Positions 1 through 64,000 of a stretch of DNA of 64,000 nt are shown in pieces. The position numbers and the translations under genes are program-made. The DNA comes from an uncultured Bifidobacteriaceae bacterium (lineage in GTDB: Bacteria > Acidobacteriota > Vicinamibacteria > Vicinamibacterales > JAMQPK01), in NCBI GenBank assembly GCA_964356125.1, contig CAYHHH010000002.1:12755-76754 (forward strand). Reading direction: 5' to 3'. The notes beneath the pieces were generated by a model. That model saw only the letters and a list, made by a program, of their open reading frames with translations. It was not told the origin of the DNA and did no database searches. Positions within the stretch are counted from its first letter, which is position 1. The number at the start of each line of letters is the position of its first letter.

Positions 1-1643
1 CCTGGATTCTTCGATGCCAGGTCGTCGATGATCATGTGTGGCACCCAGGACGTCTCGCCCGTCGCCGAACGCTTCTGCTCGAACCACGCCAGGCCCCAGC
101 CATGCGCTTCGAGGCTCGCGACGACGTCGTTCAACCCGTCGCCGTTCAGATCGGCCACGCGCAGCTCGCCACCGCCCGGACTCGCACCTGCGCGCGGCCA
201 TCGGCCGAACGCGACCGGATGATAGGGCCACGGACTGTCGACTGTCGACTGTCGACTGTTGACTGTCGACTGAGCCGGATGTTCCCACCATCCGTACGGA
301 GTGACGACATCCACGCGGCCGTCACCGTTGATATCACCCGCGCCAAGACCGTGCTGCGCGGCGACGGTGTACCCGGGCCCCGAGACGGGGCGGACCGTCC
401 ATGGGGACGTCGGATCGGCGGCGTTGACCGCTGCCACCGACACCATCCCGCCGTTGAGCACAACCGCATCCGGCGCACCGTCACCGGTGACGTCGTGGAA
501 TGCCACCACTTCGGCTGTGTTGGCAAAGGCGGGATGGCGATCCCACCTGCGCAGCTCCTTTCCCGGATTCACGTACATCACGAAGCTGCGCCCTTCCGAC
601 ACGACGACGTCGGGGAATCCATCGCCTGAGTAGTCGTGCGCGATGTTCATTGCGCCAGCGGCGTACTCGGCGCCAGGGTTGAAGATCCGGCTCACGTAGA
701 TCTCTCGCGACACGCGATAGTCGGGCCCGAGGAAATAGTGCGGCCCGGCAACGACGTCGAGCACGCCATCGCGGTTCACGTCGGCGGCGGTCGCGGACCA
801 GGCGTAATAGAAGTCGTTCAGCCGCTGCAGCCGGAACGCCGCGCCCGTTTGCTCATCGGTAAACACGCGGCGTCCGAGATCTTTGGTTTCAATCGATCGG
901 TATCGGACTTCCGTCGTCCCGCCGACGTACAGTCCTACTCGGCCGTAACGCGCGACGTGATCGTCGACGCGTCCGCTCGCCACGCCGGCTTCCGGTCCGT
1001 CGTTGAGCCACGAACGCAGGATGTTGGCGTCGAGGATCGACTCGAGCGTGTTCCATTCGCCCGGCCGAAACACGTATTCCGGCGGCGTGTACGGCGACCG
1101 CTCTGGCGGGCCGCCGCGTCCGGCAGCACCCGCGCCGCGTCCAGGACCGCCACGTCCCAGACCACCACGCCCCGGACCATCGGGTGCCCCTTGAGGCTGC
1201 GGAGGTGCGAGCGCGCGGACCGTGCCGCCGCCGCGCTCGAGCGGCTCCTTCGTGCGGAGGCGTCCCTGCGCGTCGAGCGTCACGGCGAACGCGCCAGGCG
1301 TGTCGGAGATCGAGACGAACACGCCCTTGTATCCATCCGCGGTCTTCTCGAGCCGCAGCACCAAGCCGGCTTGACACCCGGCCGCGCAGCGGAACGATGC
1401 CGCCATCTGCACGTCCTGCAAGGGTTTATTGAAGAGCAGCCATCCGCCATCCGGCGAGGACGGGGTGGCAGTCACCTCGCCGTTCTGCGCCGTCCAACTG
1501 GCGGCGCCGAGCTGCTCGGTGTCGGAAAGCGACGATCCGGCGAACGTCCAGTCAGGAACGAAATTCCTGTTCGCGTGCGATGCATGTTCCGTCGCCGCGG
1601 CGCAGAGGAGGGTCATCAGGGCCAATCGGATCAGGCGAGACAT
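1..1643 (-). CDS. Exported DUF1080 (3-keto-disaccharide-hydrolase-like) + FG-GAP/VCBS repeat protein; C-terminus runs off the window start (paralogue 1 of 3)
   Basis: Absent from the ORF track because it has no stop in the window. My reverse-strand translation from ATG 1643-1641 gives MSRLIRLALMTLLCAAATEHASHANRNFVPDWTF... It stays open to nt 3 and is collinear with ORFs 27577..29550 and 29551..31626 (DINGDGRVDVV, WWEHP, GLAWFEQKR). Confidence 0.85.
   Translation of the reverse strand, partial: MSRLIRLALMTLLCAAATEHASHANRNFVPDWTFAGSSLSDTEQLGAASWTAQNGEVTATPSSPDGGWLLFNKPLQDVQMAASFRCAAGCQAGLVLRLEKTADGYKGVFVSISDTPGAFAVTLDAQGRLRTKEPLERGGGTVRALAPPQPQGAPDGPGRGGLGRGGPGRGAGAAGRGGPPERSPYTPPEYVFRPGEWNTLESILDANILRSWLNDGPEAGVASGRVDDHVARYGRVGLYVGGTTEVRYRSIETKDLGRRVFTDEQTGAAFRLQRLNDFYYAWSATAADVNRDGVLDVVAGPHYFLGPDYRVSREIYVSRIFNPGAEYAAGAMNIAHDYSGDGFPDVVVSEGRSFVMYVNPGKELRRWDRHPAFANTAEVVAFHDVTGDGAPDAVVLNGGMVSVAAVNAADPTSPWTVRPVSGPGYTVAAQHGLGAGDINGDGRVDVVTPYGWWEHPAQSTVNSRQSTVDSPWPYHPVAFGRWPRAGASPGGGELRVADLNGDGLNDVVASLEAHGWGLAWFEQKRSATGETSWVPHMIIDDLASKNP
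233..274 (-). repeat. Heptanucleotide tandem array (GACTGTC x ~6) inside the CDS; encodes AQSTVNSRQSTVDS
   Basis: Direct reading: GACTGTC GACTGTC GACTGTC GACTGTT GACTGTC GACTGAG. It is in frame on the minus strand, between WWEHP and PWPYHP. Confidence 0.9.
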
Positions 1644-1708
1644 GTCAGGTCCCTTAAATTATCGATAACTTGGGTGAGCGGCGAGTATAGGATCGTCTCG
1701 CCCGGTAA

Positions 1709-1725
1709 GTGAGACATTTTGTGAC
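1709..1725 (+). promoter_or_regulatory. Candidate direct-repeat operator GTGAGAC-ATT-TTGTGAC
   Basis: Two 7-bp half sites with 10-bp phasing, 56 nt upstream of ATG 1782. It resembles the sites at 11344, 24385 and 36099(-). Confidence 0.3.
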
Positions 1726-1781
1726 GACCGCCATTTGCGGCCGTCGTGATGCGATGATGGCGCCCACGAAGGAGTCAGTCC

Positions 1782-4109
1782 ATGTTCCAGAACACTCGGC
1801 GGTTCCGCCAGTCGCTCGTCGTCATCCTCGGGCTATCGGCCGGGATGGCCGCGGTCGCGACCGGTCTCGCGCAGTCGTCCACGGGCAAGTGGTGGACGGG
1901 ATACGGCAACGGCCCCGATAACTCGCGCTATTTCGCATCCCGGCAGATCAACAAATCCAACGTCAGTCAGCTGCAGGTGGCGTGGACCTACCCCTATGGC
2001 GACACGAGCGGCAACCCGCTCGTCGTCCGCGGCGTGATCTACGGCCGGGGCCGCAACGGCTCCATCGTCGCTGTTGACGCGAAAAATGGCAAGGAGTTGT
2101 GGGTCCGCGAGAACATGAACGGCATGAGCAGCCGCGGCATGATGTACTGGGAAAGCCGCGACGGCCGCGATCAGCGCCTGATCTTCCCGATGAACAGCCT
2201 GCTGCAGCAGCTGGACGCGAAGACAGGGAAGTCGGTCATGTCGTTCGGCATCAACGGAGCCGTCGACTTGAGGGTGGGCATCGACGGACGCGACCCGGAA
2301 ACGATCGGGAATATCCAGTCGCAGACTCCCGGTGAAGTGTTCGAGAACCTGATCATTGTCGGCAGCGCCCCGGGTGAAGGCTACATGTCGCCGCCGGGCG
2401 ACATTCGCGCCTACGACGCCCTCACCGGCAAGCTCGTCTGGACCTTCCACACGGTCCCGCGTCCAGGCGAGTTCGGCTACGAAACGTGGCCGAAAGACGC
2501 GTGGAAGTACGTCGGCGGCACCAACAACTGGGGCGAAATGACGGTCGACACCCGCCGCGGGATCGCATACGTCCCGCTCGGATCAGCCACTTACGACTAT
2601 TACGGCGCCGACCGCATCGGCGCCAACCTGTTCGGCTCGTCGATCGTGGCGCTCAATGCGCGCACAGGCACGCGTCTGTGGCACTTTCAGATGGCCCACC
2701 ACGATCTCTGGGACTTCGACAACAATGCTGCGCCGCAACTGACGACGATCCGCCACAACGGACGCAATCGGGATGTCGTCGCCGTGGCCGGCAAGACCGG
2801 CTGGCTCTACGTATTCGATCGCGTAACGGGCGAGCCGATTTGGCCAATTGAAGAGCGGCCGGTACCCCAGACCGACATGCCGGGCGAACAGACCTGGCCC
2901 ACGCAGCCGTACCCGACCAATCCGCCGCCCTTTGCGAAGCAATCGTTCGGCGTTGACGACATTAATCCGTACCTCGAACCGGCTGAGTACGAGGCATTCA
3001 AGAAACGCGTGCTCGCCGCGAACAACAAAGGGCTGTTCACGCCGATCAACCATACCGACACCGTTCACATTCCAGGCAGCAACGGCGGCGCGCTGTTCGG
3101 CGGCACCGCAGCAGAGCCGAATACCGGTGCTGTGTACGTGATCACTCAGGACAATCCTGGCATGCTCCGCCTCCTCACAACCGCCGAGATGGCGGCGCGC
3201 GCCGGCGGCTTCGGGCCGCCCGGTCAGCTCGTCTACCAGCAGCACTGCCAGCAGTGTCACGGTGCAGATCGTCTCGGAACAGGTGACGGCGTGCCGCTTG
3301 TCTACGCGGACGCCGATCCGGCGAACAATATTGCCGCCGGCGCGTCGCGTTTCAGTGCGGTGGCGATCCGCGACATTCTCGAGACAGGCCGGGGCCGCAT
3401 GCCTGCGTTCCCGCATCTCAGCGCCGCCGACGCGGACATCCTGATCAGGTATCTCACCGCGGTGCCGGGCCCGGGGCGCGGTGCCGGTGGGGGATTCGGC
3501 CGCGGCGCAGGACCGGTCGCATCGGGCGCGCCACCCGCGCTGATTGCCGGATCCGGTTCCGTGTGGACGCGTCCGGACCCTCCAGGTGGACGCGGCCGCG
3601 GCGCCCCGCCGCCGTATCCCGAAGGGGTTCCTCAAACCGAGCGGTTCGTGATCAACGAATACGGAACGATCGGCGACCGCATGAAGCCGCCGTTCACGAC
3701 GATCGTCAAATACGACTTGAACGTACCCGCCATCAAGTGGCGCATCGGTTTCGGCGACGACCCTGCGCTCATCGGCCGTGGCGTCACGGGTACGGGCGTC
3801 ACTCAGATGCGCACCAGCATCATCGTCACGGAATCGGGTCTTGTCTTCGGCGCCGGGCGCGATAACCACATTCGCGCGTGGGACAGCGACACGGGCGCCC
3901 AACTTTGGTCGTCGCGGTTTGGCGGCAATTTCTTGGGCTCCCCAGCGATGTACGAGATGGACGGCAAGCAGTATCTGCTGGTGCCTGCCGCGAGCACGGC
4001 AGGCGGCCGGGGCGCCGGTGCTGGCGTGCCGCCGACACCAGGCGGGAGCCCGGCGACCGCTCCTCCCGCGCCCGGGCCGATGGGCTGGGTCGCCTACGCG
4101 GTGCCATGA
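1782..4109 (+). CDS. PQQ-type beta-propeller dehydrogenase (glucose/quinate-like) with an internally inserted cytochrome c domain
   Basis: 775-aa ORF with GAAGGAG upstream. Signal-like N-terminus MFQNTRRFRQSLVVILGLSAGMAAVATGLAQS. Quinoprotein N-terminal signature WTGYGNGPDNSRYFASRQINKSNVSQLQVAWTY. CQQCH at codons 489-493 (nt 3246-3260). Propeller-like blades resume after the heme domain. Confidence 0.85.
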   Translation: MFQNTRRFRQSLVVILGLSAGMAAVATGLAQSSTGKWWTGYGNGPDNSRYFASRQINKSNVSQLQVAWTYPYGDTSGNPLVVRGVIYGRGRNGSIVAVDAKNGKELWVRENMNGMSSRGMMYWESRDGRDQRLIFPMNSLLQQLDAKTGKSVMSFGINGAVDLRVGIDGRDPETIGNIQSQTPGEVFENLIIVGSAPGEGYMSPPGDIRAYDALTGKLVWTFHTVPRPGEFGYETWPKDAWKYVGGTNNWGEMTVDTRRGIAYVPLGSATYDYYGADRIGANLFGSSIVALNARTGTRLWHFQMAHHDLWDFDNNAAPQLTTIRHNGRNRDVVAVAGKTGWLYVFDRVTGEPIWPIEERPVPQTDMPGEQTWPTQPYPTNPPPFAKQSFGVDDINPYLEPAEYEAFKKRVLAANNKGLFTPINHTDTVHIPGSNGGALFGGTAAEPNTGAVYVITQDNPGMLRLLTTAEMAARAGGFGPPGQLVYQQHCQQCHGADRLGTGDGVPLVYADADPANNIAAGASRFSAVAIRDILETGRGRMPAFPHLSAADADILIRYLTAVPGPGRGAGGGFGRGAGPVASGAPPALIAGSGSVWTRPDPPGGRGRGAPPPYPEGVPQTERFVINEYGTIGDRMKPPFTTIVKYDLNVPAIKWRIGFGDDPALIGRGVTGTGVTQMRTSIIVTESGLVFGAGRDNHIRAWDSDTGAQLWSSRFGGNFLGSPAMYEMDGKQYLLVPAASTAGGRGAGAGVPPTPGGSPATAPPAPGPMGWVAYAVP

Positions 4110-4179
4110 AACGCCGTCGCTGTCGCTGGTGATGCGGCGCGGCTGACGCCGGAGCGCTGATACGGCGCCGGAGTGCCCG

Positions 4180-4196
4180 CACGGACGTCGTCCGTG
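4180..4196 (+). terminator. Candidate stem-loop CACGGAC-GTC-GTCCGTG downstream of the PQQ gene
   Basis: Perfect 7-bp stem with a 3-nt loop, 71 nt after the stop at 4109. No clear U-tract follows. Confidence 0.3.
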
Positions 4197-4212
4197 TCCA
4201 AATTTGTCTCAA

Positions 4213-4230
4213 ATCAGGGTTTTCCCTGAT
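4213..4230 (+). terminator. Candidate stem-loop ATCAGGG-TTTT-CCCTGAT
   Basis: Perfect 7-bp stem with a 4-nt loop. Its function (terminator or operator) is undetermined. Confidence 0.25.
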
Positions 4231-4254
4231 GGTATCGTCCGTGCCGATCACCAC

Positions 4255-4270
4255 CGATTATCGATTATCG
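4255..4270 (+). promoter_or_regulatory. (CGATTAT)2 tandem heptamer; shares the 12-mer TATCGATTATCG with 24409-24420
   Basis: CGATTATCGATTATCG lies 27 nt upstream of ATG 4297. The same 12-mer occurs upstream of gene 24483. Related ATTATCGAT elements occur at 1658-1667 and 11297-11303 (reverse complement). Confidence 0.35.
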
Positions 4271-4296
4271 TTTGACGCTCAGGAGCAGGAGGAGCC

Positions 4297-4473
4297 ATGA
4301 GACACCTTCGTCCGCGCGCCTACGCCTTGTTGATAGCAGCATTACTGTTCAACGTGACCGCGACCGAACTGGCGCCGGCCGAAATTCGGAGTCTCGAGAA
4401 ACTCCAGCACAGGCTTGGCCAGCTGGCGACGCCGCCGCGACAGATCGGCATCACGCTCCGGCTGGACTTCTAA
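4297..4473 (+). CDS. Small (58 aa) putative secreted protein
   Basis: Below the track's size cutoff. ATG is preceded by AGGAGCAGGAGGAG (SD). Translation: MRHLRPRAYALLIAALLFNVTATELAPAEIRSLEKLQHRLGQLATPPRQIGITLRLDF, ending in TAA, with a signal-like N-terminus. The track ORF 4272..4484 is in a different frame and Arg/Ser-rich. Confidence 0.4.
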   Translation: MRHLRPRAYALLIAALLFNVTATELAPAEIRSLEKLQHRLGQLATPPRQIGITLRLDF

Positions 4474-4476
4474 TTA

Positions 4477-4551
4477 GCTGGTAGCTGGTAGCCCGTAGCT
4501 GGTAGCAAGAGCTTTCGCTACCGGCTACCGGCTACCGCCTACCGCCTACCG
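4477..4551 (+). repeat. Long imperfect hairpin built from heptamer repeats: (GCTGGTA)x4, 10-nt loop, (GCTACCG/CCTACCG)x5
   Basis: Manual pairing 4475-4506 with 4517-4548 gives about 30 pairs, including 3 G-U and 3 mismatches. The 3' arm ends 3 nt before ATG 4555. Confidence 0.85.
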
Positions 4552-4554
4552 ACT

Positions 4555-6174
<1,620 letters not shown>

Positions 6175-6178
6175 CGGG

Positions 6179-9100
6179 CTAGAAGGTGAACTTCGCCACG
6201 AACTGGATGAACCGTGGAGAAGCGGCTGTCGCGCTCGTGATGCGTCCGAAGTCGGTGCTCGCCGGGTTCAGATTCGGGTTGGCGAACGTCGTCCGATTCG
6301 GGAGGTTGATGATGTCCACGCGGAAGCTGAGCGCACTGCGACCGGGCAGCGTCACCGTTCGCATGAAGTTCATGTTCACCTGCAGGAGGTTCGGCCCCCT
6401 GACCCCATCGATTCGGAACGGGAAGACGCGCTTCTGGAAGTTGGCGGGCACCTTCGCTGGATCGCGCTCGAACCCGGCGTCCACGTTGAACCAGTGCTCG
6501 AGCGTCGGGTCGTCACTCGGGATGTCCTCGAAATCGCCGTAGAAGAAGACGTTACCCCACGCGAGAAGCGGTCCAGGCTGGTATTCGAGCGTGCCGCCGA
6601 CCTGCCAGCCGCCGAGAATCGCGCCAAGAACGCCCGTGCTCGCGAACTTTCGCCCAGGGCCGAACGGCAACTCGGCCAGGCCGTTGGCTGTGACGCGGTG
6701 CGGACGGCCGTTGGCGTTCGGCTGCCAGAGCGTGGGCACGCGGTCGTACTCGTTCAAGAGCTCCAGATTGCGGATCCGGTTGCCCGAGTAGGCAGCGCTC
6801 AGGGCGAAACCCTTGTGGAAACGACGCGTGAGGTTGATCTCCACGCCATGCGTCGTCTGTTTGCCGAGCGGCAGGTTCTGGAACATGAGACCGTTGCCCG
6901 CGCTCATATGCGGGAAGGGCCGCAGCAGCCGGTGCAACTGCACGGTGGTACTCGTGAAGAAGGCGTTACCAGCCATCCGCGCGTAGAGGGCTGGGTTGCT
7001 CGCCTGCAGCGAGGAAAAGCGCGAGAGCAGGAAGGGATTGGGCACATTCGTCTGCAGGAAGTTCTGCTGCGTGAGGTCCCTGACATTATTCCCATTCCAG
7101 TATTGCTCCGGCAGGTAGTCCATGCGGAGTGTCATCGGCAGCCGATCGCCGACCTGGTAGTTGTAGGCAACCTCGATGGCCGTCGTGCCCCACAGCTCGC
7201 GCTGGACGCTGGCTCGATACCGCTGCACGCGCGGGTGCTTACGATCCGGATTGCCGATGTTCACGGCAGCGCCGAGCAACGAGTCGACACCGAGGCTGTC
7301 GCCAACGATCGGGTCATAGCGCGTGCCGTCGGCGCGCAGCGGGAACGGATCGGTTTGCGGAAGAATCCCGACGGCGGGATTCCCGAGCGCCCAGGTCTGT
7401 CCGAAGTCGTTGCTCGTCACGCGCGTGCTCGTTGCGCTATAGCCGGTCGTGAGCGGCGTGTAATTGGCCGCGTTCAGCGTGTCGTAGAACATGCCGTAGC
7501 CGGCCTTGAGGACCGTCCGGGTGCCGAGCCGGTAGGCGCCCGACAGGCGCGGCATCAACAGCGACTCTCCCTTCCAGGAGCTTCCGTTCGTTCGTGCATC
7601 GCTCGCGAAGATCGGCCCGCCGCGAACCTTGAACGCGCTCGCCGGGAGGTTCGGATTCGGACTCGCCGCGTAGGCCGCTTCGGCCAGCGCCGTGATGGCT
7701 GTCACCGCGTCTGGATCCCAACCGATGATGTCGCGCTGCCCGGTTTCGACGATACCGCTCTCGTACTCGTAGCGAAGGCCGAAGTTGAGCGTCAGGTTTT
7801 GGCCGACCCGCCACGTGTCCTGGCCGTAGACGGAGAAATACGGCGAGTGCAGCTCGGGCGCCACGAAATCGTCGATCGAAAACGACTGCGGCAGGCCGAG
7901 CATGAACGCGGCCCACTCCAGCCCGAGGTTGCCGGCCGGGAACACCGTCGTGTCGTCGGCGGCGCGCGTGTAGATGTTGGTGTAGTTCACCACGCCGGAC
8001 GTGTTGCCCAGGTTCGAGATCTTGCGAGCGTGGCTGCGGTTGTCCGAGCCGAACCGAAGCGTGTGCGCGTTCCTCACGTGTGTGACGTTGATCTGGCCCT
8101 GGATGTTGAGCACCTCCGGATACACGCCAACGTTGCCACCGAAGTCCTGATAGCCCTGAAAGTTCACCGCTGGCATCTGGCAGCCGCCCTGGCGTGCCGA
8201 GCAGAAGTCGTCGACGTACTGCGGCATCCCGAAGTCCGTCGGCTCGTAGCTCTTCATCCCGAGGCGCCGCTCTGAGTCGAGAAACCAGTTCGATGCCGCC
8301 TGCGTGTCGACGACCGTGCCGTTGCCGAAGACCCGCGTCCAGTTGCCCGTGTACGACCAGCTCTTGCGTAGGCGCCATGTCGCATGAAGGCCCTGCGAGA
8401 GCGGATTGGCGTACGTCCAGTCGTCGTCCTCTTCGGTGAAGTAGCTGCCCGCGGCGCGGAAGAAGAGACGGTCCTTTTGCGACAGGTTGAAATCGAGGCG
8501 CGTGCCCCAGACGTGGCTGTGCGTCTGATCGGGCTCGGCCGCGCCGAGGTAATTGTTGGTCGGCGCCAGCCCCGCAGGCGGGTTCTGGTTGGGCGCCGGC
8601 AGGAACTGGGTGTACAGCTTGTAGGCCGGGTTCACGATACGGTCCTGCGGGATGACGTTGTTCGGGAATGGATCACGGATGATGCGGCCGGGCCGGTTCG
8701 GGTCGGGCCGCGCCGTCAGCGGATCGTAGATGCGGTACTGCTGCGGATTTGGCAGCCGCAGGAGATCGGAGAAGTCGCCTCTCAGGTGGGCTTCGGTCGG
8801 AAGCGTGATGGCGCCGGCCTGGATGTTACCGGGGATGAGATCGGCGACGAATGAATAATTCGCGAAGAAGAACATCTTGTTCCGTCCGTCGACCAGTTTC
8901 GGGATCACGACGGGACCGCCGATGGTGTACGACATGTTCGTGGACTTGCCGGACTGGAATACGTTCTTCAATTCGGGATCGCGATCGAGAATGGGCCTCT
9001 GAAAGTGGTTCGCGCCGTTCAGGCGGCTCGTCCACGTTTGATAACCGGCCGTGCCGCTCCATCGGTTGGTGCCCGCCTTGGTCATCATCGCGACGCCGAG

Positions 9101-9805
9101 CCCCGTGCCGTGTCCCACCGACGCATCGAAGTTCGACGTTTCGATTCGCATTTCCTGCAACATGTCGGAATTGGGCGAAGTGGCTATGTTGCGGGCGTTG
9201 CCGGCATTCGTGGCGCCATCGATGGTGTACTCCGCGGCGCCGACGCCGCCGATCGGGCCGGCCTGCGACGATGGGCCGCCGACGAAGCCCTGGGTTGCAA
9301 ACTGTGGCGCCGCACTCGCGGCCACGCCCGAGACGTTGCGGATCAGAAGCAACGGCATGCTCGAGAACGACGGCAGCTCCGTAATCAGACGGTTCTCGAA
9401 ACTGAGCCCCGACGAAACCGCATTCATGTCGAGGAGCACGGCCGCCGCGACCACGTCCACGCGTTCGCTCATATTGCCGACGTCGAGCGTGATGGTGAGC
9501 GAAACCGTCCGGCCGACCGCGACCTGAATGCCGGTCTGCCGGAAGCCTTTGAAATTCGGGAGCTCGACCGAGACTTCGTAGGCGCCAGCGATGAGCAGGG
9601 GAGCCTCGAAGTACCCGCTGCCGTTGGTCGCCAGCTGTTGCGAGACGGTGGTGCCGGTGTTGGTGATCGTCACGTTCGCGCCAGGCAGAACGCCGTCCTT
9701 ATCGCGTACGGTTCCCGAAATCGTTCCGCGCGTCTCCTGCGCGGCCGCACTGCCGGCGATCAGCAGCGCGACCAGCGCGCAAGCGATCGTGAGCCACTTT
9801 CGCAT
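6179..9805 (-). CDS. TonB-dependent outer-membrane receptor with N-terminal carboxypeptidase-regulatory-like domain
   Basis: 1208 aa. Signal peptide MRKWLTIACALVALLIAGSAAAQE, then TRGTISGTVRDKDGVLPGANVTITN (CarboxypepD_reg-like). C-terminal ...FVAKFTF (terminal Phe, typical of OM beta-barrels). Confidence 0.9.
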   Translation of the reverse strand: MRKWLTIACALVALLIAGSAAAQETRGTISGTVRDKDGVLPGANVTITNTGTTVSQQLATNGSGYFEAPLLIAGAYEVSVELPNFKGFRQTGIQVAVGRTVSLTITLDVGNMSERVDVVAAAVLLDMNAVSSGLSFENRLITELPSFSSMPLLLIRNVSGVAASAAPQFATQGFVGGPSSQAGPIGGVGAAEYTIDGATNAGNARNIATSPNSDMLQEMRIETSNFDASVGHGTGLGVAMMTKAGTNRWSGTAGYQTWTSRLNGANHFQRPILDRDPELKNVFQSGKSTNMSYTIGGPVVIPKLVDGRNKMFFFANYSFVADLIPGNIQAGAITLPTEAHLRGDFSDLLRLPNPQQYRIYDPLTARPDPNRPGRIIRDPFPNNVIPQDRIVNPAYKLYTQFLPAPNQNPPAGLAPTNNYLGAAEPDQTHSHVWGTRLDFNLSQKDRLFFRAAGSYFTEEDDDWTYANPLSQGLHATWRLRKSWSYTGNWTRVFGNGTVVDTQAASNWFLDSERRLGMKSYEPTDFGMPQYVDDFCSARQGGCQMPAVNFQGYQDFGGNVGVYPEVLNIQGQINVTHVRNAHTLRFGSDNRSHARKISNLGNTSGVVNYTNIYTRAADDTTVFPAGNLGLEWAAFMLGLPQSFSIDDFVAPELHSPYFSVYGQDTWRVGQNLTLNFGLRYEYESGIVETGQRDIIGWDPDAVTAITALAEAAYAASPNPNLPASAFKVRGGPIFASDARTNGSSWKGESLLMPRLSGAYRLGTRTVLKAGYGMFYDTLNAANYTPLTTGYSATSTRVTSNDFGQTWALGNPAVGILPQTDPFPLRADGTRYDPIVGDSLGVDSLLGAAVNIGNPDRKHPRVQRYRASVQRELWGTTAIEVAYNYQVGDRLPMTLRMDYLPEQYWNGNNVRDLTQQNFLQTNVPNPFLLSRFSSLQASNPALYARMAGNAFFTSTTVQLHRLLRPFPHMSAGNGLMFQNLPLGKQTTHGVEINLTRRFHKGFALSAAYSGNRIRNLELLNEYDRVPTLWQPNANGRPHRVTANGLAELPFGPGRKFASTGVLGAILGGWQVGGTLEYQPGPLLAWGNVFFYGDFEDIPSDDPTLEHWFNVDAGFERDPAKVPANFQKRVFPFRIDGVRGPNLLQVNMNFMRTVTLPGRSALSFRVDIINLPNRTTFANPNLNPASTDFGRITSATAASPRFIQFVAKFTF

Positions 9806-9832
9806 GGTCGGTTCCTCCTCAAGCGACGACGA

Positions 9833-11242
9833 TTACCAGTGCGATAACGAGCCGTCGAGCCGCCTATGTGTCGGCCCTGGCGCGCCCTCGGTCATCTCCT
9901 CGAGGAACGTCAGAACCTTCTCGTCGACGCTGACGCCCAGACCCGGCCGTTCGTTCGGCCACACCTTGCCATTCCTGCACTCGAGGAACTCCGGCATGTA
10001 TGGCACTGGACGGTCGCCCTGGTTGTATTCCATGAGCACCTGACCGGGAAATGCCATCATCGTGTGCATGTGCCCAGCGGTGGCGATGGGGCCCGTGAAA
10101 TGCGGCACGATACCGACCTTGTGCGTATCGCACACCGCCATGATCTTCAGCATCTCGGTGATGCCGCCGGAGTTCGGCATCGACGCGCGTGCGAAATCGA
10201 TGTCGCGCTGCTCGACCAGCGGACTGAAGTCTGCCCTGATGCTCCACTCCTCACCGGGTGCAAGCGGCACGCTGGTGAGCAATCTGAGCTTCGGGATTTG
10301 TGTCCGGAACTGCTCCTCGCGGAGCGGATCCTCGACGCAGAACGGCCGCAGCGGCTCCATAAGCCTGCAGAGCTCGACCGACTCATGGAAATCGAACTTC
10401 TGATGCACGTCGATCATCCAATCGCCGTCGGCGCCGACACCGTCGCGGATCTGCTCGAGCGCCTTGATGATTTGCGGGATTCGCGCTCGTGAATTGAATA
10501 CGGACCCGCCCCGCCCGCCGCCCCGTCCGCCGGCTCGAGCGCCCGCAGCGCCTGGACCCGCTCCAGGGCCCGGGGCCGGTCCACCGGTTCGAGCGCCACC
10601 GGTGCTCGGCAGAATGCCGCCGTCCACGCGGTAGACGCGATAACCGGCAGCCATCGTCGCCGCCGCGCGCTCTTTCAGCCCCATCGCCTGTGCCTCGGCC
10701 GGCGGCACGACGCCCTGTGGGAGTCCGGATGTTGCGTACAACTCGACGTGCTCACGCGCCTTGCCGCCAAACAGCTGATACAGGGGCACGTTGAGCGCCT
10801 TTCCCTTGATGTCCCACAGCGCCAGGTCGATGGCGCCGAGCGCGTGCAGCCGTTCCTTGCCTGGCGAGTAAAAGCCGTCCATGAAGGCCGCCTGCCAGAT
10901 GGCCTCGGTATCGAAGGCATTCTTGCCGATGACGCTTCTGGCGACGTTGCGCACGGTGTCCGGAGAGCCGCCTTGGCCGACTCCCGTGATCCCTGCTTCG
11001 GTGTCCACAAGGACGACCATGTTGCTCTGCGGAAACGCCTGTGGGCCGTTCGCGTTGTAGTTAGGCGGATAGAAGATCCGGATCTTCGTGACCCGGGTGG
11101 GCGACAGGCGGCTGGCAGCCTGTGCGAGCGCGACTGGCATACGAGTCCACTCGGGCCTGTTCCGCAGGACCCATGAACCGGCGACAAGCGATCCTGCCGC
11201 TCCCACAAGCGACTTCGTGAAGGTTCTGCGATCGATGTTCAT
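9833..11242 (-). CDS. Enolase-superfamily (mandelate racemase/sugar-acid dehydratase-like) protein with twin-arginine signal
   Basis: 469 aa. N-terminus MNIDRRTFTKSLVGAAGSLVAGSWV (Tat-like). AIDLALWDIKGKALNVPLYQLFGG is an enolase-superfamily hallmark. A Gly/Arg-rich insert is present. Sits 27 nt upstream of the receptor gene on the same strand. Confidence 0.85.
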   Translation of the reverse strand: MNIDRRTFTKSLVGAAGSLVAGSWVLRNRPEWTRMPVALAQAASRLSPTRVTKIRIFYPPNYNANGPQAFPQSNMVVLVDTEAGITGVGQGGSPDTVRNVARSVIGKNAFDTEAIWQAAFMDGFYSPGKERLHALGAIDLALWDIKGKALNVPLYQLFGGKAREHVELYATSGLPQGVVPPAEAQAMGLKERAAATMAAGYRVYRVDGGILPSTGGARTGGPAPGPGAGPGAAGARAGGRGGGRGGSVFNSRARIPQIIKALEQIRDGVGADGDWMIDVHQKFDFHESVELCRLMEPLRPFCVEDPLREEQFRTQIPKLRLLTSVPLAPGEEWSIRADFSPLVEQRDIDFARASMPNSGGITEMLKIMAVCDTHKVGIVPHFTGPIATAGHMHTMMAFPGQVLMEYNQGDRPVPYMPEFLECRNGKVWPNERPGLGVSVDEKVLTFLEEMTEGAPGPTHRRLDGSLSHW

Positions 11243-11343
11243 AACTATGCTCCTTTAGACAGCGCACGAAGCTGATCAGCATTCCTTTGGAGGCGGCGAT
11301 AATTGACTGTTTGTGGGCATTCTAGCGGCGCATTCCCGGCGAG

Positions 11344-11360
11344 TTGGGACAAGTTGTGAC
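11344..11360 (+). promoter_or_regulatory. Candidate direct-repeat operator TTGGGAC-AAG-TTGTGAC
   Basis: 16/17 identical (19/20 with flank) to the reverse-strand site at 36099-36083. Lies 55 nt upstream of ATG 11416. Confidence 0.45.
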
Positions 11361-11415
11361 ACGCCGCGGCGACGGGTTCTCGCGCGACGGATTCGCGGTA
11401 ATCTCGCGTGACTTT

Positions 11416-13062
11416 ATGAGTTCATTTGGCCGACGCTCGTTCCTCTCCGGCCTGGGCAAGGCCGGGGCAGTGCTCGCCGCCAGTCCGTGGCTCAGCCCGA
11501 TCGGGTACGCACAGGTCAGCAGGGGGCCTGCGCGCGTGTTCCTCCGGCGATCGGCGACGCGCCCCGACTTCGATCGCCGGGTGCTCGGCGCGTTTCTCGA
11601 ACATCTCGGCCGTGCCGTCTACACCGGAGTGTTCGAGCCCGGGTCGCCTCTTGCTGATGCAAGCGGATTTCGCACCGACGTGGCGCGCGAGGTCAAGGAG
11701 CTCGGGGTGCCCGTCGTTCGCTATCCCGGAGGCAACTTCGTCTCCGGATATAACTGGCTCGATGGCGTCGGACCCAAGGCGAATCGTCCCGTGGTGCTCG
11801 AGCGCGCCTGGAATTCGATCGAGACAAACCAGTTCGGCACGAACGAGTTCATCGACTGGTGCCGCGCGGTCGGCACCGAGCCGCTGCTCGGACTCAACTT
11901 CGGTACCGGTACGGCCGAGATGGCGGTCGCTTACGTCGAGTACTGCAATGTGGAGCGCGGCACCAGGTGGAGCGATCTACGCCGCGCACACGGCTACGCC
12001 GAGCCGCACAACGTGCGCTACTGGTGTCTCGGCAACGAGATGGACGGCCCATGGCAGATCGGCCAGATGCAGGCGCGCGAGTACGGACGCAAGGCCCGCG
12101 ACGTCGCGCAGCAGATGCGGGCGATCGACCGCGAACTGAAGCTGCTCGCGTGCGGATCGAGCGGCACGTTCATGCCGACCTATCTGGCGTGGGATCGTGA
12201 AGTGCTCGAAGAGTGCTACGACCAGGTTGACGGCATCTCGCTTCACGCCTATTACGGCAACACGAACGCGTTGACCGGCAACAACACGGCGCGGTACCTG
12301 GCGATGAACCTCGACATGGATCGCCACATTCACGAGACGGCCGCGGTCTGCGACTACGTCCAGGGACTGAAACGGTCGAGCAAACGCCTGTGGCTGTCGT
12401 TCGACGAGTGGAACGTGTGGTACCGCGCGCGCGGCCGGGATGCCACCGACGGCCGCCGCACTGAGGCGCCGAAACTGCTCGAGGAGGTGTACAACCTCGA
12501 GGACGCGCTCCTGGTCGGCGGTCTCATCAACACCCTGCTCCGCAACTCGGACCGCGTGCACGTCGGTTGTCTGGCGCAGCTCGTCAACGTGATTGCGCCG
12601 CTGGTCACCAACTCGAGCGGCGTGCTGCGCCAGAGCACGTACTTCCCGTATGCGTGGGCGCTTCGTTACGCCCGCGGCCGCGTGCTCGATTTCCGCGTGG
12701 AGTCGGAGACCTATCCGATCAGAGCGGCCGGATTACAGGCCGACTTCGCGCGCAACGCAGACGTCCCGTTCGTCGATATCGTCGCCACGCTGGATGAGCA
12801 GAATGGCCAGGCGTGCGTCCTGATGCTCAATCGCGATCTCGACGCGGAACGCGAGGTGGTGCTCGAGTGGGACGACGTCACGCCGGCGCGCGTGCTCGCG
12901 TGCGAGACGTTGACCGGACCAGACCTGAAAGCGTTCAACACGTTCGACGAGCCGCGGCGCGTCGCGCCGCAGCCACTGGCTCCGCCCGCGCCTGGCAGCC
13001 GGATGTCGTTCAGGCTGCCTCCGCGTTCGTACAGCGTCGCGCACCTGAGCCTGAAAGCCTGA
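11416..13062 (+). CDS. abfA: GH51 alpha-L-arabinofuranosidase with Tat-type signal
   Basis: Motifs RYPGGNFVSGYNWLDGVGP, ETNQFGTNEF and WCLGNEMDGPWQIG (GH51 acid/base region). Start moved to the internal ATG 11416, giving MSSFGRRSFLSGLGKAGAVLAASPWL. Confidence 0.85.
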   Translation: MSSFGRRSFLSGLGKAGAVLAASPWLSPIGYAQVSRGPARVFLRRSATRPDFDRRVLGAFLEHLGRAVYTGVFEPGSPLADASGFRTDVAREVKELGVPVVRYPGGNFVSGYNWLDGVGPKANRPVVLERAWNSIETNQFGTNEFIDWCRAVGTEPLLGLNFGTGTAEMAVAYVEYCNVERGTRWSDLRRAHGYAEPHNVRYWCLGNEMDGPWQIGQMQAREYGRKARDVAQQMRAIDRELKLLACGSSGTFMPTYLAWDREVLEECYDQVDGISLHAYYGNTNALTGNNTARYLAMNLDMDRHIHETAAVCDYVQGLKRSSKRLWLSFDEWNVWYRARGRDATDGRRTEAPKLLEEVYNLEDALLVGGLINTLLRNSDRVHVGCLAQLVNVIAPLVTNSSGVLRQSTYFPYAWALRYARGRVLDFRVESETYPIRAAGLQADFARNADVPFVDIVATLDEQNGQACVLMLNRDLDAEREVVLEWDDVTPARVLACETLTGPDLKAFNTFDEPRRVAPQPLAPPAPGSRMSFRLPPRSYSVAHLSLKA

Positions 13063-13079
13063 GGAGGATCGTGAAAAAG

Positions 13080-14984
13080 ATGAACGCTCCATGTCGTGGA
13101 TACCTCGGTGTGTCTCTGGCCTGTGTGCTGTTTGTTGCCGGCTGCTCGAGCGGCGGACCGGAATGGGCCGAGCGCAACCAGCGCGTGATCGACGAGTTCA
13201 AGATCACGGGTCGGACGCGAGAGCTTCCCGAGGTCCGCGTGCCTGTGTCCCTCACGCCCGGCCAGCCGGTGGAGAACGCCGCGCTGCCCACCGCCACCCT
13301 CGCCCCCGGCGTTGTCGCCAGGCTCGCGTGGGGACGCGGCGCGTTGCTCGAACAGGTCGACATGCAAGCGGGCGCCGTCTACCCGGAGCAGACGCTCGCC
13401 GAGGAGCTGATCGTCATCGTGCGTGACGGCTCGGCGATCCTTCAGTTCGACGGCAAGACCGCAGAACTGATCAAGGATCACGTGATCTATCTCCAGCCGG
13501 GAACGAAGCGATCGATGAAAGCCGGGCCCGACGGGTGGAAGGCCTACGAGGTGTACTCGCCGGTACGGCTCGACCACCTCGCGCTCGCCGGACAGAAGGT
13601 CGATGGCGTGAACGCGACAGTCCCCGACCAGGGAGTGACCCCGTCGCTCCAGCCTGGTGTCGTCGCGAACCTCAACGACATCCAGTGGACGCCGCTGATT
13701 GATCCAGACGCGACCAGGTCGTATCGCCGCAGCACGGGACAGTCGCGGCTGATCTGGGGAAAGAACGCGCAGGTCAGCCTGATCCGCATGGACCCCGGCT
13801 CCCAGATTCCGAAGCACATGCACCCGGAGGATCAGCTCACGCACACGGTTCGAGGCACCCTCGATCAAGGTGTGATGGACGCGACGTTTCCCGAGACCGG
13901 TGCGGCCGGCCACACGTTGCTCCTGCCCGGCGGCATGGTGCATTCGGCGAAGCTGGGGGATGTCGGCGCCGATCAACTCGACGTCTTCTGGCCTGTGCGT
14001 CCCGACTACACGGAGCGCGCCGGAAAGCAGCGCGTGCTCTACGAGCAGATCGTGGCCCCCGAGACGAAGCCGCAGAAGCTGAGCGAGGGTTTCACGTTCA
14101 CCGAAGGACCCACGTGGTTGAAGGGGAAGCTGTACTTTTCGGACATGTTCTTTCAGAATCCGGCAGCCGGCGACTGGACCGGCAGCCCCGCCAAGAGCCG
14201 GCTGATCGCGATGACGCCGGATGGCAAGTGGCGAGTGCTGACGAGCGGGATGCAATCGAACGGCACCATCGCCGCCGCGAACGGCAATCTTCTCGTGTGC
14301 GACATGTTTGGCCACCGCGTGGTGGAGATCGATCCGGCGAACGGCCGGGTGGTGCGCGTGGTGCTCGACAAGGTGGGAGGCACACCCATCGACGGCCCGA
14401 ACGATCTCGTGATGGACGCCAGGGGCGGCCTCTACGTCACCGATCCGCAGTTCACGCCGGAAGCCAAGAAGAGTCAGCCCGGCAAACAGGTCTACTACGT
14501 CGCACCCGGCGGCACAGCCAGAGTCGTCATCGGGCCCGGCGAGTTCGCGATGCCAAACGGCGTCGAGCTGTCGCCTGACGGCAAGACGCTCTATGTGAAC
14601 AACACATGGTCGCAGCCCGGCGAGAACTTCGTTTACGCGTACGACGTCGCAGATGACGGCTCGGTGTCGAACAAGCGGCAGTTCGCGAAGTTGAACCTGA
14701 CGCCGGACGTGCTCGGCGCCGCCAATCCGCCCGATCGGTTCGATTCGCGCGCCGACGGCACGGCCGTCGACACCGATGGCCGTTACTACGTGGCGACGAA
14801 CACGGGCGTGCAGATGTTTCTGCGGGATGGTACGTACGCCGGCACGATCTGGGTGCCGCAATATCCCGTGAGCCTCACCTTCGGCGGCGCGAATAACGAC
14901 ATCCTCTATATGGTTGGCGAGTCGTCTGCCTGGTCGATACAGACCAGGGTGCGGGGGTTCCGCCATCCGCAAGGCATGAACTGA
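13080..14984 (+). CDS. Lipoprotein: two cupin-like domains + SMP-30/gluconolactonase/LRE-like beta-propeller (sugar lactonase candidate)
   Basis: Start trimmed (ATG 13080, or GTG 13071) to give MNAPCRGYLGVSLACVLFVAGCSS (lipobox). The C-terminal half has FTEGPTWLKGKLYFSD, NDLVMDARGGLYVTDP and PNGVELSPDGKTLYVNN. Confidence 0.8.
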   Translation: MNAPCRGYLGVSLACVLFVAGCSSGGPEWAERNQRVIDEFKITGRTRELPEVRVPVSLTPGQPVENAALPTATLAPGVVARLAWGRGALLEQVDMQAGAVYPEQTLAEELIVIVRDGSAILQFDGKTAELIKDHVIYLQPGTKRSMKAGPDGWKAYEVYSPVRLDHLALAGQKVDGVNATVPDQGVTPSLQPGVVANLNDIQWTPLIDPDATRSYRRSTGQSRLIWGKNAQVSLIRMDPGSQIPKHMHPEDQLTHTVRGTLDQGVMDATFPETGAAGHTLLLPGGMVHSAKLGDVGADQLDVFWPVRPDYTERAGKQRVLYEQIVAPETKPQKLSEGFTFTEGPTWLKGKLYFSDMFFQNPAAGDWTGSPAKSRLIAMTPDGKWRVLTSGMQSNGTIAAANGNLLVCDMFGHRVVEIDPANGRVVRVVLDKVGGTPIDGPNDLVMDARGGLYVTDPQFTPEAKKSQPGKQVYYVAPGGTARVVIGPGEFAMPNGVELSPDGKTLYVNNTWSQPGENFVYAYDVADDGSVSNKRQFAKLNLTPDVLGAANPPDRFDSRADGTAVDTDGRYYVATNTGVQMFLRDGTYAGTIWVPQYPVSLTFGGANNDILYMVGESSAWSIQTRVRGFRHPQGMN

Positions 14985-15013
14985 ACGGCACGCGACGGGT
15001 TTGGAGGGAGCGC

Positions 15014-16687
15014 ATGAGCACGGCGATGTCTCGACGGAGCATCCTGCAGTTGGCGTTGGCGCCGGCGTTTCTGTCTCGCGCGCAGGTGGGCGACCTTGCG
15101 CCGACAGTGTCGAGGGTTCATCCCGGGACCGACGGCAGGCTCGTCTACGTTCCCGATGAGCACGGCAACACGATTCTCGACTCTTCCCACGCCGGATACG
15201 GAGGCGGGGGCGTGCCAATTCCCACCGTGCCGGTCAAGGTGACCATCTGGCCGGTCGCCGGCGACAACACCGAGCACATCCAGGCGGCTATCGACAACGT
15301 CTCCGCACTCCCGCTCGACAAGAGCGGGTTCCGCGGCGCGGTGCTCCTGAGGGCTGGGTACTACAAGATGGCGACGCCGGTGCGGATTCAGGCCAGCGGC
15401 GTGGTGCTGCGCGGCGAGGGCATGGGTGACACCGGCACCATTCTCGTCGGCACCGGGACGGGCCGTATCCCTGCGCCTGCAGGAGCGGCAGGAGCGGGCG
15501 GTGGTCCCGGCGGGGGATTTGGCGGCGGCCAGTCGACGCTCGTGCAGATCGCCGGCGCCTCCGGCGTCACGACGAAGGATGAGACGAAGCAGATCGTCAC
15601 AGACGACCACGTGCCGGTCGGCGCGCGCAGCTTCAGGGTGGCATCGGCCCGGGGATTCAGGCGTGGCGATACGGTCATCGTCCGGCGCATGGGCAACGAT
15701 GAGTGGATCGCCGCGATCGGGATGAACGGGGAGACGCCGCAGAGCCGCTGGAAGCCGTTCAACGTGGAATGGGATCGTGTGATCACCGACGTCCAGGGAA
15801 ACACGATCACCATCGACGCGCCGATCACGTGCGCGATCGAGAAGCGCTGGGGCGGCGGCGAGCTGATGAAGTACGAGGATCCCGGCCGCATCGAGAAAGT
15901 GGGCGTCGAGAACCTTCGCGCCATGTCGGAGTTCGACCCGGCAGTACGCACGAAGGAATACGGCAACATGGACCGCCCGAATTACGTCGCCGAGGAGTAC
16001 TACGCCGACGAGAATCACTATCGCAACTTCATCACCTTCGACAATATAAAGGACGGCTGGGTGCGGAATGCCACCGCCCTGCATTTCGTCTACAGCATGG
16101 TGGGGACGGCGCGCGGATCGAAGTGCGTCACCGTGCAGGACTGCGTGTCGCGCGAGCCGATCTCGCGGAGGGCGGGCGCGCGGCGGTTTACGTTCGCGCT
16201 GCGCGGGCAGCTCGCGCTCGTGCAGCGGTGCCACTCCGACAAGGGGCGCCACTCGTTCATGGCGGGCCAGCCGACGGCGAGCGGAAACGTGTTTCTCGAC
16301 TGCAAGGCGACCAACCCGTATTCGTCGAGCGAGCCGCACGAGCAGTGGGCGACCGGCAGCCTCTACGACAACGTCCAGGCGCCGCTCACGGCCCGGTTCT
16401 GGAAAAACATCAGCATCGGATGGGCGGGCGCCAACACTGTCTTCTGGAACTGCGAAGGATCCTTCCTCGTCCAGAAGCCGCCGACGGCGCAGAATTTTTC
16501 GTTTGGCCACATCGGCGTCGACGCCGTGGTGTTCAACATCCCGCTGCAGGATCCGACGAAAGACGGCGGCTATATCGAGTCGCTGGACAGGCACGTCACG
16601 CCGCGCAGTCTCTATTTGACGCAACTCCGCGAGCGGCTCGGAGAGACCGCACTTCGCAATATTGCGGCGCCCAGCCAGCTCGGCTGA
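15014..16687 (+). CDS. Tat-exported right-handed beta-helix protein (pectate-lyase-superfamily / glycosidase-like)
   Basis: 557 aa with SD GGAGGGAG. N-terminus MSTAMSRRSILQLALAPAFLSRA. DNTEHIQAAIDNVSALPLDKSGFRGAVLLRAGYYKMATPVRIQASGVVLRGEG resembles the Pectate_lyase_3-type N-terminus. The family call is tentative. Confidence 0.6.
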   Translation: MSTAMSRRSILQLALAPAFLSRAQVGDLAPTVSRVHPGTDGRLVYVPDEHGNTILDSSHAGYGGGGVPIPTVPVKVTIWPVAGDNTEHIQAAIDNVSALPLDKSGFRGAVLLRAGYYKMATPVRIQASGVVLRGEGMGDTGTILVGTGTGRIPAPAGAAGAGGGPGGGFGGGQSTLVQIAGASGVTTKDETKQIVTDDHVPVGARSFRVASARGFRRGDTVIVRRMGNDEWIAAIGMNGETPQSRWKPFNVEWDRVITDVQGNTITIDAPITCAIEKRWGGGELMKYEDPGRIEKVGVENLRAMSEFDPAVRTKEYGNMDRPNYVAEEYYADENHYRNFITFDNIKDGWVRNATALHFVYSMVGTARGSKCVTVQDCVSREPISRRAGARRFTFALRGQLALVQRCHSDKGRHSFMAGQPTASGNVFLDCKATNPYSSSEPHEQWATGSLYDNVQAPLTARFWKNISIGWAGANTVFWNCEGSFLVQKPPTAQNFSFGHIGVDAVVFNIPLQDPTKDGGYIESLDRHVTPRSLYLTQLRERLGETALRNIAAPSQLG

Positions 16688-16708
16688 GCCCGGATTCTGG
16701 AGGGGACT

Positions 16709-17584
16709 GTGACTCTGACACGACGAGAGTTCCTGGCGCTGGTTGGTGCGGCGGCGGTGGTGCCGGGCACCGGGGTATCGGCCAATCCGCTCGGCCTGCC
16801 GTTCGGATTCCAGGCCTGGGAGATCGCCCCCGACATGCGGAAGGACTGGGATGGCACCCTGAAGGCCATGAAAGGATTTGGCTATTCGTACATCGACCTG
16901 AACCAGGTGAGCCCGTACATCGATCGGCCCGCGGCCGATCTCAAGGCCTCGTTCTCGTCGCACGGCTTCACCTTCTCGAACGCGCTCTGGTCCTACCAGG
17001 CGTTTGCGAACCGTCTCGATCAGACCGTTGCCGATTCGCTCACGCTGGGCTTGTCGACAATCGTCTGCTCCCCGAGACCGCGGCTGCGGACGAGCGACGA
17101 CTGGAAGAGCTTCGCGGAGGAGCTCAACAAGTACGGCGAGCGCACGAAGGCCGCGGGGCTGACGCTGGGTTTCCATAACCACGAGATCGAGTTCGTCAAG
17201 ACGCCGCAGGGCGACGTGCCGTGGGACATTCTCGTTCAGTCGACCGATCCGGCACTCGTCAGTTTTCTCATCGACGTCGGCAACCTCACGTTCGGAGGCG
17301 GCGATCCGTATGAATATCTGGCGAAATATCCGAAGCGCTACTATGGCGTGCATGTGAAAGACTTCAAGCGGGGAAAGGCGGCGATCCCGGTCGGCGCGGG
17401 CGACCTCGACTGGAAGCGGATCTTCACCCTCGTCAAAGCGGCCAACATCCGCAACATCGTCGCGGAAGTCGGCGCGTACGGCGCGAGTACCCTGCAAGGT
17501 GAGCCGCTCGAGCCGCCCGACTACAGCGTGCTCGAGCTGTACAAGCGCAGCGCGGAGTTTCTGCGAGCGTTTTCGGACGTGTGA
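16709..17584 (+). CDS. Tat-exported xylose-isomerase-like TIM-barrel protein (sugar phosphate isomerase/epimerase family)
   Basis: GTG start after GGAGGGGA. N-terminus MTLTRREFLALVGAAAVVPGTGVSA. Family-typical HNHEIEF and FLIDVGN motifs. Confidence 0.75.
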   Translation: MTLTRREFLALVGAAAVVPGTGVSANPLGLPFGFQAWEIAPDMRKDWDGTLKAMKGFGYSYIDLNQVSPYIDRPAADLKASFSSHGFTFSNALWSYQAFANRLDQTVADSLTLGLSTIVCSPRPRLRTSDDWKSFAEELNKYGERTKAAGLTLGFHNHEIEFVKTPQGDVPWDILVQSTDPALVSFLIDVGNLTFGGGDPYEYLAKYPKRYYGVHVKDFKRGKAAIPVGAGDLDWKRIFTLVKAANIRNIVAEVGAYGASTLQGEPLEPPDYSVLELYKRSAEFLRAFSDV

Positions 17585-17598
17585 AGGAGAACCTGGTT

Positions 17599-18774
17599 AT
17601 GCGAAGAACAGCAGCACTGGCACTTCTGTGCGGGCTCGCCGGTGTCGCGGGGCTCGTGGCCGCGCAGACCACCGCCGGCAAGACGCTCGACATCTACTAC
17701 ATCGACACGGAAGGCGGGCAATCCACGCTGTTCGTCAGCCCCGCTGGCGAGTCGCTCCTCGTCGACACCGGCAACGCCGGCGGCCGCGATCTCGAGCGGA
17801 TCATCGCAGCCGTCAACGCCGCCGGCGTCACGCAGATCGATCACATGTGGAGCACGCATTACCACGGCGATCACGTGGGCGCGATGGAAGAGCTGGCCAC
17901 GCGCGTGCCGATCGGGCATTTCTACGACCACGGACCGATTGCGCCGAACGATCGCGCGACGCCGGCCACGTTCTTCGCGATGTACGAGGCGCTGAGCAAG
18001 GGCCGCCGCACGACCGTCAAGCCCGGCGACAAGGTGCGAATGGCGGGCCTGGACATCACCACGGTGTCGTCGAACGCCGTGGCCATCAAGACCAGCCTGC
18101 CTGGCGCGGGCAAGCCGAATCCGGCGTGCGCGGGCGTCGAGAAGAAGGATGAAAGCGCCTATTTTGATCCCGACAACGGATCGTCGGCCGGCTTCGCGAT
18201 GACGTTCGGCAGGTTCACGACCGTCGATCTTGGAGATTTGACGTGGAACGGCGAGCTCGACATCGTGTGCCCAGTGAACCGCATCGGGAAAATCGACCTG
18301 TATCTCGTGTCGCACCACGGGATCGACCGTTCCAGCTCGCCGGCGCTGGTGCACGGACTCCAGCCGCGCGTGGCGATCATGAACAACGGCACGCGCAAGG
18401 GTGGCGCGGCCAACACGTTCAAGGTGCTCGAGTCGTCACCGGGACTCGAAGATCTCTGGCAGCTGCACTGGTCGCACAACGTCGGCGTCGAACACAACGC
18501 GCCCGGCACGTTCATCGCGAACATCGAGGACAACGAGACGATCGCCGGCGTGCTCACCGCGCCGCCGCCGGCGCCGCGCGGTGGGACGGGTGCGCCGGGT
18601 GCGCCAGGCGCTCGAGGTGCGGGCGCACGAGGGGGGCGCGGGGGACCCGGCGGCGGCGCCGCCGCCGCACACACGCCGGCCTACTGGCTCAAGGTTTCGG
18701 CGCAGCGCGACGGCGCGTTTACCATCACGAACCCGCGCAACGGATTCAGCAAGACGTACCGGCCGGAGGATTGA
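17599..18774 (+). CDS. Exported MBL-fold metallo-hydrolase
   Basis: ATG 17599 lies 9 nt after AAGGAG. Signal MRRTAALALLCGLAGVAGLVAAQ. WSTHYHGDHVG matches the HxHxDH motif. Long Gly/Arg/Ala/Pro insert near the C-terminus. Confidence 0.8.
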   Translation: MRRTAALALLCGLAGVAGLVAAQTTAGKTLDIYYIDTEGGQSTLFVSPAGESLLVDTGNAGGRDLERIIAAVNAAGVTQIDHMWSTHYHGDHVGAMEELATRVPIGHFYDHGPIAPNDRATPATFFAMYEALSKGRRTTVKPGDKVRMAGLDITTVSSNAVAIKTSLPGAGKPNPACAGVEKKDESAYFDPDNGSSAGFAMTFGRFTTVDLGDLTWNGELDIVCPVNRIGKIDLYLVSHHGIDRSSSPALVHGLQPRVAIMNNGTRKGGAANTFKVLESSPGLEDLWQLHWSHNVGVEHNAPGTFIANIEDNETIAGVLTAPPPAPRGGTGAPGAPGARGAGARGGRGGPGGGAAAAHTPAYWLKVSAQRDGAFTITNPRNGFSKTYRPED

Positions 18775-18785
18775 TTGACTGCGCC

Positions 18786-20834
18786 TTACGGCACCGGACG
18801 CGCGCGTTCCAGCCACGCCGTATCGCGATCGGCGTGACACGCGAGACAGGCGTTCGGACTCTGGTCCAACCCGAAGCGCTCGGTCATGGCGGCGTCGGGA
18901 ATGTCGTCGATCTCGTGCGTCCGCGCTGGAAACAACAGCGCGTCCATGATTCGCGGCATATGGCATGAGACGCAACGGCTGGCCTCGGTGCCAGGCAAGT
19001 GACGCGCATGGCGGGCGCGATCGTCGGCGAGCGCCGAATGGCACTGCGTACACATGTCGTTCGCATCAGCCGCGAATTTCAGAGAGGCCGGATTCGAGGC
19101 AGCGTTCGATGGATGGACGTCGTGACAGGACGCACACGTCGCTCCGCCTTCCTTGAAACAGCGCGACCGCGTGAACGCCTCGACGATGAACGTCGTCGCC
19201 CGGTGCCGTCCGTCGCGATAGAACGCGCGCCGCGTGAAATCCGACATCAGGTGGCGGGAATACGAACGATAGAAGTGCCCGCCCTCCTCGGAGTAATTCG
19301 CCGCGCCGCGCGGTTGCGCATCGTGCACGGCCGACTGCGCATGACACTGCGCACAGACGGCCACCGATTCGGCCGCCGTCAGGCGCGAAAAATACAGGGG
19401 CGTCATGCTGGCCGCCGGGCTATACTTCCGCGATCCCTGCATCGACTCGACGTGCCGGCGTGAGGGTCCGTGACACATTTCGCAGTTGATCCCGGGCTCC
19501 AGAAACGTTCCGGTGGCGGGGCGATCGATCCCCGATGAAAACTTCAATTGGCTCGTATGGCAGGGTGCGCACGCGCTTTGAGAGATCGCACCTGGCGGAC
19601 GCGTGTGGAACCGTGACACGTTCGCCCGTGCGCTGCCGGGCGCGTCGGTCAGCTTCCAGTAATTCAACCACTGCGAGTGAACGCGGCTGTACTGGATTGG
19701 AAACACGAGAATCGTATCGTCTGGAAGGCGCGTCGCATACGCCTGCTGCCACTTCGATCCGATGAGGTAGTCAACGGCATAGCGAATCCATTCGCCGGTG
19801 TCCCCGTTGCGGATCTCGATGAAGTGACGGCCGCGCTCCACGAGAGGACGAGCATCGCTGGGGATGCCGGTTCTCGCGGAGAAATCTCCGATCACGTCGG
19901 CTGCGCGATACGGACGAAACATTTTCGCCATGCCGGTTGCTTGCCAGTTCGCGTATTGCCTGGCGTGGCATTGATTGCACGCCGTCGATCCTGCGTACGT
20001 TTCTGCAGCATCGGCCCCGGACGCCCCCGTCGCCGCACGCGACGCGGGCGTATGCGCGGGAAACGGTTGCGTCCATACAAAGGAGGCTGCGTACTCGTCG
20101 AAGCTGAGGTGCGGCGCGTTCGTTCGGCGTCCGTACAGCTCCTGGAGCGCGGAGCGTGCGAAACGGGACCACGGTCCGTTTGACCTGAATACGTGGGCCA
20201 GCGCCGCGCCCGCTCCCCGGTCATCTTTCAGCGCCGCTCGAACCAACCCCAACATGTAAACGCTTTCCATGTCTTCAAGGTTTGTCTGAAGCGCCGTGAG
20301 CAGAAGGGCCTCAGCGTCGCGATACCCGCCGCGAGCAGCGGCGACTCTCCCCAGTGCGAGGCGGGCAGTGGCCAGGAGCTGGTCGCGCATCCTCGGCCAC
20401 TCGGCGGGCGGCACCTGTGTGGGTGGAACGCTGTGGGTCAGAAGCCGAAGCACGTCCTCGGCACTGCGAGAAGCCAGGTCGCGATCGGAGCGCCTGGCGG
20501 CAAGATCCGCCACCATTGCCGACAGGAACGGATTCTCCGGCATGAGGCGAAGCGACCGTTGTGCCCATACCAGAGCGGCGTCCACATCGCCCGCTGCGGC
20601 CGAGCCGCGTGCGGCGACTTCATAGACGTCCCTCAAGACAATCGATCGCGGAAACGACTCGACGAAACGGATCGACAGCGATCGCTGCGTGGCCGGATCG
20701 CGGTGTTCCCAAAGCTCACGGAACGCTGCCCGCTCCCGTGCATCTTCAATTTCATCGAGGACCGTCGGTGTGCCGGGCTGCTGAGCCGACGCCAAGCCAG
20801 CCGTCAGCACAATCGCCGGCAGCCACCATCTCAT
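18786..20834 (-). CDS. Exported TPR-domain + octaheme c-type cytochrome
   Basis: 682 aa with signal MRWWLPAIVLTAGLASAQQ. Eight CxxCH motifs: CNQCH, CAPCH, CEMCH, CAQCH, CASCH, CTQCH, CVSCH, CLACH. Helical TPR-like N-terminal third. Confidence 0.85.
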   Translation of the reverse strand: MRWWLPAIVLTAGLASAQQPGTPTVLDEIEDARERAAFRELWEHRDPATQRSLSIRFVESFPRSIVLRDVYEVAARGSAAAGDVDAALVWAQRSLRLMPENPFLSAMVADLAARRSDRDLASRSAEDVLRLLTHSVPPTQVPPAEWPRMRDQLLATARLALGRVAAARGGYRDAEALLLTALQTNLEDMESVYMLGLVRAALKDDRGAGAALAHVFRSNGPWSRFARSALQELYGRRTNAPHLSFDEYAASFVWTQPFPAHTPASRAATGASGADAAETYAGSTACNQCHARQYANWQATGMAKMFRPYRAADVIGDFSARTGIPSDARPLVERGRHFIEIRNGDTGEWIRYAVDYLIGSKWQQAYATRLPDDTILVFPIQYSRVHSQWLNYWKLTDAPGSARANVSRFHTRPPGAISQSACAPCHTSQLKFSSGIDRPATGTFLEPGINCEMCHGPSRRHVESMQGSRKYSPAASMTPLYFSRLTAAESVAVCAQCHAQSAVHDAQPRGAANYSEEGGHFYRSYSRHLMSDFTRRAFYRDGRHRATTFIVEAFTRSRCFKEGGATCASCHDVHPSNAASNPASLKFAADANDMCTQCHSALADDRARHARHLPGTEASRCVSCHMPRIMDALLFPARTHEIDDIPDAAMTERFGLDQSPNACLACHADRDTAWLERARPVP

Positions 20835-20839
20835 CGCTC

Positions 20840-23800
20840 TTAGAAAATCACTCGAACCCCGAGTCGAAGGTTTCGTTCGTCGTATTCGCGGCCAGGATTT
20901 GCGGTGAAAGTAATCTGCCCGAAATCGATGGCGTTGACGTTCGTGCCAGGATTGGTCCAGTGCGGCGTGTTCGTCACGTTCAGAGCCTCAAGGCGAACCT
21001 GGACCGAGACGGACCGTGAGAACCGGAACGTCCGAAACAGACTGGCGTCGAGGTTGGCGTATCCGGGCCCACGGTATCCATTCGCTTTGGATGTGCCGAA
21101 GCGCGCCGCAGTGACGGCGGCAAACGACGTCGTATCGAACCAGGGTCTGCCGGGTCCAACTCCGCCCAGCACGTTGAACGCCTTGACTTCGTCGGCGCGC
21201 TGGGCGCTGCCCGGTGCGTTCAACGAAGCTCCGCTGGCGGTCATGGTCATGGTCGAACCGCTGAAGGCCGTGAAATACGCGTTGAGCTGCCAGCCTCCGA
21301 CAATAGCGGCGGCTGCACCGTCGGTCAGATAGCGCTTGCCTGCGCCGAAGGGCAATTCATACGAGGCTGAGAGGTCCAGCTTGTTCGGAGACACGGTAGA
21401 AGCCGGACCCTCATTGAGATATCGGTACTCCGGGATCAGGATGCCTGTGGCCCACGCGTCTGTCCCTTTTGCCCTCGCGTACGCGGCAGTGAAGGCCAAC
21501 CCCTCGGAGAAGCGGCGGTTCACACTCACTTGAAGTGAGTCATAGTCGACCCTTCCGAGGGGATCGAGGAAGTTGAAGTTCGCGGTCGTGCCGAGGGCCC
21601 GGAAGAACGGCTGACTGGCGGCACCGCCACCAATAGTCCCATAGTTGCGATTCGTCGAACGGACCATGTCGCGCTGGCGGTTCCCCGCGTATCCGACCTG
21701 GACGCTCATATTTCTGGAGAACGACTTCTGCGCGGTCACGTTGAACCCCGTGATGGTTCCCCGAATGTAATTGTCGGGGGCCGTCGTGACCCCTGCGCCA
21801 GCTGGCAAGGCCAGCGAACCGGAGCTGTAATCTGGAATGGGCGAGACGCGATAGCCGGTCTCCAGCGTGCCTGCCGGCTGAAACGAGTTCAGGCCAGCCT
21901 GATTGATCGTGATGGACGCGGGATAGGTGTAGGTCGCACCGCGGTACATGTGGTCGTTCTGCGGATTCCGCGAGTATCCGGCGCGGATGACGAAGGATTC
22001 GAATGGACGGTATGCGATGCCCAGACGAGGGGTGAACAGATCCTTCTGAACCCCCACGCCGCACGTGTCGCTGTTGCCGGCGACGCCGCACATCAGCACG
22101 CGGTTGGTCGCGAGGTCGAAATGCTCGACACCACGGTCTGCCCGAACCGGCACCGGGTAGTATTCCCACCGCAGACCGAACGAGGCGGTCAGTTTCTGCC
22201 CAATCTGCCACTGGTCGCGCACGTAGAAACCCATTTCGCGCTCGCGCATCGTCACGGGCCGTTCAGGTGCACAGTTGTCGGCAACGACGCATGGCGGCAC
22301 CTGGGCGTTGCTCATGTTGCCCCCGATCTGCCCCAGCAGGAAGTCGGCCAATGCGTTATACGAATTCGCCGCCGGGCCTCCATTCAGCGAGGTCGCGATT
22401 CCGGTGAATGACATGGAGGTCAGCGGACTGATCTCGTAGTGATTCATGTGCTGCCAGTGAAAGTCGCCGCCGAACTTCACGTTGTGGTTGCCCCTGGTCC
22501 AGCCAAGGTTGGCAACCATCTGGTACTGACCGTCGTTATAGTCGAGGACCGAGGAGCTGAACCCGTTGTTCCCGAGCGGCTGAGTGCCGCCCGACGTGCC
22601 GCCCCGCGATGTAAATCCGGTGATCTCCATCTGGGGCAGCGCCCAGTCCCTGGCCTGGCAGGCGTTCGGAATGCCCATGAGATCCGCCCAGCACTGTTGC
22701 ACCCCATTGGGTTGCTGATAGGTGTGTGGTGTTGTCGCTCCACCCACCACATCCATCACGAGGTTGGGAGTCAGCGTCATCGTCGCTGCCAGTGAATAGC
22801 TGAAGATCTTGGCGTTGAGATCGGTGCCCAGACTCAAGGGATTGTCGTCGCCGTAGAGGCCCGCGGAATTCATATCGTCGTGCAGGCCGCTGATCCGCGC
22901 GTTGACGTTGAGACGGTTCGTCGGCGCCCACGTGATCTTCGAATCAATCTTGTAGAAGAGCGACGTGAACGGTGGCGTCGACACGTAGTTATTGACGTTG
23001 CCTGCCGTTTGGGGCGCCGGCAGATAGGCCAGCAGGCGCTGCGCCACCGGGCTGAGGCGGTTCGAGGGAATGAAATTGCACCCCGCGAACCTGGGATCGC
23101 TGGTGGACGTCACGCCGGGGCAGTTCGCGAAGGCAAACGGCGTCCGGCCGGTGCCGTTCGGGTTGCCTGTCAACGGGTCATAGATCGCGACACCGGTGCT
23201 GGAAAAGTTTCCAGTCCTGAACTCCGTCGGGGGCAGCGAGAGCAGCAGAGCGGACGATCCGACGAAGGGCCCGCCAACCGCCCTCGAATCCGTCGTCTCG
23301 AGACTGAAGAAGTAGAAAAGCTTATTCGGTTTGATCGGCCCCCCGATCGTGCCCCCGTAGATGTTTTTTGTCCCCTTCGGCTTCTCGCTGGTGGCCGGCA
23401 GAAAGTAATTCCTCGAGCGGAGGTTCGCGTGCTCGAAGTATTCGAATGCCGAACCGCGCAGCGAATTCGTGCCGCTCTTGACCTGCACGTTCACGGCGGC
23501 GCCACCGGCCATTCCCTGGTCGGCCTCAAAGTTGCTCGTCACGATGTTCACGGTTTCGATCGCTTCGATGGCGGGGCTATACGCCTGAAGGAACGGAATC
23601 CACTGATTGGTTATCGACATGCCGTCGAGGCGGAAGGCCGTATTCGTATTCGGTTGCCCGTTCACCGACACACTCATCGACCGTGACGGGTTGTTGATGC
23701 CACCGGTCTGGAAATACGACGGCTGCGCGACACCGGGAGTGAGCGCCAGCAGGCTCTGGTAGCTCCGGCCGTTAATCGGGAGATTCTCGAGTGCCTGTGC

Positions 23801-24250
23801 CGTTGTCACCGACTGCAACGCCGCGCTGTCGGCTTGCAGGATCGCCGCCTGGCCCGTCACCACAACGGATTCTTCGAGGGTTCCCACCGCGAGCCTCGCA
23901 TCGACGCGGACGATGGCGCCAATGTTGACGGTGATGTCACGGCTCGAAAATGTCCGGAAGCCGGGCAACGTCACGACAACGTCATAGGTGCCCGGCGAGA
24001 GATTGGGAAAGGAATAGGCGCCATTCACCGGTGTCGTCTGGTCGCGCGTCTGATTCGTTTCCCTCTGCGTGATGGTGACCGTGGCTCCCGGGACGATCGC
24101 TCCGGTTTCGTCCAGCACGTTGCCCACCAAGGATCCGTACAACGCCTGTGCGCTGGCGTTGGCGGCGGAGAAGACCATTAATCCTGCGACCAGTGCATGG
24201 CCAAGCCAGGCCCAGCAACCTGTCGATGCGGTGATGTGACGGGTCATCAT
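20840..24250 (-). CDS. TonB-dependent outer-membrane receptor with N-terminal carboxypeptidase-regulatory-like domain
   Basis: 1136 aa. ...SAANASAQALYGSLVGNVLDETGAIVPGATVTITQRETN. C-terminal ...LGVRVIF. SD GGAGGAG upstream. Confidence 0.9.
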   Translation of the reverse strand: MMTRHITASTGCWAWLGHALVAGLMVFSAANASAQALYGSLVGNVLDETGAIVPGATVTITQRETNQTRDQTTPVNGAYSFPNLSPGTYDVVVTLPGFRTFSSRDITVNIGAIVRVDARLAVGTLEESVVVTGQAAILQADSAALQSVTTAQALENLPINGRSYQSLLALTPGVAQPSYFQTGGINNPSRSMSVSVNGQPNTNTAFRLDGMSITNQWIPFLQAYSPAIEAIETVNIVTSNFEADQGMAGGAAVNVQVKSGTNSLRGSAFEYFEHANLRSRNYFLPATSEKPKGTKNIYGGTIGGPIKPNKLFYFFSLETTDSRAVGGPFVGSSALLLSLPPTEFRTGNFSSTGVAIYDPLTGNPNGTGRTPFAFANCPGVTSTSDPRFAGCNFIPSNRLSPVAQRLLAYLPAPQTAGNVNNYVSTPPFTSLFYKIDSKITWAPTNRLNVNARISGLHDDMNSAGLYGDDNPLSLGTDLNAKIFSYSLAATMTLTPNLVMDVVGGATTPHTYQQPNGVQQCWADLMGIPNACQARDWALPQMEITGFTSRGGTSGGTQPLGNNGFSSSVLDYNDGQYQMVANLGWTRGNHNVKFGGDFHWQHMNHYEISPLTSMSFTGIATSLNGGPAANSYNALADFLLGQIGGNMSNAQVPPCVVADNCAPERPVTMREREMGFYVRDQWQIGQKLTASFGLRWEYYPVPVRADRGVEHFDLATNRVLMCGVAGNSDTCGVGVQKDLFTPRLGIAYRPFESFVIRAGYSRNPQNDHMYRGATYTYPASITINQAGLNSFQPAGTLETGYRVSPIPDYSSGSLALPAGAGVTTAPDNYIRGTITGFNVTAQKSFSRNMSVQVGYAGNRQRDMVRSTNRNYGTIGGGAASQPFFRALGTTANFNFLDPLGRVDYDSLQVSVNRRFSEGLAFTAAYARAKGTDAWATGILIPEYRYLNEGPASTVSPNKLDLSASYELPFGAGKRYLTDGAAAAIVGGWQLNAYFTAFSGSTMTMTASGASLNAPGSAQRADEVKAFNVLGGVGPGRPWFDTTSFAAVTAARFGTSKANGYRGPGYANLDASLFRTFRFSRSVSVQVRLEALNVTNTPHWTNPGTNVNAIDFGQITFTANPGREYDERNLRLGVRVIF

Positions 24251-24384
24251 CTCCTCCTGTCCTTCCTGACGAGGGTTGCGTCAACGCGGCGAACGGACCG
24301 GCCGTCGTTAGGCGTCGTCGGTTTTATATCATGAAACTATGTTGTGTGCGGTGCACACTATAACCGCAGTCACACCCCTCGAAG

Positions 24385-24401
24385 TTGTGACAAATTGTGA
24401 C
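24385..24401 (+). promoter_or_regulatory. Candidate direct-repeat operator TTGTGAC-AAA-TTGTGAC
   Basis: Perfect 7-bp direct repeat with 10-bp phasing, 81 nt upstream of ATG 24483. Confidence 0.4.
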
Positions 24402-24407
24402 GGGTGG

Positions 24408-24424
24408 CTATCGATTATCGATAG
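24408..24424. promoter_or_regulatory. Perfect 17-bp palindrome CTATCGAT-T-ATCGATAG
   Basis: Checked base by base. Contains the 12-mer TATCGATTATCG that also occurs at 4259-4270. Lies in the divergent region between receptor 24250(-) and gene 24483(+). Confidence 0.4.
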
Positions 24425-24482
24425 GTCACCCGGCCGGTGTGTTACCATCGCCGCTTCACACCAGGCCGGAGGAATAGCACTC

Positions 24483-25643
24483 ATGACCCTTGCGAGATCG
24501 CTCGGCGTTGGAACCATGCTGGTACTCGCAGCGGGTTGGCTATCAGCCCAGACCCATCCCTCGCACCAAATCACGAATGGCGACCTCACCGCGACGGTCT
24601 ATCTGCCCGACGCACAGAACGGCTTCTACACGACGACGCGATTCGACTGGTCGGGCGCGATCGGAATCCTCAAGTACAAGGGCCATGAGTACTATGGAAT
24701 CTGGTGGTCGAAGATCACCGATATCTACGACTTCGGATACGAAGGGCCGAACAAGGATGTCCTCTCCGCCGACTTCACGGCGATGGTCGGCCCCGCCGAG
24801 GAGTTCGGCGCGCTCGGGTATACCGACGTTCCGGCAGGTGGACTCTTCGTCAAACCGGGAGTCGGCGCGCTGAAGCGCGACGAGATGAACTACAACCATT
24901 CGCGCACGTACGTGATTGCGAACGGCGGAACGTGGGACGTCAAGCGGTCGCGCGACGCAGTGGAGTTCACACACACGTTGAGCGAGCCGTCGATCAACTT
25001 CGGATACGTCTATACGAAGGTCGTGCGCCTCACGCCAGGCAAGCCGCAGATGACGATCGCGCACGTCATGAAGAACACCGGCTCGAAGCCGATCGTGACC
25101 AACGTGTACAACCACAACTTTACGACCATCGACAAACAGCCGACCGGGCCCGACATCGAGATCGCCGTGCCGTGGCAGATGACGCGCGCCGCCGGACGCG
25201 GCGGTCGGGGCCCCGCGACTCCGCTTGGGGCAGGCGGACCGGCGGCGCCCGCCCCGCCCGCCCGGCAAGGCCCGCCGCCGGCAGATCCGTACGCGCCGCT
25301 GGCGGCCGGCGAGCGCATGGGCACGCAGTGCGGCCAGCCGCAGATGCAAACGCTGGCCAGCCCGCAGGGCAACACGCTCGTGTACTCCAAGGTGCTCGAG
25401 GGCTCGGAGTGTTACCAGGCCGGCTTCACCGGCTTCGGCGCGGCGCCGACGGACAACGACATCCGCATCGAGAACAAGCGGACAGGCGCCGGCGTTCGCA
25501 TCACTGGCGATCGGCCCGTGACGCGGTTCGGGTACTGGTCGATCCGGACAGTGGTGGCGCCCGAGCCGTACATCGACCTCAACATCGAGCCGGGCCAGCA
25601 GTTCGCCTGGACGTATACGTACGACTACTACACAACGAAGTAG
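24483..25643 (+). CDS. Exported hypothetical protein (no family recognised)
   Basis: Start trimmed to ATG 24483 (GGAGGA 9 nt upstream), giving MTLARSLGVGTMLVLAAGWLSAQ. Coding-like composition. Contains a Gly/Arg/Pro insert. 9 nt upstream of the next gene. Confidence 0.7.
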   Translation: MTLARSLGVGTMLVLAAGWLSAQTHPSHQITNGDLTATVYLPDAQNGFYTTTRFDWSGAIGILKYKGHEYYGIWWSKITDIYDFGYEGPNKDVLSADFTAMVGPAEEFGALGYTDVPAGGLFVKPGVGALKRDEMNYNHSRTYVIANGGTWDVKRSRDAVEFTHTLSEPSINFGYVYTKVVRLTPGKPQMTIAHVMKNTGSKPIVTNVYNHNFTTIDKQPTGPDIEIAVPWQMTRAAGRGGRGPATPLGAGGPAAPAPPARQGPPPADPYAPLAAGERMGTQCGQPQMQTLASPQGNTLVYSKVLEGSECYQAGFTGFGAAPTDNDIRIENKRTGAGVRITGDRPVTRFGYWSIRTVVAPEPYIDLNIEPGQQFAWTYTYDYYTTK

Positions 25644-25652
25644 ACAAAGATC

Positions 25653-27602
25653 ATGAAGACATCAAAGCATCGCGCGCTGAGCGCAGTCGTGTACGCGTCG
25701 GTCCTCTTCGCGACGAGCGCGTTCGCGCAATCCGAGAGCGCCGGCGTGAATCAGTACTTCAACAACTGCGCCTCGTGCCATGAGAGCAACGAGCCAGGAC
25801 ATCAGGCGCCGTCCACCGCCGTGCTCAAGCGGATGACGCCTGAACGGATTCTCGAAGTGATGACGACCGGCTCGATGCGAACCGCCGCCGCCGCCGTCAG
25901 CGACCAGGACAAGCGCCTCATCGCGGAATGGGTGGCCGGGCGGAAGCTCGACACCGATCTGGTTGGCGCCGCCGAGAAGATGTCGAACGTCTGTGCCAGT
26001 CATGCGCCGGTGCGCGAATCGAACACGCCGGCATGGAACGGCTGGGGTGTTGATTACCGGAACTCGCGCTTCCAATCGGGCGCGGCCGCCGGCTTGTCTC
26101 CCGGACAAGTGTCGCGCCTGCAGCTGAAGTGGGCCTTCGGATTTCCGGGCGCCACGGCGCTGTACGGCCAGACGGTGTATGACGGACGGCTGTATGTGAC
26201 GTCCAATGCCGGGTACGTCTACTCGCTCGACGCCGAGACCGGCTGTCTGCACTGGGGGTTCCGCGCGCAATCGGCGGTGAGGAGCGGGTTCACGATTGGC
26301 CGCCTCAGCAAGACCGATCCGCGGCTCGCCATTTTCTTCGGCGATATTCATGGCACGGCATACGCACTGTCGGCAAGCACCGGCGAGGAGATCTGGAAGA
26401 CGCTTACCGATCCGCATCCGCTCGCTCGGATTACCGGAACGCCGGTGCTGTTCGAGGGACGGCTGTTGGTGCCGGTCGCCTCGCTCGAAGAGCCGGAGTC
26501 GGGACAGGCCGATTACGCGTGTTGCACCTTCCGCGGGTACATGTCGGCGTTGGATTCGGCAACCGGCCGTCAGATCTGGAAGACATACACGATTCCGGAC
26601 GTGCCGAAGGTCGTTGGCAAGAACTCGCGCGGCAAAAACATGCTGGAGCCGGCCGGCGCCGGCGTCTGGGCGACGCCGACGATCGACGTGAAACGCCGCG
26701 CTCTGTACGTGACCACCGGCAACGCCTTCTCGGGCACGCCCAAAACAGCCAACGCCGTGATGGCGATGAACATCGACACGGGCAAAGTACTGTGGTCGAT
26801 GCAGGCGCTCCCATTCGATACGTGGCACAACGGCTGTGTGCAGAACATTCCCGGTGGAGCATTTCCCGCTCGGAGTGGCGGCGGCGGACGTGGCGGCCGC
26901 GCCGGCGGACCTGGCATTCCCTATCCGCCTGAAAACTGCCCCGCGGTGCTCGGACCCGACTGGGACTTTGCAGCGCCTCCGGCGCTCGCGACAACCAGCG
27001 ACGGCCGGGACATTCTCATCGCGCCGCAGAAGCAGGGGCTCGTGTGGGCCGTCAATCCGGAAAACGGCCAGGTATTGTGGAAGCAGGATGTGGCGCGCGA
27101 AATCGCCGGCGGCCGCGGAGAGACGCTCTTCGGCGCTGCGGTAGACAGCGAGAAAGCCTACTTCGGTCTGATCAGCAGCGCGCACCTCGCGCTCGATCTC
27201 AAGACTGGGGAAGAGGTCTGGTACGTACCACTGATTCCGCCACCGGGCCGTGAGAACCAGCGCGGGGTCGTCGGCGCCGTCACGCTGATTCCCGGCGTGC
27301 TCTTATCGGGCGCGCGCGATGGGATGATTCGCGCGGCGTCGTCGCGAACCGGTCAACTCCTGTGGCAGTTCGACAGTGCGCAGGAATTCACGACCGTCAA
27401 TGGCGTGCAGGCGCGCGGTGGTTCCGCCGCCTCCGGCGGCCCCATCGTCGCGAACGGGATGGTGTTCATCGGCTCGGGCTATCCCGGCTTCCAGGGGGGA
27501 CAGCCCGGAAATGTGCTGCTTGCCTTCGCGCCGGCGGTGCGGCTCGACGTGCATGCCGACGAGTTGAAGCGGAAAGCTAGCGACGCCGACCCCAGAAAAT
27601 GA
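25653..27602 (+). CDS. Quinohemoprotein-like dehydrogenase: N-terminal cytochrome c domain + PQQ-type beta-propeller (PVA-dehydrogenase-like layout)
   Basis: 649 aa with signal MKTSKHRALSAVVYASVLFATSAFAQ. CASCH heme motif near the N-terminus. Repeated propeller blades (LYVTSNAGYVYSLDAETG, GMVFIGSGYPG). Confidence 0.8.
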   Translation: MKTSKHRALSAVVYASVLFATSAFAQSESAGVNQYFNNCASCHESNEPGHQAPSTAVLKRMTPERILEVMTTGSMRTAAAAVSDQDKRLIAEWVAGRKLDTDLVGAAEKMSNVCASHAPVRESNTPAWNGWGVDYRNSRFQSGAAAGLSPGQVSRLQLKWAFGFPGATALYGQTVYDGRLYVTSNAGYVYSLDAETGCLHWGFRAQSAVRSGFTIGRLSKTDPRLAIFFGDIHGTAYALSASTGEEIWKTLTDPHPLARITGTPVLFEGRLLVPVASLEEPESGQADYACCTFRGYMSALDSATGRQIWKTYTIPDVPKVVGKNSRGKNMLEPAGAGVWATPTIDVKRRALYVTTGNAFSGTPKTANAVMAMNIDTGKVLWSMQALPFDTWHNGCVQNIPGGAFPARSGGGGRGGRAGGPGIPYPPENCPAVLGPDWDFAAPPALATTSDGRDILIAPQKQGLVWAVNPENGQVLWKQDVAREIAGGRGETLFGAAVDSEKAYFGLISSAHLALDLKTGEEVWYVPLIPPPGRENQRGVVGAVTLIPGVLLSGARDGMIRAASSRTGQLLWQFDSAQEFTTVNGVQARGGSAASGGPIVANGMVFIGSGYPGFQGGQPGNVLLAFAPAVRLDVHADELKRKASDADPRK

Positions 27603-29550
27603 ACGTGCCGCGCACGCTCGACGTGACGATGTCCATCGCGCCGTCTTTGTTGAGGTCCGCCGCCGAGAATTGCGAGCCGACGCCAGACCGATTGTGAATC
27701 AGCTCGGGCACGAACTCCGCGCCGCCCGGCGCCTTCCGATTTCGCACGGTGCGAAACCAATACAGCGCCGGAGTGCCGTAAGGATCGGGGTCGGTATAGC
27801 TCTCCAGGTGGGAAAAGTAACGCTTGCCCGTGACGTAGTCAGTTACCCCGTCGCCGTCGATGTCGGCTGCCAGCGACGCGTGCATTTCCGACAGCGTCAC
27901 GTTGCCGGCGTTCTTCGTCGAGTAGTCGTCGATGATCATGTGCCGCTCGAACGAGATGCGCCCATCCGTGTCGCGTTTCTGCTCGAACCACGCCAGGCCG
28001 AATCCGTGAGCGTTCAGCCCGGTGACCACATCGTTGAGCGTGTCGCCGTTGACGTCATACACGCAGAGCTCGGCGCCTCCGGCGCCCTCCGCTCGGCCCC
28101 ACCGCCCGAACGCCTCGGGATGGTAGATCCACGCTTCAGACTCTGGACTCTGGACTGTCGACTCTGGACTTTGGACTTTCGACTTTGGACTAGCCGAAGG
28201 CTGTTCCCACCAGCCAGCCGTCTGGAGAATGTCCACGCGCCCGTCGCCGTTGATGTCGCCGGCACCCAGGCTGTGACCGTATGCCATTCCCGGCGCCGAA
28301 ATCGTGTGCACCACCCACGGGCGAGTTGGATCGGCAGGATCCGGCTGCGCGTACGCCAGCGTTCCCTTCGCCGTGCCGGTGCCGGTCCCGAAGATCGCTT
28401 CGGGCTTACCGTCGCCGTCCACATCCCGCATGAGCACCAGCTCGCTGTTGCCCTGCGGCACAGCCGGGTACTTCGCCCAGCGCCGGCGCTCGCCTTTCGG
28501 ATTCACGTACATAAATAAAGGACGGTTCTCGCCGGACACGACGTCGGGCCAGCCGTCGCCGGTGAAGTCGAAGACGAAGTGAAACCCGGCGCGCGGAAAC
28601 TGATCGCTCGGATTGACAGTCGGCGCGACATAGATCTCGCGTCGCGACGTGTACTCGGGCCCCAGGTAGTAGTACGGGCCAGCGACGACGTCGAGGACGC
28701 CGTCGCGGTTGAGATCACCGACGCCGGCGCCCCAGGTGTAGAAGAATTCGTCGAGCTGCTGCATGCGGAACCGTGTGGATGTCTGCTCGGGTGGTACGAC
28801 CCGCACGTTGAGATCTTTGAATGAGACGTCCTTGAAGTGCACCTCGCCGCTGCCCACGAAGAGCGCGACGGGCCCGTAGCCGCTGGCGCGGTCGTCGGTC
28901 GTTGCAGCGGGAATGTCGACCCCCTGATTCAGCGTCGATCGAATGATATCGGCGTCGAGCGCGACACTCAGCGTGTTCCACTCGCCCGCGCGCGGGCCGG
29001 GCTGCGGAGGCATCAGCGGAGCGAGCGGTACAGGCAAGGTCATCGCCGGACCGCCCGTGCCCGCGCCGCCGCGCGCTGGACCACCGCTCCGGGCACCTGC
29101 CGCAGGCGGCGGTGGCGCGGAGCGGATGAACGCCGCCACGCCGCGCAGCGGTTCGCGCGCCGTCTCGCGGCCTGCCGCGTCGAGCGTGACGCGAAATGCC
29201 GCGAGCTCACCGGCATTGAGCGCGAGATACACGCCGGTCATACCCTCAGCGGTTTTTTCGGCGCGGAAGAGCACCCCTGTGCGGCACTCCCCGGCGCAAC
29301 GGAACCGCGTGAAGAAGTTCAGATCCTGATACGACGCATCGAGCACGAGCCAGCCGCCGCCGGGGCCCGACGCGGTTCCGATCAGCTCGCCGTTCTGTGC
29401 CTTCCACTGTGAGGAGCCGAGCGTATGCCAGCCGGCGAGCGTGGACCCGCTGAAGGTCGAATCCGGCCGGAAATCATGTGCCGGTCCCTGCGCGCCGATC
29501 CACGCGGCGGCCAGTGTCACGGCGGCGACGATGACGACTAGTCGTCTCAT
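27577..29550 (-). CDS. Exported DUF1080 + FG-GAP/VCBS repeat protein (paralogue 2)
   Basis: 657 aa with signal MRRLVVIVAAVTLAAAWIGAQ. DUF1080-like LAGWHTLGSSQWKAQNGELIG...GVLFRAEK. FG-GAP-like DINGDGRVD and DVNGDTLND. Its ATG directly abuts the stop of the upstream paralogue. Confidence 0.9.
   Translation of the reverse strand: MRRLVVIVAAVTLAAAWIGAQGPAHDFRPDSTFSGSTLAGWHTLGSSQWKAQNGELIGTASGPGGGWLVLDASYQDLNFFTRFRCAGECRTGVLFRAEKTAEGMTGVYLALNAGELAAFRVTLDAAGRETAREPLRGVAAFIRSAPPPPAAGARSGGPARGGAGTGGPAMTLPVPLAPLMPPQPGPRAGEWNTLSVALDADIIRSTLNQGVDIPAATTDDRASGYGPVALFVGSGEVHFKDVSFKDLNVRVVPPEQTSTRFRMQQLDEFFYTWGAGVGDLNRDGVLDVVAGPYYYLGPEYTSRREIYVAPTVNPSDQFPRAGFHFVFDFTGDGWPDVVSGENRPLFMYVNPKGERRRWAKYPAVPQGNSELVLMRDVDGDGKPEAIFGTGTGTAKGTLAYAQPDPADPTRPWVVHTISAPGMAYGHSLGAGDINGDGRVDILQTAGWWEQPSASPKSKVQSPESTVQSPESEAWIYHPEAFGRWGRAEGAGGAELCVYDVNGDTLNDVVTGLNAHGFGLAWFEQKRDTDGRISFERHMIIDDYSTKNAGNVTLSEMHASLAADIDGDGVTDYVTGKRYFSHLESYTDPDPYGTPALYWFRTVRNRKAPGGAEFVPELIHNRSGVGSQFSAADLNKDGAMDIVTSSVRGTFIFWGRRR
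28139..28194 (-). repeat. Heptanucleotide tandem array (GACTCTG/GACTGTC/GACTTTG x ~8) inside the CDS
   Basis: Direct reading with unit boundaries 28139, 28146, 28153, 28160, 28167, 28174, 28181 and 28188. Encodes SPKSKVQSPESTVQSPESE between WWEQP and WIYHP. Confidence 0.9.
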
Positions 29551-31551
29551 CTATTTCCTTGTCCGCGGCTGGCCGAGAAACGCGAATGCGCCCAGCTCGC
29601 CCGCCGTCACCAGGTCCATCACGCCGTCCTTGTTCAGATCCACGGCGAGCACCTGCGAGCCTGCGCCAGACTGGTTGTGCACCAGCTCGGGCACGAATTC
29701 GGCGCCGCCCGGCGCGTTCTTGTTGCGAACCGTGCGGTAGACGTACAGCACCGGTGCGCCGTAGGGATCGGGATCGGCGTAACTCTCGTTGTGCGAGAAG
29801 AACCGTTTGCCGATGACGAAGTCGGTCGTACCGTCGCCGTTCATGTCGGCGCACGTCGAGCCGTGGGGTTCGGAGAAGACCACGCCGCCTGCGTTCTTCG
29901 TGGCGAAGTTGTCCGAAATCATGTGCCGCACGAAGGAGATCTGTCCGCCGGCATCGCGCTTCTGCTCGAACCACGCGAGCCCGAACACGTGCGCCTGCAG
30001 CGACGTCACGACGTCGTTGAGTTTGTCGCCGTTGACGTCGTACACGCACATCTCGGCGCCACCGGGCGCGCCGCGGCCGTTTTGACGCCCGAAGGCCTGG
30101 GGATGGTAGATCCACGGACTCTCGCCTTTCGACTGTCGACTTGCGCCTTGCGACTGTGCGGGCTGTTCCCACCAGCCGTACACGTTCAGGATGTCGACGC
30201 GTCCATCGCCGTTGACGTCGCCCGCGCCGATGCCATGCGCCGCGTAGGTGCCGGGCTCGCCAACTTGCGTCGACAGCCACGGCCCGGTGGGGTTGGCTGG
30301 ATCGGGCTTCGCCCATCGCACGGCGCCCGCGCTCGCGTACACCAGGTCGGGCTTGCCGTCCGCATCGACGTCCTTCATCACCGACACTTCCGAGACGTTG
30401 GGGGCAGGCGGCACGACGCCCGCGTACGAGTCCCATCGTCTCGGCTCGCCCTTCGGATTCACGTACACCCGGCTGCCCGACGTCGACGCGAGCAGCACGT
30501 CGGGCCACCCGTCTCCGGTAAAGTCGCCGGCGAACTCGAGCCAGTTCGACGAGAAGTTCGTCGAGGGGTTGGTGGAGAGCGCCATGTAGAACTCGCGCAC
30601 CTTCGTGAAATCGGGCCCCAGGAAAATGAACGGTCCCGACACGATGTCGATGTTGCCGTCGCGATCGAAATCCGCGGCGCCCGACGCGAAGGAATAGTAA
30701 AAAGGCGTGAGCCGCAACATGCGGTAGTTGGGCGATAGCTCTTCTTTGACGACTCGTTTGAGGCTCAGATCGCGATACGACACATCGCGGAAATGCACCG
30801 CACCCGAGCCGCCGACATAGATGGCTATAGGGCCGAACGTGCCGAGATCATCGTCGGCCGCGCCGCCGCCGTTGGCGGAAGTGTTCACCCACGGCCGCAG
30901 AATGTTCGCGTCGATCACGACGTCGACATCATTCCAGTCGTTCGGTTTGAGTGCGGATGGCGCCATCAGATCGGGGAGCGTTGCGCCGGATGGCAGCGCA
31001 CCGCGCCCGCGTCCGCCGACCTGCGCGCCGGCGGCGCCCGGCGCCCCGCGTCCGGCCCCGCGACCTGCACCACCGCCACGCGCGGCGGCTGCGGCCGCGG
31101 CTTCAGCCGCCGATGGTGCAACGCGAATCAACCCGCCGCCTGCACGAAGACGCTCTCGTGTCAGGATCGTGCCGTTCGCGTCGAGCGTGACGGCGTAGCC
31201 GCCGACCTCGCCTTCGTCCAGTGAGAGGAACACGCCTTTCATTCCCGTCGCCGTCTTCTCCGCGCGCAGCAGCACACCTGTCCGGCACTCGCCCACGCAC
31301 TTGAAGTCGGCGCCGAACTCGACATCCTGAAACGATGTGTCGAGCACGAGCCAGCCGCCGTCTGCCGACTTCGGTGTGCCAACCAATTCGCCGTCGATCG
31401 CTTTCCACTCGGCGGCGCCGAGCACATGCCAGCCGGCGAGCGTGCTTCCCTTGAACGTCCAGTCTGGAACGAACGTGCCGCGCGTGCCGCGAAGAGGCAC
31501 ACCTGTGAGCGCGCCGAGTATCGCGACGAGGCCGAGTAATCGACGCGTCAT
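29551..31551 (-). CDS. Exported DUF1080 + FG-GAP/VCBS repeat protein (paralogue 3)
   Basis: Start trimmed to ATG 31551 (MTRRLLGLVAILGALTGVPLRG) so it does not overlap gene 31589..32596. Collinear with paralogues 1 and 2. Confidence 0.9.
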   Translation of the reverse strand: MTRRLLGLVAILGALTGVPLRGTRGTFVPDWTFKGSTLAGWHVLGAAEWKAIDGELVGTPKSADGGWLVLDTSFQDVEFGADFKCVGECRTGVLLRAEKTATGMKGVFLSLDEGEVGGYAVTLDANGTILTRERLRAGGGLIRVAPSAAEAAAAAAARGGGAGRGAGRGAPGAAGAQVGGRGRGALPSGATLPDLMAPSALKPNDWNDVDVVIDANILRPWVNTSANGGGAADDDLGTFGPIAIYVGGSGAVHFRDVSYRDLSLKRVVKEELSPNYRMLRLTPFYYSFASGAADFDRDGNIDIVSGPFIFLGPDFTKVREFYMALSTNPSTNFSSNWLEFAGDFTGDGWPDVLLASTSGSRVYVNPKGEPRRWDSYAGVVPPAPNVSEVSVMKDVDADGKPDLVYASAGAVRWAKPDPANPTGPWLSTQVGEPGTYAAHGIGAGDVNGDGRVDILNVYGWWEQPAQSQGASRQSKGESPWIYHPQAFGRQNGRGAPGGAEMCVYDVNGDKLNDVVTSLQAHVFGLAWFEQKRDAGGQISFVRHMISDNFATKNAGGVVFSEPHGSTCADMNGDGTTDFVIGKRFFSHNESYADPDPYGAPVLYVYRTVRNKNAPGGAEFVPELVHNQSGAGSQVLAVDLNKDGVMDLVTAGELGAFAFLGQPRTRK
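30117..30158 (-). repeat. Degenerate heptanucleotide array (GACTCTC GCCTTTC GACTGTC GACTTGC GCCTTGC GACTGTG) inside the CDS
   Basis: Direct reading. Encodes AQSQGASRQSKGES at the same WWEQP...WIYHP loop. Confidence 0.75.
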
Positions 31552-31588
31552 GTGTGCCTCCACAAAAAGTGACGAACGCGGCCGTGCG

Positions 31589-32596
31589 TTATTTTGCGGC
31601 GACCCGCAGCTTCGACGCCATCGCACACTCCGCCATCACGGTGAAGTAGCGCTGCACGGCATCGGCGCCGATGATGAACGGATGGTTTTCGCCAGGCTGG
31701 CGCGGTGCCGCGAGCAGCCGGGCCTTCGTGTAGGCGCCATCATATTCGCTGTGATTCGAGAGCAGGACGCTCGCCCCCGCATCGGCTGCCGCCTTCGCGA
31801 TCTTGCGCTGCGAGGCGATGTACTCGTCCCACCGCGCGCCGTCTGTACCGAACGCGCCGGTGAGCGTGCCGCCCGAATAGGCGACCATCACGGTCCTGCC
31901 CTGGTCCTTCACGGGGAAGACATACGACAGCGTTCCAGGTGAGTGGCCCGGCGTCGCGACGATCTCCACAGTGGTGTCTCCCAGCGTCATCTTCCTGCCA
32001 TCCGATCCGACCGAGATGTCCTTCCTCGGTACTCCGCCCGCGGCGGTGGGCGGGCGGCTGAGTGTCGCCTCCCAGTCTGCTGCGCCCATCACGACTTGCG
32101 CGGTGTAGCGCTCCTGCAGCTCTGCAGCTCCCTGGTCGTGATCGCCGTGTGCATGGCTGATGATCACGTACTTGATGCCTTGCGGATTCAGCTTGAGCGC
32201 AGTCAGGCCGTCGATAATCTCCGGCCGTGTCGCCCAGGCGAAATTGGTATCGATGATGATGATGCCATCGCTCGTCTGGAGCGCCCACGTGGAATGCTGG
32301 CGTGTGCCCAGCCAGTAGAGGTTATCGAACACCTTGAAGGGCGGGGCATACCAGTTGGCACGGTCCGGTGTTTGAGGTGCGCCGGTTCCACGCGCCGCGC
32401 CGGCTCCGCGTGCGCCGCCGCCGCGCGGAGCGCTCGGGAGGCAGAGATTGATGAATGTGTTCCGGTGCTCCATTCCTGCAGCGGCCCTGGCCGTCGCGAT
32501 GTGGGCGTCAATCTGGCTGGGCGGCGCCTGCGCCAGGACAACGGTGCCGAGGAGCATGGCCGACAGTGAGGAAATCACGACAGACGTGCGCTTCAC
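31589..32596 (-). CDS. Exported subclass-B3-like metallo-beta-lactamase-fold hydrolase
   Basis: 335 aa with signal MKRTSVVISSLSAMLLGTVVLAQA. PFKVFDNLYWLGT, IIIDTNF, ISHAHGDHDQGAAELQ (HxHxDH) and TPGHSPGTL are collinear with B3 MBL motifs. Confidence 0.75.
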   Translation of the reverse strand: MKRTSVVISSLSAMLLGTVVLAQAPPSQIDAHIATARAAAGMEHRNTFINLCLPSAPRGGGARGAGAARGTGAPQTPDRANWYAPPFKVFDNLYWLGTRQHSTWALQTSDGIIIIDTNFAWATRPEIIDGLTALKLNPQGIKYVIISHAHGDHDQGAAELQERYTAQVVMGAADWEATLSRPPTAAGGVPRKDISVGSDGRKMTLGDTTVEIVATPGHSPGTLSYVFPVKDQGRTVMVAYSGGTLTGAFGTDGARWDEYIASQRKIAKAAADAGASVLLSNHSEYDGAYTKARLLAAPRQPGENHPFIIGADAVQRYFTVMAECAMASKLRVAAK

Positions 32597-32694
32597 TTCT
32601 TCCTCCCTTGTATAGAGGTACGCCCGGCAGACGGTAGCACAAAATCCTGACAGCGGAATGTGACATTGTTGGTCGGCACGGCGTCCCCGGCAGT

Positions 32695-33381
32695 TCAGCC
32701 TGATGTCATTGCCTCCACAGTCAATATGTAACCGTCGCCATGGACGGTGCGAAGAAAGCGCGGATTACGTGGGTCGGGCTCGATCTTCTGCCGGAGCCGC
32801 GAAACCGCCCGGTCGACCGACCTGGTGGTCGACGCGTCCACGAACCCCCAGATCTCCTTGAAAAGCTCGTCTCGGAAGACCACCCGCGAATGGCGTTCGG
32901 CGAGGACCCGCAGAATTTCGAACTCCCGGTGCGTCAGGTGCAAATCGCCGGTCGTGCCCGTCGCAATCCCCCGCTGGAAATCGATCGTGACCGATCCGAG
33001 CTGGACCGTGCCGACGGCCGGCTTCACACGGCGCAGCACGGTGTGGATGCGCGCCACCAGCTCTTCCATGTCGAACGGCTTGGTAATGTAGTCGTCCGCT
33101 CCGAGGCGCAGCCCCTGCAGCTTGTCAGCCTTCTCGCCGCGGGCCGACAAGATAATGATGGGCGTCTTGCCTCCGTGTCTGAGCACGCGGCCCAACTCGT
33201 ACCCGCTCAAGTCGGGCAGCATGAGGTCGAGAAGAACGAGATCGGGCACGAAGGAGCGGTAGAGGGTGAGTGCATTTTCCGCATTTGCCGCCCACTCGAC
33301 TTCGAACCCGTCCACGAGCAGGTTGTCGCGCAGGATCTGCACGAGCGACGAATCGTCTTCGACGATGAGGATGCGCGGCAT
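32695..33381 (-). CDS. OmpR/PhoB-family response regulator (receiver + winged helix)
   Basis: MPRILIVEDD...DLVLLDLMLPDLSG...DDYITKPF. C-terminal LTHREFEILRVLAE...RTVHGDGY. Confidence 0.92.
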   Translation of the reverse strand: MPRILIVEDDSSLVQILRDNLLVDGFEVEWAANAENALTLYRSFVPDLVLLDLMLPDLSGYELGRVLRHGGKTPIIILSARGEKADKLQGLRLGADDYITKPFDMEELVARIHTVLRRVKPAVGTVQLGSVTIDFQRGIATGTTGDLHLTHREFEILRVLAERHSRVVFRDELFKEIWGFVDASTTRSVDRAVSRLRQKIEPDPRNPRFLRTVHGDGYILTVEAMTSG

Positions 33382-33382
33382 G

Positions 33383-35056
33383 TCAAGCTTCCGCGGCCGG
33401 GATGCAGAGGGTCACCGTCGTGCCGGACCCGATCTGGCTGCTGATGTGGAGCGCGCCCTGGTGGTCTTCGGCGATGCGGCTGACGATCGCGAGGCCCAGT
33501 CCGTTGCCGTCGCCGGGCGCCGTCCTCCCGCGCACGAAGCGCCGCCTCACCGCGGGCAGTTCGTCGTCAGCGATGCCCACTCCGCGGTCGATAACCTCGA
33601 AGCGCACTTCACCGTTCGCCGCCGTGGCATGGATGGCCACGGACGTGGCGTCGCCTGAATAACGGATGGCGTTGTCGATGAGGTTGTCGAGCGCGAGAAC
33701 GATCGCGGTGCGATCGGCCTTGACGGCCGGGATGTCTGGCGCGACCGAGACGTCGAGGCTGAAGCCGCTGTCGGCCAGTTGCCGCCGAAACCCCTGTATC
33801 GCCTCGGTGATGAGCGCCCCCGGATCGTGCGGCTCGAACGAATACACCTCGGTGACGTCGGTGACCCTCGAGTACGCGAGCAGATTGTTCACGAGCCGCG
33901 TCAAACGCCGTTCTTCGCGCACGAGCATCTTCGCGTAGCGCTTGAGGTCCTGATCGGTCTTGATGCGGCCTCGGACCAAGGTCTCTCCGACCGCCCGTAT
34001 CGTGGAGAGCGGCGTTTTCAGCTCGTGCGTGACGGTCGCGACGAAGTCGGCACGCACGGCCGCGATCGCGGCGCTTGCCCGTGCCGCGCGGGCCGTTGCG
34101 AGGAGGCTGAGCGCCAGCAGCGTGACGCCCGCGCCGACCACCACGAGGCTCCGCCGCGCGCCGCGCGCCGCCAGCACGAACGTCGGATCGCCTGCGGCGC
34201 TCGTAGCGACCGTCCAGGACTGTTGCGTGAGATCGGCCGGTGGATCGACCGCGATCAGCGTGGGATCGAAGAACAAGACTGGAAAGGCGCGCGTGGCGGT
34301 CGCTTCCTGCGCTGACGGGTCCAGCGTGCCCGCGACACGGCGACCGCGTTCGTCGATCACGGCATAAGAGGTGGCGCTGGAATTTCCGACGATCTGCGCC
34401 ACTTGTTGGAGGATGTCGTTGAAATAATGGTTCCGCGCCCACTGCAGATTGACGGCGATGCCGAACACACGGTCGAGCCGTTCGCGCGTAGTACCTTCGT
34501 ACGCAAGCAGCGCGACAATTTGGTACCGGACTCCTCCTATTGACGTGTCGAACACCGAATAACGACGGCGGCGGGCGATGTCGAGTTCGACGCGCCGGCG
34601 CAGCGCCGCGATTTCCGGCGGATCGCGCCACACCTCGACGGGATAAACGTCCGCCTTTTCGGTGGCGGTGATCCAAGGCGGTAGCCGATCGGTGCGGGCG
34701 AACATCACAGCGCCGCCGCTCGATGGAGTCCATCCGAAGAAAAACTCCGGATAGGGATAGCGCGCAAATGCAAGCGCGACGAGATCGTTGGCCTCGTAGG
34801 GAGGATCGAACGCGTGGCGATTCTGCTCCGGGCTGTTCAGGATCGACGTCTGCACGCCGGACATGTCGCGAGTCAGCGCGCGGGTGAGCAGATCCGCCGC
34901 TTCCTGTCCGCGGTGATCGGCCAGGAGCGCCGCGCTGCGGTGCCACTGGTCGGTGACACGATAGCCGAACCACGCCAGCGCGCACAGGCCGCAGCAGATG
35001 AGCGCGGCCAGCCATGTGGAGGGCTCGGCGACGAACGCACGCGGCCGCAGGTTCAT
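33383..35056 (-). CDS. Sensor histidine kinase with large periplasmic domain
   Basis: 557 aa with two TM segments flanking about 270 aa. H-box FVATVTHELKTPLS. HATPase N/G boxes DNLIDNAIRY and GNGLGLAIV. 1 nt before the RR start and a 4-nt ATGA overlap with the upstream TAXI gene. Confidence 0.9.
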   Translation of the reverse strand: MNLRPRAFVAEPSTWLAALICCGLCALAWFGYRVTDQWHRSAALLADHRGQEAADLLTRALTRDMSGVQTSILNSPEQNRHAFDPPYEANDLVALAFARYPYPEFFFGWTPSSGGAVMFARTDRLPPWITATEKADVYPVEVWRDPPEIAALRRRVELDIARRRRYSVFDTSIGGVRYQIVALLAYEGTTRERLDRVFGIAVNLQWARNHYFNDILQQVAQIVGNSSATSYAVIDERGRRVAGTLDPSAQEATATRAFPVLFFDPTLIAVDPPADLTQQSWTVATSAAGDPTFVLAARGARRSLVVVGAGVTLLALSLLATARAARASAAIAAVRADFVATVTHELKTPLSTIRAVGETLVRGRIKTDQDLKRYAKMLVREERRLTRLVNNLLAYSRVTDVTEVYSFEPHDPGALITEAIQGFRRQLADSGFSLDVSVAPDIPAVKADRTAIVLALDNLIDNAIRYSGDATSVAIHATAANGEVRFEVIDRGVGIADDELPAVRRRFVRGRTAPGDGNGLGLAIVSRIAEDHQGALHISSQIGSGTTVTLCIPAAEA

Positions 35057-36021
35057 CGCCTCAACTCTCGCTCTCGATAGTAGAGCGCCGCGCCCGGGTG
35101 CAGCGGAACCGGCGTGGCCGGCGCACGTTCGGGCATCATGCCTTTCAGGAACGGCAGCTCTGCGGTGAGCTGAGGCAGCATTCGGAAGAGCCCCTCCGTC
35201 AGCCGCCGCACTATCGCGTCATCAAGACCGGCGCGCGCGAGCAGCACGACATCGACCGAGAGCGTGCGCACGGGTTGATCGACCCCGCGGTACGCGCCCG
35301 CAGGAATGAGCTCCGAGCGGAAGAATGGATACATCGTCCGCAGTCGATCCACGCGAGGACCGCCGATCGGTATCAGCCGCGCACCCGCGTCGCTCATGTG
35401 CTTCGCGTCTTCGTTCGGCACGCTCGAAACGGTGAATGCCGCATCGATCTCGTCGCGAAGCAGCATCGATGCGGTGAGCGGCACGGTCGCGTTCACTTCG
35501 TGCACGTCTCCCGGCGAGAAATACCCCTGTAGGAGTGCGTGCGAGATGACCGCGGCCCCGCTGCCGTCCGGGCCGACACCCACACGGCGGCCGACCAGCT
35601 CGTCGATCGAGCGGATACGCGAGCGGGGGCCGACCAGCAGCTGGACCGCGGAGGAATTCAGTATGGCGATGCCGCGAATCCCTCGCATCGCGCGGACCGA
35701 CTGACGCAGCCGTCCGTTGTAGGCCATGTAGGCGATGCCGGCCTGCGAGAGCCCGATGTCAATGGCGCCGTCTTCGAGCCCCTGAATGTTGTCCAGCGAT
35801 CCGGTCGTATCGATTTGCTGGATGCGAACGTCCGGCATCAGTTGCGCGTAACCCTTGACGAGCGCCTCGCTGAACGGCCGGAAGTTGCCGGATGGAAATC
35901 CGGTCGACATTCTGATCGTTGCGGCCTGCTCGGTGTCGGCTGACTGGACGCGCCCGCACGACGCGGCGAACGCCATCAAGGGCACGAGGGCCGCTGTCGA
36001 CAGGATGCGATGGGTTGTCAT
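35053..36021 (-). CDS. TAXI-family (TRAP-associated, immunogenic-protein-like) periplasmic solute-binding lipoprotein
   Basis: 322 aa. LMAFAASCGR lipobox. C-terminal PLHPGAALYYRE is characteristic of TAXI receptors. No TRAP membrane genes are adjacent. Confidence 0.75.
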   Translation of the reverse strand: MTTHRILSTAALVPLMAFAASCGRVQSADTEQAATIRMSTGFPSGNFRPFSEALVKGYAQLMPDVRIQQIDTTGSLDNIQGLEDGAIDIGLSQAGIAYMAYNGRLRQSVRAMRGIRGIAILNSSAVQLLVGPRSRIRSIDELVGRRVGVGPDGSGAAVISHALLQGYFSPGDVHEVNATVPLTASMLLRDEIDAAFTVSSVPNEDAKHMSDAGARLIPIGGPRVDRLRTMYPFFRSELIPAGAYRGVDQPVRTLSVDVVLLARAGLDDAIVRRLTEGLFRMLPQLTAELPFLKGMMPERAPATPVPLHPGAALYYRERELRR

Positions 36022-36082
36022 TCAGGGTTCCGAGCACTTGTGCCACTCGTGGATGCTGGTGTCAAGGGATAGGCTCTCCCGT

Positions 36083-36099
36083 GTCGCAACTTGTCCCAA
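36083..36099 (-). promoter_or_regulatory. Candidate direct-repeat operator TTGGGAC-AAG-TTGCGAC (read on the minus strand)
   Basis: 61 nt upstream of the TAXI start (36021), oriented toward it. 16/17 identical to 11344-11360. Confidence 0.45.
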
Positions 36100-36172
36100 T
36101 TTCCGCAGTAATGCCTCGCTACAGTACTTCGTATTGACTCAACAGTTGCAGTGTTTCCTGGAGGGAGGACGC

Positions 36173-39100
36173 ATGAAGATCGCGTGGAGAAGTGTGCTGG
36201 TGGCGGTACTTCTGTCGGCGGCGGCGAATGTCGGCGCACAGGCGCTATACGGGTCGCTCCTGGGCAACGTCGCTGATGAAACCGGAGCAGCACTTCCTGG
36301 CGCGACCGTCAGCGTGACGCAGCGGGAAACGAACCTCGTGCGCGAGGTCGTCACCAACGAAACCGGCGGTTACAACGTGCCGAACCTCCTGCCGGGCACC
36401 TACCAGATCGACGTGAAACTTCCAGGATTTTCAACCTTCACGGCACGTGACCTCAGCGTGCGCCAGGGGCTCGACGTTCGCGTCGACGCGAGACTGAGCG
36501 TCGGCGCGCTCGAAGAGTCGATCGTCGTCTCGGGGCAAGCAGCCGTTCTGCAGACCGAGAGCGCCGCCGTGCAGTCACTGACGACGGCCGAGCAGCTCGA
36601 GACCGTGCCGACGAGCGGACGCGCCTATCAGACGGCGCTTGCGCTCATGCCCGGCGTCGCGCAGCCGAGTTACGACCAGTCCGGCGGCAGCAACAATCCG
36701 ACGCGGTCGATGGCCGTGACGGTCAACGGCCAGCCGTCGAACAATACGGTCTTCCGCCTTGACGGCGTGTCGCAGATCAACCAGTTCTTTCAGCAGATCC
36801 AGGCCTACACGCCGAGTATCGAGGCGATTGAAACGGTCAGCGTCGTGACCAGCAGCTTCGACGCCGATCAGGGGATGGCGGGCGGCGCAGCCGTCAACGT
36901 GCAGGTGAAAAGCGGCACGAACAGCATTGCAGGCTCGATATTCGAGCACGTCACCGACTACCGGATGAAGTCGAAAAACTTCTTTCTGCCGGCCGGCGAT
37001 CCGAGAGGCACAGGCAGCGTGCACATCTACGGCGGCACGATCGGCGGGCCCATCAAGCGCAACAAGGTGTTCTTCTTTGCCAGCGCCGAGCGGACGCGCC
37101 AGCGCACCGAGGCCGGTAATGCCTTGTCGAACTCGGGCGCCAACGGCCTTCGCAGCCTTCCGACGATGGCGATGCGCGAAGGGAATTTCTCGGGCACCGG
37201 CACGGTGCTCTACGATCCGCGCACCGGGAACGCGAACGGCACAGGACGCACACCGTTCGCGTTCGCGAACTGCCCGGGGCTCAGCGTGCTCTCGGGCCCG
37301 CAATTCGACGCGTGCAACTACATTCCAGCGAACCGCATCAACCAGATCTCAAAGAACTTCCTGAGCAAGCTGGTGGCGCCGACGCTCCCTGGCTTCACGA
37401 ACAACTTCTTCGCGACCAACAGCTACGATACCGACTACAACAAGTACGACGGGAAGATCACCTGGACGCCGAGCGCGCGGGTCATCATCAACGGCCGCCT
37501 GGGCTACGGAGACAGCTACGAGGACAGCGCGCCCGAGATGCCGTCGATCGACGGCGGCGTCAACCAGATCTTCCAGGGCCGGATCTGGGACTCGACCGTG
37601 CACAGCCATTCGCTGGCAGTGACCTCCACGTTGTCGCCCACGATGGTGATGGACGGCGTGTTCGGGTTCACCCGCACTGATATGCTGGCGCGGCCGCACA
37701 CCGACGACTGCTGGGGCGAGCTGCTCGGCGTCAAGAACAGCTGCCAGCCGCCGCTCTCCCGCGCCACCGCGATTCCGCAAGTCACCGCATCGGTGTACCG
37801 GCTGTCCGGCGACGCCTCGCCGCGCGCGTACCGCGATCCGCAGTGGAGCGGCTCGATGAACTTCGGGTGGACCAAAGGGGACCACAACGTGAAGTTCGGC
37901 GGCGAGATGAAGATCCTGCATCAGAACCACTACGAGACGCAGACGCCGACGTTCACGTTCACGGGAGGCCGCACGGCGCTCGCCCCTGCGGGGCCGAACA
38001 ACTTCAACGCGTTCGCCGACTTCCTGCTCGGAGAGATGAACTCGAGAACGTCAGAAGCGATGACGCCGATGATCGGCGACAACCCAACCGTCGACGACAT
38101 GATGGATTTCCGCCCGGCCACGCTGCGGTCGAACCAGTACGGTCTGTACGTCCGAGACCAGTTCGAGCTGAACCGGAAAATGACGGTCTCGATCGGGCTG
38201 CGTTGGGAGTACTACCCGATGACACAGCGTGCGGACCGCGGTCTCGAGATCTTCGACTTCGAGTCGCGGCAGCTCTTGATCTGCGGGGTGTCCGGCAACC
38301 ACGACACGTGCGGGATCACCGTCGAGAAAGATCTGTTCACGCCGCGCCTGGGTTGGGCCTACCGTCCGACAGAGAAGACGGTTATTCGCGTGGGCTACTC
38401 GCGCAATCCGCAGAACGATACCTCGGGCCGCAATCAGATGCCGCCGTTCCAGGCATTCCCCGCGACCATCATCCTGACCGAGACGGCGCCGAACACCTAC
38501 TCGGCAATCGGCAACTTCAACGATGGCGTCAGCATCGTTCCGCAATTCGACCTGGCCGTCGGCCGCGTCACGCCGAGGGCCGGCATGACGACGTATCGCG
38601 ACAAGTTCGAGCGCGGCAAGATCTCCTCGTGGAATGTGAGCATGCAGCAGCTGCTGCCGGCCAACCACAGCCTGACGCTGGGCTACGTGGCGAACCGCCA
38701 GCGCGGCATGACGCGCAACCTGAATCAGAACTACGGTCAGCTTGGCGGCGGCACCGCGAGCCAGCCGTATCGCGAGCTCACCACGGCGGCCATCAACGTC
38801 CAGGGTCCGTACGGCCGGGTTAACTACGACTCGTTCCAGGCGAGCGTGAACAAGCGGATGTCGAACGGACTTCAGTACACCGCCGCGTACACGTTTGCGA
38901 AGGCGATCGACTGGTGGGCCGGTACGATTCCGCAACCTGAGTTCCAATACTTGAACAAGGGCAATCAATCCAACAGCAATCCGCACCTGTTCAATACATC
39001 GGTGATCTATGCGCTGCCGTTTGGCAAGGGCCGGAAGTTCCTCGATGACGCCGGTGCCTTATCGCACATCGCCGGCGGGTGGCAGGTCAACGCGTTCTTC

Positions 39101-39565
39101 ACCGCGCGCTCGGGAACGCCGTTCACGGTGACGGCTTCGACCGCTTCGCTCAATGCCGGCACCGGGACACCGCAGATGGCGGATCTTGTCAAGGAAGACG
39201 TCGAGATCCTGGGCGGACTGAGCCCGTATTTCGATGTGACCGCGTTCCGGCCGGTGACCCAGGTCCGGTTCGGCAACGCCGGATTCAACACCCTTCGGGG
39301 GCCCGGCGTCGCGAACCTCGACTTGAGCCTGTTCCGGACGTTCACGCTGGGCGGCGCAAGAACCTTGCAGCTGAGGGTTGAGGCGCTGAACGCGACCAAT
39401 ACGCCGCACTTCTCGAATCCGGCCTCAAACGTGGCCAATCTGCAGCTGAATCCGGACGGAAGTGTCCGTAGCCTCAATGGGTTCGGAGTGATTACGTCCA
39501 CGGATCGGCGGGGCCGCCAGTACGACGAACGGGAGTTCCGATTGGGTATCCGGATGACGTTTTAG
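36173..39565 (+). CDS. TonB-dependent outer-membrane receptor with N-terminal carboxypeptidase-regulatory-like domain
   Basis: Start trimmed to ATG 36173 (GGAGGGAGG upstream), giving MKIAWRSVLVAVLLSAAANVGAQALYGSLLGNVADETGAALPGATVSVTQRETN. Ends ...LGIRMTF. The track ORF start at 35855 would overlap the TAXI gene. Confidence 0.9.
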   Translation: MKIAWRSVLVAVLLSAAANVGAQALYGSLLGNVADETGAALPGATVSVTQRETNLVREVVTNETGGYNVPNLLPGTYQIDVKLPGFSTFTARDLSVRQGLDVRVDARLSVGALEESIVVSGQAAVLQTESAAVQSLTTAEQLETVPTSGRAYQTALALMPGVAQPSYDQSGGSNNPTRSMAVTVNGQPSNNTVFRLDGVSQINQFFQQIQAYTPSIEAIETVSVVTSSFDADQGMAGGAAVNVQVKSGTNSIAGSIFEHVTDYRMKSKNFFLPAGDPRGTGSVHIYGGTIGGPIKRNKVFFFASAERTRQRTEAGNALSNSGANGLRSLPTMAMREGNFSGTGTVLYDPRTGNANGTGRTPFAFANCPGLSVLSGPQFDACNYIPANRINQISKNFLSKLVAPTLPGFTNNFFATNSYDTDYNKYDGKITWTPSARVIINGRLGYGDSYEDSAPEMPSIDGGVNQIFQGRIWDSTVHSHSLAVTSTLSPTMVMDGVFGFTRTDMLARPHTDDCWGELLGVKNSCQPPLSRATAIPQVTASVYRLSGDASPRAYRDPQWSGSMNFGWTKGDHNVKFGGEMKILHQNHYETQTPTFTFTGGRTALAPAGPNNFNAFADFLLGEMNSRTSEAMTPMIGDNPTVDDMMDFRPATLRSNQYGLYVRDQFELNRKMTVSIGLRWEYYPMTQRADRGLEIFDFESRQLLICGVSGNHDTCGITVEKDLFTPRLGWAYRPTEKTVIRVGYSRNPQNDTSGRNQMPPFQAFPATIILTETAPNTYSAIGNFNDGVSIVPQFDLAVGRVTPRAGMTTYRDKFERGKISSWNVSMQQLLPANHSLTLGYVANRQRGMTRNLNQNYGQLGGGTASQPYRELTTAAINVQGPYGRVNYDSFQASVNKRMSNGLQYTAAYTFAKAIDWWAGTIPQPEFQYLNKGNQSNSNPHLFNTSVIYALPFGKGRKFLDDAGALSHIAGGWQVNAFFTARSGTPFTVTASTASLNAGTGTPQMADLVKEDVEILGGLSPYFDVTAFRPVTQVRFGNAGFNTLRGPGVANLDLSLFRTFTLGGARTLQLRVEALNATNTPHFSNPASNVANLQLNPDGSVRSLNGFGVITSTDRRGRQYDEREFRLGIRMTF

Positions 39566-39596
39566 TGTGCGAAACTCGAGTCCATCAGGAGCCACA

Positions 39597-39819
39597 ATGA
39601 CGCGGAAGGTGTTTGCCGGATTCGCGGTTTGCGCAATCAGCCGCGTGAGCACAGCAAGCCATCTGGCCCAAGGTGATCGAGCGCGACGCCGTCATCAACT
39701 GGATTCGCAAGCTGCCGGGCGTGGCGGACGCGGCGCCCGTGCGCAGCAGCGCCGGACGCGTGACGGCGCGCCGCCTGAATCGCGTCGAGTACAACTCAGA
39801 AAGGAACTCACACGTATGA
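39597..39819 (+). pseudogene. Possible frameshifted gene remnant in the receptor-cupin spacer
   Basis: AGGAG-N5-ATG at 39597 opens MTRKVFAGFAVCAISRVSTAS. A different frame (39649-39819, GC3-rich) reads AQQAIWPKVIERDAVINWIRKLPGVADAAPVRSSAGRVTARRLNRVEYNSERNSHV. Its TGA overlaps ATG 39816 (ATGA). Confidence 0.25.
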
Positions 39820-40811
39820 ATCGCGCACGGCGTGCCTGGAGGTTCGTTCGCATCCTGTTCGCGTGCATCGGCGCACTTGGATCGCTTCCCGCTCGACTGG
39901 GCGCCCAGGCGCCATCGGCCCCGACATTCCCCAACTCGATCACGGTCTCGTCAGGCCCGAAGACGAATCTGTTTCCGCACCTCATGACGAAAGCCGAAGT
40001 CCTGGCGGCGCTGGCGCAGGTGAAGGATTCGCAGGACCTCGTGGTGAAAAACAATTTCGCGCTCACATTGCGCGCGGCGAGCAATACGACGAAGCTGCCC
40101 TGGAAGATACACACCGAGGCCGATGAAATCTGGTTTGTCTACAAAGGGTCGGCCAGGGTGAGCCTGGCGCCGTTCTCGTTGCAGGTGGGCATCACGCCTC
40201 CAGGCACCACCCATGATGTGGGCGAAGGGGCCATCGTGAACGTCCCGCGCGGCATGGCGTATCGCATCATGCCCGCCGGCCGTTTCGAGTATGTGGCGGT
40301 ACGGAAATTTGCGATCCAGCCTCCTCCTGCCGGCCGGGCTGGCGGCCCGCCTCCGGGGCCACCGCCGACCGTGGTGACCCAAGCGCAACTCGATGAGTTC
40401 TACGCCACCGCTACGAGGAGCGTGGTCCTCTATCCCGGAATCACTCGCAATCTCTATAACGGCGGCCCCGACGGCGTGAAATGGGGTCCGTTCGATGGCG
40501 GTCCCGTCGAAAACCATGAAATCGACGAGCACCTCTATGTGGTGACGTATGGCACGGGCAAGGCGTATCTGGACGGGTTCATCCCCAACGGGCACTGGGA
40601 CACCCGCGGCGTGATGGGAGTCCCGCTCCCGCAGGGTTCAACTGAGTACACGATCAACCCGGGCGACCTCCTGTTCGTCTTCCGTAATACGCTGCACTAC
40701 ATCGTTCCCATCCCCGCCAGGGGCAAGGTCGGCTACCTCCTTGTCGATCTACCGGAGAGCGAGGCGTTCTGGCCGAAGTCGATTGTGCCGAATGGCACCG
40801 GTGCGTACTAG
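39816..40811 (+). CDS. Exported bicupin protein (paralogue A)
   Basis: Start trimmed to ATG 39816, giving MNRARRAWRFVRILFACIGALGSLPARLGAQA. Cupin-like HTEADEIWFVYKGSARV...VNVPRGMAYRI, and a second HEIDEHLYVVTYGTGKAYL...GDLLFVFRNTLHYI. Confidence 0.8.
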   Translation: MNRARRAWRFVRILFACIGALGSLPARLGAQAPSAPTFPNSITVSSGPKTNLFPHLMTKAEVLAALAQVKDSQDLVVKNNFALTLRAASNTTKLPWKIHTEADEIWFVYKGSARVSLAPFSLQVGITPPGTTHDVGEGAIVNVPRGMAYRIMPAGRFEYVAVRKFAIQPPPAGRAGGPPPGPPPTVVTQAQLDEFYATATRSVVLYPGITRNLYNGGPDGVKWGPFDGGPVENHEIDEHLYVVTYGTGKAYLDGFIPNGHWDTRGVMGVPLPQGSTEYTINPGDLLFVFRNTLHYIVPIPARGKVGYLLVDLPESEAFWPKSIVPNGTGAY

Positions 40812-40855
40812 AGGGAGTCCACCAGCGGTTATGGCGACCCGAAAGGATTAGGCGT

Positions 40856-41764
40856 ATGAACCCTTCGCGATCTGTCGGGATTGTCGCGCTGGCCTTGTGC
40901 GTGCTCATGCTGGGGCTGGCGCCCCGCCGGGCGCATGCGCAGGCCAAGCTGACCAGGAACTTGTTTTCCCACGTGATGAAGAGCGCGGATGTCGACGCGC
41001 TGTTTGCCAGGATCCAGGATTCGTGGGATGTCTACACGAAGACGAATCACGCCGTCACATTTCGCGTCGCGACCAGGAACCTGCCGGCGACGCCCCATCA
41101 GGAGGCCGACGAGTACTGGTTCGTGCGGAAGGGCACGGCCAAGGTGACGCTGGATACAGGAGTCACTCCGGCCAGCGCCTCGGTACGCGGGGGCGATGTC
41201 GTGCATGTCCCGCGCAACGTGGCGTATGCGATTGAGCCCTCGGGGCGCTTCGAGTATGTGGCGCTTCGGATATTTGCACCTCCCCCCCCCTCGCGAGGTG
41301 CTGGTCCCGGAGGCGAGGGTGCCTCGCAACCGACGTCGTATTTTGCCAGGAAGGCAGACATCGACAAGACCTTCGCGAGCGAACCCCGATCGACGCAGCT
41401 AGGTTTCCCTGGCGGGGCGAACGTCAGCATGATCATCTACGACGGCGCCATCGGTCCTTACGAATCACACGAGGTTGTGGACCAGATCTATTTTGTGCGC
41501 CACGGAACCGCGAAGGCCGCTCTTGACGGCCGGTTGATCAACCCGACGGTCACCACACCCGGCCAGATCCGCGGGACGGGTTATCTCGACGCGAGCGAAT
41601 ACACCATCGGTCCAGGTGATATCGTGTGGATACCGCGCAATCAGCTGCACTTCGTCGATCCAGGCACCGGCAAGATCGGCTACTTTCTGGTCGGGATGCC
41701 GACATCCCAGTCGGGCTTTCCGGAGCCGCCGCCTTCCCCTGGACGAGGAAGAGGCGCGCAATAG
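40856..41764 (+). CDS. Exported bicupin protein (paralogue B)
   Basis: 302 aa with signal MNPSRSVGIVALALCVLMLGLAPRRAHAQ. HQEADEYWFVRKGTAKV...VHVPRNVAYAI and HEVVDQIYFVRHGTAKAAL...GDIVWIPRNQLHFV. Collinear with 39816..40811. Confidence 0.85.
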   Translation: MNPSRSVGIVALALCVLMLGLAPRRAHAQAKLTRNLFSHVMKSADVDALFARIQDSWDVYTKTNHAVTFRVATRNLPATPHQEADEYWFVRKGTAKVTLDTGVTPASASVRGGDVVHVPRNVAYAIEPSGRFEYVALRIFAPPPPSRGAGPGGEGASQPTSYFARKADIDKTFASEPRSTQLGFPGGANVSMIIYDGAIGPYESHEVVDQIYFVRHGTAKAALDGRLINPTVTTPGQIRGTGYLDASEYTIGPGDIVWIPRNQLHFVDPGTGKIGYFLVGMPTSQSGFPEPPPSPGRGRGAQ

Positions 41765-42017
41765 GAGGATCACCTCGCTACGGTCACGGAGCAATAAAGG
41801 CGGCTCCCATGCGTCGACACTCGTGGTTCCTGGCGGCGCTCAGCGTGTTGCTCACCGTAAGGCTGGCCGAAGCGCAAGACGGGTGCACATCCCAAGAAGA
41901 CCGAACAGGTTTTCGAGCAGCGTGTCTTCGTATCGGACGCCGCCGCCGGGTTGAATGCTCGAGCGTCCATTGGCCTCCGAGGGGAAAGGACCTTGAGCTC
42001 GATAGTCGAGCCTGCCA

Positions 42018-43313
42018 TCAGGAAAGCCAGGTGCCGAGCAGGGAAGGAATCCGATCGAGCGGCACGGGTTCTGACTGCCCGAGCAGAGGAAATTCGGGAG
42101 GGGCAATGACGTAGGCGCTCGGCGTGGCCTCCGCAAGGCAGACGCACGCCGCGGTCTCTTGGTACTCGGGAAAGCGCCCCGCCGCCAGCCCCATGTAATA
42201 CGCCATGATCTGCGCGTCCAGCGCGCTGCCGGGCAAATCCTCTTCTGCGGGCAGCGGGTTCGCTCTTTCCTGATTCTCGAAGATCGCCACGCTTGTGAAC
42301 GGTTTGGGTTTGGCCCGCGTGCCCAGATGGGCGACGAGCACCGAGGGTCGAGCGCGTCGAAACGCCTCGGTGGCCGCCCACTCCACAAAAGCATTGCTGA
42401 ACACGAGAGCGCCGTTGCCGCTCAGAAACAGGGATCGGACGAATTCCCGCACTTCCGGCCGCGCGGCAACCTCCGGCGGACACCACCGGCCAACGTCCGC
42501 CTCTCGCAGGGCGGCATACACCGCATCGGCATCCGCCAAGTCTCTCCGGATCGCGTTGATGCGCTCCAGGAATCCTTCGCGAAACGGCTTGAGGCGCTCA
42601 AAGCTCAGAAACGTCGCGCGTGGGGGCTTTGCCCCGCCCATGAGGTCTTCCAAACGGCGTCCGATCTCCGTTCCAGCCTCGATGACCCAGCAGTCGTCCG
42701 CCGCGCGATCGTGGCGGCTGACAAAATCCTCGAGGAACGTGCGCCGCTTCGCGCCCCCTTCCCGACCAGGAGGGCCAAAGAGCACATCGAGCATCGGTTG
42801 TCCAACACCGGCAGGCGGCAACTCGATGGCCATCTCCCTGCCCATGCCCTGCCACCGTGCCCAGATGGTTCTGGAATCCAGCGGGAGTCGGGCCGGGAAG
42901 ATCAGCAGGATCAACCGGCGACCCACAAAACGACCGTCCCGCGAGAGGGACTCCCGATCCATCTCGTCGAACACTTTCTGAACCTCACCGCGCCATTCCT
43001 GGTAATAGGGCGAGCGGGCGAGCAGCGACGCGTTCTCGATGGTCTGCACGTCGGTGGAGAACTTCCAGCGGCTCACGTCCATTCGCATCTCGATGTCGCG
43101 CACGCCGCGGAAGAGCGTCGCGAACTGCTCGCGGCTCAGGCTCCCCAGATAGCGGAGCATGCGCACCAGGTAGCGCTGCTCGTGGGGAAACGCGAGTTCC
43201 CACTCCCGGATCTGCTGGTTCACGAAAGGCAGGAACGTGATGGGCAAGCGCGCTAACACGTCTCCCTGGACGGCTGCCTGGAGCCCCGTCGGCACGTTGG
43301 TCTGCGCGCTCAC
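42018..43313 (-). CDS. Hypothetical cytoplasmic protein, 431 aa, no family recognised
   Basis: GTG start 16 nt after the RidA stop, with AAGGTG upstream. Non-repetitive, coding-like composition with no signal peptide. Last gene of a three-gene minus-strand unit. Confidence 0.75.
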   Translation of the reverse strand: MSAQTNVPTGLQAAVQGDVLARLPITFLPFVNQQIREWELAFPHEQRYLVRMLRYLGSLSREQFATLFRGVRDIEMRMDVSRWKFSTDVQTIENASLLARSPYYQEWRGEVQKVFDEMDRESLSRDGRFVGRRLILLIFPARLPLDSRTIWARWQGMGREMAIELPPAGVGQPMLDVLFGPPGREGGAKRRTFLEDFVSRHDRAADDCWVIEAGTEIGRRLEDLMGGAKPPRATFLSFERLKPFREGFLERINAIRRDLADADAVYAALREADVGRWCPPEVAARPEVREFVRSLFLSGNGALVFSNAFVEWAATEAFRRARPSVLVAHLGTRAKPKPFTSVAIFENQERANPLPAEEDLPGSALDAQIMAYYMGLAAGRFPEYQETAACVCLAEATPSAYVIAPPEFPLLGQSEPVPLDRIPSLLGTWLS

Positions 43314-43329
43314 GCCGACACCTTGAAGA

Positions 43330-43815
43330 TCATGTTCGTTTCCGCCCTCGCAGATGTCTCGGCGTCGCCCGGCCGGACTCGAAGATCGCGATGGCTTCTA
43401 TTTCGACGAGCAGGTCCGCCCGGCACAGAATCACCTGGATTCCCGTCGAAGCCGGCAGCGGATTCAATTCCTGCTCCTTGAAGAACCGGGTCCGCATCTC
43501 ATTGAAAGCCGCGTAATCGCGCTCCATGTCGCGCAGGTAGCAGGTCGTGCGCACCACGTCCTTCCACGTTGCGCCCTCGGCGCCGAGCAGCGCGGTGATG
43601 TTCTCGTAGGTCCTCCGGGTCTGGGCGCGAACGTCTCCAGCGTGGACAGTACGACCATGCTCGTCCACGCTCGCCGTCCCGGAAATGAAGACGATCGCGA
43701 TGCCTTTGATGTCGATGCGCAGTCCTCGGGAGAAGGAAGAGGGGTGCGGATAGTCGGGGGCTTCATTCAGCGCCTGCGGCGCGCTGATCGCCCTCTTCGA
43801 GGCCGGCTTCCCCAT
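43330..43815 (-). CDS. RidA/YjgF/TdcF-family (endoribonuclease L-PSP) protein
   Basis: Start trimmed to ATG 43815, giving MGKPASKRAI.... FISGTASVDEHGRTVHAGDVRAQTRRTYENITALL...DVVRTTCYLRDM...PASTGIQV...LVEIEAIA is typical of RidA. The ATG shares one base with the upstream TGA (TGATG). Confidence 0.85.
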   Translation of the reverse strand: MGKPASKRAISAPQALNEAPDYPHPSSFSRGLRIDIKGIAIVFISGTASVDEHGRTVHAGDVRAQTRRTYENITALLGAEGATWKDVVRTTCYLRDMERDYAAFNEMRTRFFKEQELNPLPASTGIQVILCRADLLVEIEAIAIFESGRATPRHLRGRKRT

Positions 43816-44987
43816 CACGCTTTCAACTCTGCCAGCCTGGCGCCTCTCGAATCGGGCGCATTGCACCCCAGCACGTGAGCGAGCGTGGAACACACGTCGA
43901 TGTGTTGGACGGGCCGTTCGACGAGCTGTGGCCGATCGACTGCGGCACCCAGGCACATCATCCACGTGGTCCGGCAGGACGGCTCGGGGCTGCGATGGTT
44001 CAGAAACCCGTTGGTGGAAGAGCCATCGGGATCGCGTCCGAACTCCGGCAGAACGATCATCGTGGTCTGGCCCCGGTACTGCGGGTTCGCATTCACTTCC
44101 CGCCAGAGTTCGTACACAAGCCTGTCGCCCGTCCTGATTCCGGCAAGGTGAAGAGAGTAAGACCCGAAATGGGCCGACTCGACGTCGGAGAAGATCACAA
44201 CGAGAAGCTTCGGAGCGAATTTCCGCATGATTTCGCGGCTGACGAAGTAGGTCAACTCGTCGCCGGAGGTCGGGCCGTTCCCCTGGGTGAAGCTCGCCAG
44301 CGCATCCTGGACAGCCTGCCTGGCGCGCGGCTCCAGACGGTCTGCCGCGTCAAAGACCGTCCAACCCAGCCCCTCGTAGTTGCTTTCCTGGAGCATCGCC
44401 TCGAGCTCGGCCTGAACCTTGGCGCGGTCGGCCATGTTGCGGCTTCGCCCTTCCCACAGCGATTTTTCGACAGCGTTGATCATCAACTGCTTGGGAAACA
44501 CGACGTTTGCCCCATAGCTGGGCCCGAAGTCTCGCACCGAGCTTGCGCCGATCTGGCTCGTGAGCGCTTTGTTGCTGGCCACCACCCACACGTCGCTCTG
44601 CGGGATGCCAAGGTCCTTTCGGAAGTACTCGAAGAGCGTGGGAGAGTTCGGGGCTACCTTCCCCCAGTCGTCCACTCTCTGCCAATTGCCAGACAGGATG
44701 CTCGATACGGCGTTGAAGTGTGCGGTGACGCCTTCGTTCCGGGTGTTCAGGTAGAAAAGCGACTGGGGTGACAGATCTCGCACCAGGTGAGGGATGTTCT
44801 CGATGCCTTCTGGCGAAAACGTCTCCTGCTTGCGCACTCCGCCGAAGATGGTGAGGACGACTTTTTGCCCCGCTCCGCCAGCCTTGTGCCCTTGGCGCGC
44901 CAACGCACGGCATGGCAGCAGCAGACTGTCGGCCACCAGCATGCCAGCAGCCTGAAGGAACAGACGCTTTGAGATGTCCATGGCCAA
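43815..44987 (-). CDS. Exported alkaline-phosphatase-superfamily protein (DUF1501/sulfatase-like)
   Basis: 390 aa. N-terminus MAMDISKRLFLQAAGMLVADSLLLPCRALA (Tat-like with KR). C-terminal ...HIDVCSTLAHVLGC resembles the DUF1501/sulfatase C-terminus. The family call is tentative. Confidence 0.6.
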   Translation of the reverse strand: MAMDISKRLFLQAAGMLVADSLLLPCRALARQGHKAGGAGQKVVLTIFGGVRKQETFSPEGIENIPHLVRDLSPQSLFYLNTRNEGVTAHFNAVSSILSGNWQRVDDWGKVAPNSPTLFEYFRKDLGIPQSDVWVVASNKALTSQIGASSVRDFGPSYGANVVFPKQLMINAVEKSLWEGRSRNMADRAKVQAELEAMLQESNYEGLGWTVFDAADRLEPRARQAVQDALASFTQGNGPTSGDELTYFVSREIMRKFAPKLLVVIFSDVESAHFGSYSLHLAGIRTGDRLVYELWREVNANPQYRGQTTMIVLPEFGRDPDGSSTNGFLNHRSPEPSCRTTWMMCLGAAVDRPQLVERPVQHIDVCSTLAHVLGCNAPDSRGARLAELKA

Positions 44988-45150
44988 AGGCCCCTAACCG
45001 GCGGTTGCGTGGACGATTGTATGAACGTGTCGCGTGCGGGCGATATGATGGCGGTCATAGGCGGCGCCATGCGCCCATGATATTCCGTGCACCGCCGTGC
45101 GAACAACATCGGATTAGCGCTTGGCGGGTCACTCTCGAAGGAGGCACTGC

Positions 45151-47259
45151 GTGGGCGGGTGGAAACCGACCGGACGAGCGGACGGCTGGAGCGCGCGCCT
45201 GTCCCGCGTCGCCGGCACCGGCCTCGTGTTCCTGAGCGCGAGCGGCCTGGCCATCACGTTCGGCCCGTTCCATCCCGTCGTGCAATGGGCCCTGTTGGTG
45301 CACGCGGCAGTCGGAGCGATCCTCGCCGCGCCGCTGGCGTGGTACACGGCGGTGCACTGGCTCGACTATCGCCGCTTCCAGATGAGCCACATCGTGCTGC
45401 TCGGCTACGTCGCCGCGGTGGCGCTCGTCGCGTGCGTCGCCTCCGGACTCGTCGTGACATGGCAGGGCATCTTCGGCATCCGCACGTCGTGGGCGTGGCG
45501 ACAGGTGCATCTCGTCTCGACTTTCGTCATGCTTGGGGCCGCCTTGCCGCACGTCGTCCTGCTGGCCGTGCGAGTCTGGCGCGCGCTACTCACGCCGCGG
45601 CGGTACACGTGGCAGGTGCTCGGGGCGTCCGCCGCGCTCACCGCCGTGACCGCTGGCCTTCCCGGCATCTACGCCGGCACGCGCTACGTCAACGAGTTCC
45701 CGTCCGACTACGTCTTCCTCCACGGCAAGGATCGCCCGTTCGCGCCAAGCCTCGCGAAGACGGCGACGGGCGGCGCCTACGACGCCCGGTCGCTCGCCGG
45801 CTCTGAGGGCTGCGGGACGGCCGGCTGCCACCGCCAGATCGTCGAGGAGTGGCGACCGAGTGCCCACAGGTACGCCGCGATGGACCCGCTCTTCCAGGGC
45901 ATCCAAACCGTCATGGCGAAGCAGAACGGCGCGGAATCGACACGTTACTGCGGCGGCTGCCACGATCCCATCTCTCTCTTCTCTGGCACCAAGAACATCT
46001 TCGTGAAGGACCTCACGAATCTGCTGGGCTATCAGGAGGGCGTCTCCTGCCTGGCGTGCCACGGCATCCGGAAGACCGACGTGAAGGGCAATGCCGATTT
46101 CACCGTGGCGCAACCGCGCGAGTACCTCTGGCAGTGGAACGACACCGGTGCCCCGCGGGTGGCTCGCGATTTCCTGATCCGTACCTATCCCGACGAGCAC
46201 GCCGGGCTCAGCAAGCGGCTGTTCAAATCGCCTGAGTACTGCGCGGCCTGCCACAAACAGTTCATCGACGAGCAGGTGAACAGGGTTGGGTGGGTGCAGC
46301 TGCAGAACCAGTACGACAACTGGGCCAACAGCCACTGGAACACGAAGGGCGATCCCCGCAAGACGGTCGAGTGCCGTGAGTGCCATATGCCGCTGGTGGA
46401 GTCGACCGATCCGGCGGCGGGTGACGCCAGCGACTACAACCGCCAACCCGGTGACCGCAAACACCGAAGCCATCGGTTCATCGCGTCGAACCAGCTCGTG
46501 CCCGCGCTGCTCAAGCTGCCTGGATGGCAGGAGCAGGTCCGCCTGACGGAGCAGTGGATGCAGGGTGAGCGGGAGGTGCCGGAGATCGCCTCGAAGTGGG
46601 CGCGCGGTCCCATCGTAACGATAGGGCTCGAGCTCGGGACCGCACGGCCCGGCGCGGCATCTGTTCCGCTGCGCGTCGTGATGGCCTCGAATAAGGTCGG
46701 GCACGACTATCCGACCGGCCCGCTCGATATCATCCAGAGCTGGGTGGAGATCTCTGTGACCGACGGCCAGAAGCGCACCGTGTTCTCGTCGGGCGCGCGC
46801 GACGACCGGCATTTCCTCGCAGCGGGGACGACGTTGTTCAAAGCCGAGCCGGTCGATCAGCATGGCAATCTCATCGATCGCCACAATCTCTGGGAGATGG
46901 TGGGCGTGCGCTTCCGGCGCTCGCTGTTCCCTGGCTACTCCGACACGTTCGAGTACCAAGTGCCGTGTCTGCTCCCCGGCGAGTCCGCGGCCGCGCCGCG
47001 GAAGGACGGCGCGAGCCAGCCCGACCACCGCGACTTCAGCATGCCGCTCCGGACCGGGCGCTACCGCGTCGAAGCCGCCCTCAATTACCGCAAGGTCGAT
47101 CAGTTCCTGGTCAACTACCTGCTGGGCGAGCAGTCGGGAGTCACCGCGCCAGTCGTCCAGATTGCGCGCGTCGGGGCGTGGCTCGATGTGGCGCCGCCCA
47201 CGCGGGAAGGCCGGCCCGTGGTCCGCCTGGTCCACGACGCCACCCGGGGAGGTAAATGA
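45151..47259 (+). CDS. Membrane-anchored pentaheme c-type cytochrome with N-terminal 4-TM His-containing (b-type/DUF4405-like) domain
   Basis: GTG 45151 lies 6 nt after GAAGGAGG. Four hydrophobic helices carry His residues (FGPFHPVVQWALLVHAAVG, WRQVHLVSTFVMLGAALPHVV). Five CxxCH motifs: CGTAGCH, CGGCH, CLACH, CAACH, CRECH. Confidence 0.8.
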   Translation: MGGWKPTGRADGWSARLSRVAGTGLVFLSASGLAITFGPFHPVVQWALLVHAAVGAILAAPLAWYTAVHWLDYRRFQMSHIVLLGYVAAVALVACVASGLVVTWQGIFGIRTSWAWRQVHLVSTFVMLGAALPHVVLLAVRVWRALLTPRRYTWQVLGASAALTAVTAGLPGIYAGTRYVNEFPSDYVFLHGKDRPFAPSLAKTATGGAYDARSLAGSEGCGTAGCHRQIVEEWRPSAHRYAAMDPLFQGIQTVMAKQNGAESTRYCGGCHDPISLFSGTKNIFVKDLTNLLGYQEGVSCLACHGIRKTDVKGNADFTVAQPREYLWQWNDTGAPRVARDFLIRTYPDEHAGLSKRLFKSPEYCAACHKQFIDEQVNRVGWVQLQNQYDNWANSHWNTKGDPRKTVECRECHMPLVESTDPAAGDASDYNRQPGDRKHRSHRFIASNQLVPALLKLPGWQEQVRLTEQWMQGEREVPEIASKWARGPIVTIGLELGTARPGAASVPLRVVMASNKVGHDYPTGPLDIIQSWVEISVTDGQKRTVFSSGARDDRHFLAAGTTLFKAEPVDQHGNLIDRHNLWEMVGVRFRRSLFPGYSDTFEYQVPCLLPGESAAAPRKDGASQPDHRDFSMPLRTGRYRVEAALNYRKVDQFLVNYLLGEQSGVTAPVVQIARVGAWLDVAPPTREGRPVVRLVHDATRGGK

Positions 47260-49865
47260 GCGCGATTCGGGGCCTGAGCCGTCGTCGGCGGCAGTTGCTG
47301 GCCACCGCGGTCACGCTCATCGCTGCCATCGCGGTCGCGGCAACGATGCTGGTTCGGCACTACCGTTCCGGCGCTGCGGCCACGTACCGACCAGGCGAAG
47401 AGAACGCCGACATCACCAACTCGCTGGCGCGAGGGTTGCCCGCCGACGCGCCCATGCCGCGCTTCGTCGACGTCACGGAGGAGGCGGGACTCAGCGGATT
47501 CCGCGTCTTCCAGGGCGCCCGCGCATCCCAGTTGCCCGAGGACATGGGCTCGGGCGCCGCGTGGGGGGACTTCGACAACGACGGCGACGACGACCTGTTC
47601 CTGGTGAGCGCGGGGGCCGCGCTGGCGGCGCCGCCCGGCGAGCGCGCCCCCAGCCAGCTGTTCGAGAATGTCGAGGATGGGCGTTTCCGGCTCGTGGCCG
47701 ATTTCCCGGACACCCGCATCATCGGGATGGGCGCGGCATGGGGCGACGTGAATGGCGATGGCTGGCTCGATCTCGTCGTTACGGGCTACGGCACCATTCT
47801 GCTGTTCAGGAATACGAGCGGCCACTTTGCCGTGGATGTGCGGTTCGCGTCGCCGGCGGGCTTCTGGACGGGTGCGGCCTTTGGCGACTACGACCGGGAC
47901 GGCGACCTCGACCTGTATGTCTGCGGCTACGTGCAGTACCGCGAGGAGCCGGCCAACGGGTCGCGCCGGTCGCAGCACTACGGCGCGTCGGTGCCCTACA
48001 CGCTCAACCCGGCTTCGTACGAGCCCGAGCGCAATCTGCTCTTCCGAAACAACGGCAACGGCGTTTTCCGTGAAGTGGCGCACGCCCTCGGTGTCGACAA
48101 CCCCGAAGGCCGTAGCATGAGCGCCGTATGGCACGACTTCGACGGCGACGGCTGGCTCGATTTGTACGTGGCCAACGACATCTCGGACAACGTCATGTAC
48201 CGCAACGTTCGGGGACGGTTCGAGGACATCAGCCACGCGGCGTGGGTGGCTGACTACAGGGGTGCGATGGGGTTGGCCGTCGGCGACTGGAATCAGGACG
48301 GCGACGACGACCTGTTTGTGACCCATTGGGTGGCGCAGGAGAACGCGCTCTTCGATTCGCTGCTCGTCGACGCCGGCCGTCAACCGGCGGCGGGCCCCGC
48401 GGTCGGCGGTCAGGGTTCGGCATCACCGCTCCGGTTCGTCGACGCGGCCGACGCGGTGGGCCTCGGGCAGATCGCGCTCCCGATGGTCGGCTGGGGCGCC
48501 GAATTCGCCGACTTCGACGCTGACGGCTGGCTGGATCTCGTCGTCGCCAACGGCAGCACGTTCGAGACCGACACCGAGCCACGGCAGCTCAAGCCGCAGC
48601 TGCCGTTCCTCTTCTGGAACCGCCGTGGCGAACACTTCTACGACCTGGCGCCGCTCACGCCGGCGCTCGCGCGGCCTTCGGTGGCGCGCGGCCTGGCCGT
48701 CGCGGACTACGACCACGATGGCGATCTCGACATCCTCATGGTCCGGCGCGACGCCGGCGTGCAGTTGCTCAGCAACGGCATGCAGCGGGGGCATTGGCTG
48801 AAGCTGCAGCTGCGCAGCCGCGTGCCGGGCCGGCCGGAGGCATATGGCCGCGGGCTGGGTGCACAGGCCATCGCGTACCTGGGCCCAACCGAGGTCCGTC
48901 GCGCCGTGAGCCCCGCGTCGTACCTGTCACAGAGCAGCCCGGTGCTGCACTTCGGCCTCGGCGACAAGACCGGCATCGATCGGCTGGATATCAGGTGGGC
49001 GAGCGGCGCGACCGCCACATTCGGTGCGCTCGCGGCTGACCGCACCTGGGAGATCACTGAAGGCCAGGATGCCCCGCGGGAGGTGCCGCGCACGGCGACG
49101 TCGACCGCCTCACGGCGGATGCCGTCGATTCCCGCCGACGACAGGAGCCGAACCGTCGCTTTCTGGGCGAAGCAGCGCGAGGCCATGCAGGCATTGAAGG
49201 TGGACCGTGACGTCGCGCGAGCGGCGGTGCTGCTTCGCGAGGCGATCGCCCTCGATCCTGCGCACGAGGATACTCGCTACTACCTCGCCAGCTCCCTGGC
49301 GACGCTGGGCGACGTGCCAGGTGCGCTCGCCGAACTGGAGACCCTGACCCGGTTGAACCCGAGCAGCCATCGCGCGCTCGCGCGCTGGGGTGCGTTGCGT
49401 GCGCAGACGGCCCGCGGGACGGCGGATCTCTTCGCCGCCGAGACATCCCTGCAGCGGGCTCACGATCTGAACCCCGAAGAAACGGGTGCGCTGCTGGCTC
49501 TTGGCGAGATCTCACTGCTGCTGGGCGACCGCACGCGTGCCGAGCAACGGCTCGGCGCCGTGTGCGCGGCCAACCCCCGCGCGGCGGGGGGGTTGTTCCT
49601 GCTCGGGTACCTGCACTGGACGCGCGGCGACGAGCAGCATGCGACGGAACTGCTGGCTCGGACGCGCGCGGCGCTCGGGAACGACTGGAAGCCGCGCGGC
49701 TCGACCTCCGAGGGCGACGTCGCGCGGAAGACCCACGAGGACACGACGCCGCTGGCGCCGTTCCTCGATGGCTGGAACGACAGCCGACGCCCGGCGGACG
49801 CCTACCGGGATCTGGATCGGCACCTGCGTCGCGTGTCAGATGGAGAGTCGCGACGTCCTAGATGA
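47256..49865 (+). CDS. CRTAC1-family protein: TM anchor + FG-GAP/VCBS repeats + ASPIC/UnbV domain + C-terminal TPR
   Basis: ATGA overlap with the upstream cytochrome, with GGGGAGG upstream. Repeated GDFDNDGDDDL, GDVNGDGWLDL, GDYDRDGDLDL, HDFDGDGWLDL and ADFDADGWLDL. UnbV-like RRAVSPASYLSQSSPVLHFGLGD. TPR-like C-terminus. Confidence 0.88.
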   Translation: MSAIRGLSRRRRQLLATAVTLIAAIAVAATMLVRHYRSGAAATYRPGEENADITNSLARGLPADAPMPRFVDVTEEAGLSGFRVFQGARASQLPEDMGSGAAWGDFDNDGDDDLFLVSAGAALAAPPGERAPSQLFENVEDGRFRLVADFPDTRIIGMGAAWGDVNGDGWLDLVVTGYGTILLFRNTSGHFAVDVRFASPAGFWTGAAFGDYDRDGDLDLYVCGYVQYREEPANGSRRSQHYGASVPYTLNPASYEPERNLLFRNNGNGVFREVAHALGVDNPEGRSMSAVWHDFDGDGWLDLYVANDISDNVMYRNVRGRFEDISHAAWVADYRGAMGLAVGDWNQDGDDDLFVTHWVAQENALFDSLLVDAGRQPAAGPAVGGQGSASPLRFVDAADAVGLGQIALPMVGWGAEFADFDADGWLDLVVANGSTFETDTEPRQLKPQLPFLFWNRRGEHFYDLAPLTPALARPSVARGLAVADYDHDGDLDILMVRRDAGVQLLSNGMQRGHWLKLQLRSRVPGRPEAYGRGLGAQAIAYLGPTEVRRAVSPASYLSQSSPVLHFGLGDKTGIDRLDIRWASGATATFGALAADRTWEITEGQDAPREVPRTATSTASRRMPSIPADDRSRTVAFWAKQREAMQALKVDRDVARAAVLLREAIALDPAHEDTRYYLASSLATLGDVPGALAELETLTRLNPSSHRALARWGALRAQTARGTADLFAAETSLQRAHDLNPEETGALLALGEISLLLGDRTRAEQRLGAVCAANPRAAGGLFLLGYLHWTRGDEQHATELLARTRAALGNDWKPRGSTSEGDVARKTHEDTTPLAPFLDGWNDSRRPADAYRDLDRHLRRVSDGESRRPR

Positions 49866-49973
49866 TGGGACGCCCACGCAGTCGCGCCGCCGGCGCGCGT
49901 GCTCAAGCCCTGGGGCCGCCACCATTTGGCGCGCGGTTCGGGCTTTAGTGGGAACCCCTGCTATTATCTCGGC

Positions 49974-50852
49974 GTGAATAAAGCCTCTTCGACGCGCAAG
50001 ACACGTCCCGAGCCGCCGGCCTCCCGCTATCGGGTGCAGGTGCTCGATCGAACCATCGCGGTCTTGCAGGCGGTCGCCGATTCCGAAACGGATCTGCCGG
50101 CCGCCGACATCGCGCGGCAGCTTCGCCTGCACAAGAGCACGGTGCACCGGCTGCTGGTCGTCCTCGAGTCGTACCGGCTCATCAAGAAAGGCCCGGAGGG
50201 CGCCTACGGCCTGGGCACGCGGCTGATTGAGCTGGGCGAGTGCGCGATCGCCCGCCTCAAGCTCAGCGAATACGCCGAGCCGCATCTGCGCACGCTCGCC
50301 GACCGGACCGGGGAGGGCGCGCACGTCACGATCCTGAACGGCACCGAGCTGCTGTCGATCGCGCACGTCGAGGGGCGATGGGCCCTGCATTCGCTCACGA
50401 GAACCGGCCAGCGCACGGAGATTCATTCCACCGCCGCGGGAAAAGCCGTGCTCGCGTTCCTGTCAGCAGAGGCGTGCGACGACCTGCTTGCGCGGCTGAC
50501 GCTGAAGCGCAAGACGCGTCGCACGATCGTGAAGCCGTCGGCGATGAAGCTGGAGCTGATGCGCGTGCGCAACCTCGGGTACGCGGTCGACGACGAGGAA
50601 TTCGAGGAGGGGCTGCGGTGCGTCAGCGCCCCGATTTTCGATCACCGCGGCCACGTGGTCGCGTCGCTCAGCATGGCCGCGCCGGTCTTTCGTCTGCGCA
50701 AGGAGCAGGTGCCGCAGGTGGCCAGGCTCGTCGTCGCCGCCGCGCAGGGGCTGTCGGACGACCTGGGGCGCCGGAACCCCAACCAAGGGAAGCGCGGCGC
50801 CGTGGCCAGGGTGGCGCCGGCGCGCGCGAAAGGGCGCCGTCTCACATCGTGA
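49974..50852 (+). CDS. IclR-family transcriptional regulator
   Basis: YRVQVLDRTIAVLQAVADSETDLPAADIARQLRLHKSTVHRLLVVLESYRLI (wHTH), followed by an IclR effector domain (GYAVDDEEFEEGLRCVSAPIFD). Start uncertain: GTG 49974 (6 nt after TATTAT, possibly leaderless) or GTG 49899. Confidence 0.85.
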   Translation: MNKASSTRKTRPEPPASRYRVQVLDRTIAVLQAVADSETDLPAADIARQLRLHKSTVHRLLVVLESYRLIKKGPEGAYGLGTRLIELGECAIARLKLSEYAEPHLRTLADRTGEGAHVTILNGTELLSIAHVEGRWALHSLTRTGQRTEIHSTAAGKAVLAFLSAEACDDLLARLTLKRKTRRTIVKPSAMKLELMRVRNLGYAVDDEEFEEGLRCVSAPIFDHRGHVVASLSMAAPVFRLRKEQVPQVARLVVAAAQGLSDDLGRRNPNQGKRGAVARVAPARAKGRRLTS

Positions 50853-50909
50853 TATCTGGTATCGCGATCGTGAAACCCTGAGGCATAATAGCGGCTCACA
50901 TCTGCATGT

Positions 50910-50958
50910 GTAGGGCTCGTTCGTAGGGCTCGTTCGTAGGGCTCAACTTAAGTTGAGC
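50910..50958. repeat. 13-mer tandem repeat (GTAGGGCTCGTTC x2 + GTAGGGCTCAAC) merging into a perfect 18-bp palindrome GCTCAACTTAAGTTGAGC (50941-50958)
   Basis: Direct reading and a reverse-complement check. Intergenic, between the IclR gene and the small ORF/MFS gene. Confidence 0.85.
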
Positions 50959-50988
50959 ACTACCGCATGAGCACTACCCGGAGGCGCC

Positions 50989-51168
50989 ATGTCGCGATTA
51001 CTCGTGTACCCGTCCGGCGAAGAGAAAACCGTGCTGCGCGTGCCGAACTACCGGTTCGACTGGCAGGTCGGGTACGAGCTGGCGGAGCCGCTCGATCTTC
51101 CCAAGGGGACCAGGTTCAAGACCGGCGCGCACCTTCGGGACCCCGAGCCGAGTCGAGGGGCCTGCTGA
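50989..51168 (+). pseudogene. 59-codon ORF resembling a C-terminal fragment of a larger redox-enzyme domain (copper-monooxygenase-C-like / TlpA-associated)
   Basis: ATG after CCGGAGG. MSRLLVYPSGEEKTVLRVPNYRFDWQVGYELAEPLDLPKGTRFKTGAHLRDPEPSRGAC. GC3-rich. Its TGA directly abuts ATG 51169. The pattern (DFxWQ..Y....P..LPKGT) is recalled from memory and was not searched. Confidence 0.3.
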
Positions 51169-52425
51169 ATGAAGAAGCAGAAGCTGTTCGTCGCCAGTTG
51201 CCTGTCCATCGCGACGGCGTCGATGGTGTTTGCCATCCGCGGCGACGTCGCCGGGGCGCTGAGCCAGTCGTTCCACATCACCAACGAGCAGATGGGGCTC
51301 GTGTTCAGCCCGGCGTTCTGGGCGTTCACGATCGCCATCTTCATCAGCGGCAACCTGGTCGACATCGTCGGCATGCGCCGGCTGCACATCATGTCGGCGC
51401 TCGGCTTCATCGTCGGTGTGGCGCTCATCGTGCTCGCTCCGCGGCCGATCGAGCCGGTGGTGTCGCTGTTCGATCACACGGGCACGACGCTGCTGTACGC
51501 GGGCTTCTTCATGCTGGGTATCTCGCATGGGCTCGTCGAGGGGGTCATCAACCCGCTGATGGCCTCGCTCTACCCGGACGAAAAAACCAGGCGCATCACC
51601 TCTGTTCACGCCTGGTGGCCGGCAGGGCTCGTCATCGGCGGCCTGCTCGCCATCCTGATGAGCAACTTCGGGATCGGCTGGCAGTTGAAGCTCGGCCTCA
51701 TCCTCGTGCCCGCGATCATCTATCTCGTCATGGCGCTGTCGGTCAGCTATCCCGTGACCGAGCGCGTGACGTCGAACGTGTCCACCGGCACCATGTGGAA
51801 GGAAGCGACGCGCCCGCTCTTTCTTCTGCTGCTCGTGTGCATGTGCATGACGGCGGCGGTCGAGATGGGGCCGGACCAGTGGTTCCCCCGCGTGATGGGC
51901 GAGCTCGTGCCGCAGTTGAGCCCTGAACGGGGCAGCGGCGTGTTCTTTCTCGTGTATACGGGCGGGCTGATGTTCGTGCTCCGCATGTGGGGCAGCAACG
52001 TCACGCACAAGTCTCCGGTCGGGACGATGATTGTCAGCTCGCTGCTGAGTGCCGTCGGCCTGTACTGGCTGGGCGCGCTCGATGGCACGTCGAGCGCGGC
52101 CGTCGCGCTCATCGCCGCGACGCTCTTCGGCATCGGCAAGACGTTCCTGTGGCCGACGATGATCGGCATCACCGCTGAACAGTTTCCGCGCGGCGGCGCG
52201 CTGCTGCTGTCGATCATGGGGGGCACCGGCCTGCTCTCGGTGGCCATCGTGCTGCCGATCATGGGCGCGCGGATGGATCAGTACGGCCCGGGCGCCGCGC
52301 TGCAGATGGTGGCCGCGCTCGGCGCCATCCTGACTGTCATCTTCATCGGGCTCTGGCTGTACTTCCGTTCGCGGGGCGGATATCGCGCGGTCGCCATTAC
52401 TGAAGGCATTAAGAAGGTCGCGTAG
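51169..52425 (+). CDS. MFS transporter (sugar/H+ symporter-like)
   Basis: 418 aa with about 12 hydrophobic segments. N-terminus MKKQKLFVASCLSIATASMVFAIRGDVAG. Confidence 0.8.
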   Translation: MKKQKLFVASCLSIATASMVFAIRGDVAGALSQSFHITNEQMGLVFSPAFWAFTIAIFISGNLVDIVGMRRLHIMSALGFIVGVALIVLAPRPIEPVVSLFDHTGTTLLYAGFFMLGISHGLVEGVINPLMASLYPDEKTRRITSVHAWWPAGLVIGGLLAILMSNFGIGWQLKLGLILVPAIIYLVMALSVSYPVTERVTSNVSTGTMWKEATRPLFLLLLVCMCMTAAVEMGPDQWFPRVMGELVPQLSPERGSGVFFLVYTGGLMFVLRMWGSNVTHKSPVGTMIVSSLLSAVGLYWLGALDGTSSAAVALIAATLFGIGKTFLWPTMIGITAEQFPRGGALLLSIMGGTGLLSVAIVLPIMGARMDQYGPGAALQMVAALGAILTVIFIGLWLYFRSRGGYRAVAITEGIKKVA

Positions 52426-52442
52426 GGGATCGCCGGCTGCTC

Positions 52443-54194
52443 ATGAACACGCGGTTCTGGGTTCTTGGTTCGGCGGTTCTGGGGTCCTGGTTCTGGGTTC
52501 ATGGTGCGAGTGTGTTCGCACAACTCGGTCCGGCGCGGGCCCGCACGCAAACGGCCGCGTACGAGTTGACCGATGGCCGCACGATCGAGGGCATCCCTCT
52601 CAATCACGAGCGCGCCGACGATGTGCAGCTGCGCACGGCGGCGGGCCCGGTTCTCCTGCTCAGGAAATCGGGCGATCGGTATCGCGTGGTCACCTCCACG
52701 GTCGACTGGCCGAGCTACGACGGCTCGACAACCGGTAATCGCTATACCGCGCTGACCCGGATCGACAAATCGAATGTCGGACGGCTGGCGCCCAGGTGGA
52801 TCTACGCGATACCGACATCAGTGCGTCTGCAAACGACGCCGGTGGTCGTGGGCGGCTTGATGTATGTCACCAGCGCCAACGAATGCTATGCGCTCGACGC
52901 CGGCAACGGCCGCGAGGTCTGGCGCTTTCAGCGGCCGCGCACGAAAGGCCTCGTCGGCAACGCGGCCGGCGGTATCAATCGCGGCGTTGCGATCGCGGGC
53001 GAGCGTCTGTTCATGGTCACCGACCACGCGCATCTGATCGCGCTGAATCGGTTTACGGGCGAGCTGCTGTGGGACATGGTGATGGCCGACTGGCAGCAGA
53101 ACTACAACGCCACGTCGGCGCCCTTGATTGTCGGAGATTTGGTGATCGCCGGCACCGCCGGCGGCGAGCAGGGCGTGCGCGGGTTTCTCGCGGCCTACGA
53201 TCAGGCGACCGGACGCGAAGCGTGGCGATTCTGGACGGTGCCGAAGCCAGGTGAACCTGGATCGGAAACATGGAAGGGCACAGGCATCGAACATCCGGGC
53301 GGCGTCACCTGGATGACCGGCGTGTACGATCCAGCGCTCGACCTCGTCTACTGGACGACCGGCAATCCCAGTCCGGATTACAACGGCGACGAGCGATTGG
53401 GCGACAATCTGTACGCGAGCTCGGTCGTCGCGCTCGATGCGCGCAGCGGCCGCTTGAAGTGGCACTTCCAGTTCACGCCACACAACGTGTGGGATTGGGA
53501 CGCACAGCAGCCCACCGTGCTCGTCGATACGACATGGGAAGGGCGCCCGCGAAAGCTTCTTGTTCAGGCGAGCCGCAACGGGTTCTTCTACGTGCTCGAC
53601 CGCACCGACGGGAAATTTCTGCTCGCGAAGCCGTTCGTCAACAACCTGACCTGGGCGCGCGAAATCGGATCGGGCGGCCGGCCGGTGCTGGTGCCGGGGC
53701 AGGAGCCCAGTCCCGAAGGCACGCGCGTCTGTCCGTCGGCGCACGGCGCGGCGAACTGGTACTCGACGTCATACAGCCCGCAGACCGGGCTGTATTACGT
53801 GCAGACCCTCGAGAACTGCAATGTGTTCGTCAAGTTCGTCAGCGAATGGGCCGCGGGAAACGCGTACTGGGGCGGCTCCACGCGGCAGGCCGAAGATGCA
53901 CCGAATCAGAAAATTCTTCGCGCCATCGACGTGAAGACCGGGAAGATCGCGTGGGAACTGCCGCAGACGGGCCCCGGGGCCGCGCGCGGCGGAACGCTGG
54001 CCACGGCGAGCGGCCTGCTGTTCTTCTGCGACGACCAGGATCGATTTGCCGCCGTCGACGCGGCAACCGGAAAACCGCTCTGGCAATTCGGGATGAACAG
54101 CGTGTGGCGGGCGTCACCGATGACGTACGAGTTCGACGGAAGGCAGCACATCGCCATCGCATCGGGGTCGAACATCATCGCGTTTGGTTTGTGA
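52443..54194 (+). CDS. PQQ-type quinoprotein alcohol-dehydrogenase-family beta-propeller (no heme domain)
   Basis: 583 aa. NRYTALTRIDKSNVGRLAPRWIY..LQTTPVVVGGLMYVTSANECYALDAGNGREVWRF and later blades are typical of the methanol/ethanol DH family. The N-terminal hydrophobic core is encoded by a heptamer array. Confidence 0.85.
   Translation: MNTRFWVLGSAVLGSWFWVHGASVFAQLGPARARTQTAAYELTDGRTIEGIPLNHERADDVQLRTAAGPVLLLRKSGDRYRVVTSTVDWPSYDGSTTGNRYTALTRIDKSNVGRLAPRWIYAIPTSVRLQTTPVVVGGLMYVTSANECYALDAGNGREVWRFQRPRTKGLVGNAAGGINRGVAIAGERLFMVTDHAHLIALNRFTGELLWDMVMADWQQNYNATSAPLIVGDLVIAGTAGGEQGVRGFLAAYDQATGREAWRFWTVPKPGEPGSETWKGTGIEHPGGVTWMTGVYDPALDLVYWTTGNPSPDYNGDERLGDNLYASSVVALDARSGRLKWHFQFTPHNVWDWDAQQPTVLVDTTWEGRPRKLLVQASRNGFFYVLDRTDGKFLLAKPFVNNLTWAREIGSGGRPVLVPGQEPSPEGTRVCPSAHGAANWYSTSYSPQTGLYYVQTLENCNVFVKFVSEWAAGNAYWGGSTRQAEDAPNQKILRAIDVKTGKIAWELPQTGPGAARGGTLATASGLLFFCDDQDRFAAVDAATGKPLWQFGMNSVWRASPMTYEFDGRQHIAIASGSNIIAFGL
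52453..52509 (+). repeat. Heptanucleotide tandem array (GGTTCTG x ~8, one 1-nt interruption)
   Basis: GGTTCTG GGTTCTT GGTTCGG c GGTTCTG GGGTCCT GGTTCTG GGTTCAT GGTGCGA. It lies within codons 4-23 of ORF 52443. Confidence 0.9.
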
Positions 54195-55521
54195 GAGCCG
54201 CCGCCACCGCCCTCGCCTCGTCGCTTTCCTTCCGCAGCGCCGCATCCCGGCTGACGATCCGCAGGGACAGCACGAGCACGCTGCCGATCAGTCCGCACGC
54301 AACCAGGTACAGAATGCCCGCCGTATAGCTGCCTGTCAGGTCGGCGAGATAGCCGATCATGTACGGTCCGGCGAAGCCGCCGAGATTTCCGGTTGCGTTG
54401 ATCAACGCAATGCTCGCGGCGGCCGCGGGTCCGCTCAGGAAGATCGTCGGCAGAGCCCAGAACGGCGATGGGAACGAATACAACGCCATCGTCGCCGCAG
54501 AAAACGCCGCAATGGCCAGTACCAGGTGGTTGCCCGCGGCGATGCTCAGCGACAGCGCGAGCCCGACTACGAACAGAGGAATGGCCGCATGCCACCGGCG
54601 CTCTCTGGTCTTATCTGAATGCCATGCGGTGATGAACATCATCGGAATCGCTGCCAGCCACGGTATTCCCGAGATCAGAATGACCTGCGTCGTGCTGAGG
54701 CCGGAGATGCGACGGACGATGGTGGGCAGCCATGAGCTCAGACCGACGCTGTTTGTGATGTAGCAGAAGCAGGCGAGCGCAAGGATGATCACCTGCGGAT
54801 GCCGCAGTGCCTCCAGCGTGCTCAGTTTCCTGACGTGCTTCTTGTTCTCCCTCTCGCGTTCCAACTCGTCCGCAATCCAACGCCGCTCGTCGTCGGCGAG
54901 CCAGCGCGCGTCCTCGGGCCGGTCGGTGAGATAGAAAAACGCGACGACGCCGAGGAGCAGTGTCGGCAGCCCTTCGAGGATGAGCAGCCATCGCCAGCCG
55001 TTCCACCCAAGCCAATCGATGCGCATGAGCGCGGCGGCCACCGCGGCGCCGACCATGTTCGATGTCGGGATCGCCATCATGAACATGGCGACGGCCTTCG
55101 CGCGATCCTGATACCGGAACCAGTGCGTGAGGTACACGATGATGCCTGGGAAAAAGCCGGCCTGCGCGATGCCAAGGAAAAAGCGCACCCAGTAGAACTC
55201 GCCGGCAGTGTCGATGAGCCCCGTGAGCGCGGCAAGCGCGCCCCAGAGAACCAGGCTGAGCGTGATGAAGTTGCGCGCGCTCCACAATTCGGTGAGCAGC
55301 GTCGACGGAATCTGAAGGAGAAAGTATCCGATGAAGAAGATGCCGGCGCCGAATCCGAAGACCGTGTTCGAGAATCCAAGATCGGCCCGCATCTGCAGCG
55401 CCGCGTAGCCGACGTTGACGCGGTTCATGTAGTTGAACACGTACAGCACGAAGAGAAACGGCATCAGGCGGCGCGTGATGCGGCGGCGCGTCCGCTCGGC
55501 GATGTCGTCCTTCGACTCCAT
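54175..55521 (-). CDS. MFS transporter, anion:cation symporter (ACS) family (sugar-acid/tartrate/galactonate-type)
   Basis: 448 aa. RRLMPFLFVLYVFNYMNRVNVGYAALQM..LGFSNTVFGFGAGIFFIGYFLLQIPS is typical of the ACS subfamily. Confidence 0.85.
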   Translation of the reverse strand: MESKDDIAERTRRRITRRLMPFLFVLYVFNYMNRVNVGYAALQMRADLGFSNTVFGFGAGIFFIGYFLLQIPSTLLTELWSARNFITLSLVLWGALAALTGLIDTAGEFYWVRFFLGIAQAGFFPGIIVYLTHWFRYQDRAKAVAMFMMAIPTSNMVGAAVAAALMRIDWLGWNGWRWLLILEGLPTLLLGVVAFFYLTDRPEDARWLADDERRWIADELERERENKKHVRKLSTLEALRHPQVIILALACFCYITNSVGLSSWLPTIVRRISGLSTTQVILISGIPWLAAIPMMFITAWHSDKTRERRWHAAIPLFVVGLALSLSIAAGNHLVLAIAAFSAATMALYSFPSPFWALPTIFLSGPAAAASIALINATGNLGGFAGPYMIGYLADLTGSYTAGILYLVACGLIGSVLVLSLRIVSRDAALRKESDEARAVAAALTNQTR

Positions 55522-55538
55522 GAGCCCTCTCTTTCCGG

Positions 55539-56465
55539 TCAGATTCGAGCCAGGTGTCCGGTCGGAATGGGTCGAGTGATGTCGACGCCGGGGAGCGTGC
55601 GCGCAAGAATCGCGTCGAGCTGCTGCGATTGTGCGGCGGAAATCGTGGCGCCGGGATGCCTGACGCGCGGCGAGGCGAAAAGGCCGCGTCGGCGGAACAG
55701 CTCTTTGCGGATCGCGACACCGGGCTGCTGCTCGAACACGATCAGGGCGGCGAATCGCGAGTAAATCTGATGCACCCGCGGCCAGTCCTGCGCGCGTGCG
55801 GCCGCCACGAGCGCCTGCATGACTTCCGGAAACGCGAAGCCCGTGTTGAACCCGTCGGATCCGGCTTCCAGATCGAACGGCGCGTAGAGCCCGCCGAGGC
55901 CGGACAGAATCGGCATGCGCCGCTCGGTGAACGCTTCACGCAGTTGACGAATCTTGGGCGCTGTCGGTACCGCTTCTTCCTTGACGCAGCCGATCGACGG
56001 AACCGATCGGAGAATCCGCGCGACGAGCGCCGCCGGCATGTGGACATCGGCCGATGCCGGGTGGTCCTGCAGTACGATCGGAATGGAAACAGCCTGCGCG
56101 ATCTGCTGATAGAGCTCGACGATGCGATCGTCGCTGGGCACCGGCTCCTTGGCGGGTGCGATCATGACGGCGTCTGCCCCGAGATCGTGCGCCATGCGTG
56201 CCAGCGACGCCGCGGTGCGGGTGCCCGACGCGCTCGCACCGACGATGATCGGCATGCGGCCGCGTACCACGGCGGCAGCTGCTTCGATGAGGGTACGGCG
56301 CTCTTCGTCGTTGAGCCGATTCGCTTCGCCGAGGACTCCGAGAATCGTGACGCCGTCGACGCGGAGCTCGATCATGAACTCCAGCAGCCGCTGCCAGGAG
56401 CTCAGATCCAGGCTGTCTTCGTCGGCAAATGGCGTGGCGAGAATCGGGATGACGCCGGCAAACAT
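55539..56465 (-). CDS. DHDPS/NAL-family class I aldolase or dehydratase (2-keto-3-deoxy sugar-acid enzyme candidate), cytoplasmic
   Basis: Start trimmed to ATG 56465, giving MFAGVIPILATPFADEDSLDLSSWQRLLEFMIELRVDGVTILGVLGEANRL, a DapA-like N-terminus. 17 nt upstream of the ACS transporter. Confidence 0.8.
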   Translation of the reverse strand: MFAGVIPILATPFADEDSLDLSSWQRLLEFMIELRVDGVTILGVLGEANRLNDEERRTLIEAAAAVVRGRMPIIVGASASGTRTAASLARMAHDLGADAVMIAPAKEPVPSDDRIVELYQQIAQAVSIPIVLQDHPASADVHMPAALVARILRSVPSIGCVKEEAVPTAPKIRQLREAFTERRMPILSGLGGLYAPFDLEAGSDGFNTGFAFPEVMQALVAAARAQDWPRVHQIYSRFAALIVFEQQPGVAIRKELFRRRGLFASPRVRHPGATISAAQSQQLDAILARTLPGVDITRPIPTGHLARI

Positions 56466-56481
56466 GTTGGATGGCGCCTGT

Positions 56482-56487
56482 ATTATA
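56482..56487 (-). promoter_or_regulatory. Perfect TATAAT (-10-like) hexamer on the minus strand, 16 nt before ATG 56465
   Basis: The plus strand reads ATTATA. No SD lies between it and the ATG, which suggests a very short or absent leader. Confidence 0.3.
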
Positions 56488-56590
56488 TCGCCTCGTTTTA
56501 GTGGTTGGCGCACAGGGCGACCTGGGGCTACACTCCCGAAACCCGCTCGTACATCGATGCTCCGGTATCTACACTCAGAGGAGGCCGACC

Positions 56591-57859
56591 GTGAACCGTC
56601 GAAACTTTCTCCGCGCGTCCGCATCGCCGATCCTGGCCCCCATGCTGGCTCCCGTGTTTGCGCCGTTGCGCGCCTACGCGCAGGAGTCGTCGAAATCGAA
56701 TTCGCTGACGATTACCAAGATCGAGCCGTATCTGATGCGGACTCAACCGGCTCCGGCTCGCGGGCGCGGCGCGGGTCCGGGTGGCGGAGGAGGGGGAGGA
56801 TATCCCTGCGTCCGCATCGAGACAGCCGAAGGCATTCATGGATGGGGCGAGGCTACGACGCCTCCGACCAGTCCTGCTGTACTGACGCAGATTCGCGAGT
56901 CGGGCAAGCTGCTTATGGGCAAGAGCGCCTGGGACATCGAAGGCCATTGGGTTCAGATGTACACGACTGAATTCAATACCCTCGGCGGCACACTCTTCGC
57001 CGCGATGAGCGCGATCGACATTGCGCTGTGGGACATCGTCGGCAAGAAGCTTGGCGTGCCGGTCTACAAGCTGCTCGGCGGCCGCGCGATTCCGGCGCGT
57101 ACGAGCCTGCGTATTTACGCGAGCGAGCCCTGGCGCGGCATCCCTCGAACGCGCGAGGCATACACGGCGAGAACGAAGGAGATCATCGCAAAGGGCGCCA
57201 CGGGCGGGAAAACAGATTTCTTTGGCGGCACGCCGCTCGATCGCGAGCTGACCTCGCAGAACCTTCACGACGCGCGCGAGATGATAGCCGGCGTACGCGA
57301 TGCGAGTCCGACGTTCGACATCTGTGTCGAGGCGCACGCCAAATTCAACATGCACTCGGCGGGACGCATCGTGAACATGGTCGAACCGTTCGACGTCTAC
57401 TTTCTCGAGGAGCCCGTTCCGCCGGAAGATATCGAGGCGATGGCGCTGATCCAGCATCAAACGAACGTGCCCATCGCAACCGGCGAGAGCCTGCAGTCGC
57501 ATTACAACTTCCGCGAAGTGCTCGAAAAACGGGCGGCGCGTGTCCTGCAGCCCGATCTGGCGAGGACAGGCGGCATCACGTCGGGCAAGAAGATCGCCGC
57601 GATGGCGGAGACGCACTATGTGAATGTGGCGCCTCACAACCCGAACGGCCCCATTTGCACGGCGGCGACGTTGCACCTGTGCACGTCGATTGCCAACTAC
57701 CTGATCATCGAACAAGGCAACACCAACACCGCGCTTTACAAGGACATCTTCACGGGCGGCTGGAAGGAAAGCCTCGCGGAGATGTGGGTGCCCGAAGGGC
57801 CCGGCCTCGGCGTCGATTTCTCGCCTGCGTTCGTCAAGGAATACGGGACGCCGGCGTAA
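56591..57859 (+). CDS. Enolase-superfamily (sugar-acid dehydratase-like) protein with twin-arginine signal
   Basis: GTG 56591 lies 6 nt after AGAGGAGG. N-terminus VNRRNFLRASASPILAPMLAPVFAPLRAYA. AIDIALWDIVGKKLGVPVYKLLGG and LEEPVPPEDIEAMA are enolase-superfamily hallmarks. Gly-rich insert near the N-terminus. Confidence 0.85.
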   Translation: MNRRNFLRASASPILAPMLAPVFAPLRAYAQESSKSNSLTITKIEPYLMRTQPAPARGRGAGPGGGGGGGYPCVRIETAEGIHGWGEATTPPTSPAVLTQIRESGKLLMGKSAWDIEGHWVQMYTTEFNTLGGTLFAAMSAIDIALWDIVGKKLGVPVYKLLGGRAIPARTSLRIYASEPWRGIPRTREAYTARTKEIIAKGATGGKTDFFGGTPLDRELTSQNLHDAREMIAGVRDASPTFDICVEAHAKFNMHSAGRIVNMVEPFDVYFLEEPVPPEDIEAMALIQHQTNVPIATGESLQSHYNFREVLEKRAARVLQPDLARTGGITSGKKIAAMAETHYVNVAPHNPNGPICTAATLHLCTSIANYLIIEQGNTNTALYKDIFTGGWKESLAEMWVPEGPGLGVDFSPAFVKEYGTPA

Positions 57860-57863
57860 GTGG

Positions 57864-59225
57864 TTGGATGCTGATCTTTCCGCGCTGTCGACAGGAGATG
57901 CACGAGCCCTCGCGCATCTCCTGAACGATATCCTGCACGCCGTTCACTTCGACGTGGTGAATCGCGAGTTCAGGCTGCCGCGGTATGGGGGCGATTACGA
58001 CGTTCGCCCCTTCCCGCTGCCGGAGTCGCCTGTCGACGTCGCGGCCATGAAGGTCCGTCTTCGTCAAGGCGAGAAGACATCGCCAACGGCCGATGAGCAC
58101 AGCCTCGCGCGGCGAATCAGATATGCCTTCACGTTTTTCATGTTTGGAGAGCCGCTCCCACGAGAACCGCTGGAGCACCTGTTCGGCAAAGGACAGAGCC
58201 GAGGCATTGATGAGGGCCTGAAGCTGGGACTCTTCGTTCGCGCGGAAGGGCAGGCCATCCGGCTGAACGGGTTGTCGCTGTTCTCCAGGAGATTGCCGAA
58301 CGGCGAGCCGATTCATCTATTTGCCGACACGCCACCGCATTTCGAACGCAGAACAGGAAAGCCACGCGTCTACATCGGCGCGGATTCGTACGAGCTCGTG
58401 GACCGGGTCTCGCGAATGCGAGACATCACAGGGTGCTGTGTCGAAATGGGGTCCGGCTCCGGCATACAGCTCGTGGCGGCTCTGAAGCAGCATCCCGGCA
58501 TCGTGAAGGCAATCGGAAAGGAGCGCGATCGGCGCGCGGCCAATGTGTCCGTGTTCAACGCTACCATCAACGGCGTTGCCGACAGGATGACGATTGTCGA
58601 GAGCGATCTCCGTTTGCACGCCGAGCTGGACGGGTGTTCGGTATCGTTGGCGTTGAGCAACCCACCATTTCTGGCCGTGCCCGGCTGGCTCGACCTCGAT
58701 GCGGGCGATCGAGCGACTGTGGGAGCGCTGGCGAACGTCCGCGAGACCGATCGCGGGCCGCAGCTGGATGTGCAGACGCTCTTTCCAGAAGCGGGGTGGG
58801 GCGGCGATGACGGGCTGGAGGTGACGAAGTCGTTCATCGAGGCGTTGACGCCGGAATTGACGTCTGGCACGCCATTCGTCATTTATTCGCAATTCGCGGG
58901 AGATCGTACTGGCCCGACGCTCCTTCGCGCCTATGCGCACCAAGCCGGGTTCCAGTTCAGTTTCGAGCCGCTGCCGTCGCGGCCTGGGCGGACCCAGCCG
59001 CTGCTTTCCCGTGAGGAGGCGGCCGATACGGCCGCCCGCTTGATCGTGTCGGCGCTGCTGGCCAGGCGCGAGCGGCCCCGCATCCAGATGAGGCTGAGGC
59101 AGGGCTCGCCCGAGCAGAGACTGCTGGCTCACCTTTCTGAACGGATCCATGAGTCCTACCGGACCCAGGGCATCAGCCATTTCCACGATGGGTTTTCGGT
59201 GCTGACCAGGAATCCAAAAACGTGA
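57864..59225 (+). CDS. Class I SAM-dependent methyltransferase, HemK/PrmC-like (NPPF motif) with long N-terminal extension
   Basis: TTG start 4 nt after the upstream stop. VEMGSGSGIQL (SAM motif I) and LALSNPPFLAVP (N/DPPY/F motif). Confidence 0.7.
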   Translation: MDADLSALSTGDARALAHLLNDILHAVHFDVVNREFRLPRYGGDYDVRPFPLPESPVDVAAMKVRLRQGEKTSPTADEHSLARRIRYAFTFFMFGEPLPREPLEHLFGKGQSRGIDEGLKLGLFVRAEGQAIRLNGLSLFSRRLPNGEPIHLFADTPPHFERRTGKPRVYIGADSYELVDRVSRMRDITGCCVEMGSGSGIQLVAALKQHPGIVKAIGKERDRRAANVSVFNATINGVADRMTIVESDLRLHAELDGCSVSLALSNPPFLAVPGWLDLDAGDRATVGALANVRETDRGPQLDVQTLFPEAGWGGDDGLEVTKSFIEALTPELTSGTPFVIYSQFAGDRTGPTLLRAYAHQAGFQFSFEPLPSRPGRTQPLLSREEAADTAARLIVSALLARRERPRIQMRLRQGSPEQRLLAHLSERIHESYRTQGISHFHDGFSVLTRNPKT

Positions 59226-59227
59226 AG

Positions 59228-59244
59228 TTGTGGTCGGTTTCACA
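59228..59244 (+). promoter_or_regulatory. Weak match to the direct-repeat motif (TTGTGGT-CGG-TTTCACA)
   Basis: 64 nt upstream of ATG 59309. Only a partial match, so low confidence. Confidence 0.15.
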
Positions 59245-59308
59245 TCGAGATACCGATGCGCGCATCATGGTAAGCTCCACCCCTCAGCCACCATATTCAG
59301 GAGGATCC

Positions 59309-62300
59309 ATGACGAAGATTCTCACGCGCCTTGCTCTTCTGGCCGTGCTCTGTGTGGTCGCCGGCAACACCGTTCTCGCGCAGCTTCAGTCGGGGCGCAT
59401 CGTGGGAACCATTTACGACACGCAGCGGGCGGGCATCCCGGGCGCGACCGTCAGCGTCACGAACATCAGGACGAACCTGTCGCGCAGCGCCGTGACCGAT
59501 TCGCAGGGCAACTACGTCATCACGCCGCTCGATCCCGGCATCTACAACGTGAGCGCCGTGATGTCCGGTTTCCAGACGACCGTGAGGAACAACCTCGAGC
59601 TGACCGTCGGCCAGGCGGCCCGCGTCGAGCTGGTGCTGAGCCTCGGCGGGCTGTCGACGGAAGTGCAGGTCACAGCCGAGACGCCGCTGCTGAACACCGA
59701 ATCGGCGACGTTGAGCGAGGTCATCACGAACGAGCAGATCGTCGATCTCCCGCTGAACGGCAGAGGTTTTCACGAGCTGGCACGCCTCACATCGGGTGTC
59801 GCGCTGCTGCCGCCGACCGGCAACACGCAGCCGGTGCGCCCCGAGGTCGTCAATGGCAACGTCATCGGCGGCGTCGCCGGATCGCAGACGCGCTTTCTCC
59901 TGGACGGCGTGGACATCACCGAAGAGCACCAGGGGGGCACCTGGATTCAGACGTCGGTGGACGCGCTGCAGGAGTTCAGCGTGTCGCAGAACGCGTACTC
60001 GGCCGAATTCCACGGCGCCGGCGCCACGTTCAACGTGACGACGAAATCGGGCGGCAACGCGTTTCATGGCAGCGTGTTCGAGTTCATGCGCAACGACGCG
60101 CTCGACTCGAAGAACTTTTTCGCTGTCAACAAAGAGAAGCTCGAGCGCAATCAGTTCGGCGGCACGCTCGGCGGCCCGGTGATGATTCCGGGCTTGTACG
60201 ACGGACGAAACAAGACCTTCTTCTTCGCGAGCTACGAAGGTCACCGGAGGCAGCAGGGCATCGTCGATGTCACCAACGTGCCGTCGGCGGCACAGCGCCA
60301 GGGGGATTTCAGCGGCCTCGCGCCCATTTTCGATCCCCTGACCACCGCGACCGTCGGAGGCGTCGCGACGCGCACGCAGTTTGCGAACAACCAGATTCCG
60401 GCGAATCGCCTCTCGCCGCAGGCGCAGTTCTTCCTTCGGTACATCCCGCTGCCGAACGCGCCTGGCAATACGTACGTGTCGAACCCCATCACGCAGTTCA
60501 ACGCCGACCAGATGACGCTGCGGCTCGACCAGGAGATCACCTCGCAGCACCGGTTCTTCGCGCGATACAGCAAGCATGCGAACGAAGAAACCAGACAGGA
60601 TGCATGGGACACGCTGGGGTCGACTCGTCTCGAGGGGCCGGCGTTCAACGTGGCGCTGTCGCTGACGTCGAATTTCGGATCTTCGTTGGTCCATGAGCTT
60701 CGCTTCAGCCGCATGTACGGCGAGTACCGCTCGACGGCGTATTTCCAGGGCGAGGGCGTCAACCTCGTGCAGCAACAGGCCGGGGTGAAAGGGCTCGAAG
60801 GCATTCAGGATCCGAACATCGGCAGTCTTCCCGCGTTCACGATCTCCGGCTACCAGGGATTTTCCGGTAACGCCGGCGACGGCCGCCCGAAATGGCAGGA
60901 CCGCGGCGAGTACGAGCTCATCGACAGCCTCACCTGGATCAAGGGCCGGCACATCCTGAAGTTCGGCGGCAGAATGTATCACCGCAACATTCTGTTTACC
61001 GACGCGAGAAGCCACAACGGCGTGTTCAACTTCAACGGTTCGATGACGCAGCGTCCGGTCACTTCTGCGGGCACGGGCGTGTCGTTCGCCGATTTCCTGC
61101 TCGGTCATCCCAACAGCGTGACGCGCTCGAACCCCGCGACGTGGTGGGGCGGATCCGGCACGTACTGGCACGGTTTCTTCCAGGATGACTATCGGTTGAC
61201 GAACAATCTGACCGTCAATCTTGGCTTGCGGTACGAGTACACGCCGTGGCTGACCTCGTACCGTAATCAGGCGGCTGTTTTCGATCCGACGCGCGCCAAG
61301 CCCATTATCGTCTCGAGCGACTCCGACCAGATCGATCTCGGCGCGCAGGCGCTGGCCGATGTCGGGTATCGCCTGTTCGGCGATCTCATCCAGACCAGCA
61401 GCCAGGCGGGCGTTCCGCTGCAACTGACGAAGAACGATACGAACCAGTGGGCGCCGCGCATCGGGTTTGCGTACCGCCTTGGCGATCGTACCGTCGTGCG
61501 CGGCGGCTATGGCATGTTCTACGAAGCCGAAGGCACGAGCGGGCGGCTGAACTTCCACTTCCTGCCGTTCAGCATGAGCGAGACCGTGAACGCCACGACC
61601 AACGTGGTGCCGACGCGCACGATGGCGGACTTTTTCCTGGGTGTGCCGTTCGGCGCGGGGGTCGGCAGCGTCGGCTGGAACCCGCTGACGCTCGATGCCG
61701 ACTTCGGATACGACCAGCGCTGGAACTTCGGCGTGCAGCGCGAAATTGCGAACCGGATGAGCCTCGAAATCAACTATGTCGGCACGAAGGGGACGAATCA
61801 GCAGGAGGCCGAGCCGATCAATATTCCCGCAGCGGGTCCCGGAAATATTCAGGCGCGCCGGCCGTATCCGCGGTTCGGCAACATGAACATTCACAGCCAG
61901 GCGAGATCGAGTGAGTATCACGCCCTGCAGACGAAACTGCAGAAGCGGACCTCTGGCGGCTTGTGGTACCTGGTGTCGCACACGTGGGGCAAGAGCGAGA
62001 CGACAGTGCCTGCGCCAGGGATCGGCGGCAACTTTACGTACGACACGGGGCCGGCCGGCTTCGACATTCGGCACCTTCTGACGATGAGCTTCGGCGCCCA
62101 ACTGCCGTTCGGCCGGGGCAAGCGATTCCTCGGCGAAGCCGGAACGCTCGCCAACGGTCTGCTCGGTGGCTGGCAGGCGCAGAGCATCGTGAACTATCGC
62201 AGCGGCCTTCCGTTTACGCCGAGCGTCTCGCGCGACGTGGCGAACACGGGCGCGGGCGGGCAGCGCCCCAATCGCATCGGCGACGGCGAGCTGGACGATC

Positions 62301-62602
62301 CCACCATCGCCGCGTGGTTCGACAAGACGGCTTTCGTCGTGCCGCCCGATTTCACGTTCGGAAATTCGGGGCGGGGCATTCTTCGCGGCGACCACCAGTG
62401 GAACGTGGATTTCTCACTGTTCAAGCGATTCAGCGTCCCCGGATCGACGAACCTGGAGTTCAGGGCCGAGGCCTTCAACCTCCTCAATTCTGTCTACTAC
62501 AGCAACCCGAATACGAATATCGATACGGCGACGGGCGGCCGGGTGACGAGCACCTCGCTTGCCGCGAGACAGCTGCAGTTCGGGATCAAATACCTGTTCT
62601 AG
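59309..62602 (+). CDS. TonB-dependent outer-membrane receptor with N-terminal carboxypeptidase-regulatory-like domain
   Basis: Start trimmed to ATG 59309 (CAGGAGGA upstream), giving MTKILTRLALLAVLCVVAGNTVLAQLQSGRIVGTIYDTQRAGIPGATVSVTN. Ends ...FGIKYLF. Confidence 0.9.
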   Translation: MTKILTRLALLAVLCVVAGNTVLAQLQSGRIVGTIYDTQRAGIPGATVSVTNIRTNLSRSAVTDSQGNYVITPLDPGIYNVSAVMSGFQTTVRNNLELTVGQAARVELVLSLGGLSTEVQVTAETPLLNTESATLSEVITNEQIVDLPLNGRGFHELARLTSGVALLPPTGNTQPVRPEVVNGNVIGGVAGSQTRFLLDGVDITEEHQGGTWIQTSVDALQEFSVSQNAYSAEFHGAGATFNVTTKSGGNAFHGSVFEFMRNDALDSKNFFAVNKEKLERNQFGGTLGGPVMIPGLYDGRNKTFFFASYEGHRRQQGIVDVTNVPSAAQRQGDFSGLAPIFDPLTTATVGGVATRTQFANNQIPANRLSPQAQFFLRYIPLPNAPGNTYVSNPITQFNADQMTLRLDQEITSQHRFFARYSKHANEETRQDAWDTLGSTRLEGPAFNVALSLTSNFGSSLVHELRFSRMYGEYRSTAYFQGEGVNLVQQQAGVKGLEGIQDPNIGSLPAFTISGYQGFSGNAGDGRPKWQDRGEYELIDSLTWIKGRHILKFGGRMYHRNILFTDARSHNGVFNFNGSMTQRPVTSAGTGVSFADFLLGHPNSVTRSNPATWWGGSGTYWHGFFQDDYRLTNNLTVNLGLRYEYTPWLTSYRNQAAVFDPTRAKPIIVSSDSDQIDLGAQALADVGYRLFGDLIQTSSQAGVPLQLTKNDTNQWAPRIGFAYRLGDRTVVRGGYGMFYEAEGTSGRLNFHFLPFSMSETVNATTNVVPTRTMADFFLGVPFGAGVGSVGWNPLTLDADFGYDQRWNFGVQREIANRMSLEINYVGTKGTNQQEAEPINIPAAGPGNIQARRPYPRFGNMNIHSQARSSEYHALQTKLQKRTSGGLWYLVSHTWGKSETTVPAPGIGGNFTYDTGPAGFDIRHLLTMSFGAQLPFGRGKRFLGEAGTLANGLLGGWQAQSIVNYRSGLPFTPSVSRDVANTGAGGQRPNRIGDGELDDPTIAAWFDKTAFVVPPDFTFGNSGRGILRGDHQWNVDFSLFKRFSVPGSTNLEFRAEAFNLLNSVYYSNPNTNIDTATGGRVTSTSLAARQLQFGIKYLF

Positions 62603-62603
62603 A

Positions 62604-62652
62604 AAGGGGCAAGGGACAAGGGGCAATCATTGCCCCTTGCCCCTTACCCCTT
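62604..62652. terminator. Strong hairpin built from heptamer repeats: (AAGGGGC AAGGGAC AAGGGGC)AA-TCA-TT(GCCCCTT GCCCCTT ACCCCTT), between convergent genes
   Basis: Manual pairing 62604-62626 with 62630-62652 gives 23 positions with 2 mismatches and a 3-nt loop. It starts 2 nt after stop 62602 and ends 25 nt before stop 62677. Confidence 0.6.
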
Positions 62653-62676
62653 ACTTAACAGGAGCCTTCTGTTGTT

Positions 62677-64000
62677 TTATCTGACGACGAGAGGTTTCAG
62701 CGTCGTTGGTGACCCATTGTTTTCGAACCAGTCAATCCCCTCACTGACCAGATCGAACTTCAGCATGTAGTTGCCGGGCGTTGTGGGCGCGACGATCTCG
62801 ATGGGGACGTCGATGCTGGCGCCCGGTTTCAGCGTTTCCGGCAGCCATGCGCGCGCGTAATCGCGCTCGAGGAGGGTGCCGTGCTCGTCGCACAACTGCG
62901 CGCCGAGCCTGACCAGCCGGCGGCCGTACGAGGCCTTCGCGGGGAAGGGGCGCGCGGACACGTTCTCGACGCGCGTTCTGATCTTCAGCTTCCTGGCCGC
63001 GCGCGTCGTGAACGGGCGCGCGGGGAAGAACCGCTTCCGCACTTCGATCTTCGCCTTCGGCGTGGCGCCGGGAATGGCGTTGCCGAGGCCGGTCATGTCC
63101 CAGATTTCATGCTTGATGGCCTCGTAACCCGGTGTGCCCGGTACGAAGCGGCGCGAGAACGCGTTCTCGGGATGATCCGTCAGCTCCCACGACAGCCGAT
63201 CGACGCCGATTTCCGTGGCCAGCCGCCGCGCCAGGTTCATCTCCTCGTCGCTGTCGTTCCACTTGAAGAGGATGTAACGCCAGTTGAGGTGCGGCACATC
63301 GCGACGCGAGCGCCGCTTCTCTTCGGCCATGACGCGCAGGTTGCGAAGCGCGAGATCGAACTTGCCTCGCTGCCGGTACTGCACGTAGGTATCCTGCGAT
63401 GCGCCGTCGATCGAGAAGGTCACCTCGTCGATGCCCGAGTGCACGAGCCGCTTCGCCGACTCCTCGGTGAACATCAGCCCGTTGGTGCTGGTGTAGAGAT
63501 AGATGTGCGGAAAGCGCGTCTTGATGTATTCGCACATCTCGACGGCGCGCTTGTGCAGGAACGCCTCGCCGTAATTGAAGAAGTCGATGCGCACGAGCCC
63601 GGGCCCCGCCTCGTCGACGACGTTCTTGAAGAGATCGAAGTCGAGCATGCCGGCGTTGCGCGTTTTCGTGATGCCGGTTTCCGGCGCGCAGCAGGCTTCG
63701 GTGCACGAGATGTTGCAGGCCGCGGTGCACTCGATATACAGCCGGTTCGGCAGGCGTCCGACGTCGAGCGACCGCTCCGTCGGCGTCTGCCCCTTGAGCG
63801 GCAGCTTGAGCGGGCAGTTGCCGCAGAACGACGAGCCGCCGGCGTTCAGCTCGGTACGCAGCGACGTCATGCGCGGGTTGTTCCAGATCTCCGAGATACT
63901 GGCGGTCCTGGCATCGCCAAGGACGCGTTTCCCGTAAGGATCCGAACACCCGCAGACAATGCGGCCGTCGCAGAGCATGATGAGCGTGCTCCACGGCCAA
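62677..64000 (-). CDS. Radical-SAM-like enzyme with Cys-rich SPASM/twitch-like segment N-terminal to the core and a C-terminal Ig-like domain; the frame is open to the window edge
   Basis: FNYGEAFL, YTSTNG and VTFSIDG resemble radical-SAM core motifs. The Cys cluster is CTAACNISCTEACC. The N-terminal CDGRIVCGC...EIWNNP...CGNCP resembles a SPASM motif. The frame continues upstream of Met 63978 (WPWSTLI) to nt 64000. Confidence 0.65.
   Translation of the reverse strand, partial: WPWSTLIMLCDGRIVCGCSDPYGKRVLGDARTASISEIWNNPRMTSLRTELNAGGSSFCGNCPLKLPLKGQTPTERSLDVGRLPNRLYIECTAACNISCTEACCAPETGITKTRNAGMLDFDLFKNVVDEAGPGLVRIDFFNYGEAFLHKRAVEMCEYIKTRFPHIYLYTSTNGLMFTEESAKRLVHSGIDEVTFSIDGASQDTYVQYRQRGKFDLALRNLRVMAEEKRRSRRDVPHLNWRYILFKWNDSDEEMNLARRLATEIGVDRLSWELTDHPENAFSRRFVPGTPGYEAIKHEIWDMTGLGNAIPGATPKAKIEVRKRFFPARPFTTRAARKLKIRTRVENVSARPFPAKASYGRRLVRLGAQLCDEHGTLLERDYARAWLPETLKPGASIDVPIEIVAPTTPGNYMLKFDLVSEGIDWFENNGSPTTLKPLVVR

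Follow-up and report, generated by a model that had tools for sequence, protein, structure and literature searches.

In-frame heptanucleotide arrays at a hypervariable loop of three DUF1080/FG-GAP paralogues in Vicinamibacterales

In three minus-strand paralogues (A, B and C) of a Vicinamibacterales bacterium, each encoding a DUF1080 and an FG-GAP domain, one homologous loop is encoded by in-frame heptanucleotide repeats. These arrays were analysed in a 64 kb stretch of DNA (the window) and in related loci, and are best read, with a probability of roughly 70 %, as a heptamer microsatellite which drifts as a 21-nt in-frame VNTR and whose cassette was spread among the paralogues by gene conversion. 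A hypervariable loop driven by the microsatellite is supported by the allele data. No sign was seen of the repeat acting as an on/off switch, and phase variation, which the preliminary description had suggested, is not supported.

Anatomy of the arrays and their host genes

The arrays are located between the motifs GWWE(H/Q)P and W-x-YH, and the following features are referred to throughout:

1-1643, minus strand: gene A (DUF1080 + FG-GAP by Pfam), the C-terminal ~115 residues lying past the left edge of the window
219-293, minus strand: loop of A with flanks GWWEHP ... WPYH, the flanks conserved over ~300 homologues
233-274, minus strand: heptamer array of paralogue A (TRF), encoding AQSTVNSRQSTVDSP
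27577-29550, minus strand: gene B (657 aa, signal peptide), in which residues 452-473 form the loop
28139-28194, minus strand: heptamer array of paralogue B (TRF), encoding SASPKSKVQSPESTVQSPESEA
29551-31551, minus strand: gene C (P0243), 666 aa according to the gene calls of public assemblies
30117-30158, minus strand: degenerate heptamer array of paralogue C (lag autocorrelation and unit register), encoding AQSQGASRQSKGESP

Gene C is located directly upstream of B in tandem, and the full-length protein of gene A corresponds to P0121 (662 aa). Pfam assigns 3keto-disac_hyd (DUF1080) plus FG-GAP to all three proteins, the domains (PF06439 and PF13517/PF01839) scoring above the gathering threshold and agreeing with fold matches. 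Genes neighbouring the paralogues code for periplasmic sugar-oxidation enzymes. No Rfam family was matched anywhere in the window.

On the coding strand, array A reads GCT C AGTCGAC AGTCAAC AGTCGAC AGTCGAC AGTCGAC AGTCCG, array B reads AGTCCAA AGTCGAA AGTCCAA AGTCCAG AGTCGAC AGTCCAG AGTCCAG AGTCTGA, and array C reads AGTCGCA AGGCGCA AGTCGAC AGTCGAA AGGCGAG AGTCCG. Translation of the minus strand yields GWWEHP-AQSTVNSRQSTVDSP-WPYH (A), GWWEQP-SASPKSKVQSPESTVQSPESEA-WIYH (B) and GWWEQP-AQSQGASRQSKGESP-WIYH (C). For array A, TRF reports GACTGTC x5.7 at 233-272 with 93 % matches, in agreement with the five to six plus-strand copies noted earlier, and the longest perfect run (27 nt, 3.9 units) is also the maximum among the arrays. 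Array B is reported as a period-7 array x7.6 at 28139-28191; TRF ranks period 21 (90 % matches) over period 7 (84 %), which points to three-unit duplications. Array C is too degenerate for a TRF call, and its lag-7 autocorrelation amounts to 0.69 against values of at most 0.28 at other lags save lag 14 (0.68, two units); the lag-7 values of A and B are 0.89 and 0.80, respectively. Identical adjacent units number at most two in B and C. Array purity by TRF ranges from 68 to 93 % and array length from 40 to 56 nt. Ten occurrences of AGTCNNNAGTCNNNAGTC in the window contrast with none in 100 shuffles, so the arrays are not due to chance. Sequence, TRF, lag autocorrelation and translations thus all confirm the in-frame array at one loop of three paralogues proposed in the preliminary description.

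All 16 sequenced arrays share one unit register, AGTC+NNN on the coding strand, with the consensus AGTCGAC. Over their 86 units, the consensus bases are conserved to A98 G100 T85 C100 G66 A81 C48 (in %), positions 1, 2 and 4 reaching 98-100 %. The earlier statement that the paralogues differ in unit variants is accordingly corrected to a single family in one register. The C loop of locus L084, at first taken for a separate heptamer (CARAGCC), reads AGCCCAR in register and belongs to the same family with a T to C change at position 3. A layout of GCN-N, five AGTCNNN units, AGTCCN and TGG is common to A, C, several B orthologues and L088. In the GC-rich genome, the unit's invariant A and its conserved T occupy synonymous third-codon positions, and GC3 is 0.45-0.60 in the loop vs 0.78-0.81 in the remainder of each gene; both point to homogenisation at the DNA level rather than to selection on the peptide.

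An AlphaFold2 model (mean pLDDT 85.6, pTM 0.87) resembles integrin-alpha and YesW propellers as well as DUF1080 jelly rolls. Structure prediction agrees with the proposed location of the loop on the FG-GAP propeller: it is modelled as a coil joining two propeller strands, residues 457-470 having a pLDDT below 50, and is predicted to be disordered. The Bacteroidetes-type O-glycosylation motif D-(S/T)-(A/I/L/V/M/T) is not matched by the DSR and DSP of the loop.

Allele lengths and reading frame

In nearly all of ~300 homologues and 77 genome loci, ranging from Acidobacteriota to Planctomycetota, the loop comprises 7-8 residues, and few parts of the protein are less conserved than this ancestral loop. 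Heptamer-coded loops are restricted to a sub-clade close to the organism of the window. There, AGTC-type arrays occur in at least five paralogue lineages, the remaining members of which retain the ancestral loop according to the tree. Heptamer-loop lengths (in residues) are 8/15/22/29 in the B lineage, 9/16/23 and 15 in A, and 8/15 and 9/16 in C. Alleles thus differ mostly by 7 residues, i.e. 21 nt or three units, as expected from the earlier proposal that only three-unit steps keep the frame; a minority (lengths 11, 17, 19, 25 and 26) falls off pure 7-residue steps and needs extra small indels. The closest relative of C (P0258, 90 % identity) differs from it in the loop by exactly 7 residues, as does P0004 from B. 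Even inside 90 %-identity clusters, loop lengths range from 7 to 29 residues, while GWWEQP and W-x-YH on either side do not vary. The proposed hypervariability is therefore borne out by differing copy numbers between close strains. Apart from the minority alleles, the loop varies by whole multiples of an in-frame period between conserved flanks and thus represents an in-frame coding VNTR.

Such extreme allelic diversity, even among close relatives, could also reflect adaptive diversification, with the loop contacting a substrate, a partner or an antagonist, new lengths and sequences being favoured and the microsatellite being retained as their generator. In line with this, the proteins are secreted, the same loop is affected in at least five paralogue lineages, and other A orthologues carry an unrelated second insertion (LPAEAQGAKAG) at the same site. 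Against it, the loop is predicted to be disordered, the DNA repeat determines its peptide, the codons of which are poorly adapted, and the ancestral loop was already poorly conserved, which fits simple tolerance. On balance, adaptive diversification appears unlikely.

The contingency locus envisaged in the preliminary description would require that one-unit slippage toggles each paralogue at high frequency, as in neuO of Escherichia coli K1. Several properties are compatible with such a switch: the 7-nt unit, located inside the ORFs of A, B and C, is not divisible by 3, copy number varies from strain to strain, and the proteins bear signal peptides. Moreover, slippage by a single unit would cost the protein its final ~190 residues, in line with the predicted truncation. 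However, none of ~33 distinct alleles is out of frame, whereas 65.6 % of 64 genomes are out of frame at neuO, a gene of the E. coli K1 prophage CUS-3 with a poly-psi heptanucleotide tract (5'-AAGACTC-3') of 3-53 units, most commonly 20 (PMC13001214). The present arrays, at 68-93 % purity, contain at most 3.9 perfect units, and the adjoining sugar-oxidation genes offer no obvious target for bet-hedging.

Most alleles were recovered by protein homology, by which split ORFs are possibly under-sampled; this is countered by the fact that the scores of N-terminal fragments would have sufficed for listing, and no such fragment stops at the loop. Seven of the ~33 alleles are without frame bias (A and C of the window, the C loops beside B in L081, L082 and L084, and two frame-agnostic matches), and had two thirds of alleles been OFF, their all being in frame would have P ~6e-4. 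The two matches are the only loci found by a frame-agnostic DNA scan of JGI metagenome contigs with the pattern TGGTGGGARCANCC..AGTCNNNAGTC..TGGNNNTAYCA; both are in frame, a number too small for a strong test alone. The short high-identity homologues P0160, P0162, P0167, P0202, P0215 and P0352-P0360 were considered as candidates for a frameshift at the array and rejected, since they result from contig-end cuts or upstream frameshifts; in the truncated homologues the break lies upstream of the loop. Loops B and C are identical in three independent assemblies of the strain, without any indel at the consensus level, from which low-frequency variants of +/-1 unit would escape. A contingency locus is therefore regarded as highly improbable.

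The chance that the arrays are artefacts of assembly or sequencing is practically negligible. Short repeats can mis-assemble, and the database fragment P0164 terminates inside an array, but the same sequence was obtained in the three independent assemblies, dozens of related alleles stem from unrelated metagenomes and sequencing centres, and arrays of 40-56 nt fit well inside a single read.

Period-7 excess, origin and spread of the cassette

In the window, 6 of the 8 tandem arrays with a copy number of at least 3.5 have period 7 (a small sample from 64 kb), compared with 10 of 15 in close metagenomic loci and 6 of 30 in other Acidobacteria (1.23 Mb); a lag scan agrees with the excess. Period 7 is hence locally dominant over other periods and copy number varies between close strains, the two points on which the preliminary description had made its reading depend. 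Elsewhere in the window, heptamer arrays occur as intergenic hairpins, with inverted pairs at 4475-4555 and 62604-62652, and only these intergenic inverted arrays fold strongly. The suggestion that self-folding of the array favours slippage finds little backing, as the DNA folding z-scores of the three coding arrays are -1.96, -1.67 and +0.94.

According to the proposed mechanism, the 7-8-residue ancestral loop linking two β-strands of the FG-GAP propeller gave way to the AGTC+NNN microsatellite (consensus AGTCGAC). As 7 and 3 have no common factor, three units amount to 21 nt and would encode the same stop-free, hydrophilic heptapeptide (~Q-S-T-V-D-S-R) in every frame, a repeat that a disordered excursion may tolerate. 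Unit number would be altered, probably, by replication slippage or alternatively by unequal recombination, and purifying selection on the downstream propeller blades would purge all changes other than net multiples of three units. Through this filtering, the loop would evolve as a 21-nt in-frame VNTR in 7-residue steps. The array probably originated once, with the AGCCAGG native to the ancestral loop of the B lineage as its source; short-tract gene conversion, anchored at the conserved flanks GGNTGGTGGGARCANCC and TGGNNNTAYCAY, then probably carried it into the other paralogues.

Nucleotide identity among A, B and C is 57-63 % overall vs 72-85 % over the loop. Outside GWWEQP...W-x-YH the flanks are paralogue-specific, so that any conversion tract would be shorter than ~100 nt; extended tracts were rejected on the same grounds. 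The window and L081 have orthologous C loops that are more alike than the paralogous loops within the genome of the window, which argues for rare rather than ongoing conversion. Silent donor copies of AGTCNNNAGTCNNNAGTC (pilE/pilS type) were not detected in the window plus 88 loci (~1.5 Mb), where this sequence is confined to expressed loops.

Alternatively, each paralogue may have formed its own array in situ from a native proto-repeat, without transfer. Heptamer-like seeds are indeed present in ancestral loops (AGCCAGG in B, CAGCCGA CGACCGA in C), B arrays retain the ancestral boundaries GCY-AGYCA... and ...AGYCTGG-NNCG-TGG, and elsewhere the lineage tends to form heptamer arrays from other units. 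Nevertheless, at least five lineages share one unit family and its register relative to the flanks, often with 5 2/3 units, and the ancestral residues SGFGG of A were replaced, not expanded. In addition, B and C have sub-motifs in common (e.g., AGTCGAA AGGCGAY AGTCCG), and the loop AQSKGDSP is found in both P0005 (B) and P0258 (C). Independent origins are consequently considered quite unlikely. Directed renewal of the cassette at this loop, by targeted short-patch conversion combined with a polymerase or repair bias to 7-nt slippage, is judged improbable; if true, it would constitute population-level diversification of a functional loop, a microsatellite counterpart of cassette/DGR systems in a free-living soil bacterium.

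Significance and relation to known repeat systems

Drift as a 21-nt VNTR with rare conversion would provide a clean natural case of a repeat unit that is not a multiple of 3 acting as an in-frame VNTR, selection admitting only three-unit steps. It would also imply that, in an uncultured soil lineage, a genome-wide mutational bias to heptamer arrays can reshape the loops of proteins and probably also signal peptides. The cassette, present in at least five paralogue lineages, offers a tractable test case for short-tract gene conversion and accounts for length-variable, low-confidence loops in annotations of the widespread, uncharacterised DUF1080/FG-GAP family. As a caution, repeat arithmetic alone is insufficient for inferring phase variation. 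A literature search retrieved no paper on heptanucleotide repeats in Acidobacteria/Acidobacteriota, and one for cyanobacterial STRR likewise yielded nothing.

In-frame coding VNTRs are known to vary the length of surface and secreted bacterial proteins, as exemplified by the SD repeats of staphylococcal Sdr/Clf proteins and the X region of spa. With these the present loop shares whole-codon length polymorphism in a low-complexity, disordered segment, here probably produced by slippage or unequal recombination. In contrast, its primary unit is 7 nt, the 21-nt in-frame period arising from filtering by selection, and the variable part is no stalk or linker but a loop of a folded propeller. Paralogues are also known to undergo concerted evolution by short-tract gene conversion, which is resembled here by one cassette common to ~60 %-identical paralogues and bounded by short conserved flanks; conversion is, however, only the probable route in the present case, its tract would be unusually short (<~100 nt) and its events rare.

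Like neuO, the present arrays are coding heptanucleotide repeats which read through at unit numbers divisible by 3 and encode a repeating heptapeptide, with all frames stop-free. The neuO tract is located at the 5' end, long, pure and about two thirds OFF, whereas the present arrays are internal (residue ~450 of ~660), consist of 3-8 impure units and were never seen OFF; unlike in neuO, several paralogues carry the array at one homologous loop. More generally, in many bacteria the most abundant class of long SSRs is that of heptanucleotide repeats; their units are heterogeneous, and inverted pairs occur (PMC4692102, PMC4679880). Examples reported from Mrazek et al. 2007, as quoted in these two articles, include GGGAATC in Xanthomonas, GGGGAYT in Nostoc and the heptanucleotides of Calothrix. 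The present arrays likewise show dominance of period 7, length variation between close relatives and heterogeneous units round a conserved core, (AGTCNNN)n as compared to (GGGANTN)n, and the window pairs at 4475-4555 and 62604-62652 correspond to the hairpin-forming inverted pairs. While bacterial heptameric SSRs are mostly intergenic and often G-rich, the present arrays lie in frame within coding sequence and belong to a single protein family. The system is a further example of an already known kind.

Heptamer arrays in three FG-GAP paralogues

Three genes of the window each encode a 3-keto-disaccharide hydrolase (DUF1080) domain together with FG-GAP repeats, and each harbours a heptamer array in the loop between the motifs GWWE(H/Q)P and W-x-YH:

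1-1643, minus strand: gene A, incomplete at the window edge (662 aa in full length, P0121); array at 233-274
27577-29550, minus strand: gene B, 657 aa; array at 28139-28191
29551-31551, minus strand: gene C, 666 aa; array at 30117-30158

On the plus strand, TRF detected about 5.7 copies of GACTGTC in A (93 % matches) and 7.6 copies of a period-7 unit in B, where a period of 21 scored higher than one of 7; the degenerate array of C is under the TRF threshold. Lag-7 autocorrelation amounted to 0.89, 0.80 and 0.69 for A, B and C, respectively, with all other lags at or below 0.32 except lag 14 (two units). The window contains 10 copies of AGTCNNNAGTCNNNAGTC, which was absent from all of 100 shuffles. 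The three arrays are real and non-random. Their translations (A, GWWEHP-AQSTVNSRQSTVDSP-WPYH; B, GWWEQP-SASPKSKVQSPESTVQSPESEA-WIYH; C, GWWEQP-AQSQGASRQSKGESP-WIYH) exactly reproduce those of the preliminary description, which had also recognized the GACTGTC array and the 7-nt periodicity of the other two paralogues.

On the coding strand, these and 13 related arrays consist of AGTC followed by three variable positions, all in the same register (86 units; A 98 %, G 100 %, T 85 %, C 100 %, G 66 %, A 81 %, C 48 %; consensus AGTCGAC) and therefore form one unit family, not the different unit variants assumed previously. Since every codon phase is visited along the array, synonymous third positions are frequently taken by the invariant A and the conserved T; together with a GC3 of 0.45-0.60 in the loop versus 0.78-0.81 in the remainder of each gene, this argues for conservation acting on the DNA, without being dictated by the peptide.

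An AlphaFold2 model of B from a 76-sequence alignment (mean pLDDT 85.6, pTM 0.87) yielded Foldseek matches to integrin-alpha and YesW FG-GAP propellers, aldos-2-ulose dehydratase and DUF1080 jelly rolls. Residues 457-470 (pLDDT <50) are modelled as coil between strands 446-449 (GWWE) and 475-478 (IYHP), which agrees with the earlier assignment of the array to a propeller loop and would fit a disordered segment projecting from the propeller. The DUF1080 domain of all three paralogues also contains a low-complexity insert rich in G/R/P/A (A, 1133-1178; C, 31032-31060; B, residues 154-163, pLDDT <50), with a tandem periodicity of its own in A (15 nt) and C (7 nt). Neighbouring genes in the window (25653-27602) and at the related loci L001, L081 and L089 encode PQQ-dehydrogenase/cytochrome c fusions, TonB-dependent receptor and GMC oxidoreductase as well as AP_endonuc_2 (xylose-isomerase-like) and metallo-beta-lactamase-fold proteins; the family context suggests periplasmic sugar oxidation (3-keto-sugar).

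Loop length and reading frame

The nearest genomes are MAGs of the order Vicinamibacterales (Acidobacteriota). Nearly all members of a comparison set of ~360 homologues from three protein searches and 77 species-representative genome loci share a fixed loop of 7-8 residues between GWWEQP and W-x-YH, which spans Acidobacteriota to Planctomycetota and Verrucomicrobiota (ancestral loops ASGFGGP, PAGANQGT and AKATTEM in orthologues of A, B and C, respectively). Heptamer-coded loops are confined to sequences closely related (75-90 % identity) to the individual paralogues.

Table. Loop lengths in residues (P, homologous proteins; L, related loci)
A lineage: 9, P0126; 15, window A; 16, P0122, P0123, P0250; 19, P0256; 23, P0138
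B lineage: 8, P0005, P0006; 15, P0003, P0004, P0007, P0010, P0018, P0020; 22, window B; 29, P0249; further lengths, 11, 19, 25, 26
C lineage: 8, P0258; 9, P0278, P0311; 15, window C, P0269; 16, P0271, P0320, P0324, C loops of L081 and L084

The main step between alleles is 7 residues, i.e. 21 nt or three units: C exceeds its nearest relative, P0258 (90 % identity), by exactly 7 loop residues, and a single 7-residue block separates P0004 from B. A single 90 %-identity cluster can include loops of anything between the ancestral 7 and 29 residues. Loop length is thus far more variable than the remaining protein, which bears out the view of a hypervariable loop with copy-number differences between strains; that this variability reflects adaptive diversification of the loop is considered unlikely. 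In A orthologues P0125, P0133, P0139, P0251 and P0252, a different insertion (LPAEAQGAKAG) is found at this site, which hence accepts non-AGTC insertions.

The preliminary description had proposed a contingency (phase-variable) locus, in which unit slippage would switch the paralogues on and off. Its arithmetic is correct, as a one-unit slip loses the frame and would ruin the C-terminal ~190 residues; however, the alleles sampled lack the signature that a switch would leave in populations: none of ~33 distinct heptamer-type alleles (14 B, 7 A, 10 C, 2 other paralogues) is out of frame. Seven of these were sampled without bias to intact frames, namely window A and C, the C genes adjoining looked-up B genes in L081, L082 and L084, and L087 and L088, the two matches of a frame-agnostic DNA scan of metagenomes. 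In contrast, neuO of E. coli K1, the benchmark heptanucleotide contingency gene, is out of frame in 42 of 64 complete genomes and has tracts of 3 to 53 units (PMC13001214), compared to a longest perfect run of 3.9 units here. Three independent assemblies of the strain (ERZ4201063, ERZ4201064 and SRR24858484; 99.98-99.99 % identity to the window) contain no gap at loops B and C. Self-folding of the arrays, previously supposed to favour slippage, is weak (DNA folding z-scores of -1.96, -1.67 and +0.94 for A, B and C). On/off switching is therefore regarded as very unlikely.

No N-terminal fragments ending at the loop appeared in the hit lists, though their scores would suffice for listing, and truncated homologues are interrupted before the loop is reached or run off a contig end. 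A orthologues P0167, P0202 and P0215 (contigs of 9.9, 26 and 152 kb) carry their frameshift outside the array, ~20-60 residues before the loop; they probably represent assembly indel errors or pseudogenes.

The favoured reading (probability about 0.7) is that a heptanucleotide microsatellite occupies a permissive propeller loop and, under purifying selection for frame, would evolve as a 21-nt in-frame VNTR, with rare short-tract conversion among paralogues.

Distribution of the array among paralogues

A neighbour-joining tree that excluded the loop placed the heptamer-bearing B orthologues in a single clade and showed heptamer and ancestral loops intermixed in the C clade; L083 and L085 combine a heptamer-loop B with an adjacent C of ancestral loop. 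A, L087 and L088 represent three more, distant paralogue lineages carrying the same array, and the motif was not found elsewhere in the ~1.5 Mb sampled. The 15-residue layout 'GCN-N, five AGTCNNN units, AGTCCN, TGG' is common to A, C, several B orthologues and L088, sub-motifs such as AGTCGAA AGGCGAY AGTCCG are common to B and C, and P0005 (B) and P0258 (C) have the same loop, AQSKGDSP. Nucleotide identity among A, B and C is 57-63 % overall versus 72-85 % across the loop, and beyond the GWWEQP and W-x-YH motifs the sequence remains paralogue-specific. As judged from these sequences, short-tract gene conversion (under ~100 nt), anchored on the conserved flanks, probably carried the array between paralogues. 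B is the likely source of the cassette, since its arrays (GCT-AGTCAAC...AGTCTGG-AACC-TGG) retain the ancestral boundaries (GCC-AGCCAGG-GCACG-TGG). Such transfers would be rare, as orthologous C loops (window versus L081) are more alike than paralogous loops within the source genome.

Heptamer repeats in the window and in other bacteria

Period 7, which the preliminary description had proposed to compare with other periods, is dominant in the window: it accounts for 6 of 8 arrays with at least 3.5 copies (64 kb). The respective counts are 10 of 15 in close metagenomic loci (60 kb), 4 of 12 in other Vicinamibacterales MAG loci (152 kb) and 6 of 30 in other Acidobacteria and outgroups (1.23 Mb). 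The remaining heptamer arrays of the window are built from units different from the AGTC family, among them:

4475-4555: inverted arrays TAGCTGG x4.6, then GCTACCG x5.6; hairpin, -23.9 kcal/mol, z = -4.45
52453-52500, plus strand: GGTTCTG x6.7, in frame at the start of a PQQ-dehydrogenase ORF (52443-54194)
62604-62652: inverted arrays AAGGGGC x3.3 / TTGCCCC x3.3; hairpin, -22.1 kcal/mol, z = -6.26

Both hairpins are strong. The first sits precisely in the gap that separates the TAA stop (4471-4473) ending a 58-aa ORF (ATG 4297) from the ATG of the next ORF at 4555 and, devoid of a T-tract, is not a canonical terminator. The other directly follows a TAG stop (62600-62602) and matched no Rfam family. 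The GGTTCTG array encodes the hydrophobic core of the PQQ-dehydrogenase signal peptide, MNTRFWVLGSAVLGSWFWVHGASVFAQ, adding a second case of a heptamer array that codes for a sequence-tolerant segment. A hairpin-of-heptamers architecture as in the window is also present in a related genome (L006 1764-1908, Vicinamibacterales MAG MFD05567.bin.1.13; CAATGGG / CAATGAC arrays, then inverted CCATTGC x8.9). A perfect 13-nt tandem repeat, GTAGGGCTCGTTC x2.7 (50910-50944, 100 % matches), is located upstream of a membrane-transporter-like ORF starting at 51169.

According to two papers that both cite Mrazek et al. 2007 (PMC4692102, PMC4679880), no long SSR class is more abundant in many bacteria than heptanucleotide repeats, whose units are heterogeneous, which occur as inverted pairs and which vary in length between strains; their excess has tentatively been attributed to the DNA length held by the polymerase. 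A literature search retrieved no papers on heptanucleotide repeats in Acidobacteria. The period-7 bias, heterogeneous units and inverted pairs of the window fit this published picture. Coding VNTRs and heptameric bacterial SSRs are both known, and the present arrays are another example of both kinds; what sets them apart is the spread of the cassette across paralogues.

Follow-up and report, generated by a model that had tools for sequence, protein, structure and literature searches.

Low-complexity regions of bacterial proteins are usually seen as noise or as generic linkers, such as the Pro/Thr/Ser linkers of secreted glycoside hydrolases and the Pro-rich spacer of TonB, and RGG motifs are understood to bind nucleic acids in the cytoplasm or nucleus. 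The PE_PGRS proteins of mycobacteria, which are high-GC bacteria, combine a PE domain and ESX export with long Gly-Gly-Ala/Asn arrays (PGRS) that constitute most of the sequence in a specialised protein family. The Gly-rich translocation domains of colicins and the secreted glycine-rich proteins of plants and ticks are extracytoplasmic and disordered, with occasional Arg or aromatic residues; they are domains at the ends of specialised toxins or structural proteins, and have porins or TolB as partners or serve material functions. In a large prokaryotic survey, bacterial low-complexity regions were typically G/A/P-rich, Arg was under-represented in such regions, and Arg/Gly regions were associated with RNA binding (PMC6821194). 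Here, we analyzed a 64-kb window (the whole stretch of DNA under study) from a soil acidobacterium of the Vicinamibacterales, together with related loci, and found RGG-flavoured, predicted disorder concentrated in soluble exported enzymes of these abundant, largely uncultured soil bacteria, with signs of selection.

A preliminary description of the window had listed Gly/Arg/Ala/Pro-rich inserts in at least 13 unrelated exported proteins. All 15 listed segments were recovered at their described places, exactly or to within a few bases, in-frame within 13 exported proteins, and the frame was the high-GC3 coding frame. A strict filter (14-aa windows, at least 86% G/R/A/P, at least 4 Gly) returned 12 segments in 11 proteins of the window, as against a mean of 0.04 and a maximum of 1 after shuffling of residues within proteins (n = 300); GRGG/GGRG occurred 19 times, with 2.8 expected and a shuffle maximum of 9. 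Gene calls made independently from other assemblies gave the same products as the window hosts, and an identical protein was found in three independent assemblies. The 13 exported hosts stand as described, while their independence had been put too high: three DUF1080/FG-GAP paralogues have one homologous loop in common and two bicupins one homologous linker, leaving about 10 independent sites. The N-termini of all 13 hosts were of the Sec, Tat or lipoprotein type, as had been claimed, according to a heuristic predictor that agreed with hand reading of the window N-termini (gene calls were likewise heuristic), and the six window proteins classed as cytoplasmic contained no segments. Segments were also absent from three polytopic membrane proteins, four outer-membrane barrels (~1100 aa each) and several exported Tat/Sec enzymes of the window; the barrels and these enzymes indicate that export alone is not sufficient.

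The segments are 12–40 aa long and are usually built of a Gly-rich core, broken almost only by Arg (GRGG, GGRG, RGGRG), with Pro/Ala-rich flanks. Asp, Glu and Lys are nearly excluded and net charge is about +1 to +4, so that each segment is flexible, non-hydrophobic and net positive. The best Gly phase had an occupancy of 0.4–0.83, never close to 1 in any segment; in keeping with the preliminary description, the segments are therefore not Gly-X-Y periodic, and a collagen-like triple helix was rejected. By RGG/RG rules of the Thandapani type (Di-RGG, RGG(X0-4)RGG; Tri-RG, RG(X0-4)RG(X0-4)RG), five of the 13 hosts carry Di-RGG or Tri-RG (genes 3-1658, 9833-11242, 17599-18774, 29551-31554 and 31589-32596), and the remaining eight carry single GRG/GRGG units.

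The segments form surface loops, linkers and tails, and their placements agree with the view that they lie at domain boundaries or in loops. Inside the DUF1080 Pfam match, GPGRGGLGRGGPGRGAGAAGRGGPPER (1098..1178, minus strand), which satisfies Di-RGG and Tri-RG, is a loop within the DUF1080 (3keto-disac_hyd) domain of a DUF1080+FG-GAP protein (gene 3-1658) whose C-terminus runs off the window. The DUF1080-domain loop of another DUF1080+FG-GAP protein (gene 27577-29550) is PPAAGARSGGPARGGAGTGGPA (29044..29109, minus strand), and the homologous loop of the third paralogue (gene 29551-31554) is EAAAAAAARGGGAGRGAGRGAPGAAGAQVGGRGRGALPSG (30985..31104, minus strand), which satisfies Tri-RG. In a PQQ dehydrogenase (gene 1782-4109), segments flank an inserted cytochrome c domain: a two-part linker comprises PGPGRGAGGGFGRGAGP (3465..3515, plus strand), after that domain, and RPDPPGGRGRGAPPPYP (3570..3620, plus strand), ahead of the last propeller blades, and STAGGRGAGAGVPPTPGGSPATAPPAPGP (3993..4080, plus strand) is a G/A/P-rich C-terminal tail preceding the final strand. 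A loop between two Cys residues of a cytochrome c + PQQ-propeller protein (gene 25653-27602) is formed by PARSGGGGRGGRAGGPGIP (26865..26921, plus strand). Two Tat-exported MR_MLE proteins (enolase superfamily) carry segments in capping-domain and 20s loops: GGARTGGPAPGPGAGPGAAGARAGGRGGGRGGS (10502..10600, minus strand) lies between the N-terminal capping domain and the barrel (gene 9833-11242), an insert of ~40 extra aa relative to 3rr1, and QPAPARGRGAGPGGGGGGGYP (56744..56806, plus strand) coincides with the '20s loop' (active-site lid) of gene 56597-57859, for which PDB alignments start past the segment, from query residue 71. A metallo-beta-lactamase (MBL) core is tethered to a small beta module at the C-terminus (gene 17599-18774) by APPPAPRGGTGAPGAPGARGAGARGGRGGPGGGAAAAH (18559..18672, plus strand), and PSAPRGGGARGAGAARGTGAP (32375..32437, minus strand), which satisfies Tri-RG, is N-proximal in a second exported MBL-fold protein (gene 31589-32596). 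Two cupin halves are joined by the Pro-rich linker QPPPAGRAGGPPPGPPPT (40317..40370, plus strand; gene 39822-40811), and the adjoining bicupin paralogue (gene 40856-41764) has the homologous linker PPPPSRGAGPGGEGA (41278..41325, plus strand), with a 26-nt match at 88% to 40317-40370. Exported proteins without a Pfam match carry GRIPAPAGAAGAGGGPGGGFGGG (15461..15529, plus strand), a loop in a Tat-exported protein (gene 15014-16687) whose BT3328-type lyase match is weak and far under cut-off, and TRAAGRGGRGPATPLGAGGPAAPAPPARQGPPPADP (25180..25290, plus strand), internal to gene 24492-25643. AF2 models gave pLDDT below 50 over aa 142-180 of the DUF1080 loop (segment 29044..29109) and over aa 318-358 of the MBL tether, with ~90 afterwards and confident modules on both sides; both loops are thus predicted to lack stable structure.

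In-frame slippage is the apparent source of the segments. In eight of them TRF detected short in-frame tandem repeats with periods of 9, 12, 15 or 18 nt: 15 nt × 3.1 at 1133-1178 (in 1098..1178), 12 nt × 2.2 at 10506-10532 (in 10502..10600), 9 nt at 15479-15497 (in 15461..15529), 15 and 18 nt at 32380-32425 (in 32375..32437), and others at 18580-18605 (in 18559..18672), 25246-25263 (in 25180..25290), 26871-26901 (in 26865..26921) and 31085-31110 (at 30985..31104). The periods are multiples of 3, and length is polymorphic among close orthologues with composition kept; loops of MBL orthologues (at least 60% identity) ranged from 14 to 100 aa, some orthologues being nearly loop-free. Indels were also present in the DUF1080 and PQQ loops of orthologues, the MR_MLE insert at 10502..10600 was missing from all representatives, the nearest (59% identical) included, and segments evolved faster, with more indels, than the remainder of the protein. 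MBL loops consisted of G31/A27/P22.5/R6.5%, with Arg at background frequency only. The segment composition is exactly the set of amino acids with G or C at codon positions one and two, namely G, A, R and P (GARP) (PMC6636035), and loops dominated by G/A/P therefore have the composition expected from GC-rich slippage.

The GARP composition, micro-repeats, range of loop lengths, faster evolution and background-level Arg favor a neutral by-product with no function of its own, in which slippage of GC-rich triplets inserts G/A/P/R everywhere and the insertions are purged in the cytoplasm and membrane (where, for instance, disordered loops would fall to ATP-dependent proteases or RGG would bind nucleic acids), being harmless in periplasmic surface loops. 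We consider this neutral reading a serious rival, though on balance somewhat less likely than retention by selection. Against it, GC3 in the window was 0.58–0.67 within segments vs 0.77–0.85 outside, and in 101 host genes 0.56–0.71 vs 0.74–0.84 (p ≤ 1e-11); being lower inside segments than elsewhere in the same genes, GC3 shows the opposite of GC-driven drift, and the segments are not passive GC drift. The lower GC3 could stem from selection on mRNA or DNA structure, not protein.

Conservation of short cores likewise argues against neutrality. Across 120 DUF1080/FG-GAP homologues, a GAG[R]GG core was kept to 55% identity, and the family alignment of the loop at 29044..29109 combined a variable N-terminal part with a conserved GAG[RTNK]GG core. 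GGRGRGAPPPYP and GGGGRGGRAGGP were retained in orthologues, as were a GR..GG element near the C-terminal anchor of MBL loops and GRGGRGP in the L001 orthologue of segment 25180..25290, the remainder of which was variable. Segment 3570..3620 was kept in close orthologues, with 'GR.GG..GP.YP' still discernible in distant family members, and segment 26865..26921 was 89% identical in 90–92% orthologues, the conservation level of the whole protein; segment 3465..3515 was variable, with indels, in 83–86% orthologues, and the orthologue loops of 30985..31104 were 68–82% identical, with indels. GRGG-type cores were conserved across orders, and RGGRG units recurred in different families. The extreme variation in loop length and the near-absence of some loops indicate weak constraint on most of each loop. 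What orthologues carry are loops of variable length, predicted to be disordered and with short conserved cores, rather than structured elements.

The association with export also holds in a wider sample of 1.39 Mb from 80 related Acidobacteriota loci, which all surround members of a single gene family and so do not sample genomes at random. Across these loci, segments occurred in 21 of 184 exported families vs 5 of 321 cytoplasmic families (p = 2.7e-6), and motifs in 18 of 183 vs 5 of 321 (p = 5.6e-5), so the densities in the two compartments differ. GRGG and GGRG stood 5.9× and 4.7× over expectation in exported proteins and ranked among the most over-represented 4-mers of exported family representatives; GRGG reached 1.4× in cytoplasmic proteins. 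GAGG (0.9×), GPGG (1.6×) and GKGG (1.7×) were not enriched in exported proteins, and this preference for GRGG over GAGG and GPGG speaks against a neutral by-product. So do the outer-membrane barrels, whose loops would be expected to be equally tolerant, with no segments in 21 proteins (21.7 k aa). Inner-membrane proteins had no segments. We conclude that the pattern is genuine and linked to export, more precisely to soluble periplasmic or secreted proteins than to exported proteins in general.

The trait was suspected to be lineage-specific, and its distribution agrees: it was seen in MAGs of Vicinamibacterales and Bryobacterales-type (Bryobacterales/Solibacterales-type) lineages, including loci at only 56–60% GC that also showed enrichment. 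Two GC-matched proteobacterial replicons and 350 kb of a Granulicella plasmid at 60% GC lacked the segments and showed no enrichment, in control samples that were small (42 and 67 exported proteins). These samples indicate a clade-limited trait, which GC-driven neutral insertion would not predict.

Our preferred reading, held tentatively at a probability of about 0.42, is that slippage-born disordered segments are selected for composition and kept, as flexible, positively charged tethers or loops, in soluble periplasmic proteins alone. Short GC-rich units would expand in-frame by replication slippage into disordered loops, linkers and tails, and selection on amino-acid composition would retain them only in soluble proteins working outside the cytoplasm, in this Acidobacteriota clade. 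The segments may act as flexible cationic tethers or lids, joining or covering domains, and the conserved RGG cores may serve as weak electrostatic 'stickers' for anionic partners, for which envelope polymers, acidic substrates (e.g. sugar acids) and acidic protein surfaces are candidates. We infer both the adaptive retention and the tethering or anion-binding role. Of the two alternatives in the preliminary description, a mutational process that only the periplasm tolerates and a functional role in that compartment (as tethers or by binding anionic polymers), each gains some support: the former as a slippage origin, through the micro-repeats, the 14–100 aa MBL loops and the MR_MLE insert missing at 59% identity, the latter as retention by amino-acid-level selection, through low GC3, the choice of GRGG over GAGG/GPGG and the conserved cores.

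A compartment-specific 'sticker' code of GRGG/RGGRG cores in certain Acidobacteriota seems unlikely. Under it, disordered cationic loops would bind soluble periplasmic enzymes to one another or to an anionic polymer of the envelope, giving retention, a metabolon or a condensate-like arrangement of a periplasmic sugar-oxidation pathway; alternatively, a dedicated clade-specific factor would read the cores. We find it improbable that such an extracytoplasmic factor recognises the GRGG/RGGRG core as a short linear motif, with G/A/P flanks that merely display it. Conceivable readers include proteases, chaperones, arginine-modifying enzymes and sorting/retention receptors (vesicle cargo, surface attachment), and a reader would explain why one short core, set in disordered sequence, recurs across many unrelated families as the conserved part of otherwise variable loops, within one clade and one compartment. 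Motif position and copy number vary, however, and the motif is sometimes lost, as in the window's DUF1080 protein, which has GAGTGG. No candidate partner was found, and the sampled loci contained no acidic-repeat partner protein, and the only methyltransferase in the window, a neighbouring HemK-like enzyme with an NPPF motif, is not a protein arginine methyltransferase (PRMT). Finally, although off-frame translation of this GC-rich window also gives G/A/P/R runs (8 and 6 segments in two off-frames), an artefact of wrong frames, mis-assembly or an in-frame mobile/palindromic element (Rickettsia RPE-like) is effectively refuted, as the segments lie inside long high-GC3 ORFs with Pfam domains on either side, show conservation across hundreds of homologues recovered in independent metagenomes, have synonymously diverse codons and share no nucleotide consensus, with all-vs-all blastn matches (inserts plus 30-nt flanks, either strand) of at most ~16 nt except between the bicupin paralogues.

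If the segments are functional, they would point to an unrecognised mode of organising or retaining periplasmic enzymes, possibly by electrostatic tethering to envelope polymers, which would bear on the retention of costly enzymes by slow-growing oligotrophs in soil. In that case they would be, in addition, a source of natural, export-compatible cationic disordered tags for engineering. A 'sticker' code or a dedicated reader would, if true, be the first natural RGG-type system outside the cytoplasm. If neutral, the segments would offer a clean natural experiment on compartment tolerance of disordered insertions and a practical caution for annotation and structure prediction in MAG-dominated lineages.

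Compared with known systems, the segments resemble the RGG/RG (GAR) motifs of eukaryotic and bacterial nucleic-acid-binding proteins in being disordered, Gly-rich and Arg-punctuated. Unlike that class, the hosts are exported metabolic enzymes, not RNA/DNA-binding proteins (signal-peptide-bearing PQQ dehydrogenases and MR_MLE, MBL, cupin and DUF1080/FG-GAP proteins), and in most segments one or two RGG units stand amid Ala/Pro-rich flanks. With mycobacterial PE_PGRS they share Gly-rich, GC-rich, slippage-prone repeats in exported proteins; this assignment was rejected, as no host has a PE domain, ESX export is lacking and the segments are short, contain Arg and Pro, and occur in ordinary enzymes. 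By description, they are extracytoplasmic, Gly-rich and disordered like the colicin, plant and tick glycine-rich proteins, and unlike them are internal enzyme loops. Finally, they share with slippage-made prokaryotic low-complexity linkers a loop or interdomain position, predicted disorder, hypervariable length, micro-repeats and G/A/P-richness. Unlike those linkers, they almost exclude Ser, Thr, Asp, Glu and Lys, keep Arg and conserve GRGG-type cores; many lie within a single domain (DUF1080, MR_MLE lid, propeller loop), and the trait is proteome-wide in one compartment of one clade.

The Gly/Arg/Ala/Pro-rich low-complexity segments are a real, statistically supported and clade-specific trait of soluble exported proteins. 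All 15 segments listed in the preliminary description were present in coding frame, at the reported positions or a few bases off. A strict filter (14-aa windows with ≥86% G/R/A/P and ≥4 Gly) retained 12 segments in 11 window proteins, against a mean of 0.04 in 300 within-protein shuffles, and GRGG/GGRG motifs numbered 19 versus 2.8 expected. A permissive Gly-rich filter (5 of 12) was uninformative, its matches being for the most part ordinary structured Gly loops. Assembly or frame artefacts were ruled out, since three independent assemblies, whose gene calls agree with ours, hold one identical window protein, residue for residue, hundreds of homologues keep the segments and Pfam domains flank them on both sides. 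The proposed export of the hosts held for 13/13, all with Sec, Tat or lipoprotein N-termini according to a heuristic predictor that agreed with hand reading of the window N-termini. As proposed, the cytoplasmic-class window proteins (response regulator, IclR, DHDPS-like, methyltransferase, radical SAM and one unknown) lacked segments, as did the window permeases. The claim of 13 unrelated hosts was too generous, because the three DUF1080/FG-GAP loops are homologous to one another, as are the two bicupin linkers; about 10 independent sites stand. Export alone is insufficient for having segments: none occur in the window's outer-membrane barrels or in several of its Tat/Sec enzymes.

We extended this analysis to 80 loci (1.39 Mb) from Acidobacteriota genomes, all neighbourhoods of one gene family, the DUF1080/FG-GAP homologues. 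The 1035 genes called there fell into 631 families and were sorted by the same home-made heuristic export classifier. Equal density in cytoplasmic proteins, the outcome named beforehand as contradicting the trait, was not found: segments occurred in 21/184 exported versus 5/321 cytoplasmic families with nothing excluded (odds ratio 8.1, p = 2.7 × 10−6). With the query family removed and one random representative drawn per family, GRGG/GGRG was found in a median of 18/183 exported versus 5/321 cytoplasmic families (p = 5.6 × 10−5). These figures are conservative, because several "cytoplasmic" matches could be seen to be off-frame ORFs or exported proteins called from a wrong start. Generic low-entropy segments were only slightly in excess (17.8% in exported versus 12.7% in cytoplasmic proteins), indicating that the effect is specific to the G/R/A/P type. 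TonB-like barrels (21 proteins, 21.7 k aa) contained no segment and one motif. Motif densities per 10 k aa in exported versus cytoplasmic proteins differed little between groups, at 6.3 versus 1.3 in Vicinamibacterales, 6.7 versus 2.3 in Bryobacterales/Solibacterales, 5.5 versus 0.7 in unclassified Acidobacteriota and 4.8 versus 1.2 in "Terriglobia" MAGs, and the motif was also found in loci of 56–60% GC.

The trait is neither general to GC-rich bacteria nor phylum-wide. In small samples from Sinorhizobium meliloti pSymB (200 kb, 62% GC) and a Ralstonia megaplasmid (150 kb, 68% GC), segments occurred in 0/42 exported proteins, with a single motif, so we rejected a trait of GC-rich Gram-negatives at large. 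On Granulicella tundricola pACIX901 (Acidobacteriaceae, 60% GC), likewise a small sample, 350 kb showed no enrichment (a segment in 1/67 exported proteins; 3 motifs versus 2.6 expected), which led us to reject a phylum-wide trait. The absence of enrichment on all three control replicons thus indicates that the trait is clade-limited.

The window itself (62–68% GC in 4-kb windows) carries a typical Acidobacteriota gene set, with Vicinamibacterales as the label of the closest homologues and loci. Its 36 genes, called by GC3 and annotated with Pfam, encode, among others, four outer-membrane barrels of ~1100–1200 aa that contain CarboxypepD_reg and OMP_b-brl_4 domains, cytochrome c-containing PQQ dehydrogenases, multihaem cytochromes, transporters, bicupins, three proteins combining DUF1080 (3-keto-disaccharide hydrolase) with FG-GAP, two enolase-superfamily (MR_MLE) proteins with Tat signals and two metallo-beta-lactamase-fold (MBL) proteins. 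This content suggests a mainly periplasmic, non-phosphorylative sugar-oxidation route (1782–4109, 25653–27602, 13086–14984, 17599–18774, 31589–32596, 55539–56465, 49974–50852, 51169–52425 and 54175–55521), comprising dehydrogenases of the PQQ/cytochrome c type, SGL and MBL proteins that resemble lactonases, MR_MLE dehydratases exported via Tat, an aldolase-like member of the DHDPS family, an IclR regulator, MFS transporters, DUF1080 proteins resembling 3-keto-glycoside hydrolases and TIM barrels resembling xylose isomerase. The intergenic region between the genes for the IclR regulator and the MFS transporter contains 2.7 copies of a perfect 13-nt direct repeat, GTAGGGCTCGTTC (50910–50944), which may be an operator. 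Separately, heptanucleotide tandem arrays of 3–8 copies lie at 233–272, 28139–28191, 52453–52500, 4475–4506, 4517–4555, 62604–62626 and 62630–62652, with units GACTGTC/GACTCTG, GGTTCTG, TAGCTGG, GCTACCG and AAGGGGC/TTGCCCC. Three arrays fall in coding regions, each set of three units there specifying 7 aa with all three frames read, and the others are intergenic. Two of the coding arrays form the loop SPKSKVQSPESTVQSPESE of two FG-GAP paralogues (AlphaFold2 pLDDT <50), present in the closest relatives only; the third forms the signal-peptide h-region RFWVLGSAVLGSWFWV.

The segments were placed by the preliminary description at loops or domain boundaries, and we indeed found them in surface loops, linkers and tails, with one falling inside a DUF1080 Pfam match. 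In the PQQ dehydrogenase, they come after the cytochrome c domain, itself located between propeller blades. They join the two cupin halves of the bicupins, precede a small C-terminal beta module in the MBL protein, separate the capping domain from the barrel in the MR_MLE protein 9833–11242 (~40 aa more than in PDB 3rr1) and occupy the position of the active-site "20s loop" in the MR_MLE protein 56597–57859. AlphaFold2 models built from homologue alignments predicted disorder, with pLDDT <50 for the DUF1080 loop (aa 142–180) and for the MBL tether (aa 318–358), whose neighbouring modules were confident on either side; no match was obtained when the DUF1080 domain was searched against PDB sequences. 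The usual build is a Gly core broken by Arg and flanked by Pro/Ala-rich stretches, with Asp, Glu and Lys nearly absent (<1% in 111 MBL loops). No segment has a Gly-X-Y phase, as originally stated, which excludes collagen-like repeats.

Several hosts have further features of their own. In the PQQ dehydrogenase 1782–4109, the PQQ profile match (aa 1–452) precedes the cytochrome c domain (aa 481–558) and more blades follow, unlike classical quinohaemoprotein alcohol dehydrogenases, in which this domain is C-terminal; the arrangement is common to many Acidobacteriota homologues. The GR-rich loop (26800–26990) of the cytochrome c/PQQ-propeller protein 25653–27602 lies between two cysteines (HNGC...ENCP) and could therefore be a disulfide-closed omega loop; it shows the strongest conservation among the window segments (89% in orthologues). 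Both MR_MLE proteins are acid-sugar-dehydratase-like and carry twin-arginine signal peptides (DRRTF, NRRNF), as a result of which they would be periplasmic, and the nearest representatives of both have Tat-like N-termini too. Enolase-superfamily proteins are normally cytoplasmic, and periplasmic members are unusual.

The evidence points to in-frame slippage as the likely generator of the inserts, which differ in age. In eight segments, Tandem Repeats Finder picked out imperfect short repeats with a period of 9, 12, 15 or 18 nt; the MBL loop varies from 14 to 100 aa across orthologues ≥60% identical, and indels separate DUF1080 and PQQ loops even between 83–86% identical proteins; and neither the nearest representative (59% identity) nor any other full-length one has the insert of MR_MLE 9833–11242. 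A mobile element inserted in frame, or a DNA repeat of recent origin, was excluded, because the inserts have no common nucleotide element (inter-insert matches ≤16 nt, except between the two bicupin paralogues) and their codons are synonymously diverse.

Since G, A, R and P have GC-rich codons, drift is the obvious null hypothesis. GC3 was lower in the segments than in the remainder of the same window genes (0.58–0.67 versus 0.77–0.85) and, across 101 host genes of the related loci, than elsewhere in the gene (0.56–0.71 versus 0.74–0.84; p ≤ 10−11 each for G, R, A and P), with T-ending codons two- to threefold commoner. In mature exported proteins, GRGG and GGRG exceeded compositional expectation 5.9- and 4.7-fold, and GAGG (0.9), GPGG (1.6), GSGG (1.6) and GKGG (1.7) were not enriched. 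Short cores stay constant within otherwise variable sequence: 120 DUF1080/FG-GAP homologues, at identities as low as 55%, keep GAG[R]GG and, after it, P.TLP.PLP.L.PP.PG.R, GGRGRGAPPPYP and GGGGRGGRAGGP are conserved among orthologues, GR.GG..GP.YP is still visible in distant PQQ family members and MBL loops keep a GR..GG element close to the C-terminal anchor. Lower GC3, motif specificity and conserved cores together argue against drift alone; pure GC/GARP drift is contradicted by the first two, and a slippage origin is retained. Constraint is clearly weak over most of each loop, and Arg in the MBL loops (6.5%) equals the background frequency. Neutral tolerance of the inserts is the main rival to a function, and we regard it as quite possible.

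Our preferred reading, a tether or anion-binding role, is tentative, with a probability of roughly 40%. Slippage would produce the inserts, and selection on amino-acid composition would leave them flexible, non-hydrophobic and cationic, with RGG cores retained, such retention being confined to soluble extracytoplasmic proteins. The segments might then act as tethers or lids, with Arg-Gly cores that touch anionic partners weakly. Whereas this role is inferred, the results above do show the confinement to soluble exported proteins, the predicted disorder, the origin and the signs of selection. A dedicated reader of GRGG as a linear motif is possible but unlikely, and no partner was found. An acidic-repeat partner protein was rejected, the sampled loci offering only two acidic stretches, both in non-exported proteins, and so was the window methyltransferase 57864–59222 as a PRMT-like RGG writer, being, on weak matches only, a HemK-like NPPF amino-methyltransferase. 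The core of this 453-aa protein is an NPPF methyltransferase of the HemK/N6-adenine type, and the long extensions at both of its termini match no family. An apparent acidity of the hosts (−18 versus −0.4 charges per 1000 aa) was driven by the Asp-rich FG-GAP family and was left unused.

Compared with known systems, the segments proved not to be collagen-like and did not qualify as PE_PGRS or RPE-like insertions. The segments resemble RGG/GAR motifs, five hosts conforming to the Di-RGG or Tri-RG rules, but the hosts lack the nucleic-acid-binding context that is defining there. The segments also show the features tested for slippage-derived prokaryotic low-complexity regions, from which they differ in keeping Arg; in a large survey of such regions, Arg was heavily under-represented and, together with Gly, tied to RNA binding (PMC6821194). 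Our literature search for natural periplasmic or secreted RGG-type or Gly/Arg-rich bacterial loops gave no description, returning engineered RGG display on E. coli only. The segments extend the known low-complexity and RGG regions with a new variant, found in soluble exported proteins.

Follow-up and report, generated by a model that had tools for sequence, protein, structure and literature searches.

Heptanucleotide repeats constitute the most abundant class of long simple sequence repeats (SSRs) in many prokaryotes (Mrazek 2007, as quoted in PMC4679880 and PMC4692102). Xanthomonas genomes contain 70-75 convergent pairs of (GGGAATC)n arrays of unknown function (Rehm et al. 2015, PMC4692102). 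In X. campestris and X. axonopodis, these pairs are about 90% intergenic, lie nearer to the upstream ORF, are rare between divergent genes and are transcribed, and the length and sequence of the arrays vary among close relatives while their single or paired type is kept (PMC4692102). The cyanobacterial STRR heptamers form hairpins between the co-transcribed hupS and hupL genes, for which roles in transcript stability, translational coupling and termination have been proposed and none proven (PMC2670836); few of the heptamer arrays of Nostoc are paired (PMC4692102). Direct TAACTGA heptamers of marine Beggiatoaceae and cyanobacteria are found in 5' leaders, their commonest class ending 1 nt before the start codon; this unit has stops in its forward frames and is open in reverse, and a role in translation was suggested, not shown (MacGregor 2015, PMC4679880). 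Another group, the REP/BIME/REPIN elements, with the REPINs (PMC3116915) among them, consists of dispersed, intergenic, imperfect palindromes that often lie past stop codons and within operons and vary between strains. GTAG is the tag of many REP families (PMC3733652). A literature search for heptamer palindromes in Acidobacteria found no paper.

Here we describe a hairpin of tandem heptamers directly upstream of a lactate permease gene in a stretch of 64,000 nucleotides (the whole of which is called the window below). As in the Xanthomonas pairs, two convergent 7-nt arrays lie close together and a stem-loop is possible. Xanthomonas, however, has one dominant G-rich, quadruplex-prone unit genome-wide, whereas the units here vary by locus, GCTGGTA contains no G-runs, the palindromic centre is conserved, the phylum is Acidobacteriota, and close strains show presence or absence of the element at two sites. 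Like STRR sequences, the element is made of intergenic 7-bp tandem units with a possible hairpin between genes that would be co-transcribed. STRR sequences have their own units (CCCCAGT and others) and belong to low-GC filamentous cyanobacteria, in contrast to the GC-rich contigs studied here, on which 30% of the arrays are paired (among the matches listed). TAACTGA arrays are direct repeats of one specific unit, with one inverted set in 170, whereas the permease hairpin is an inverted pair. It shares with REP/BIME/REPIN elements an intergenic, palindromic and strain-variable nature and a position past a stop codon. Unlike REPs, which measure 20-40 bp and have a genome-wide consensus and an associated RAYT, it spans about 75 nt and is built of 7-nt tandem units; a stem-loop of this size, with no second copy in 64 kb, does not fit the REP/REPIN class. 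On balance, and with moderate confidence, we read it as a REP-like heptamer palindrome acting as a stem-loop of a generic kind, at a 3' end or between cistrons, through which transcription continues, and it is probably not a purpose-built switch for lactate permease.

Structure of the hairpin and abundance of its repeat class

The features of the window that bear on the structure are as follows.

4475 to 4548, plus strand: predicted helix (RNAfold; 29 pairs)
4477 to 4506, plus strand: left arm, GCTGGTA GCTGGTA GCCCGTA GCTGGTA GC (sequence, TRF)
4507 to 4516, plus strand: centre and loop, AAGAGCTTTC (sequence comparison)
4517 to 4551, plus strand: right arm, (GCTACCG)x3 (CCTACCG)x2 (sequence, TRF)
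4555 to 6174, plus strand: lactate permease, LctP family (Pfam PF02652, E = 1.7e-139)
62604 to 62652, no strand assigned: second hairpin, unit GGGGCAA/TTGCCCC, between convergent genes, immediately past the stop of an OMP gene

The plus-strand RNA of 4475-4548 has a minimum free energy (MFE) of -47.8 kcal/mol and a single dominant fold, the centroid being identical to the MFE structure. Its stem consists of 26 Watson-Crick and 3 G-U pairs with three 1x1 mismatches and is closed by a 10-nt loop, the total span being 74 nt. With a z-score of -5.6 to -6.2 and none of 200 shuffled sequences reaching its stability, the 75-nt heptamer-repeat hairpin proposed in a preliminary description of this DNA is real and very stable. 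The repeats indeed occupy 4477-4551, just between a stop codon and the permease start, as had been described; the helix itself begins 1 nt past TAA 4471-4473 and stops 6 nt short of ATG 4555. TRF reported a left array at 4475-4506 (period 7, 4.6 copies) and a right array at 4517-4555 (period 7, 5.6 copies), and a 16-mer of two units occurs 5 times in the hairpin, compared with 0.24 matches expected in the whole window. The left arm is a heptamer array, not the clean fourfold GCTGGTA repeat first described, since its third unit, GCCCGTA, differs at two bases; TAG stops close each of the three plus-strand frames within it. The right arm has exactly the sequence given before and is followed by ACT and then ATG 4555. 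Its last unit merges into TACCGACT-ATG, which is also found in locus L221, where the element is missing. Three independent assemblies span the hairpin with one and the same sequence (L082, L083 and L085), and two further contigs (L081 and L084) break inside it with the covered portions identical; therefore, it is not an assembly artefact.

The pairing of about 30 positions with three G-U pairs agrees with the earlier account; the plus-strand choice drawn from the G-U pairs had to be dropped, because the minus-sense RNA folds just as well, at -49.4 kcal/mol in a shifted register. The G-U pairs arise because each left unit carries T at the position at which its right-arm counterpart would require C; they are one arm-to-arm difference multiplied by the array and thus one event, not three independent ones. 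Where the upstream gene could be assigned (13 hairpins), the more stable strand was sense in 8 cases and antisense in 5, and the two strands differed by about -3.8 kcal/mol on average. An Rfam search of 3900-4800 gave sub-threshold matches only, to generic miRNA precursor models, which were discarded as meaningless.

It is worth noting that period-7 arrays are common around this locus. In about 1 Mb comprising the window and related acidobacterial loci, 22 tandem runs have period 7, compared with none of periods 5 and 8, 7 of period 6 and 4 of period 9, and each related locus has its own heptamer unit. Within the window, further arrays use the units GACTGTC, GACTCTG, GGTTCTG and GGGGCAA. The last of these forms the hairpin at 62604-62652 (-37.2 kcal/mol on the plus strand and -46.9 kcal/mol on the minus strand), which, as previously recognized, has the same build with a different unit. 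Opposed-array hairpins are also present in L003, L011 and L008, and units without GTAG include CAACTCC and AGAGTTG. The orthologous leaders of L002 and L003 contain 13 and 4 heptamer copies, respectively. A GTAG-tagged palindrome with tandem 13-mers was also seen at 50910-50965. The permease hairpin thus shows the features of a heptanucleotide SSR array, namely at least three tandem 7-nt copies, an excess of period 7 and fast turnover.

A genome-wide search for paired complementary heptamer arrays had been proposed; a search of the loci of relatives and of metagenome contigs revealed many further cases. A metagenome scan seeded with two GCTGGTA units matched at least 120 contigs. On contigs of at least 58% GC, 25 of 84 arrays (30%) have a complementary array within 110 nt, compared with 2 of 124 in the control, and on low-GC contigs this holds for 0 of 40 arrays (all among the matches listed). 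The same GC-rich contigs contain 60 further period-7 arrays away from the seeds, with many units and several of them paired, compared with 2, 31, 9, 16, 9 and 4 arrays in all of periods 5, 6, 8, 9, 10 and 11, respectively (again among the matches listed). (GCTGGTA)n arrays lie past a stop codon and ahead of a separate canonical terminator (L091, L170, L186 and L189), right before start codons (L093, L105, L119 and L160) or between cistrons (L159 and L164). Some arrays were also seen inside coding loops and one in a signal peptide. Based on a crude GC3-based call of ORFs and strands, which leaves 58 of 133 elements outside the counts, hairpin pairs fall between codirectional genes in 12 cases, convergent genes in 11 and divergent genes in 4, and single arrays in 34, 9 and 5 cases, respectively (among the matches listed). 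Several paired hairpins fill the short stop-to-start spacers of codirectional genes.

A gene relic, a replaced stem-loop and a second site in close relatives

Three further features become relevant when the locus is compared with its relatives.

4201 to 4270, plus strand: region upstream of the relic, conserved in L086 and L207, with AATTTGTCTCAAAT, TGnTATCnT (extended -10-like) and the near-palindrome CGATTATCGATTATCG
4297 to 4473, plus strand: 58-codon ORF with a strong SD, GGAGGAG; deletion relic consisting of a signal peptide and the last beta-strand TPPRQIGITLRLDF
6175 to 6178, no strand assigned: empty site B, the permease and the convergent TonB-receptor gene having stop codons only 4 nt apart, with homologous heptamer hairpins here in L208-L211

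The ORF at 4297-4473 has no Pfam match and one homologue, in L086, with which it shares only a signal-peptide-like N-terminus and the C-terminus TPPRQIGITLRLDF. In L208-L211, strains with a 96% identical permease, the gene upstream of the permease encodes a 1057-aa TonB-receptor-like outer-membrane beta-barrel (PF25183) with the C-terminus TPPRYIGLTLRLDF, and OMP remnants of differing sizes are found in the window, in L086 (where the relic is also in frame) and in L207. Thus, the ORF is a deletion relic, which accounts for it better than a small conserved protein or a leader peptide. Sequence comparison indicates that the relic kept the promoter region, SD and original stop codon of the OMP gene. 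The relic of L207 has neither SD nor ATG, and the permease there is SD-less all the same. The conserved region at 4201-4270 probably serves as promoter/operator, from which transcripts would enter the hairpin and the permease; its operator-like motifs have no other occurrence in the window.

Further examination of the relatives revealed what formerly stood in place of the heptamer hairpin. In L208-L211, L207 and L086, the homologous stop (...LRLDF*) is directly followed by a GC-rich hairpin of conventional type (-38 to -43 kcal/mol), and four of its main-stem pairs are changed on both sides in a comparison of only three sequences. The distance from it to the SD-less permease ATG is about 25-35 nt, roughly 25 nt in L207 and 30 nt in L208-L211, and about 105-107 nt in L221. 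The latter is the closest relative, with 98% amino acid and 96.3% nucleotide identity in the permease (45 synonymous and 13 non-synonymous codon differences). It retains the right half of the conventional hairpin, followed by the native ...CATACCGACT-ATG, and has no heptamer hairpin in the 125 nt upstream of its permease; none was found before the permease of the 96% relatives either. Therefore, the element of the window, which is about as stable as its predecessor, took the place of an older conserved stem-loop and spacer very recently.

Elements of the same family occupy a second site in sister strains. Site B is empty in the window, L213 and L217, where 3-4 nt separate the two stop codons, and filled and empty sites differ as CGG-GCT-[element]-GCT-A. 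The hairpin of L209 and L211 reads TCA GCTGGTA GGCGGTA GGCGGTA GTTGGTA GC AAGAGCTTT GC TACCACC..., and its centre equals that of the window save for a 1-nt indel. The family core is GGTAGC-AAGAGCTTT-GCTACC; the core including the flanking GGTAGC/GCTACC is common to the window and L209/L211 (GGTAGCAAGAGCTTTGCTACC), with a looser likeness to L137, which together with L185 represents further relatives of the element from other metagenomes. The alleles of L208 and L210 have 5/6 and 4/4 units with the centres GCAAAACTTTTGC and GCAAAAACGTTTGC, respectively, and their arms change symmetrically. All family members open with nnAGCTGGTAG and close with GCTAn. The three alleles found among L208-L211 accompany the same permease protein; the permease genes differ by only 3-20 nt, all synonymous (3 nt between L209 and L210), and their flanks show no difference over 300 nt upstream and 380 nt downstream.

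Presence and absence at two sites, hypervariable alleles and arms that change in step point to copying between sites in addition to 7-nt slippage. On the side of copying are the common centre of 9-21 nt and the presence or absence at two sites; on the side of local growth are a native TACCG seed at the right junction and the likeness of the centre CTTTCGC to the old loop CCTTCGC. The right junction lies in the native TACCGACT, which is similar to the element's own end, TACCAGCTA, and is thus compatible with microhomology and with local seeding alike. Pure in-situ growth from the TACCG seed is weakened by the same centre at site B in sister strains, and we kept it only for the right junction. 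Neither the centre of the element nor its unit pair has a second copy in the 64-kb window, which is part of the genome.

Plausible read-through, start region and alternative explanations

The permease start itself is unremarkable for its lineage. Homologues align from residue 1, so ATG 4555 is the true start and no downstream start needs to be invoked. The closest named homologues are from Blastocatellia MAGs (80-81%) and Vicinamibacterales (75%). No SD precedes ATG 4555, as had been pointed out; clear SDs are present in distant orthologues and none in any close relative, whatever lies upstream. In relatives of 88-89% identity, an MFS-SGL-arabinofuranosidase operon with spacers of 10-40 nt ends with the permease gene. 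The lack of an SD is therefore a property of the lineage, as is probably the reliance on upstream transcription, and read-through of the hairpin is plausible. There is no space for a promoter between the hairpin and the ATG, in line with the earlier remark, and a sigma-70 promoter scan of 4000-4700 returned nothing. Transcription through the hairpin had been regarded as obligatory; the promoter scan and the operons of relatives make it plausible rather than certain.

It had also been proposed that the stem occludes the initiation region and acts as a dedicated translational switch or attenuator. Neither proposal found support. Ensemble folding puts the cost of opening -18..+13 around the AUG at 6.4-6.5 kcal/mol, compared with 5.2-13.3 kcal/mol in relatives without the element and 6.2-21.1 kcal/mol in eight other genes of the window. 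Since this cost is unexceptional, neither a special block nor coupling is indicated by equilibrium folding; a helix 6 nt from the AUG may have a kinetic effect, which folding of this kind does not capture. The hairpin is missing in L221 and the 96% relatives, and the SD-less start is common to both arrangements. An attenuator or riboswitch is further disfavoured by the single dominant fold, by the ORF being an OMP relic and by the absence of the element from orthologous leaders.

According to our preferred reading, the element is one copy of a fast-evolving palindromic repeat, with a GNNGGTA arm and a TACCNNC arm around the short centre. Such elements would expand and contract in 7-nt steps and would reach new hairpin-prone intergenic sites through local growth or through copying, be it template switching, gene conversion between copies or some form of transposition. 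One copy has settled in this strain in place of the older stem-loop and spacer, and transcripts from the relic's promoter would traverse it to reach the permease, which would be expressed in this way. Like the stem-loop it replaced, the element would mark and protect the 3' end of the upstream cistron while part of transcription reads on, and it would sense nothing. REP/BIME/REPIN palindromes serve as 3'-exonuclease barriers or weak terminators. The REP between malE and malF of E. coli stabilises the upstream mRNA.

The main rival, unlikely but deserving to be weighed, holds that the element is a neutral by-product of 7-nt slippage and quasi-palindrome correction, tolerated as the permease does not need the replaced spacer. 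Hypervariable alleles between near-identical strains, the absence of the element from L221, and arrays in contexts of every kind, coding loops and a signal peptide among them, all agree with this, as does the fact that decades of work have established no function for the STRR or Xanthomonas repeats. It is harder to reconcile with a stable stem that is always kept though unit sequence and copy number change, with the symmetrical arms of L208 and L210, with a position exactly where relatives keep a covarying hairpin, and with the rarity of hairpin pairs between divergent genes (4 of 27, among the matches listed).

Translational coupling, in which the hairpin hides the start and ribosomes ending the ORF at 4297-4473 open its base and reinitiate at the SD-less AUG, is improbable, although the layout invites it: the UAA and the AUG lie 1 nt upstream and 6 nt downstream of the helix, respectively, the permease lacks an SD, and in the relic of the window a strong SD, an ATG and the original stop are all preserved, the L086 relic also being in frame. 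Constraint folds with a ribosome placed on the relic stop codon lower the opening cost only from 6.4 to 5.3 kcal/mol, so that ribosome-assisted opening brings almost no gain to a start region that is no more closed than those of relatives or other genes. Moreover, the L207 relic has lost its SD and ATG while its permease is SD-less nonetheless, the arrangement is missing from the 98% relative L221, and two in-frame relics are expected by chance about one time in nine.

We consider it quite improbable that the hairpin is a REP/REPIN-type element moved by a RAYT acting on single-stranded DNA hairpins. A tblastn search with a Y1_Tnp protein against the window and 1.68 Mb of loci matched only the protein's own source, the unrelated locus L219/L220. 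The stem has 2-3 times the length of a REP, units without GTAG (GGGGCAA, CAACTCC and AGAGTTG) are used in other heptamer hairpins, and the centre has no second copy in the window. Such a mechanism would suit an intergenic palindrome present or absent at two sites in close relatives, the G-T wobble asymmetry that runs in the same direction in several family members, and the GTAG-tagged palindrome at 50910-50965. It would also suit GTAG/CTAC in every unit, the tag of many REP families; because every unit carries it, a tag at the stem foot is indistinguishable from the repeat.

Efficient termination, by which transcription from the relic's promoter would end at the hairpin and leave the permease silent or nearly so in this strain, is very improbable. 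The hairpin resembles an intrinsic terminator in being a very stable GC-rich stem-loop directly past a stop codon, no promoter is visible downstream, and convergent genes are over-represented around hairpin pairs (11 of 27, among the matches listed). In contrast to the short GC-rich stem with a direct U-tract of an intrinsic terminator, it has a 29-pair stem, a 10-nt loop, a start codon 6 nt on and no U-tract after the stem, the sequence there being ACUAUGACUUGG / CCGACUAUGACUUGG. The terminator scan found no terminator-like site at 4470-4560, supporting the earlier view that this is not a simple terminator. (The sole terminator-like site near the hairpin lies at 4183-4199, 3' of the PQQ dehydrogenase gene.) The arrays of L091, L170, L186 and L189 are followed by their own separate canonical terminators, which suggests that arrays themselves do not terminate. 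In addition, similar hairpins fill short spacers between codirectional genes, and the permease ORF is intact and differs from its relatives mostly by synonymous changes.

A DNA-level element (a cruciform, an iteron-like protein-binding array or a phase-variable promoter-region switch) is highly improbable: the palindrome would fold on either strand and copy number varies between strains at site B, but the sequence is the same in three spanning assemblies and in the hairpin parts of two broken contigs, it lies between stop and start codons and not in a promoter, and no protein partner is known.

A broader proposal, speculative and rather unlikely as a whole, is that heptamer hairpins are a self-propagating palindrome class of soil Acidobacteriota rather than products of passive slippage. 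In this view, a hairpin-acting activity would extend both arms in matched 7-nt steps, copy elements between stem-loop sites and so swap 3'-end or intercistronic stem-loops among near-identical strains; in the window, one element would have moved to the 5' side of the permease, the in-frame OMP relic perhaps being kept to bring ribosomes to the SD-less start.

For annotation, the case of this locus calls for caution: a conspicuous 75-nt hairpin next to a start codon does not make a riboregulator on its own, and comparison with strains of 96-98% identity identified this one as a recent arrival belonging to a generic repeat class. Heptamer palindromes have so far been described from Xanthomonas and cyanobacteria, and uncultured GC-rich soil bacteria of the Acidobacteriota type contain them in abundance as well. 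Such palindromes can replace conserved terminator-like hairpins and differ between strains whose flanking genes are nearly identical, which makes them suitable as strain markers and a common reason for assemblies to break.

Putative promoter region and remnant of the OMP gene

Downstream of the putative promoter of the outer-membrane-protein (OMP) relic and ahead of its SD lies the near-palindrome CGATTATCGATTATCG (4255-4270). It is conserved in two relatives carrying their own remnants of this gene: it recurs at about 472-487 in L086 and upstream of the relic in L207, where it takes the form of the perfect CGATTATCGATAATCG. No second copy is present in the window (unique in 64 kb). This near-palindrome looks like a putative operator. 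Fur boxes are built of GATAAT hexamers, of which CGATTATCGATTATCG is reminiscent, and such a likeness would be in keeping with a TonB receptor under iron control. The relic's promoter region also contains a perfect 7-4-7 palindrome, ATCAGGGTTTTCCCTGAT, at 4214-4231, which is not conserved in the alignment of the window with L086.

Over the last ~46 nt of the relic ORF, the DNA sequences of the window (4426-4473) and L086 (655-702) nearly coincide, the alignment showing one difference plus the stop codon; the remaining region shows about 70% identity. On the upstream side, the conserved promoter region in L086 is directly adjoined by a PQQ dehydrogenase gene (2-394) truncated at about residue 350 of 775, and 3' of the relic the place of the permease is taken by a homologue (55%) of the window's gene 11344-13062. 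The neighbourhood of these hairpins is heavily rearranged.

Repeats upstream of other genes and a Y1 transposase

Directly 5' of the ATG at 50967, a perfect 13-nt tandem repeat, GTAGGGCTCGTTC in 2.7 copies, continues into the palindrome GTAGGGCTCAACTTAAGTTGAGCACTAC, tagged GTAG...CTAC (50910-50965 in all); the combination looks REP-like. Arrays of the (ACCGACA) type were found in orthologous 5' leaders of one gene in two Blastocatellia MAGs:

L002, 173-259: 13 copies, just 5' of the SD
L003, 5287-5313: 4 copies, just 5' of the SD

Upstream of the permease in another MAG, L001, a 28-nt unit is repeated four times in tandem (about 5830-5950), each unit containing the hairpin GCGGATTGCAAATCCGC. 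This repeat is BIME-like and differs in kind from the heptamer arrays.

In the 81% relative, the permease is preceded at a distance of about 3.3 kb by a gene for a Y1 transposase of the IS200/RAYT type; none was found in any other locus examined:

L219/L220, 362-715: IS200/RAYT-type Y1 transposase gene (PF01797)

Heptamer arrays within coding sequence

Three heptamer arrays of the window lie inside genes:

233-272: (GACTGTC)n, inside minus-strand gene 3..1658
28139-28191: (GACTCTG)n, inside minus-strand gene 27577..29550
52453-52500: (GGTTCTG)n, in the signal-peptide-coding start of ORF 52443-54194

The last of these ORFs is a paralogue of the PQQ dehydrogenase, and its signal-peptide start is built from (GGTTCTG)n: MNTRFWVLGSAVLGSWFWVHGASVFAQ. 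The two minus-strand genes are themselves paralogues, both combining 3-keto-disaccharide hydrolase with FG-GAP, and their arrays are in frame, each yielding an insert of 13-18 aa in the same loop, with GWWE(H/Q)P on one side and W(P/I)YHP on the other. Since these in-frame arrays encode loop inserts, 7-nt repeats also make protein segments.
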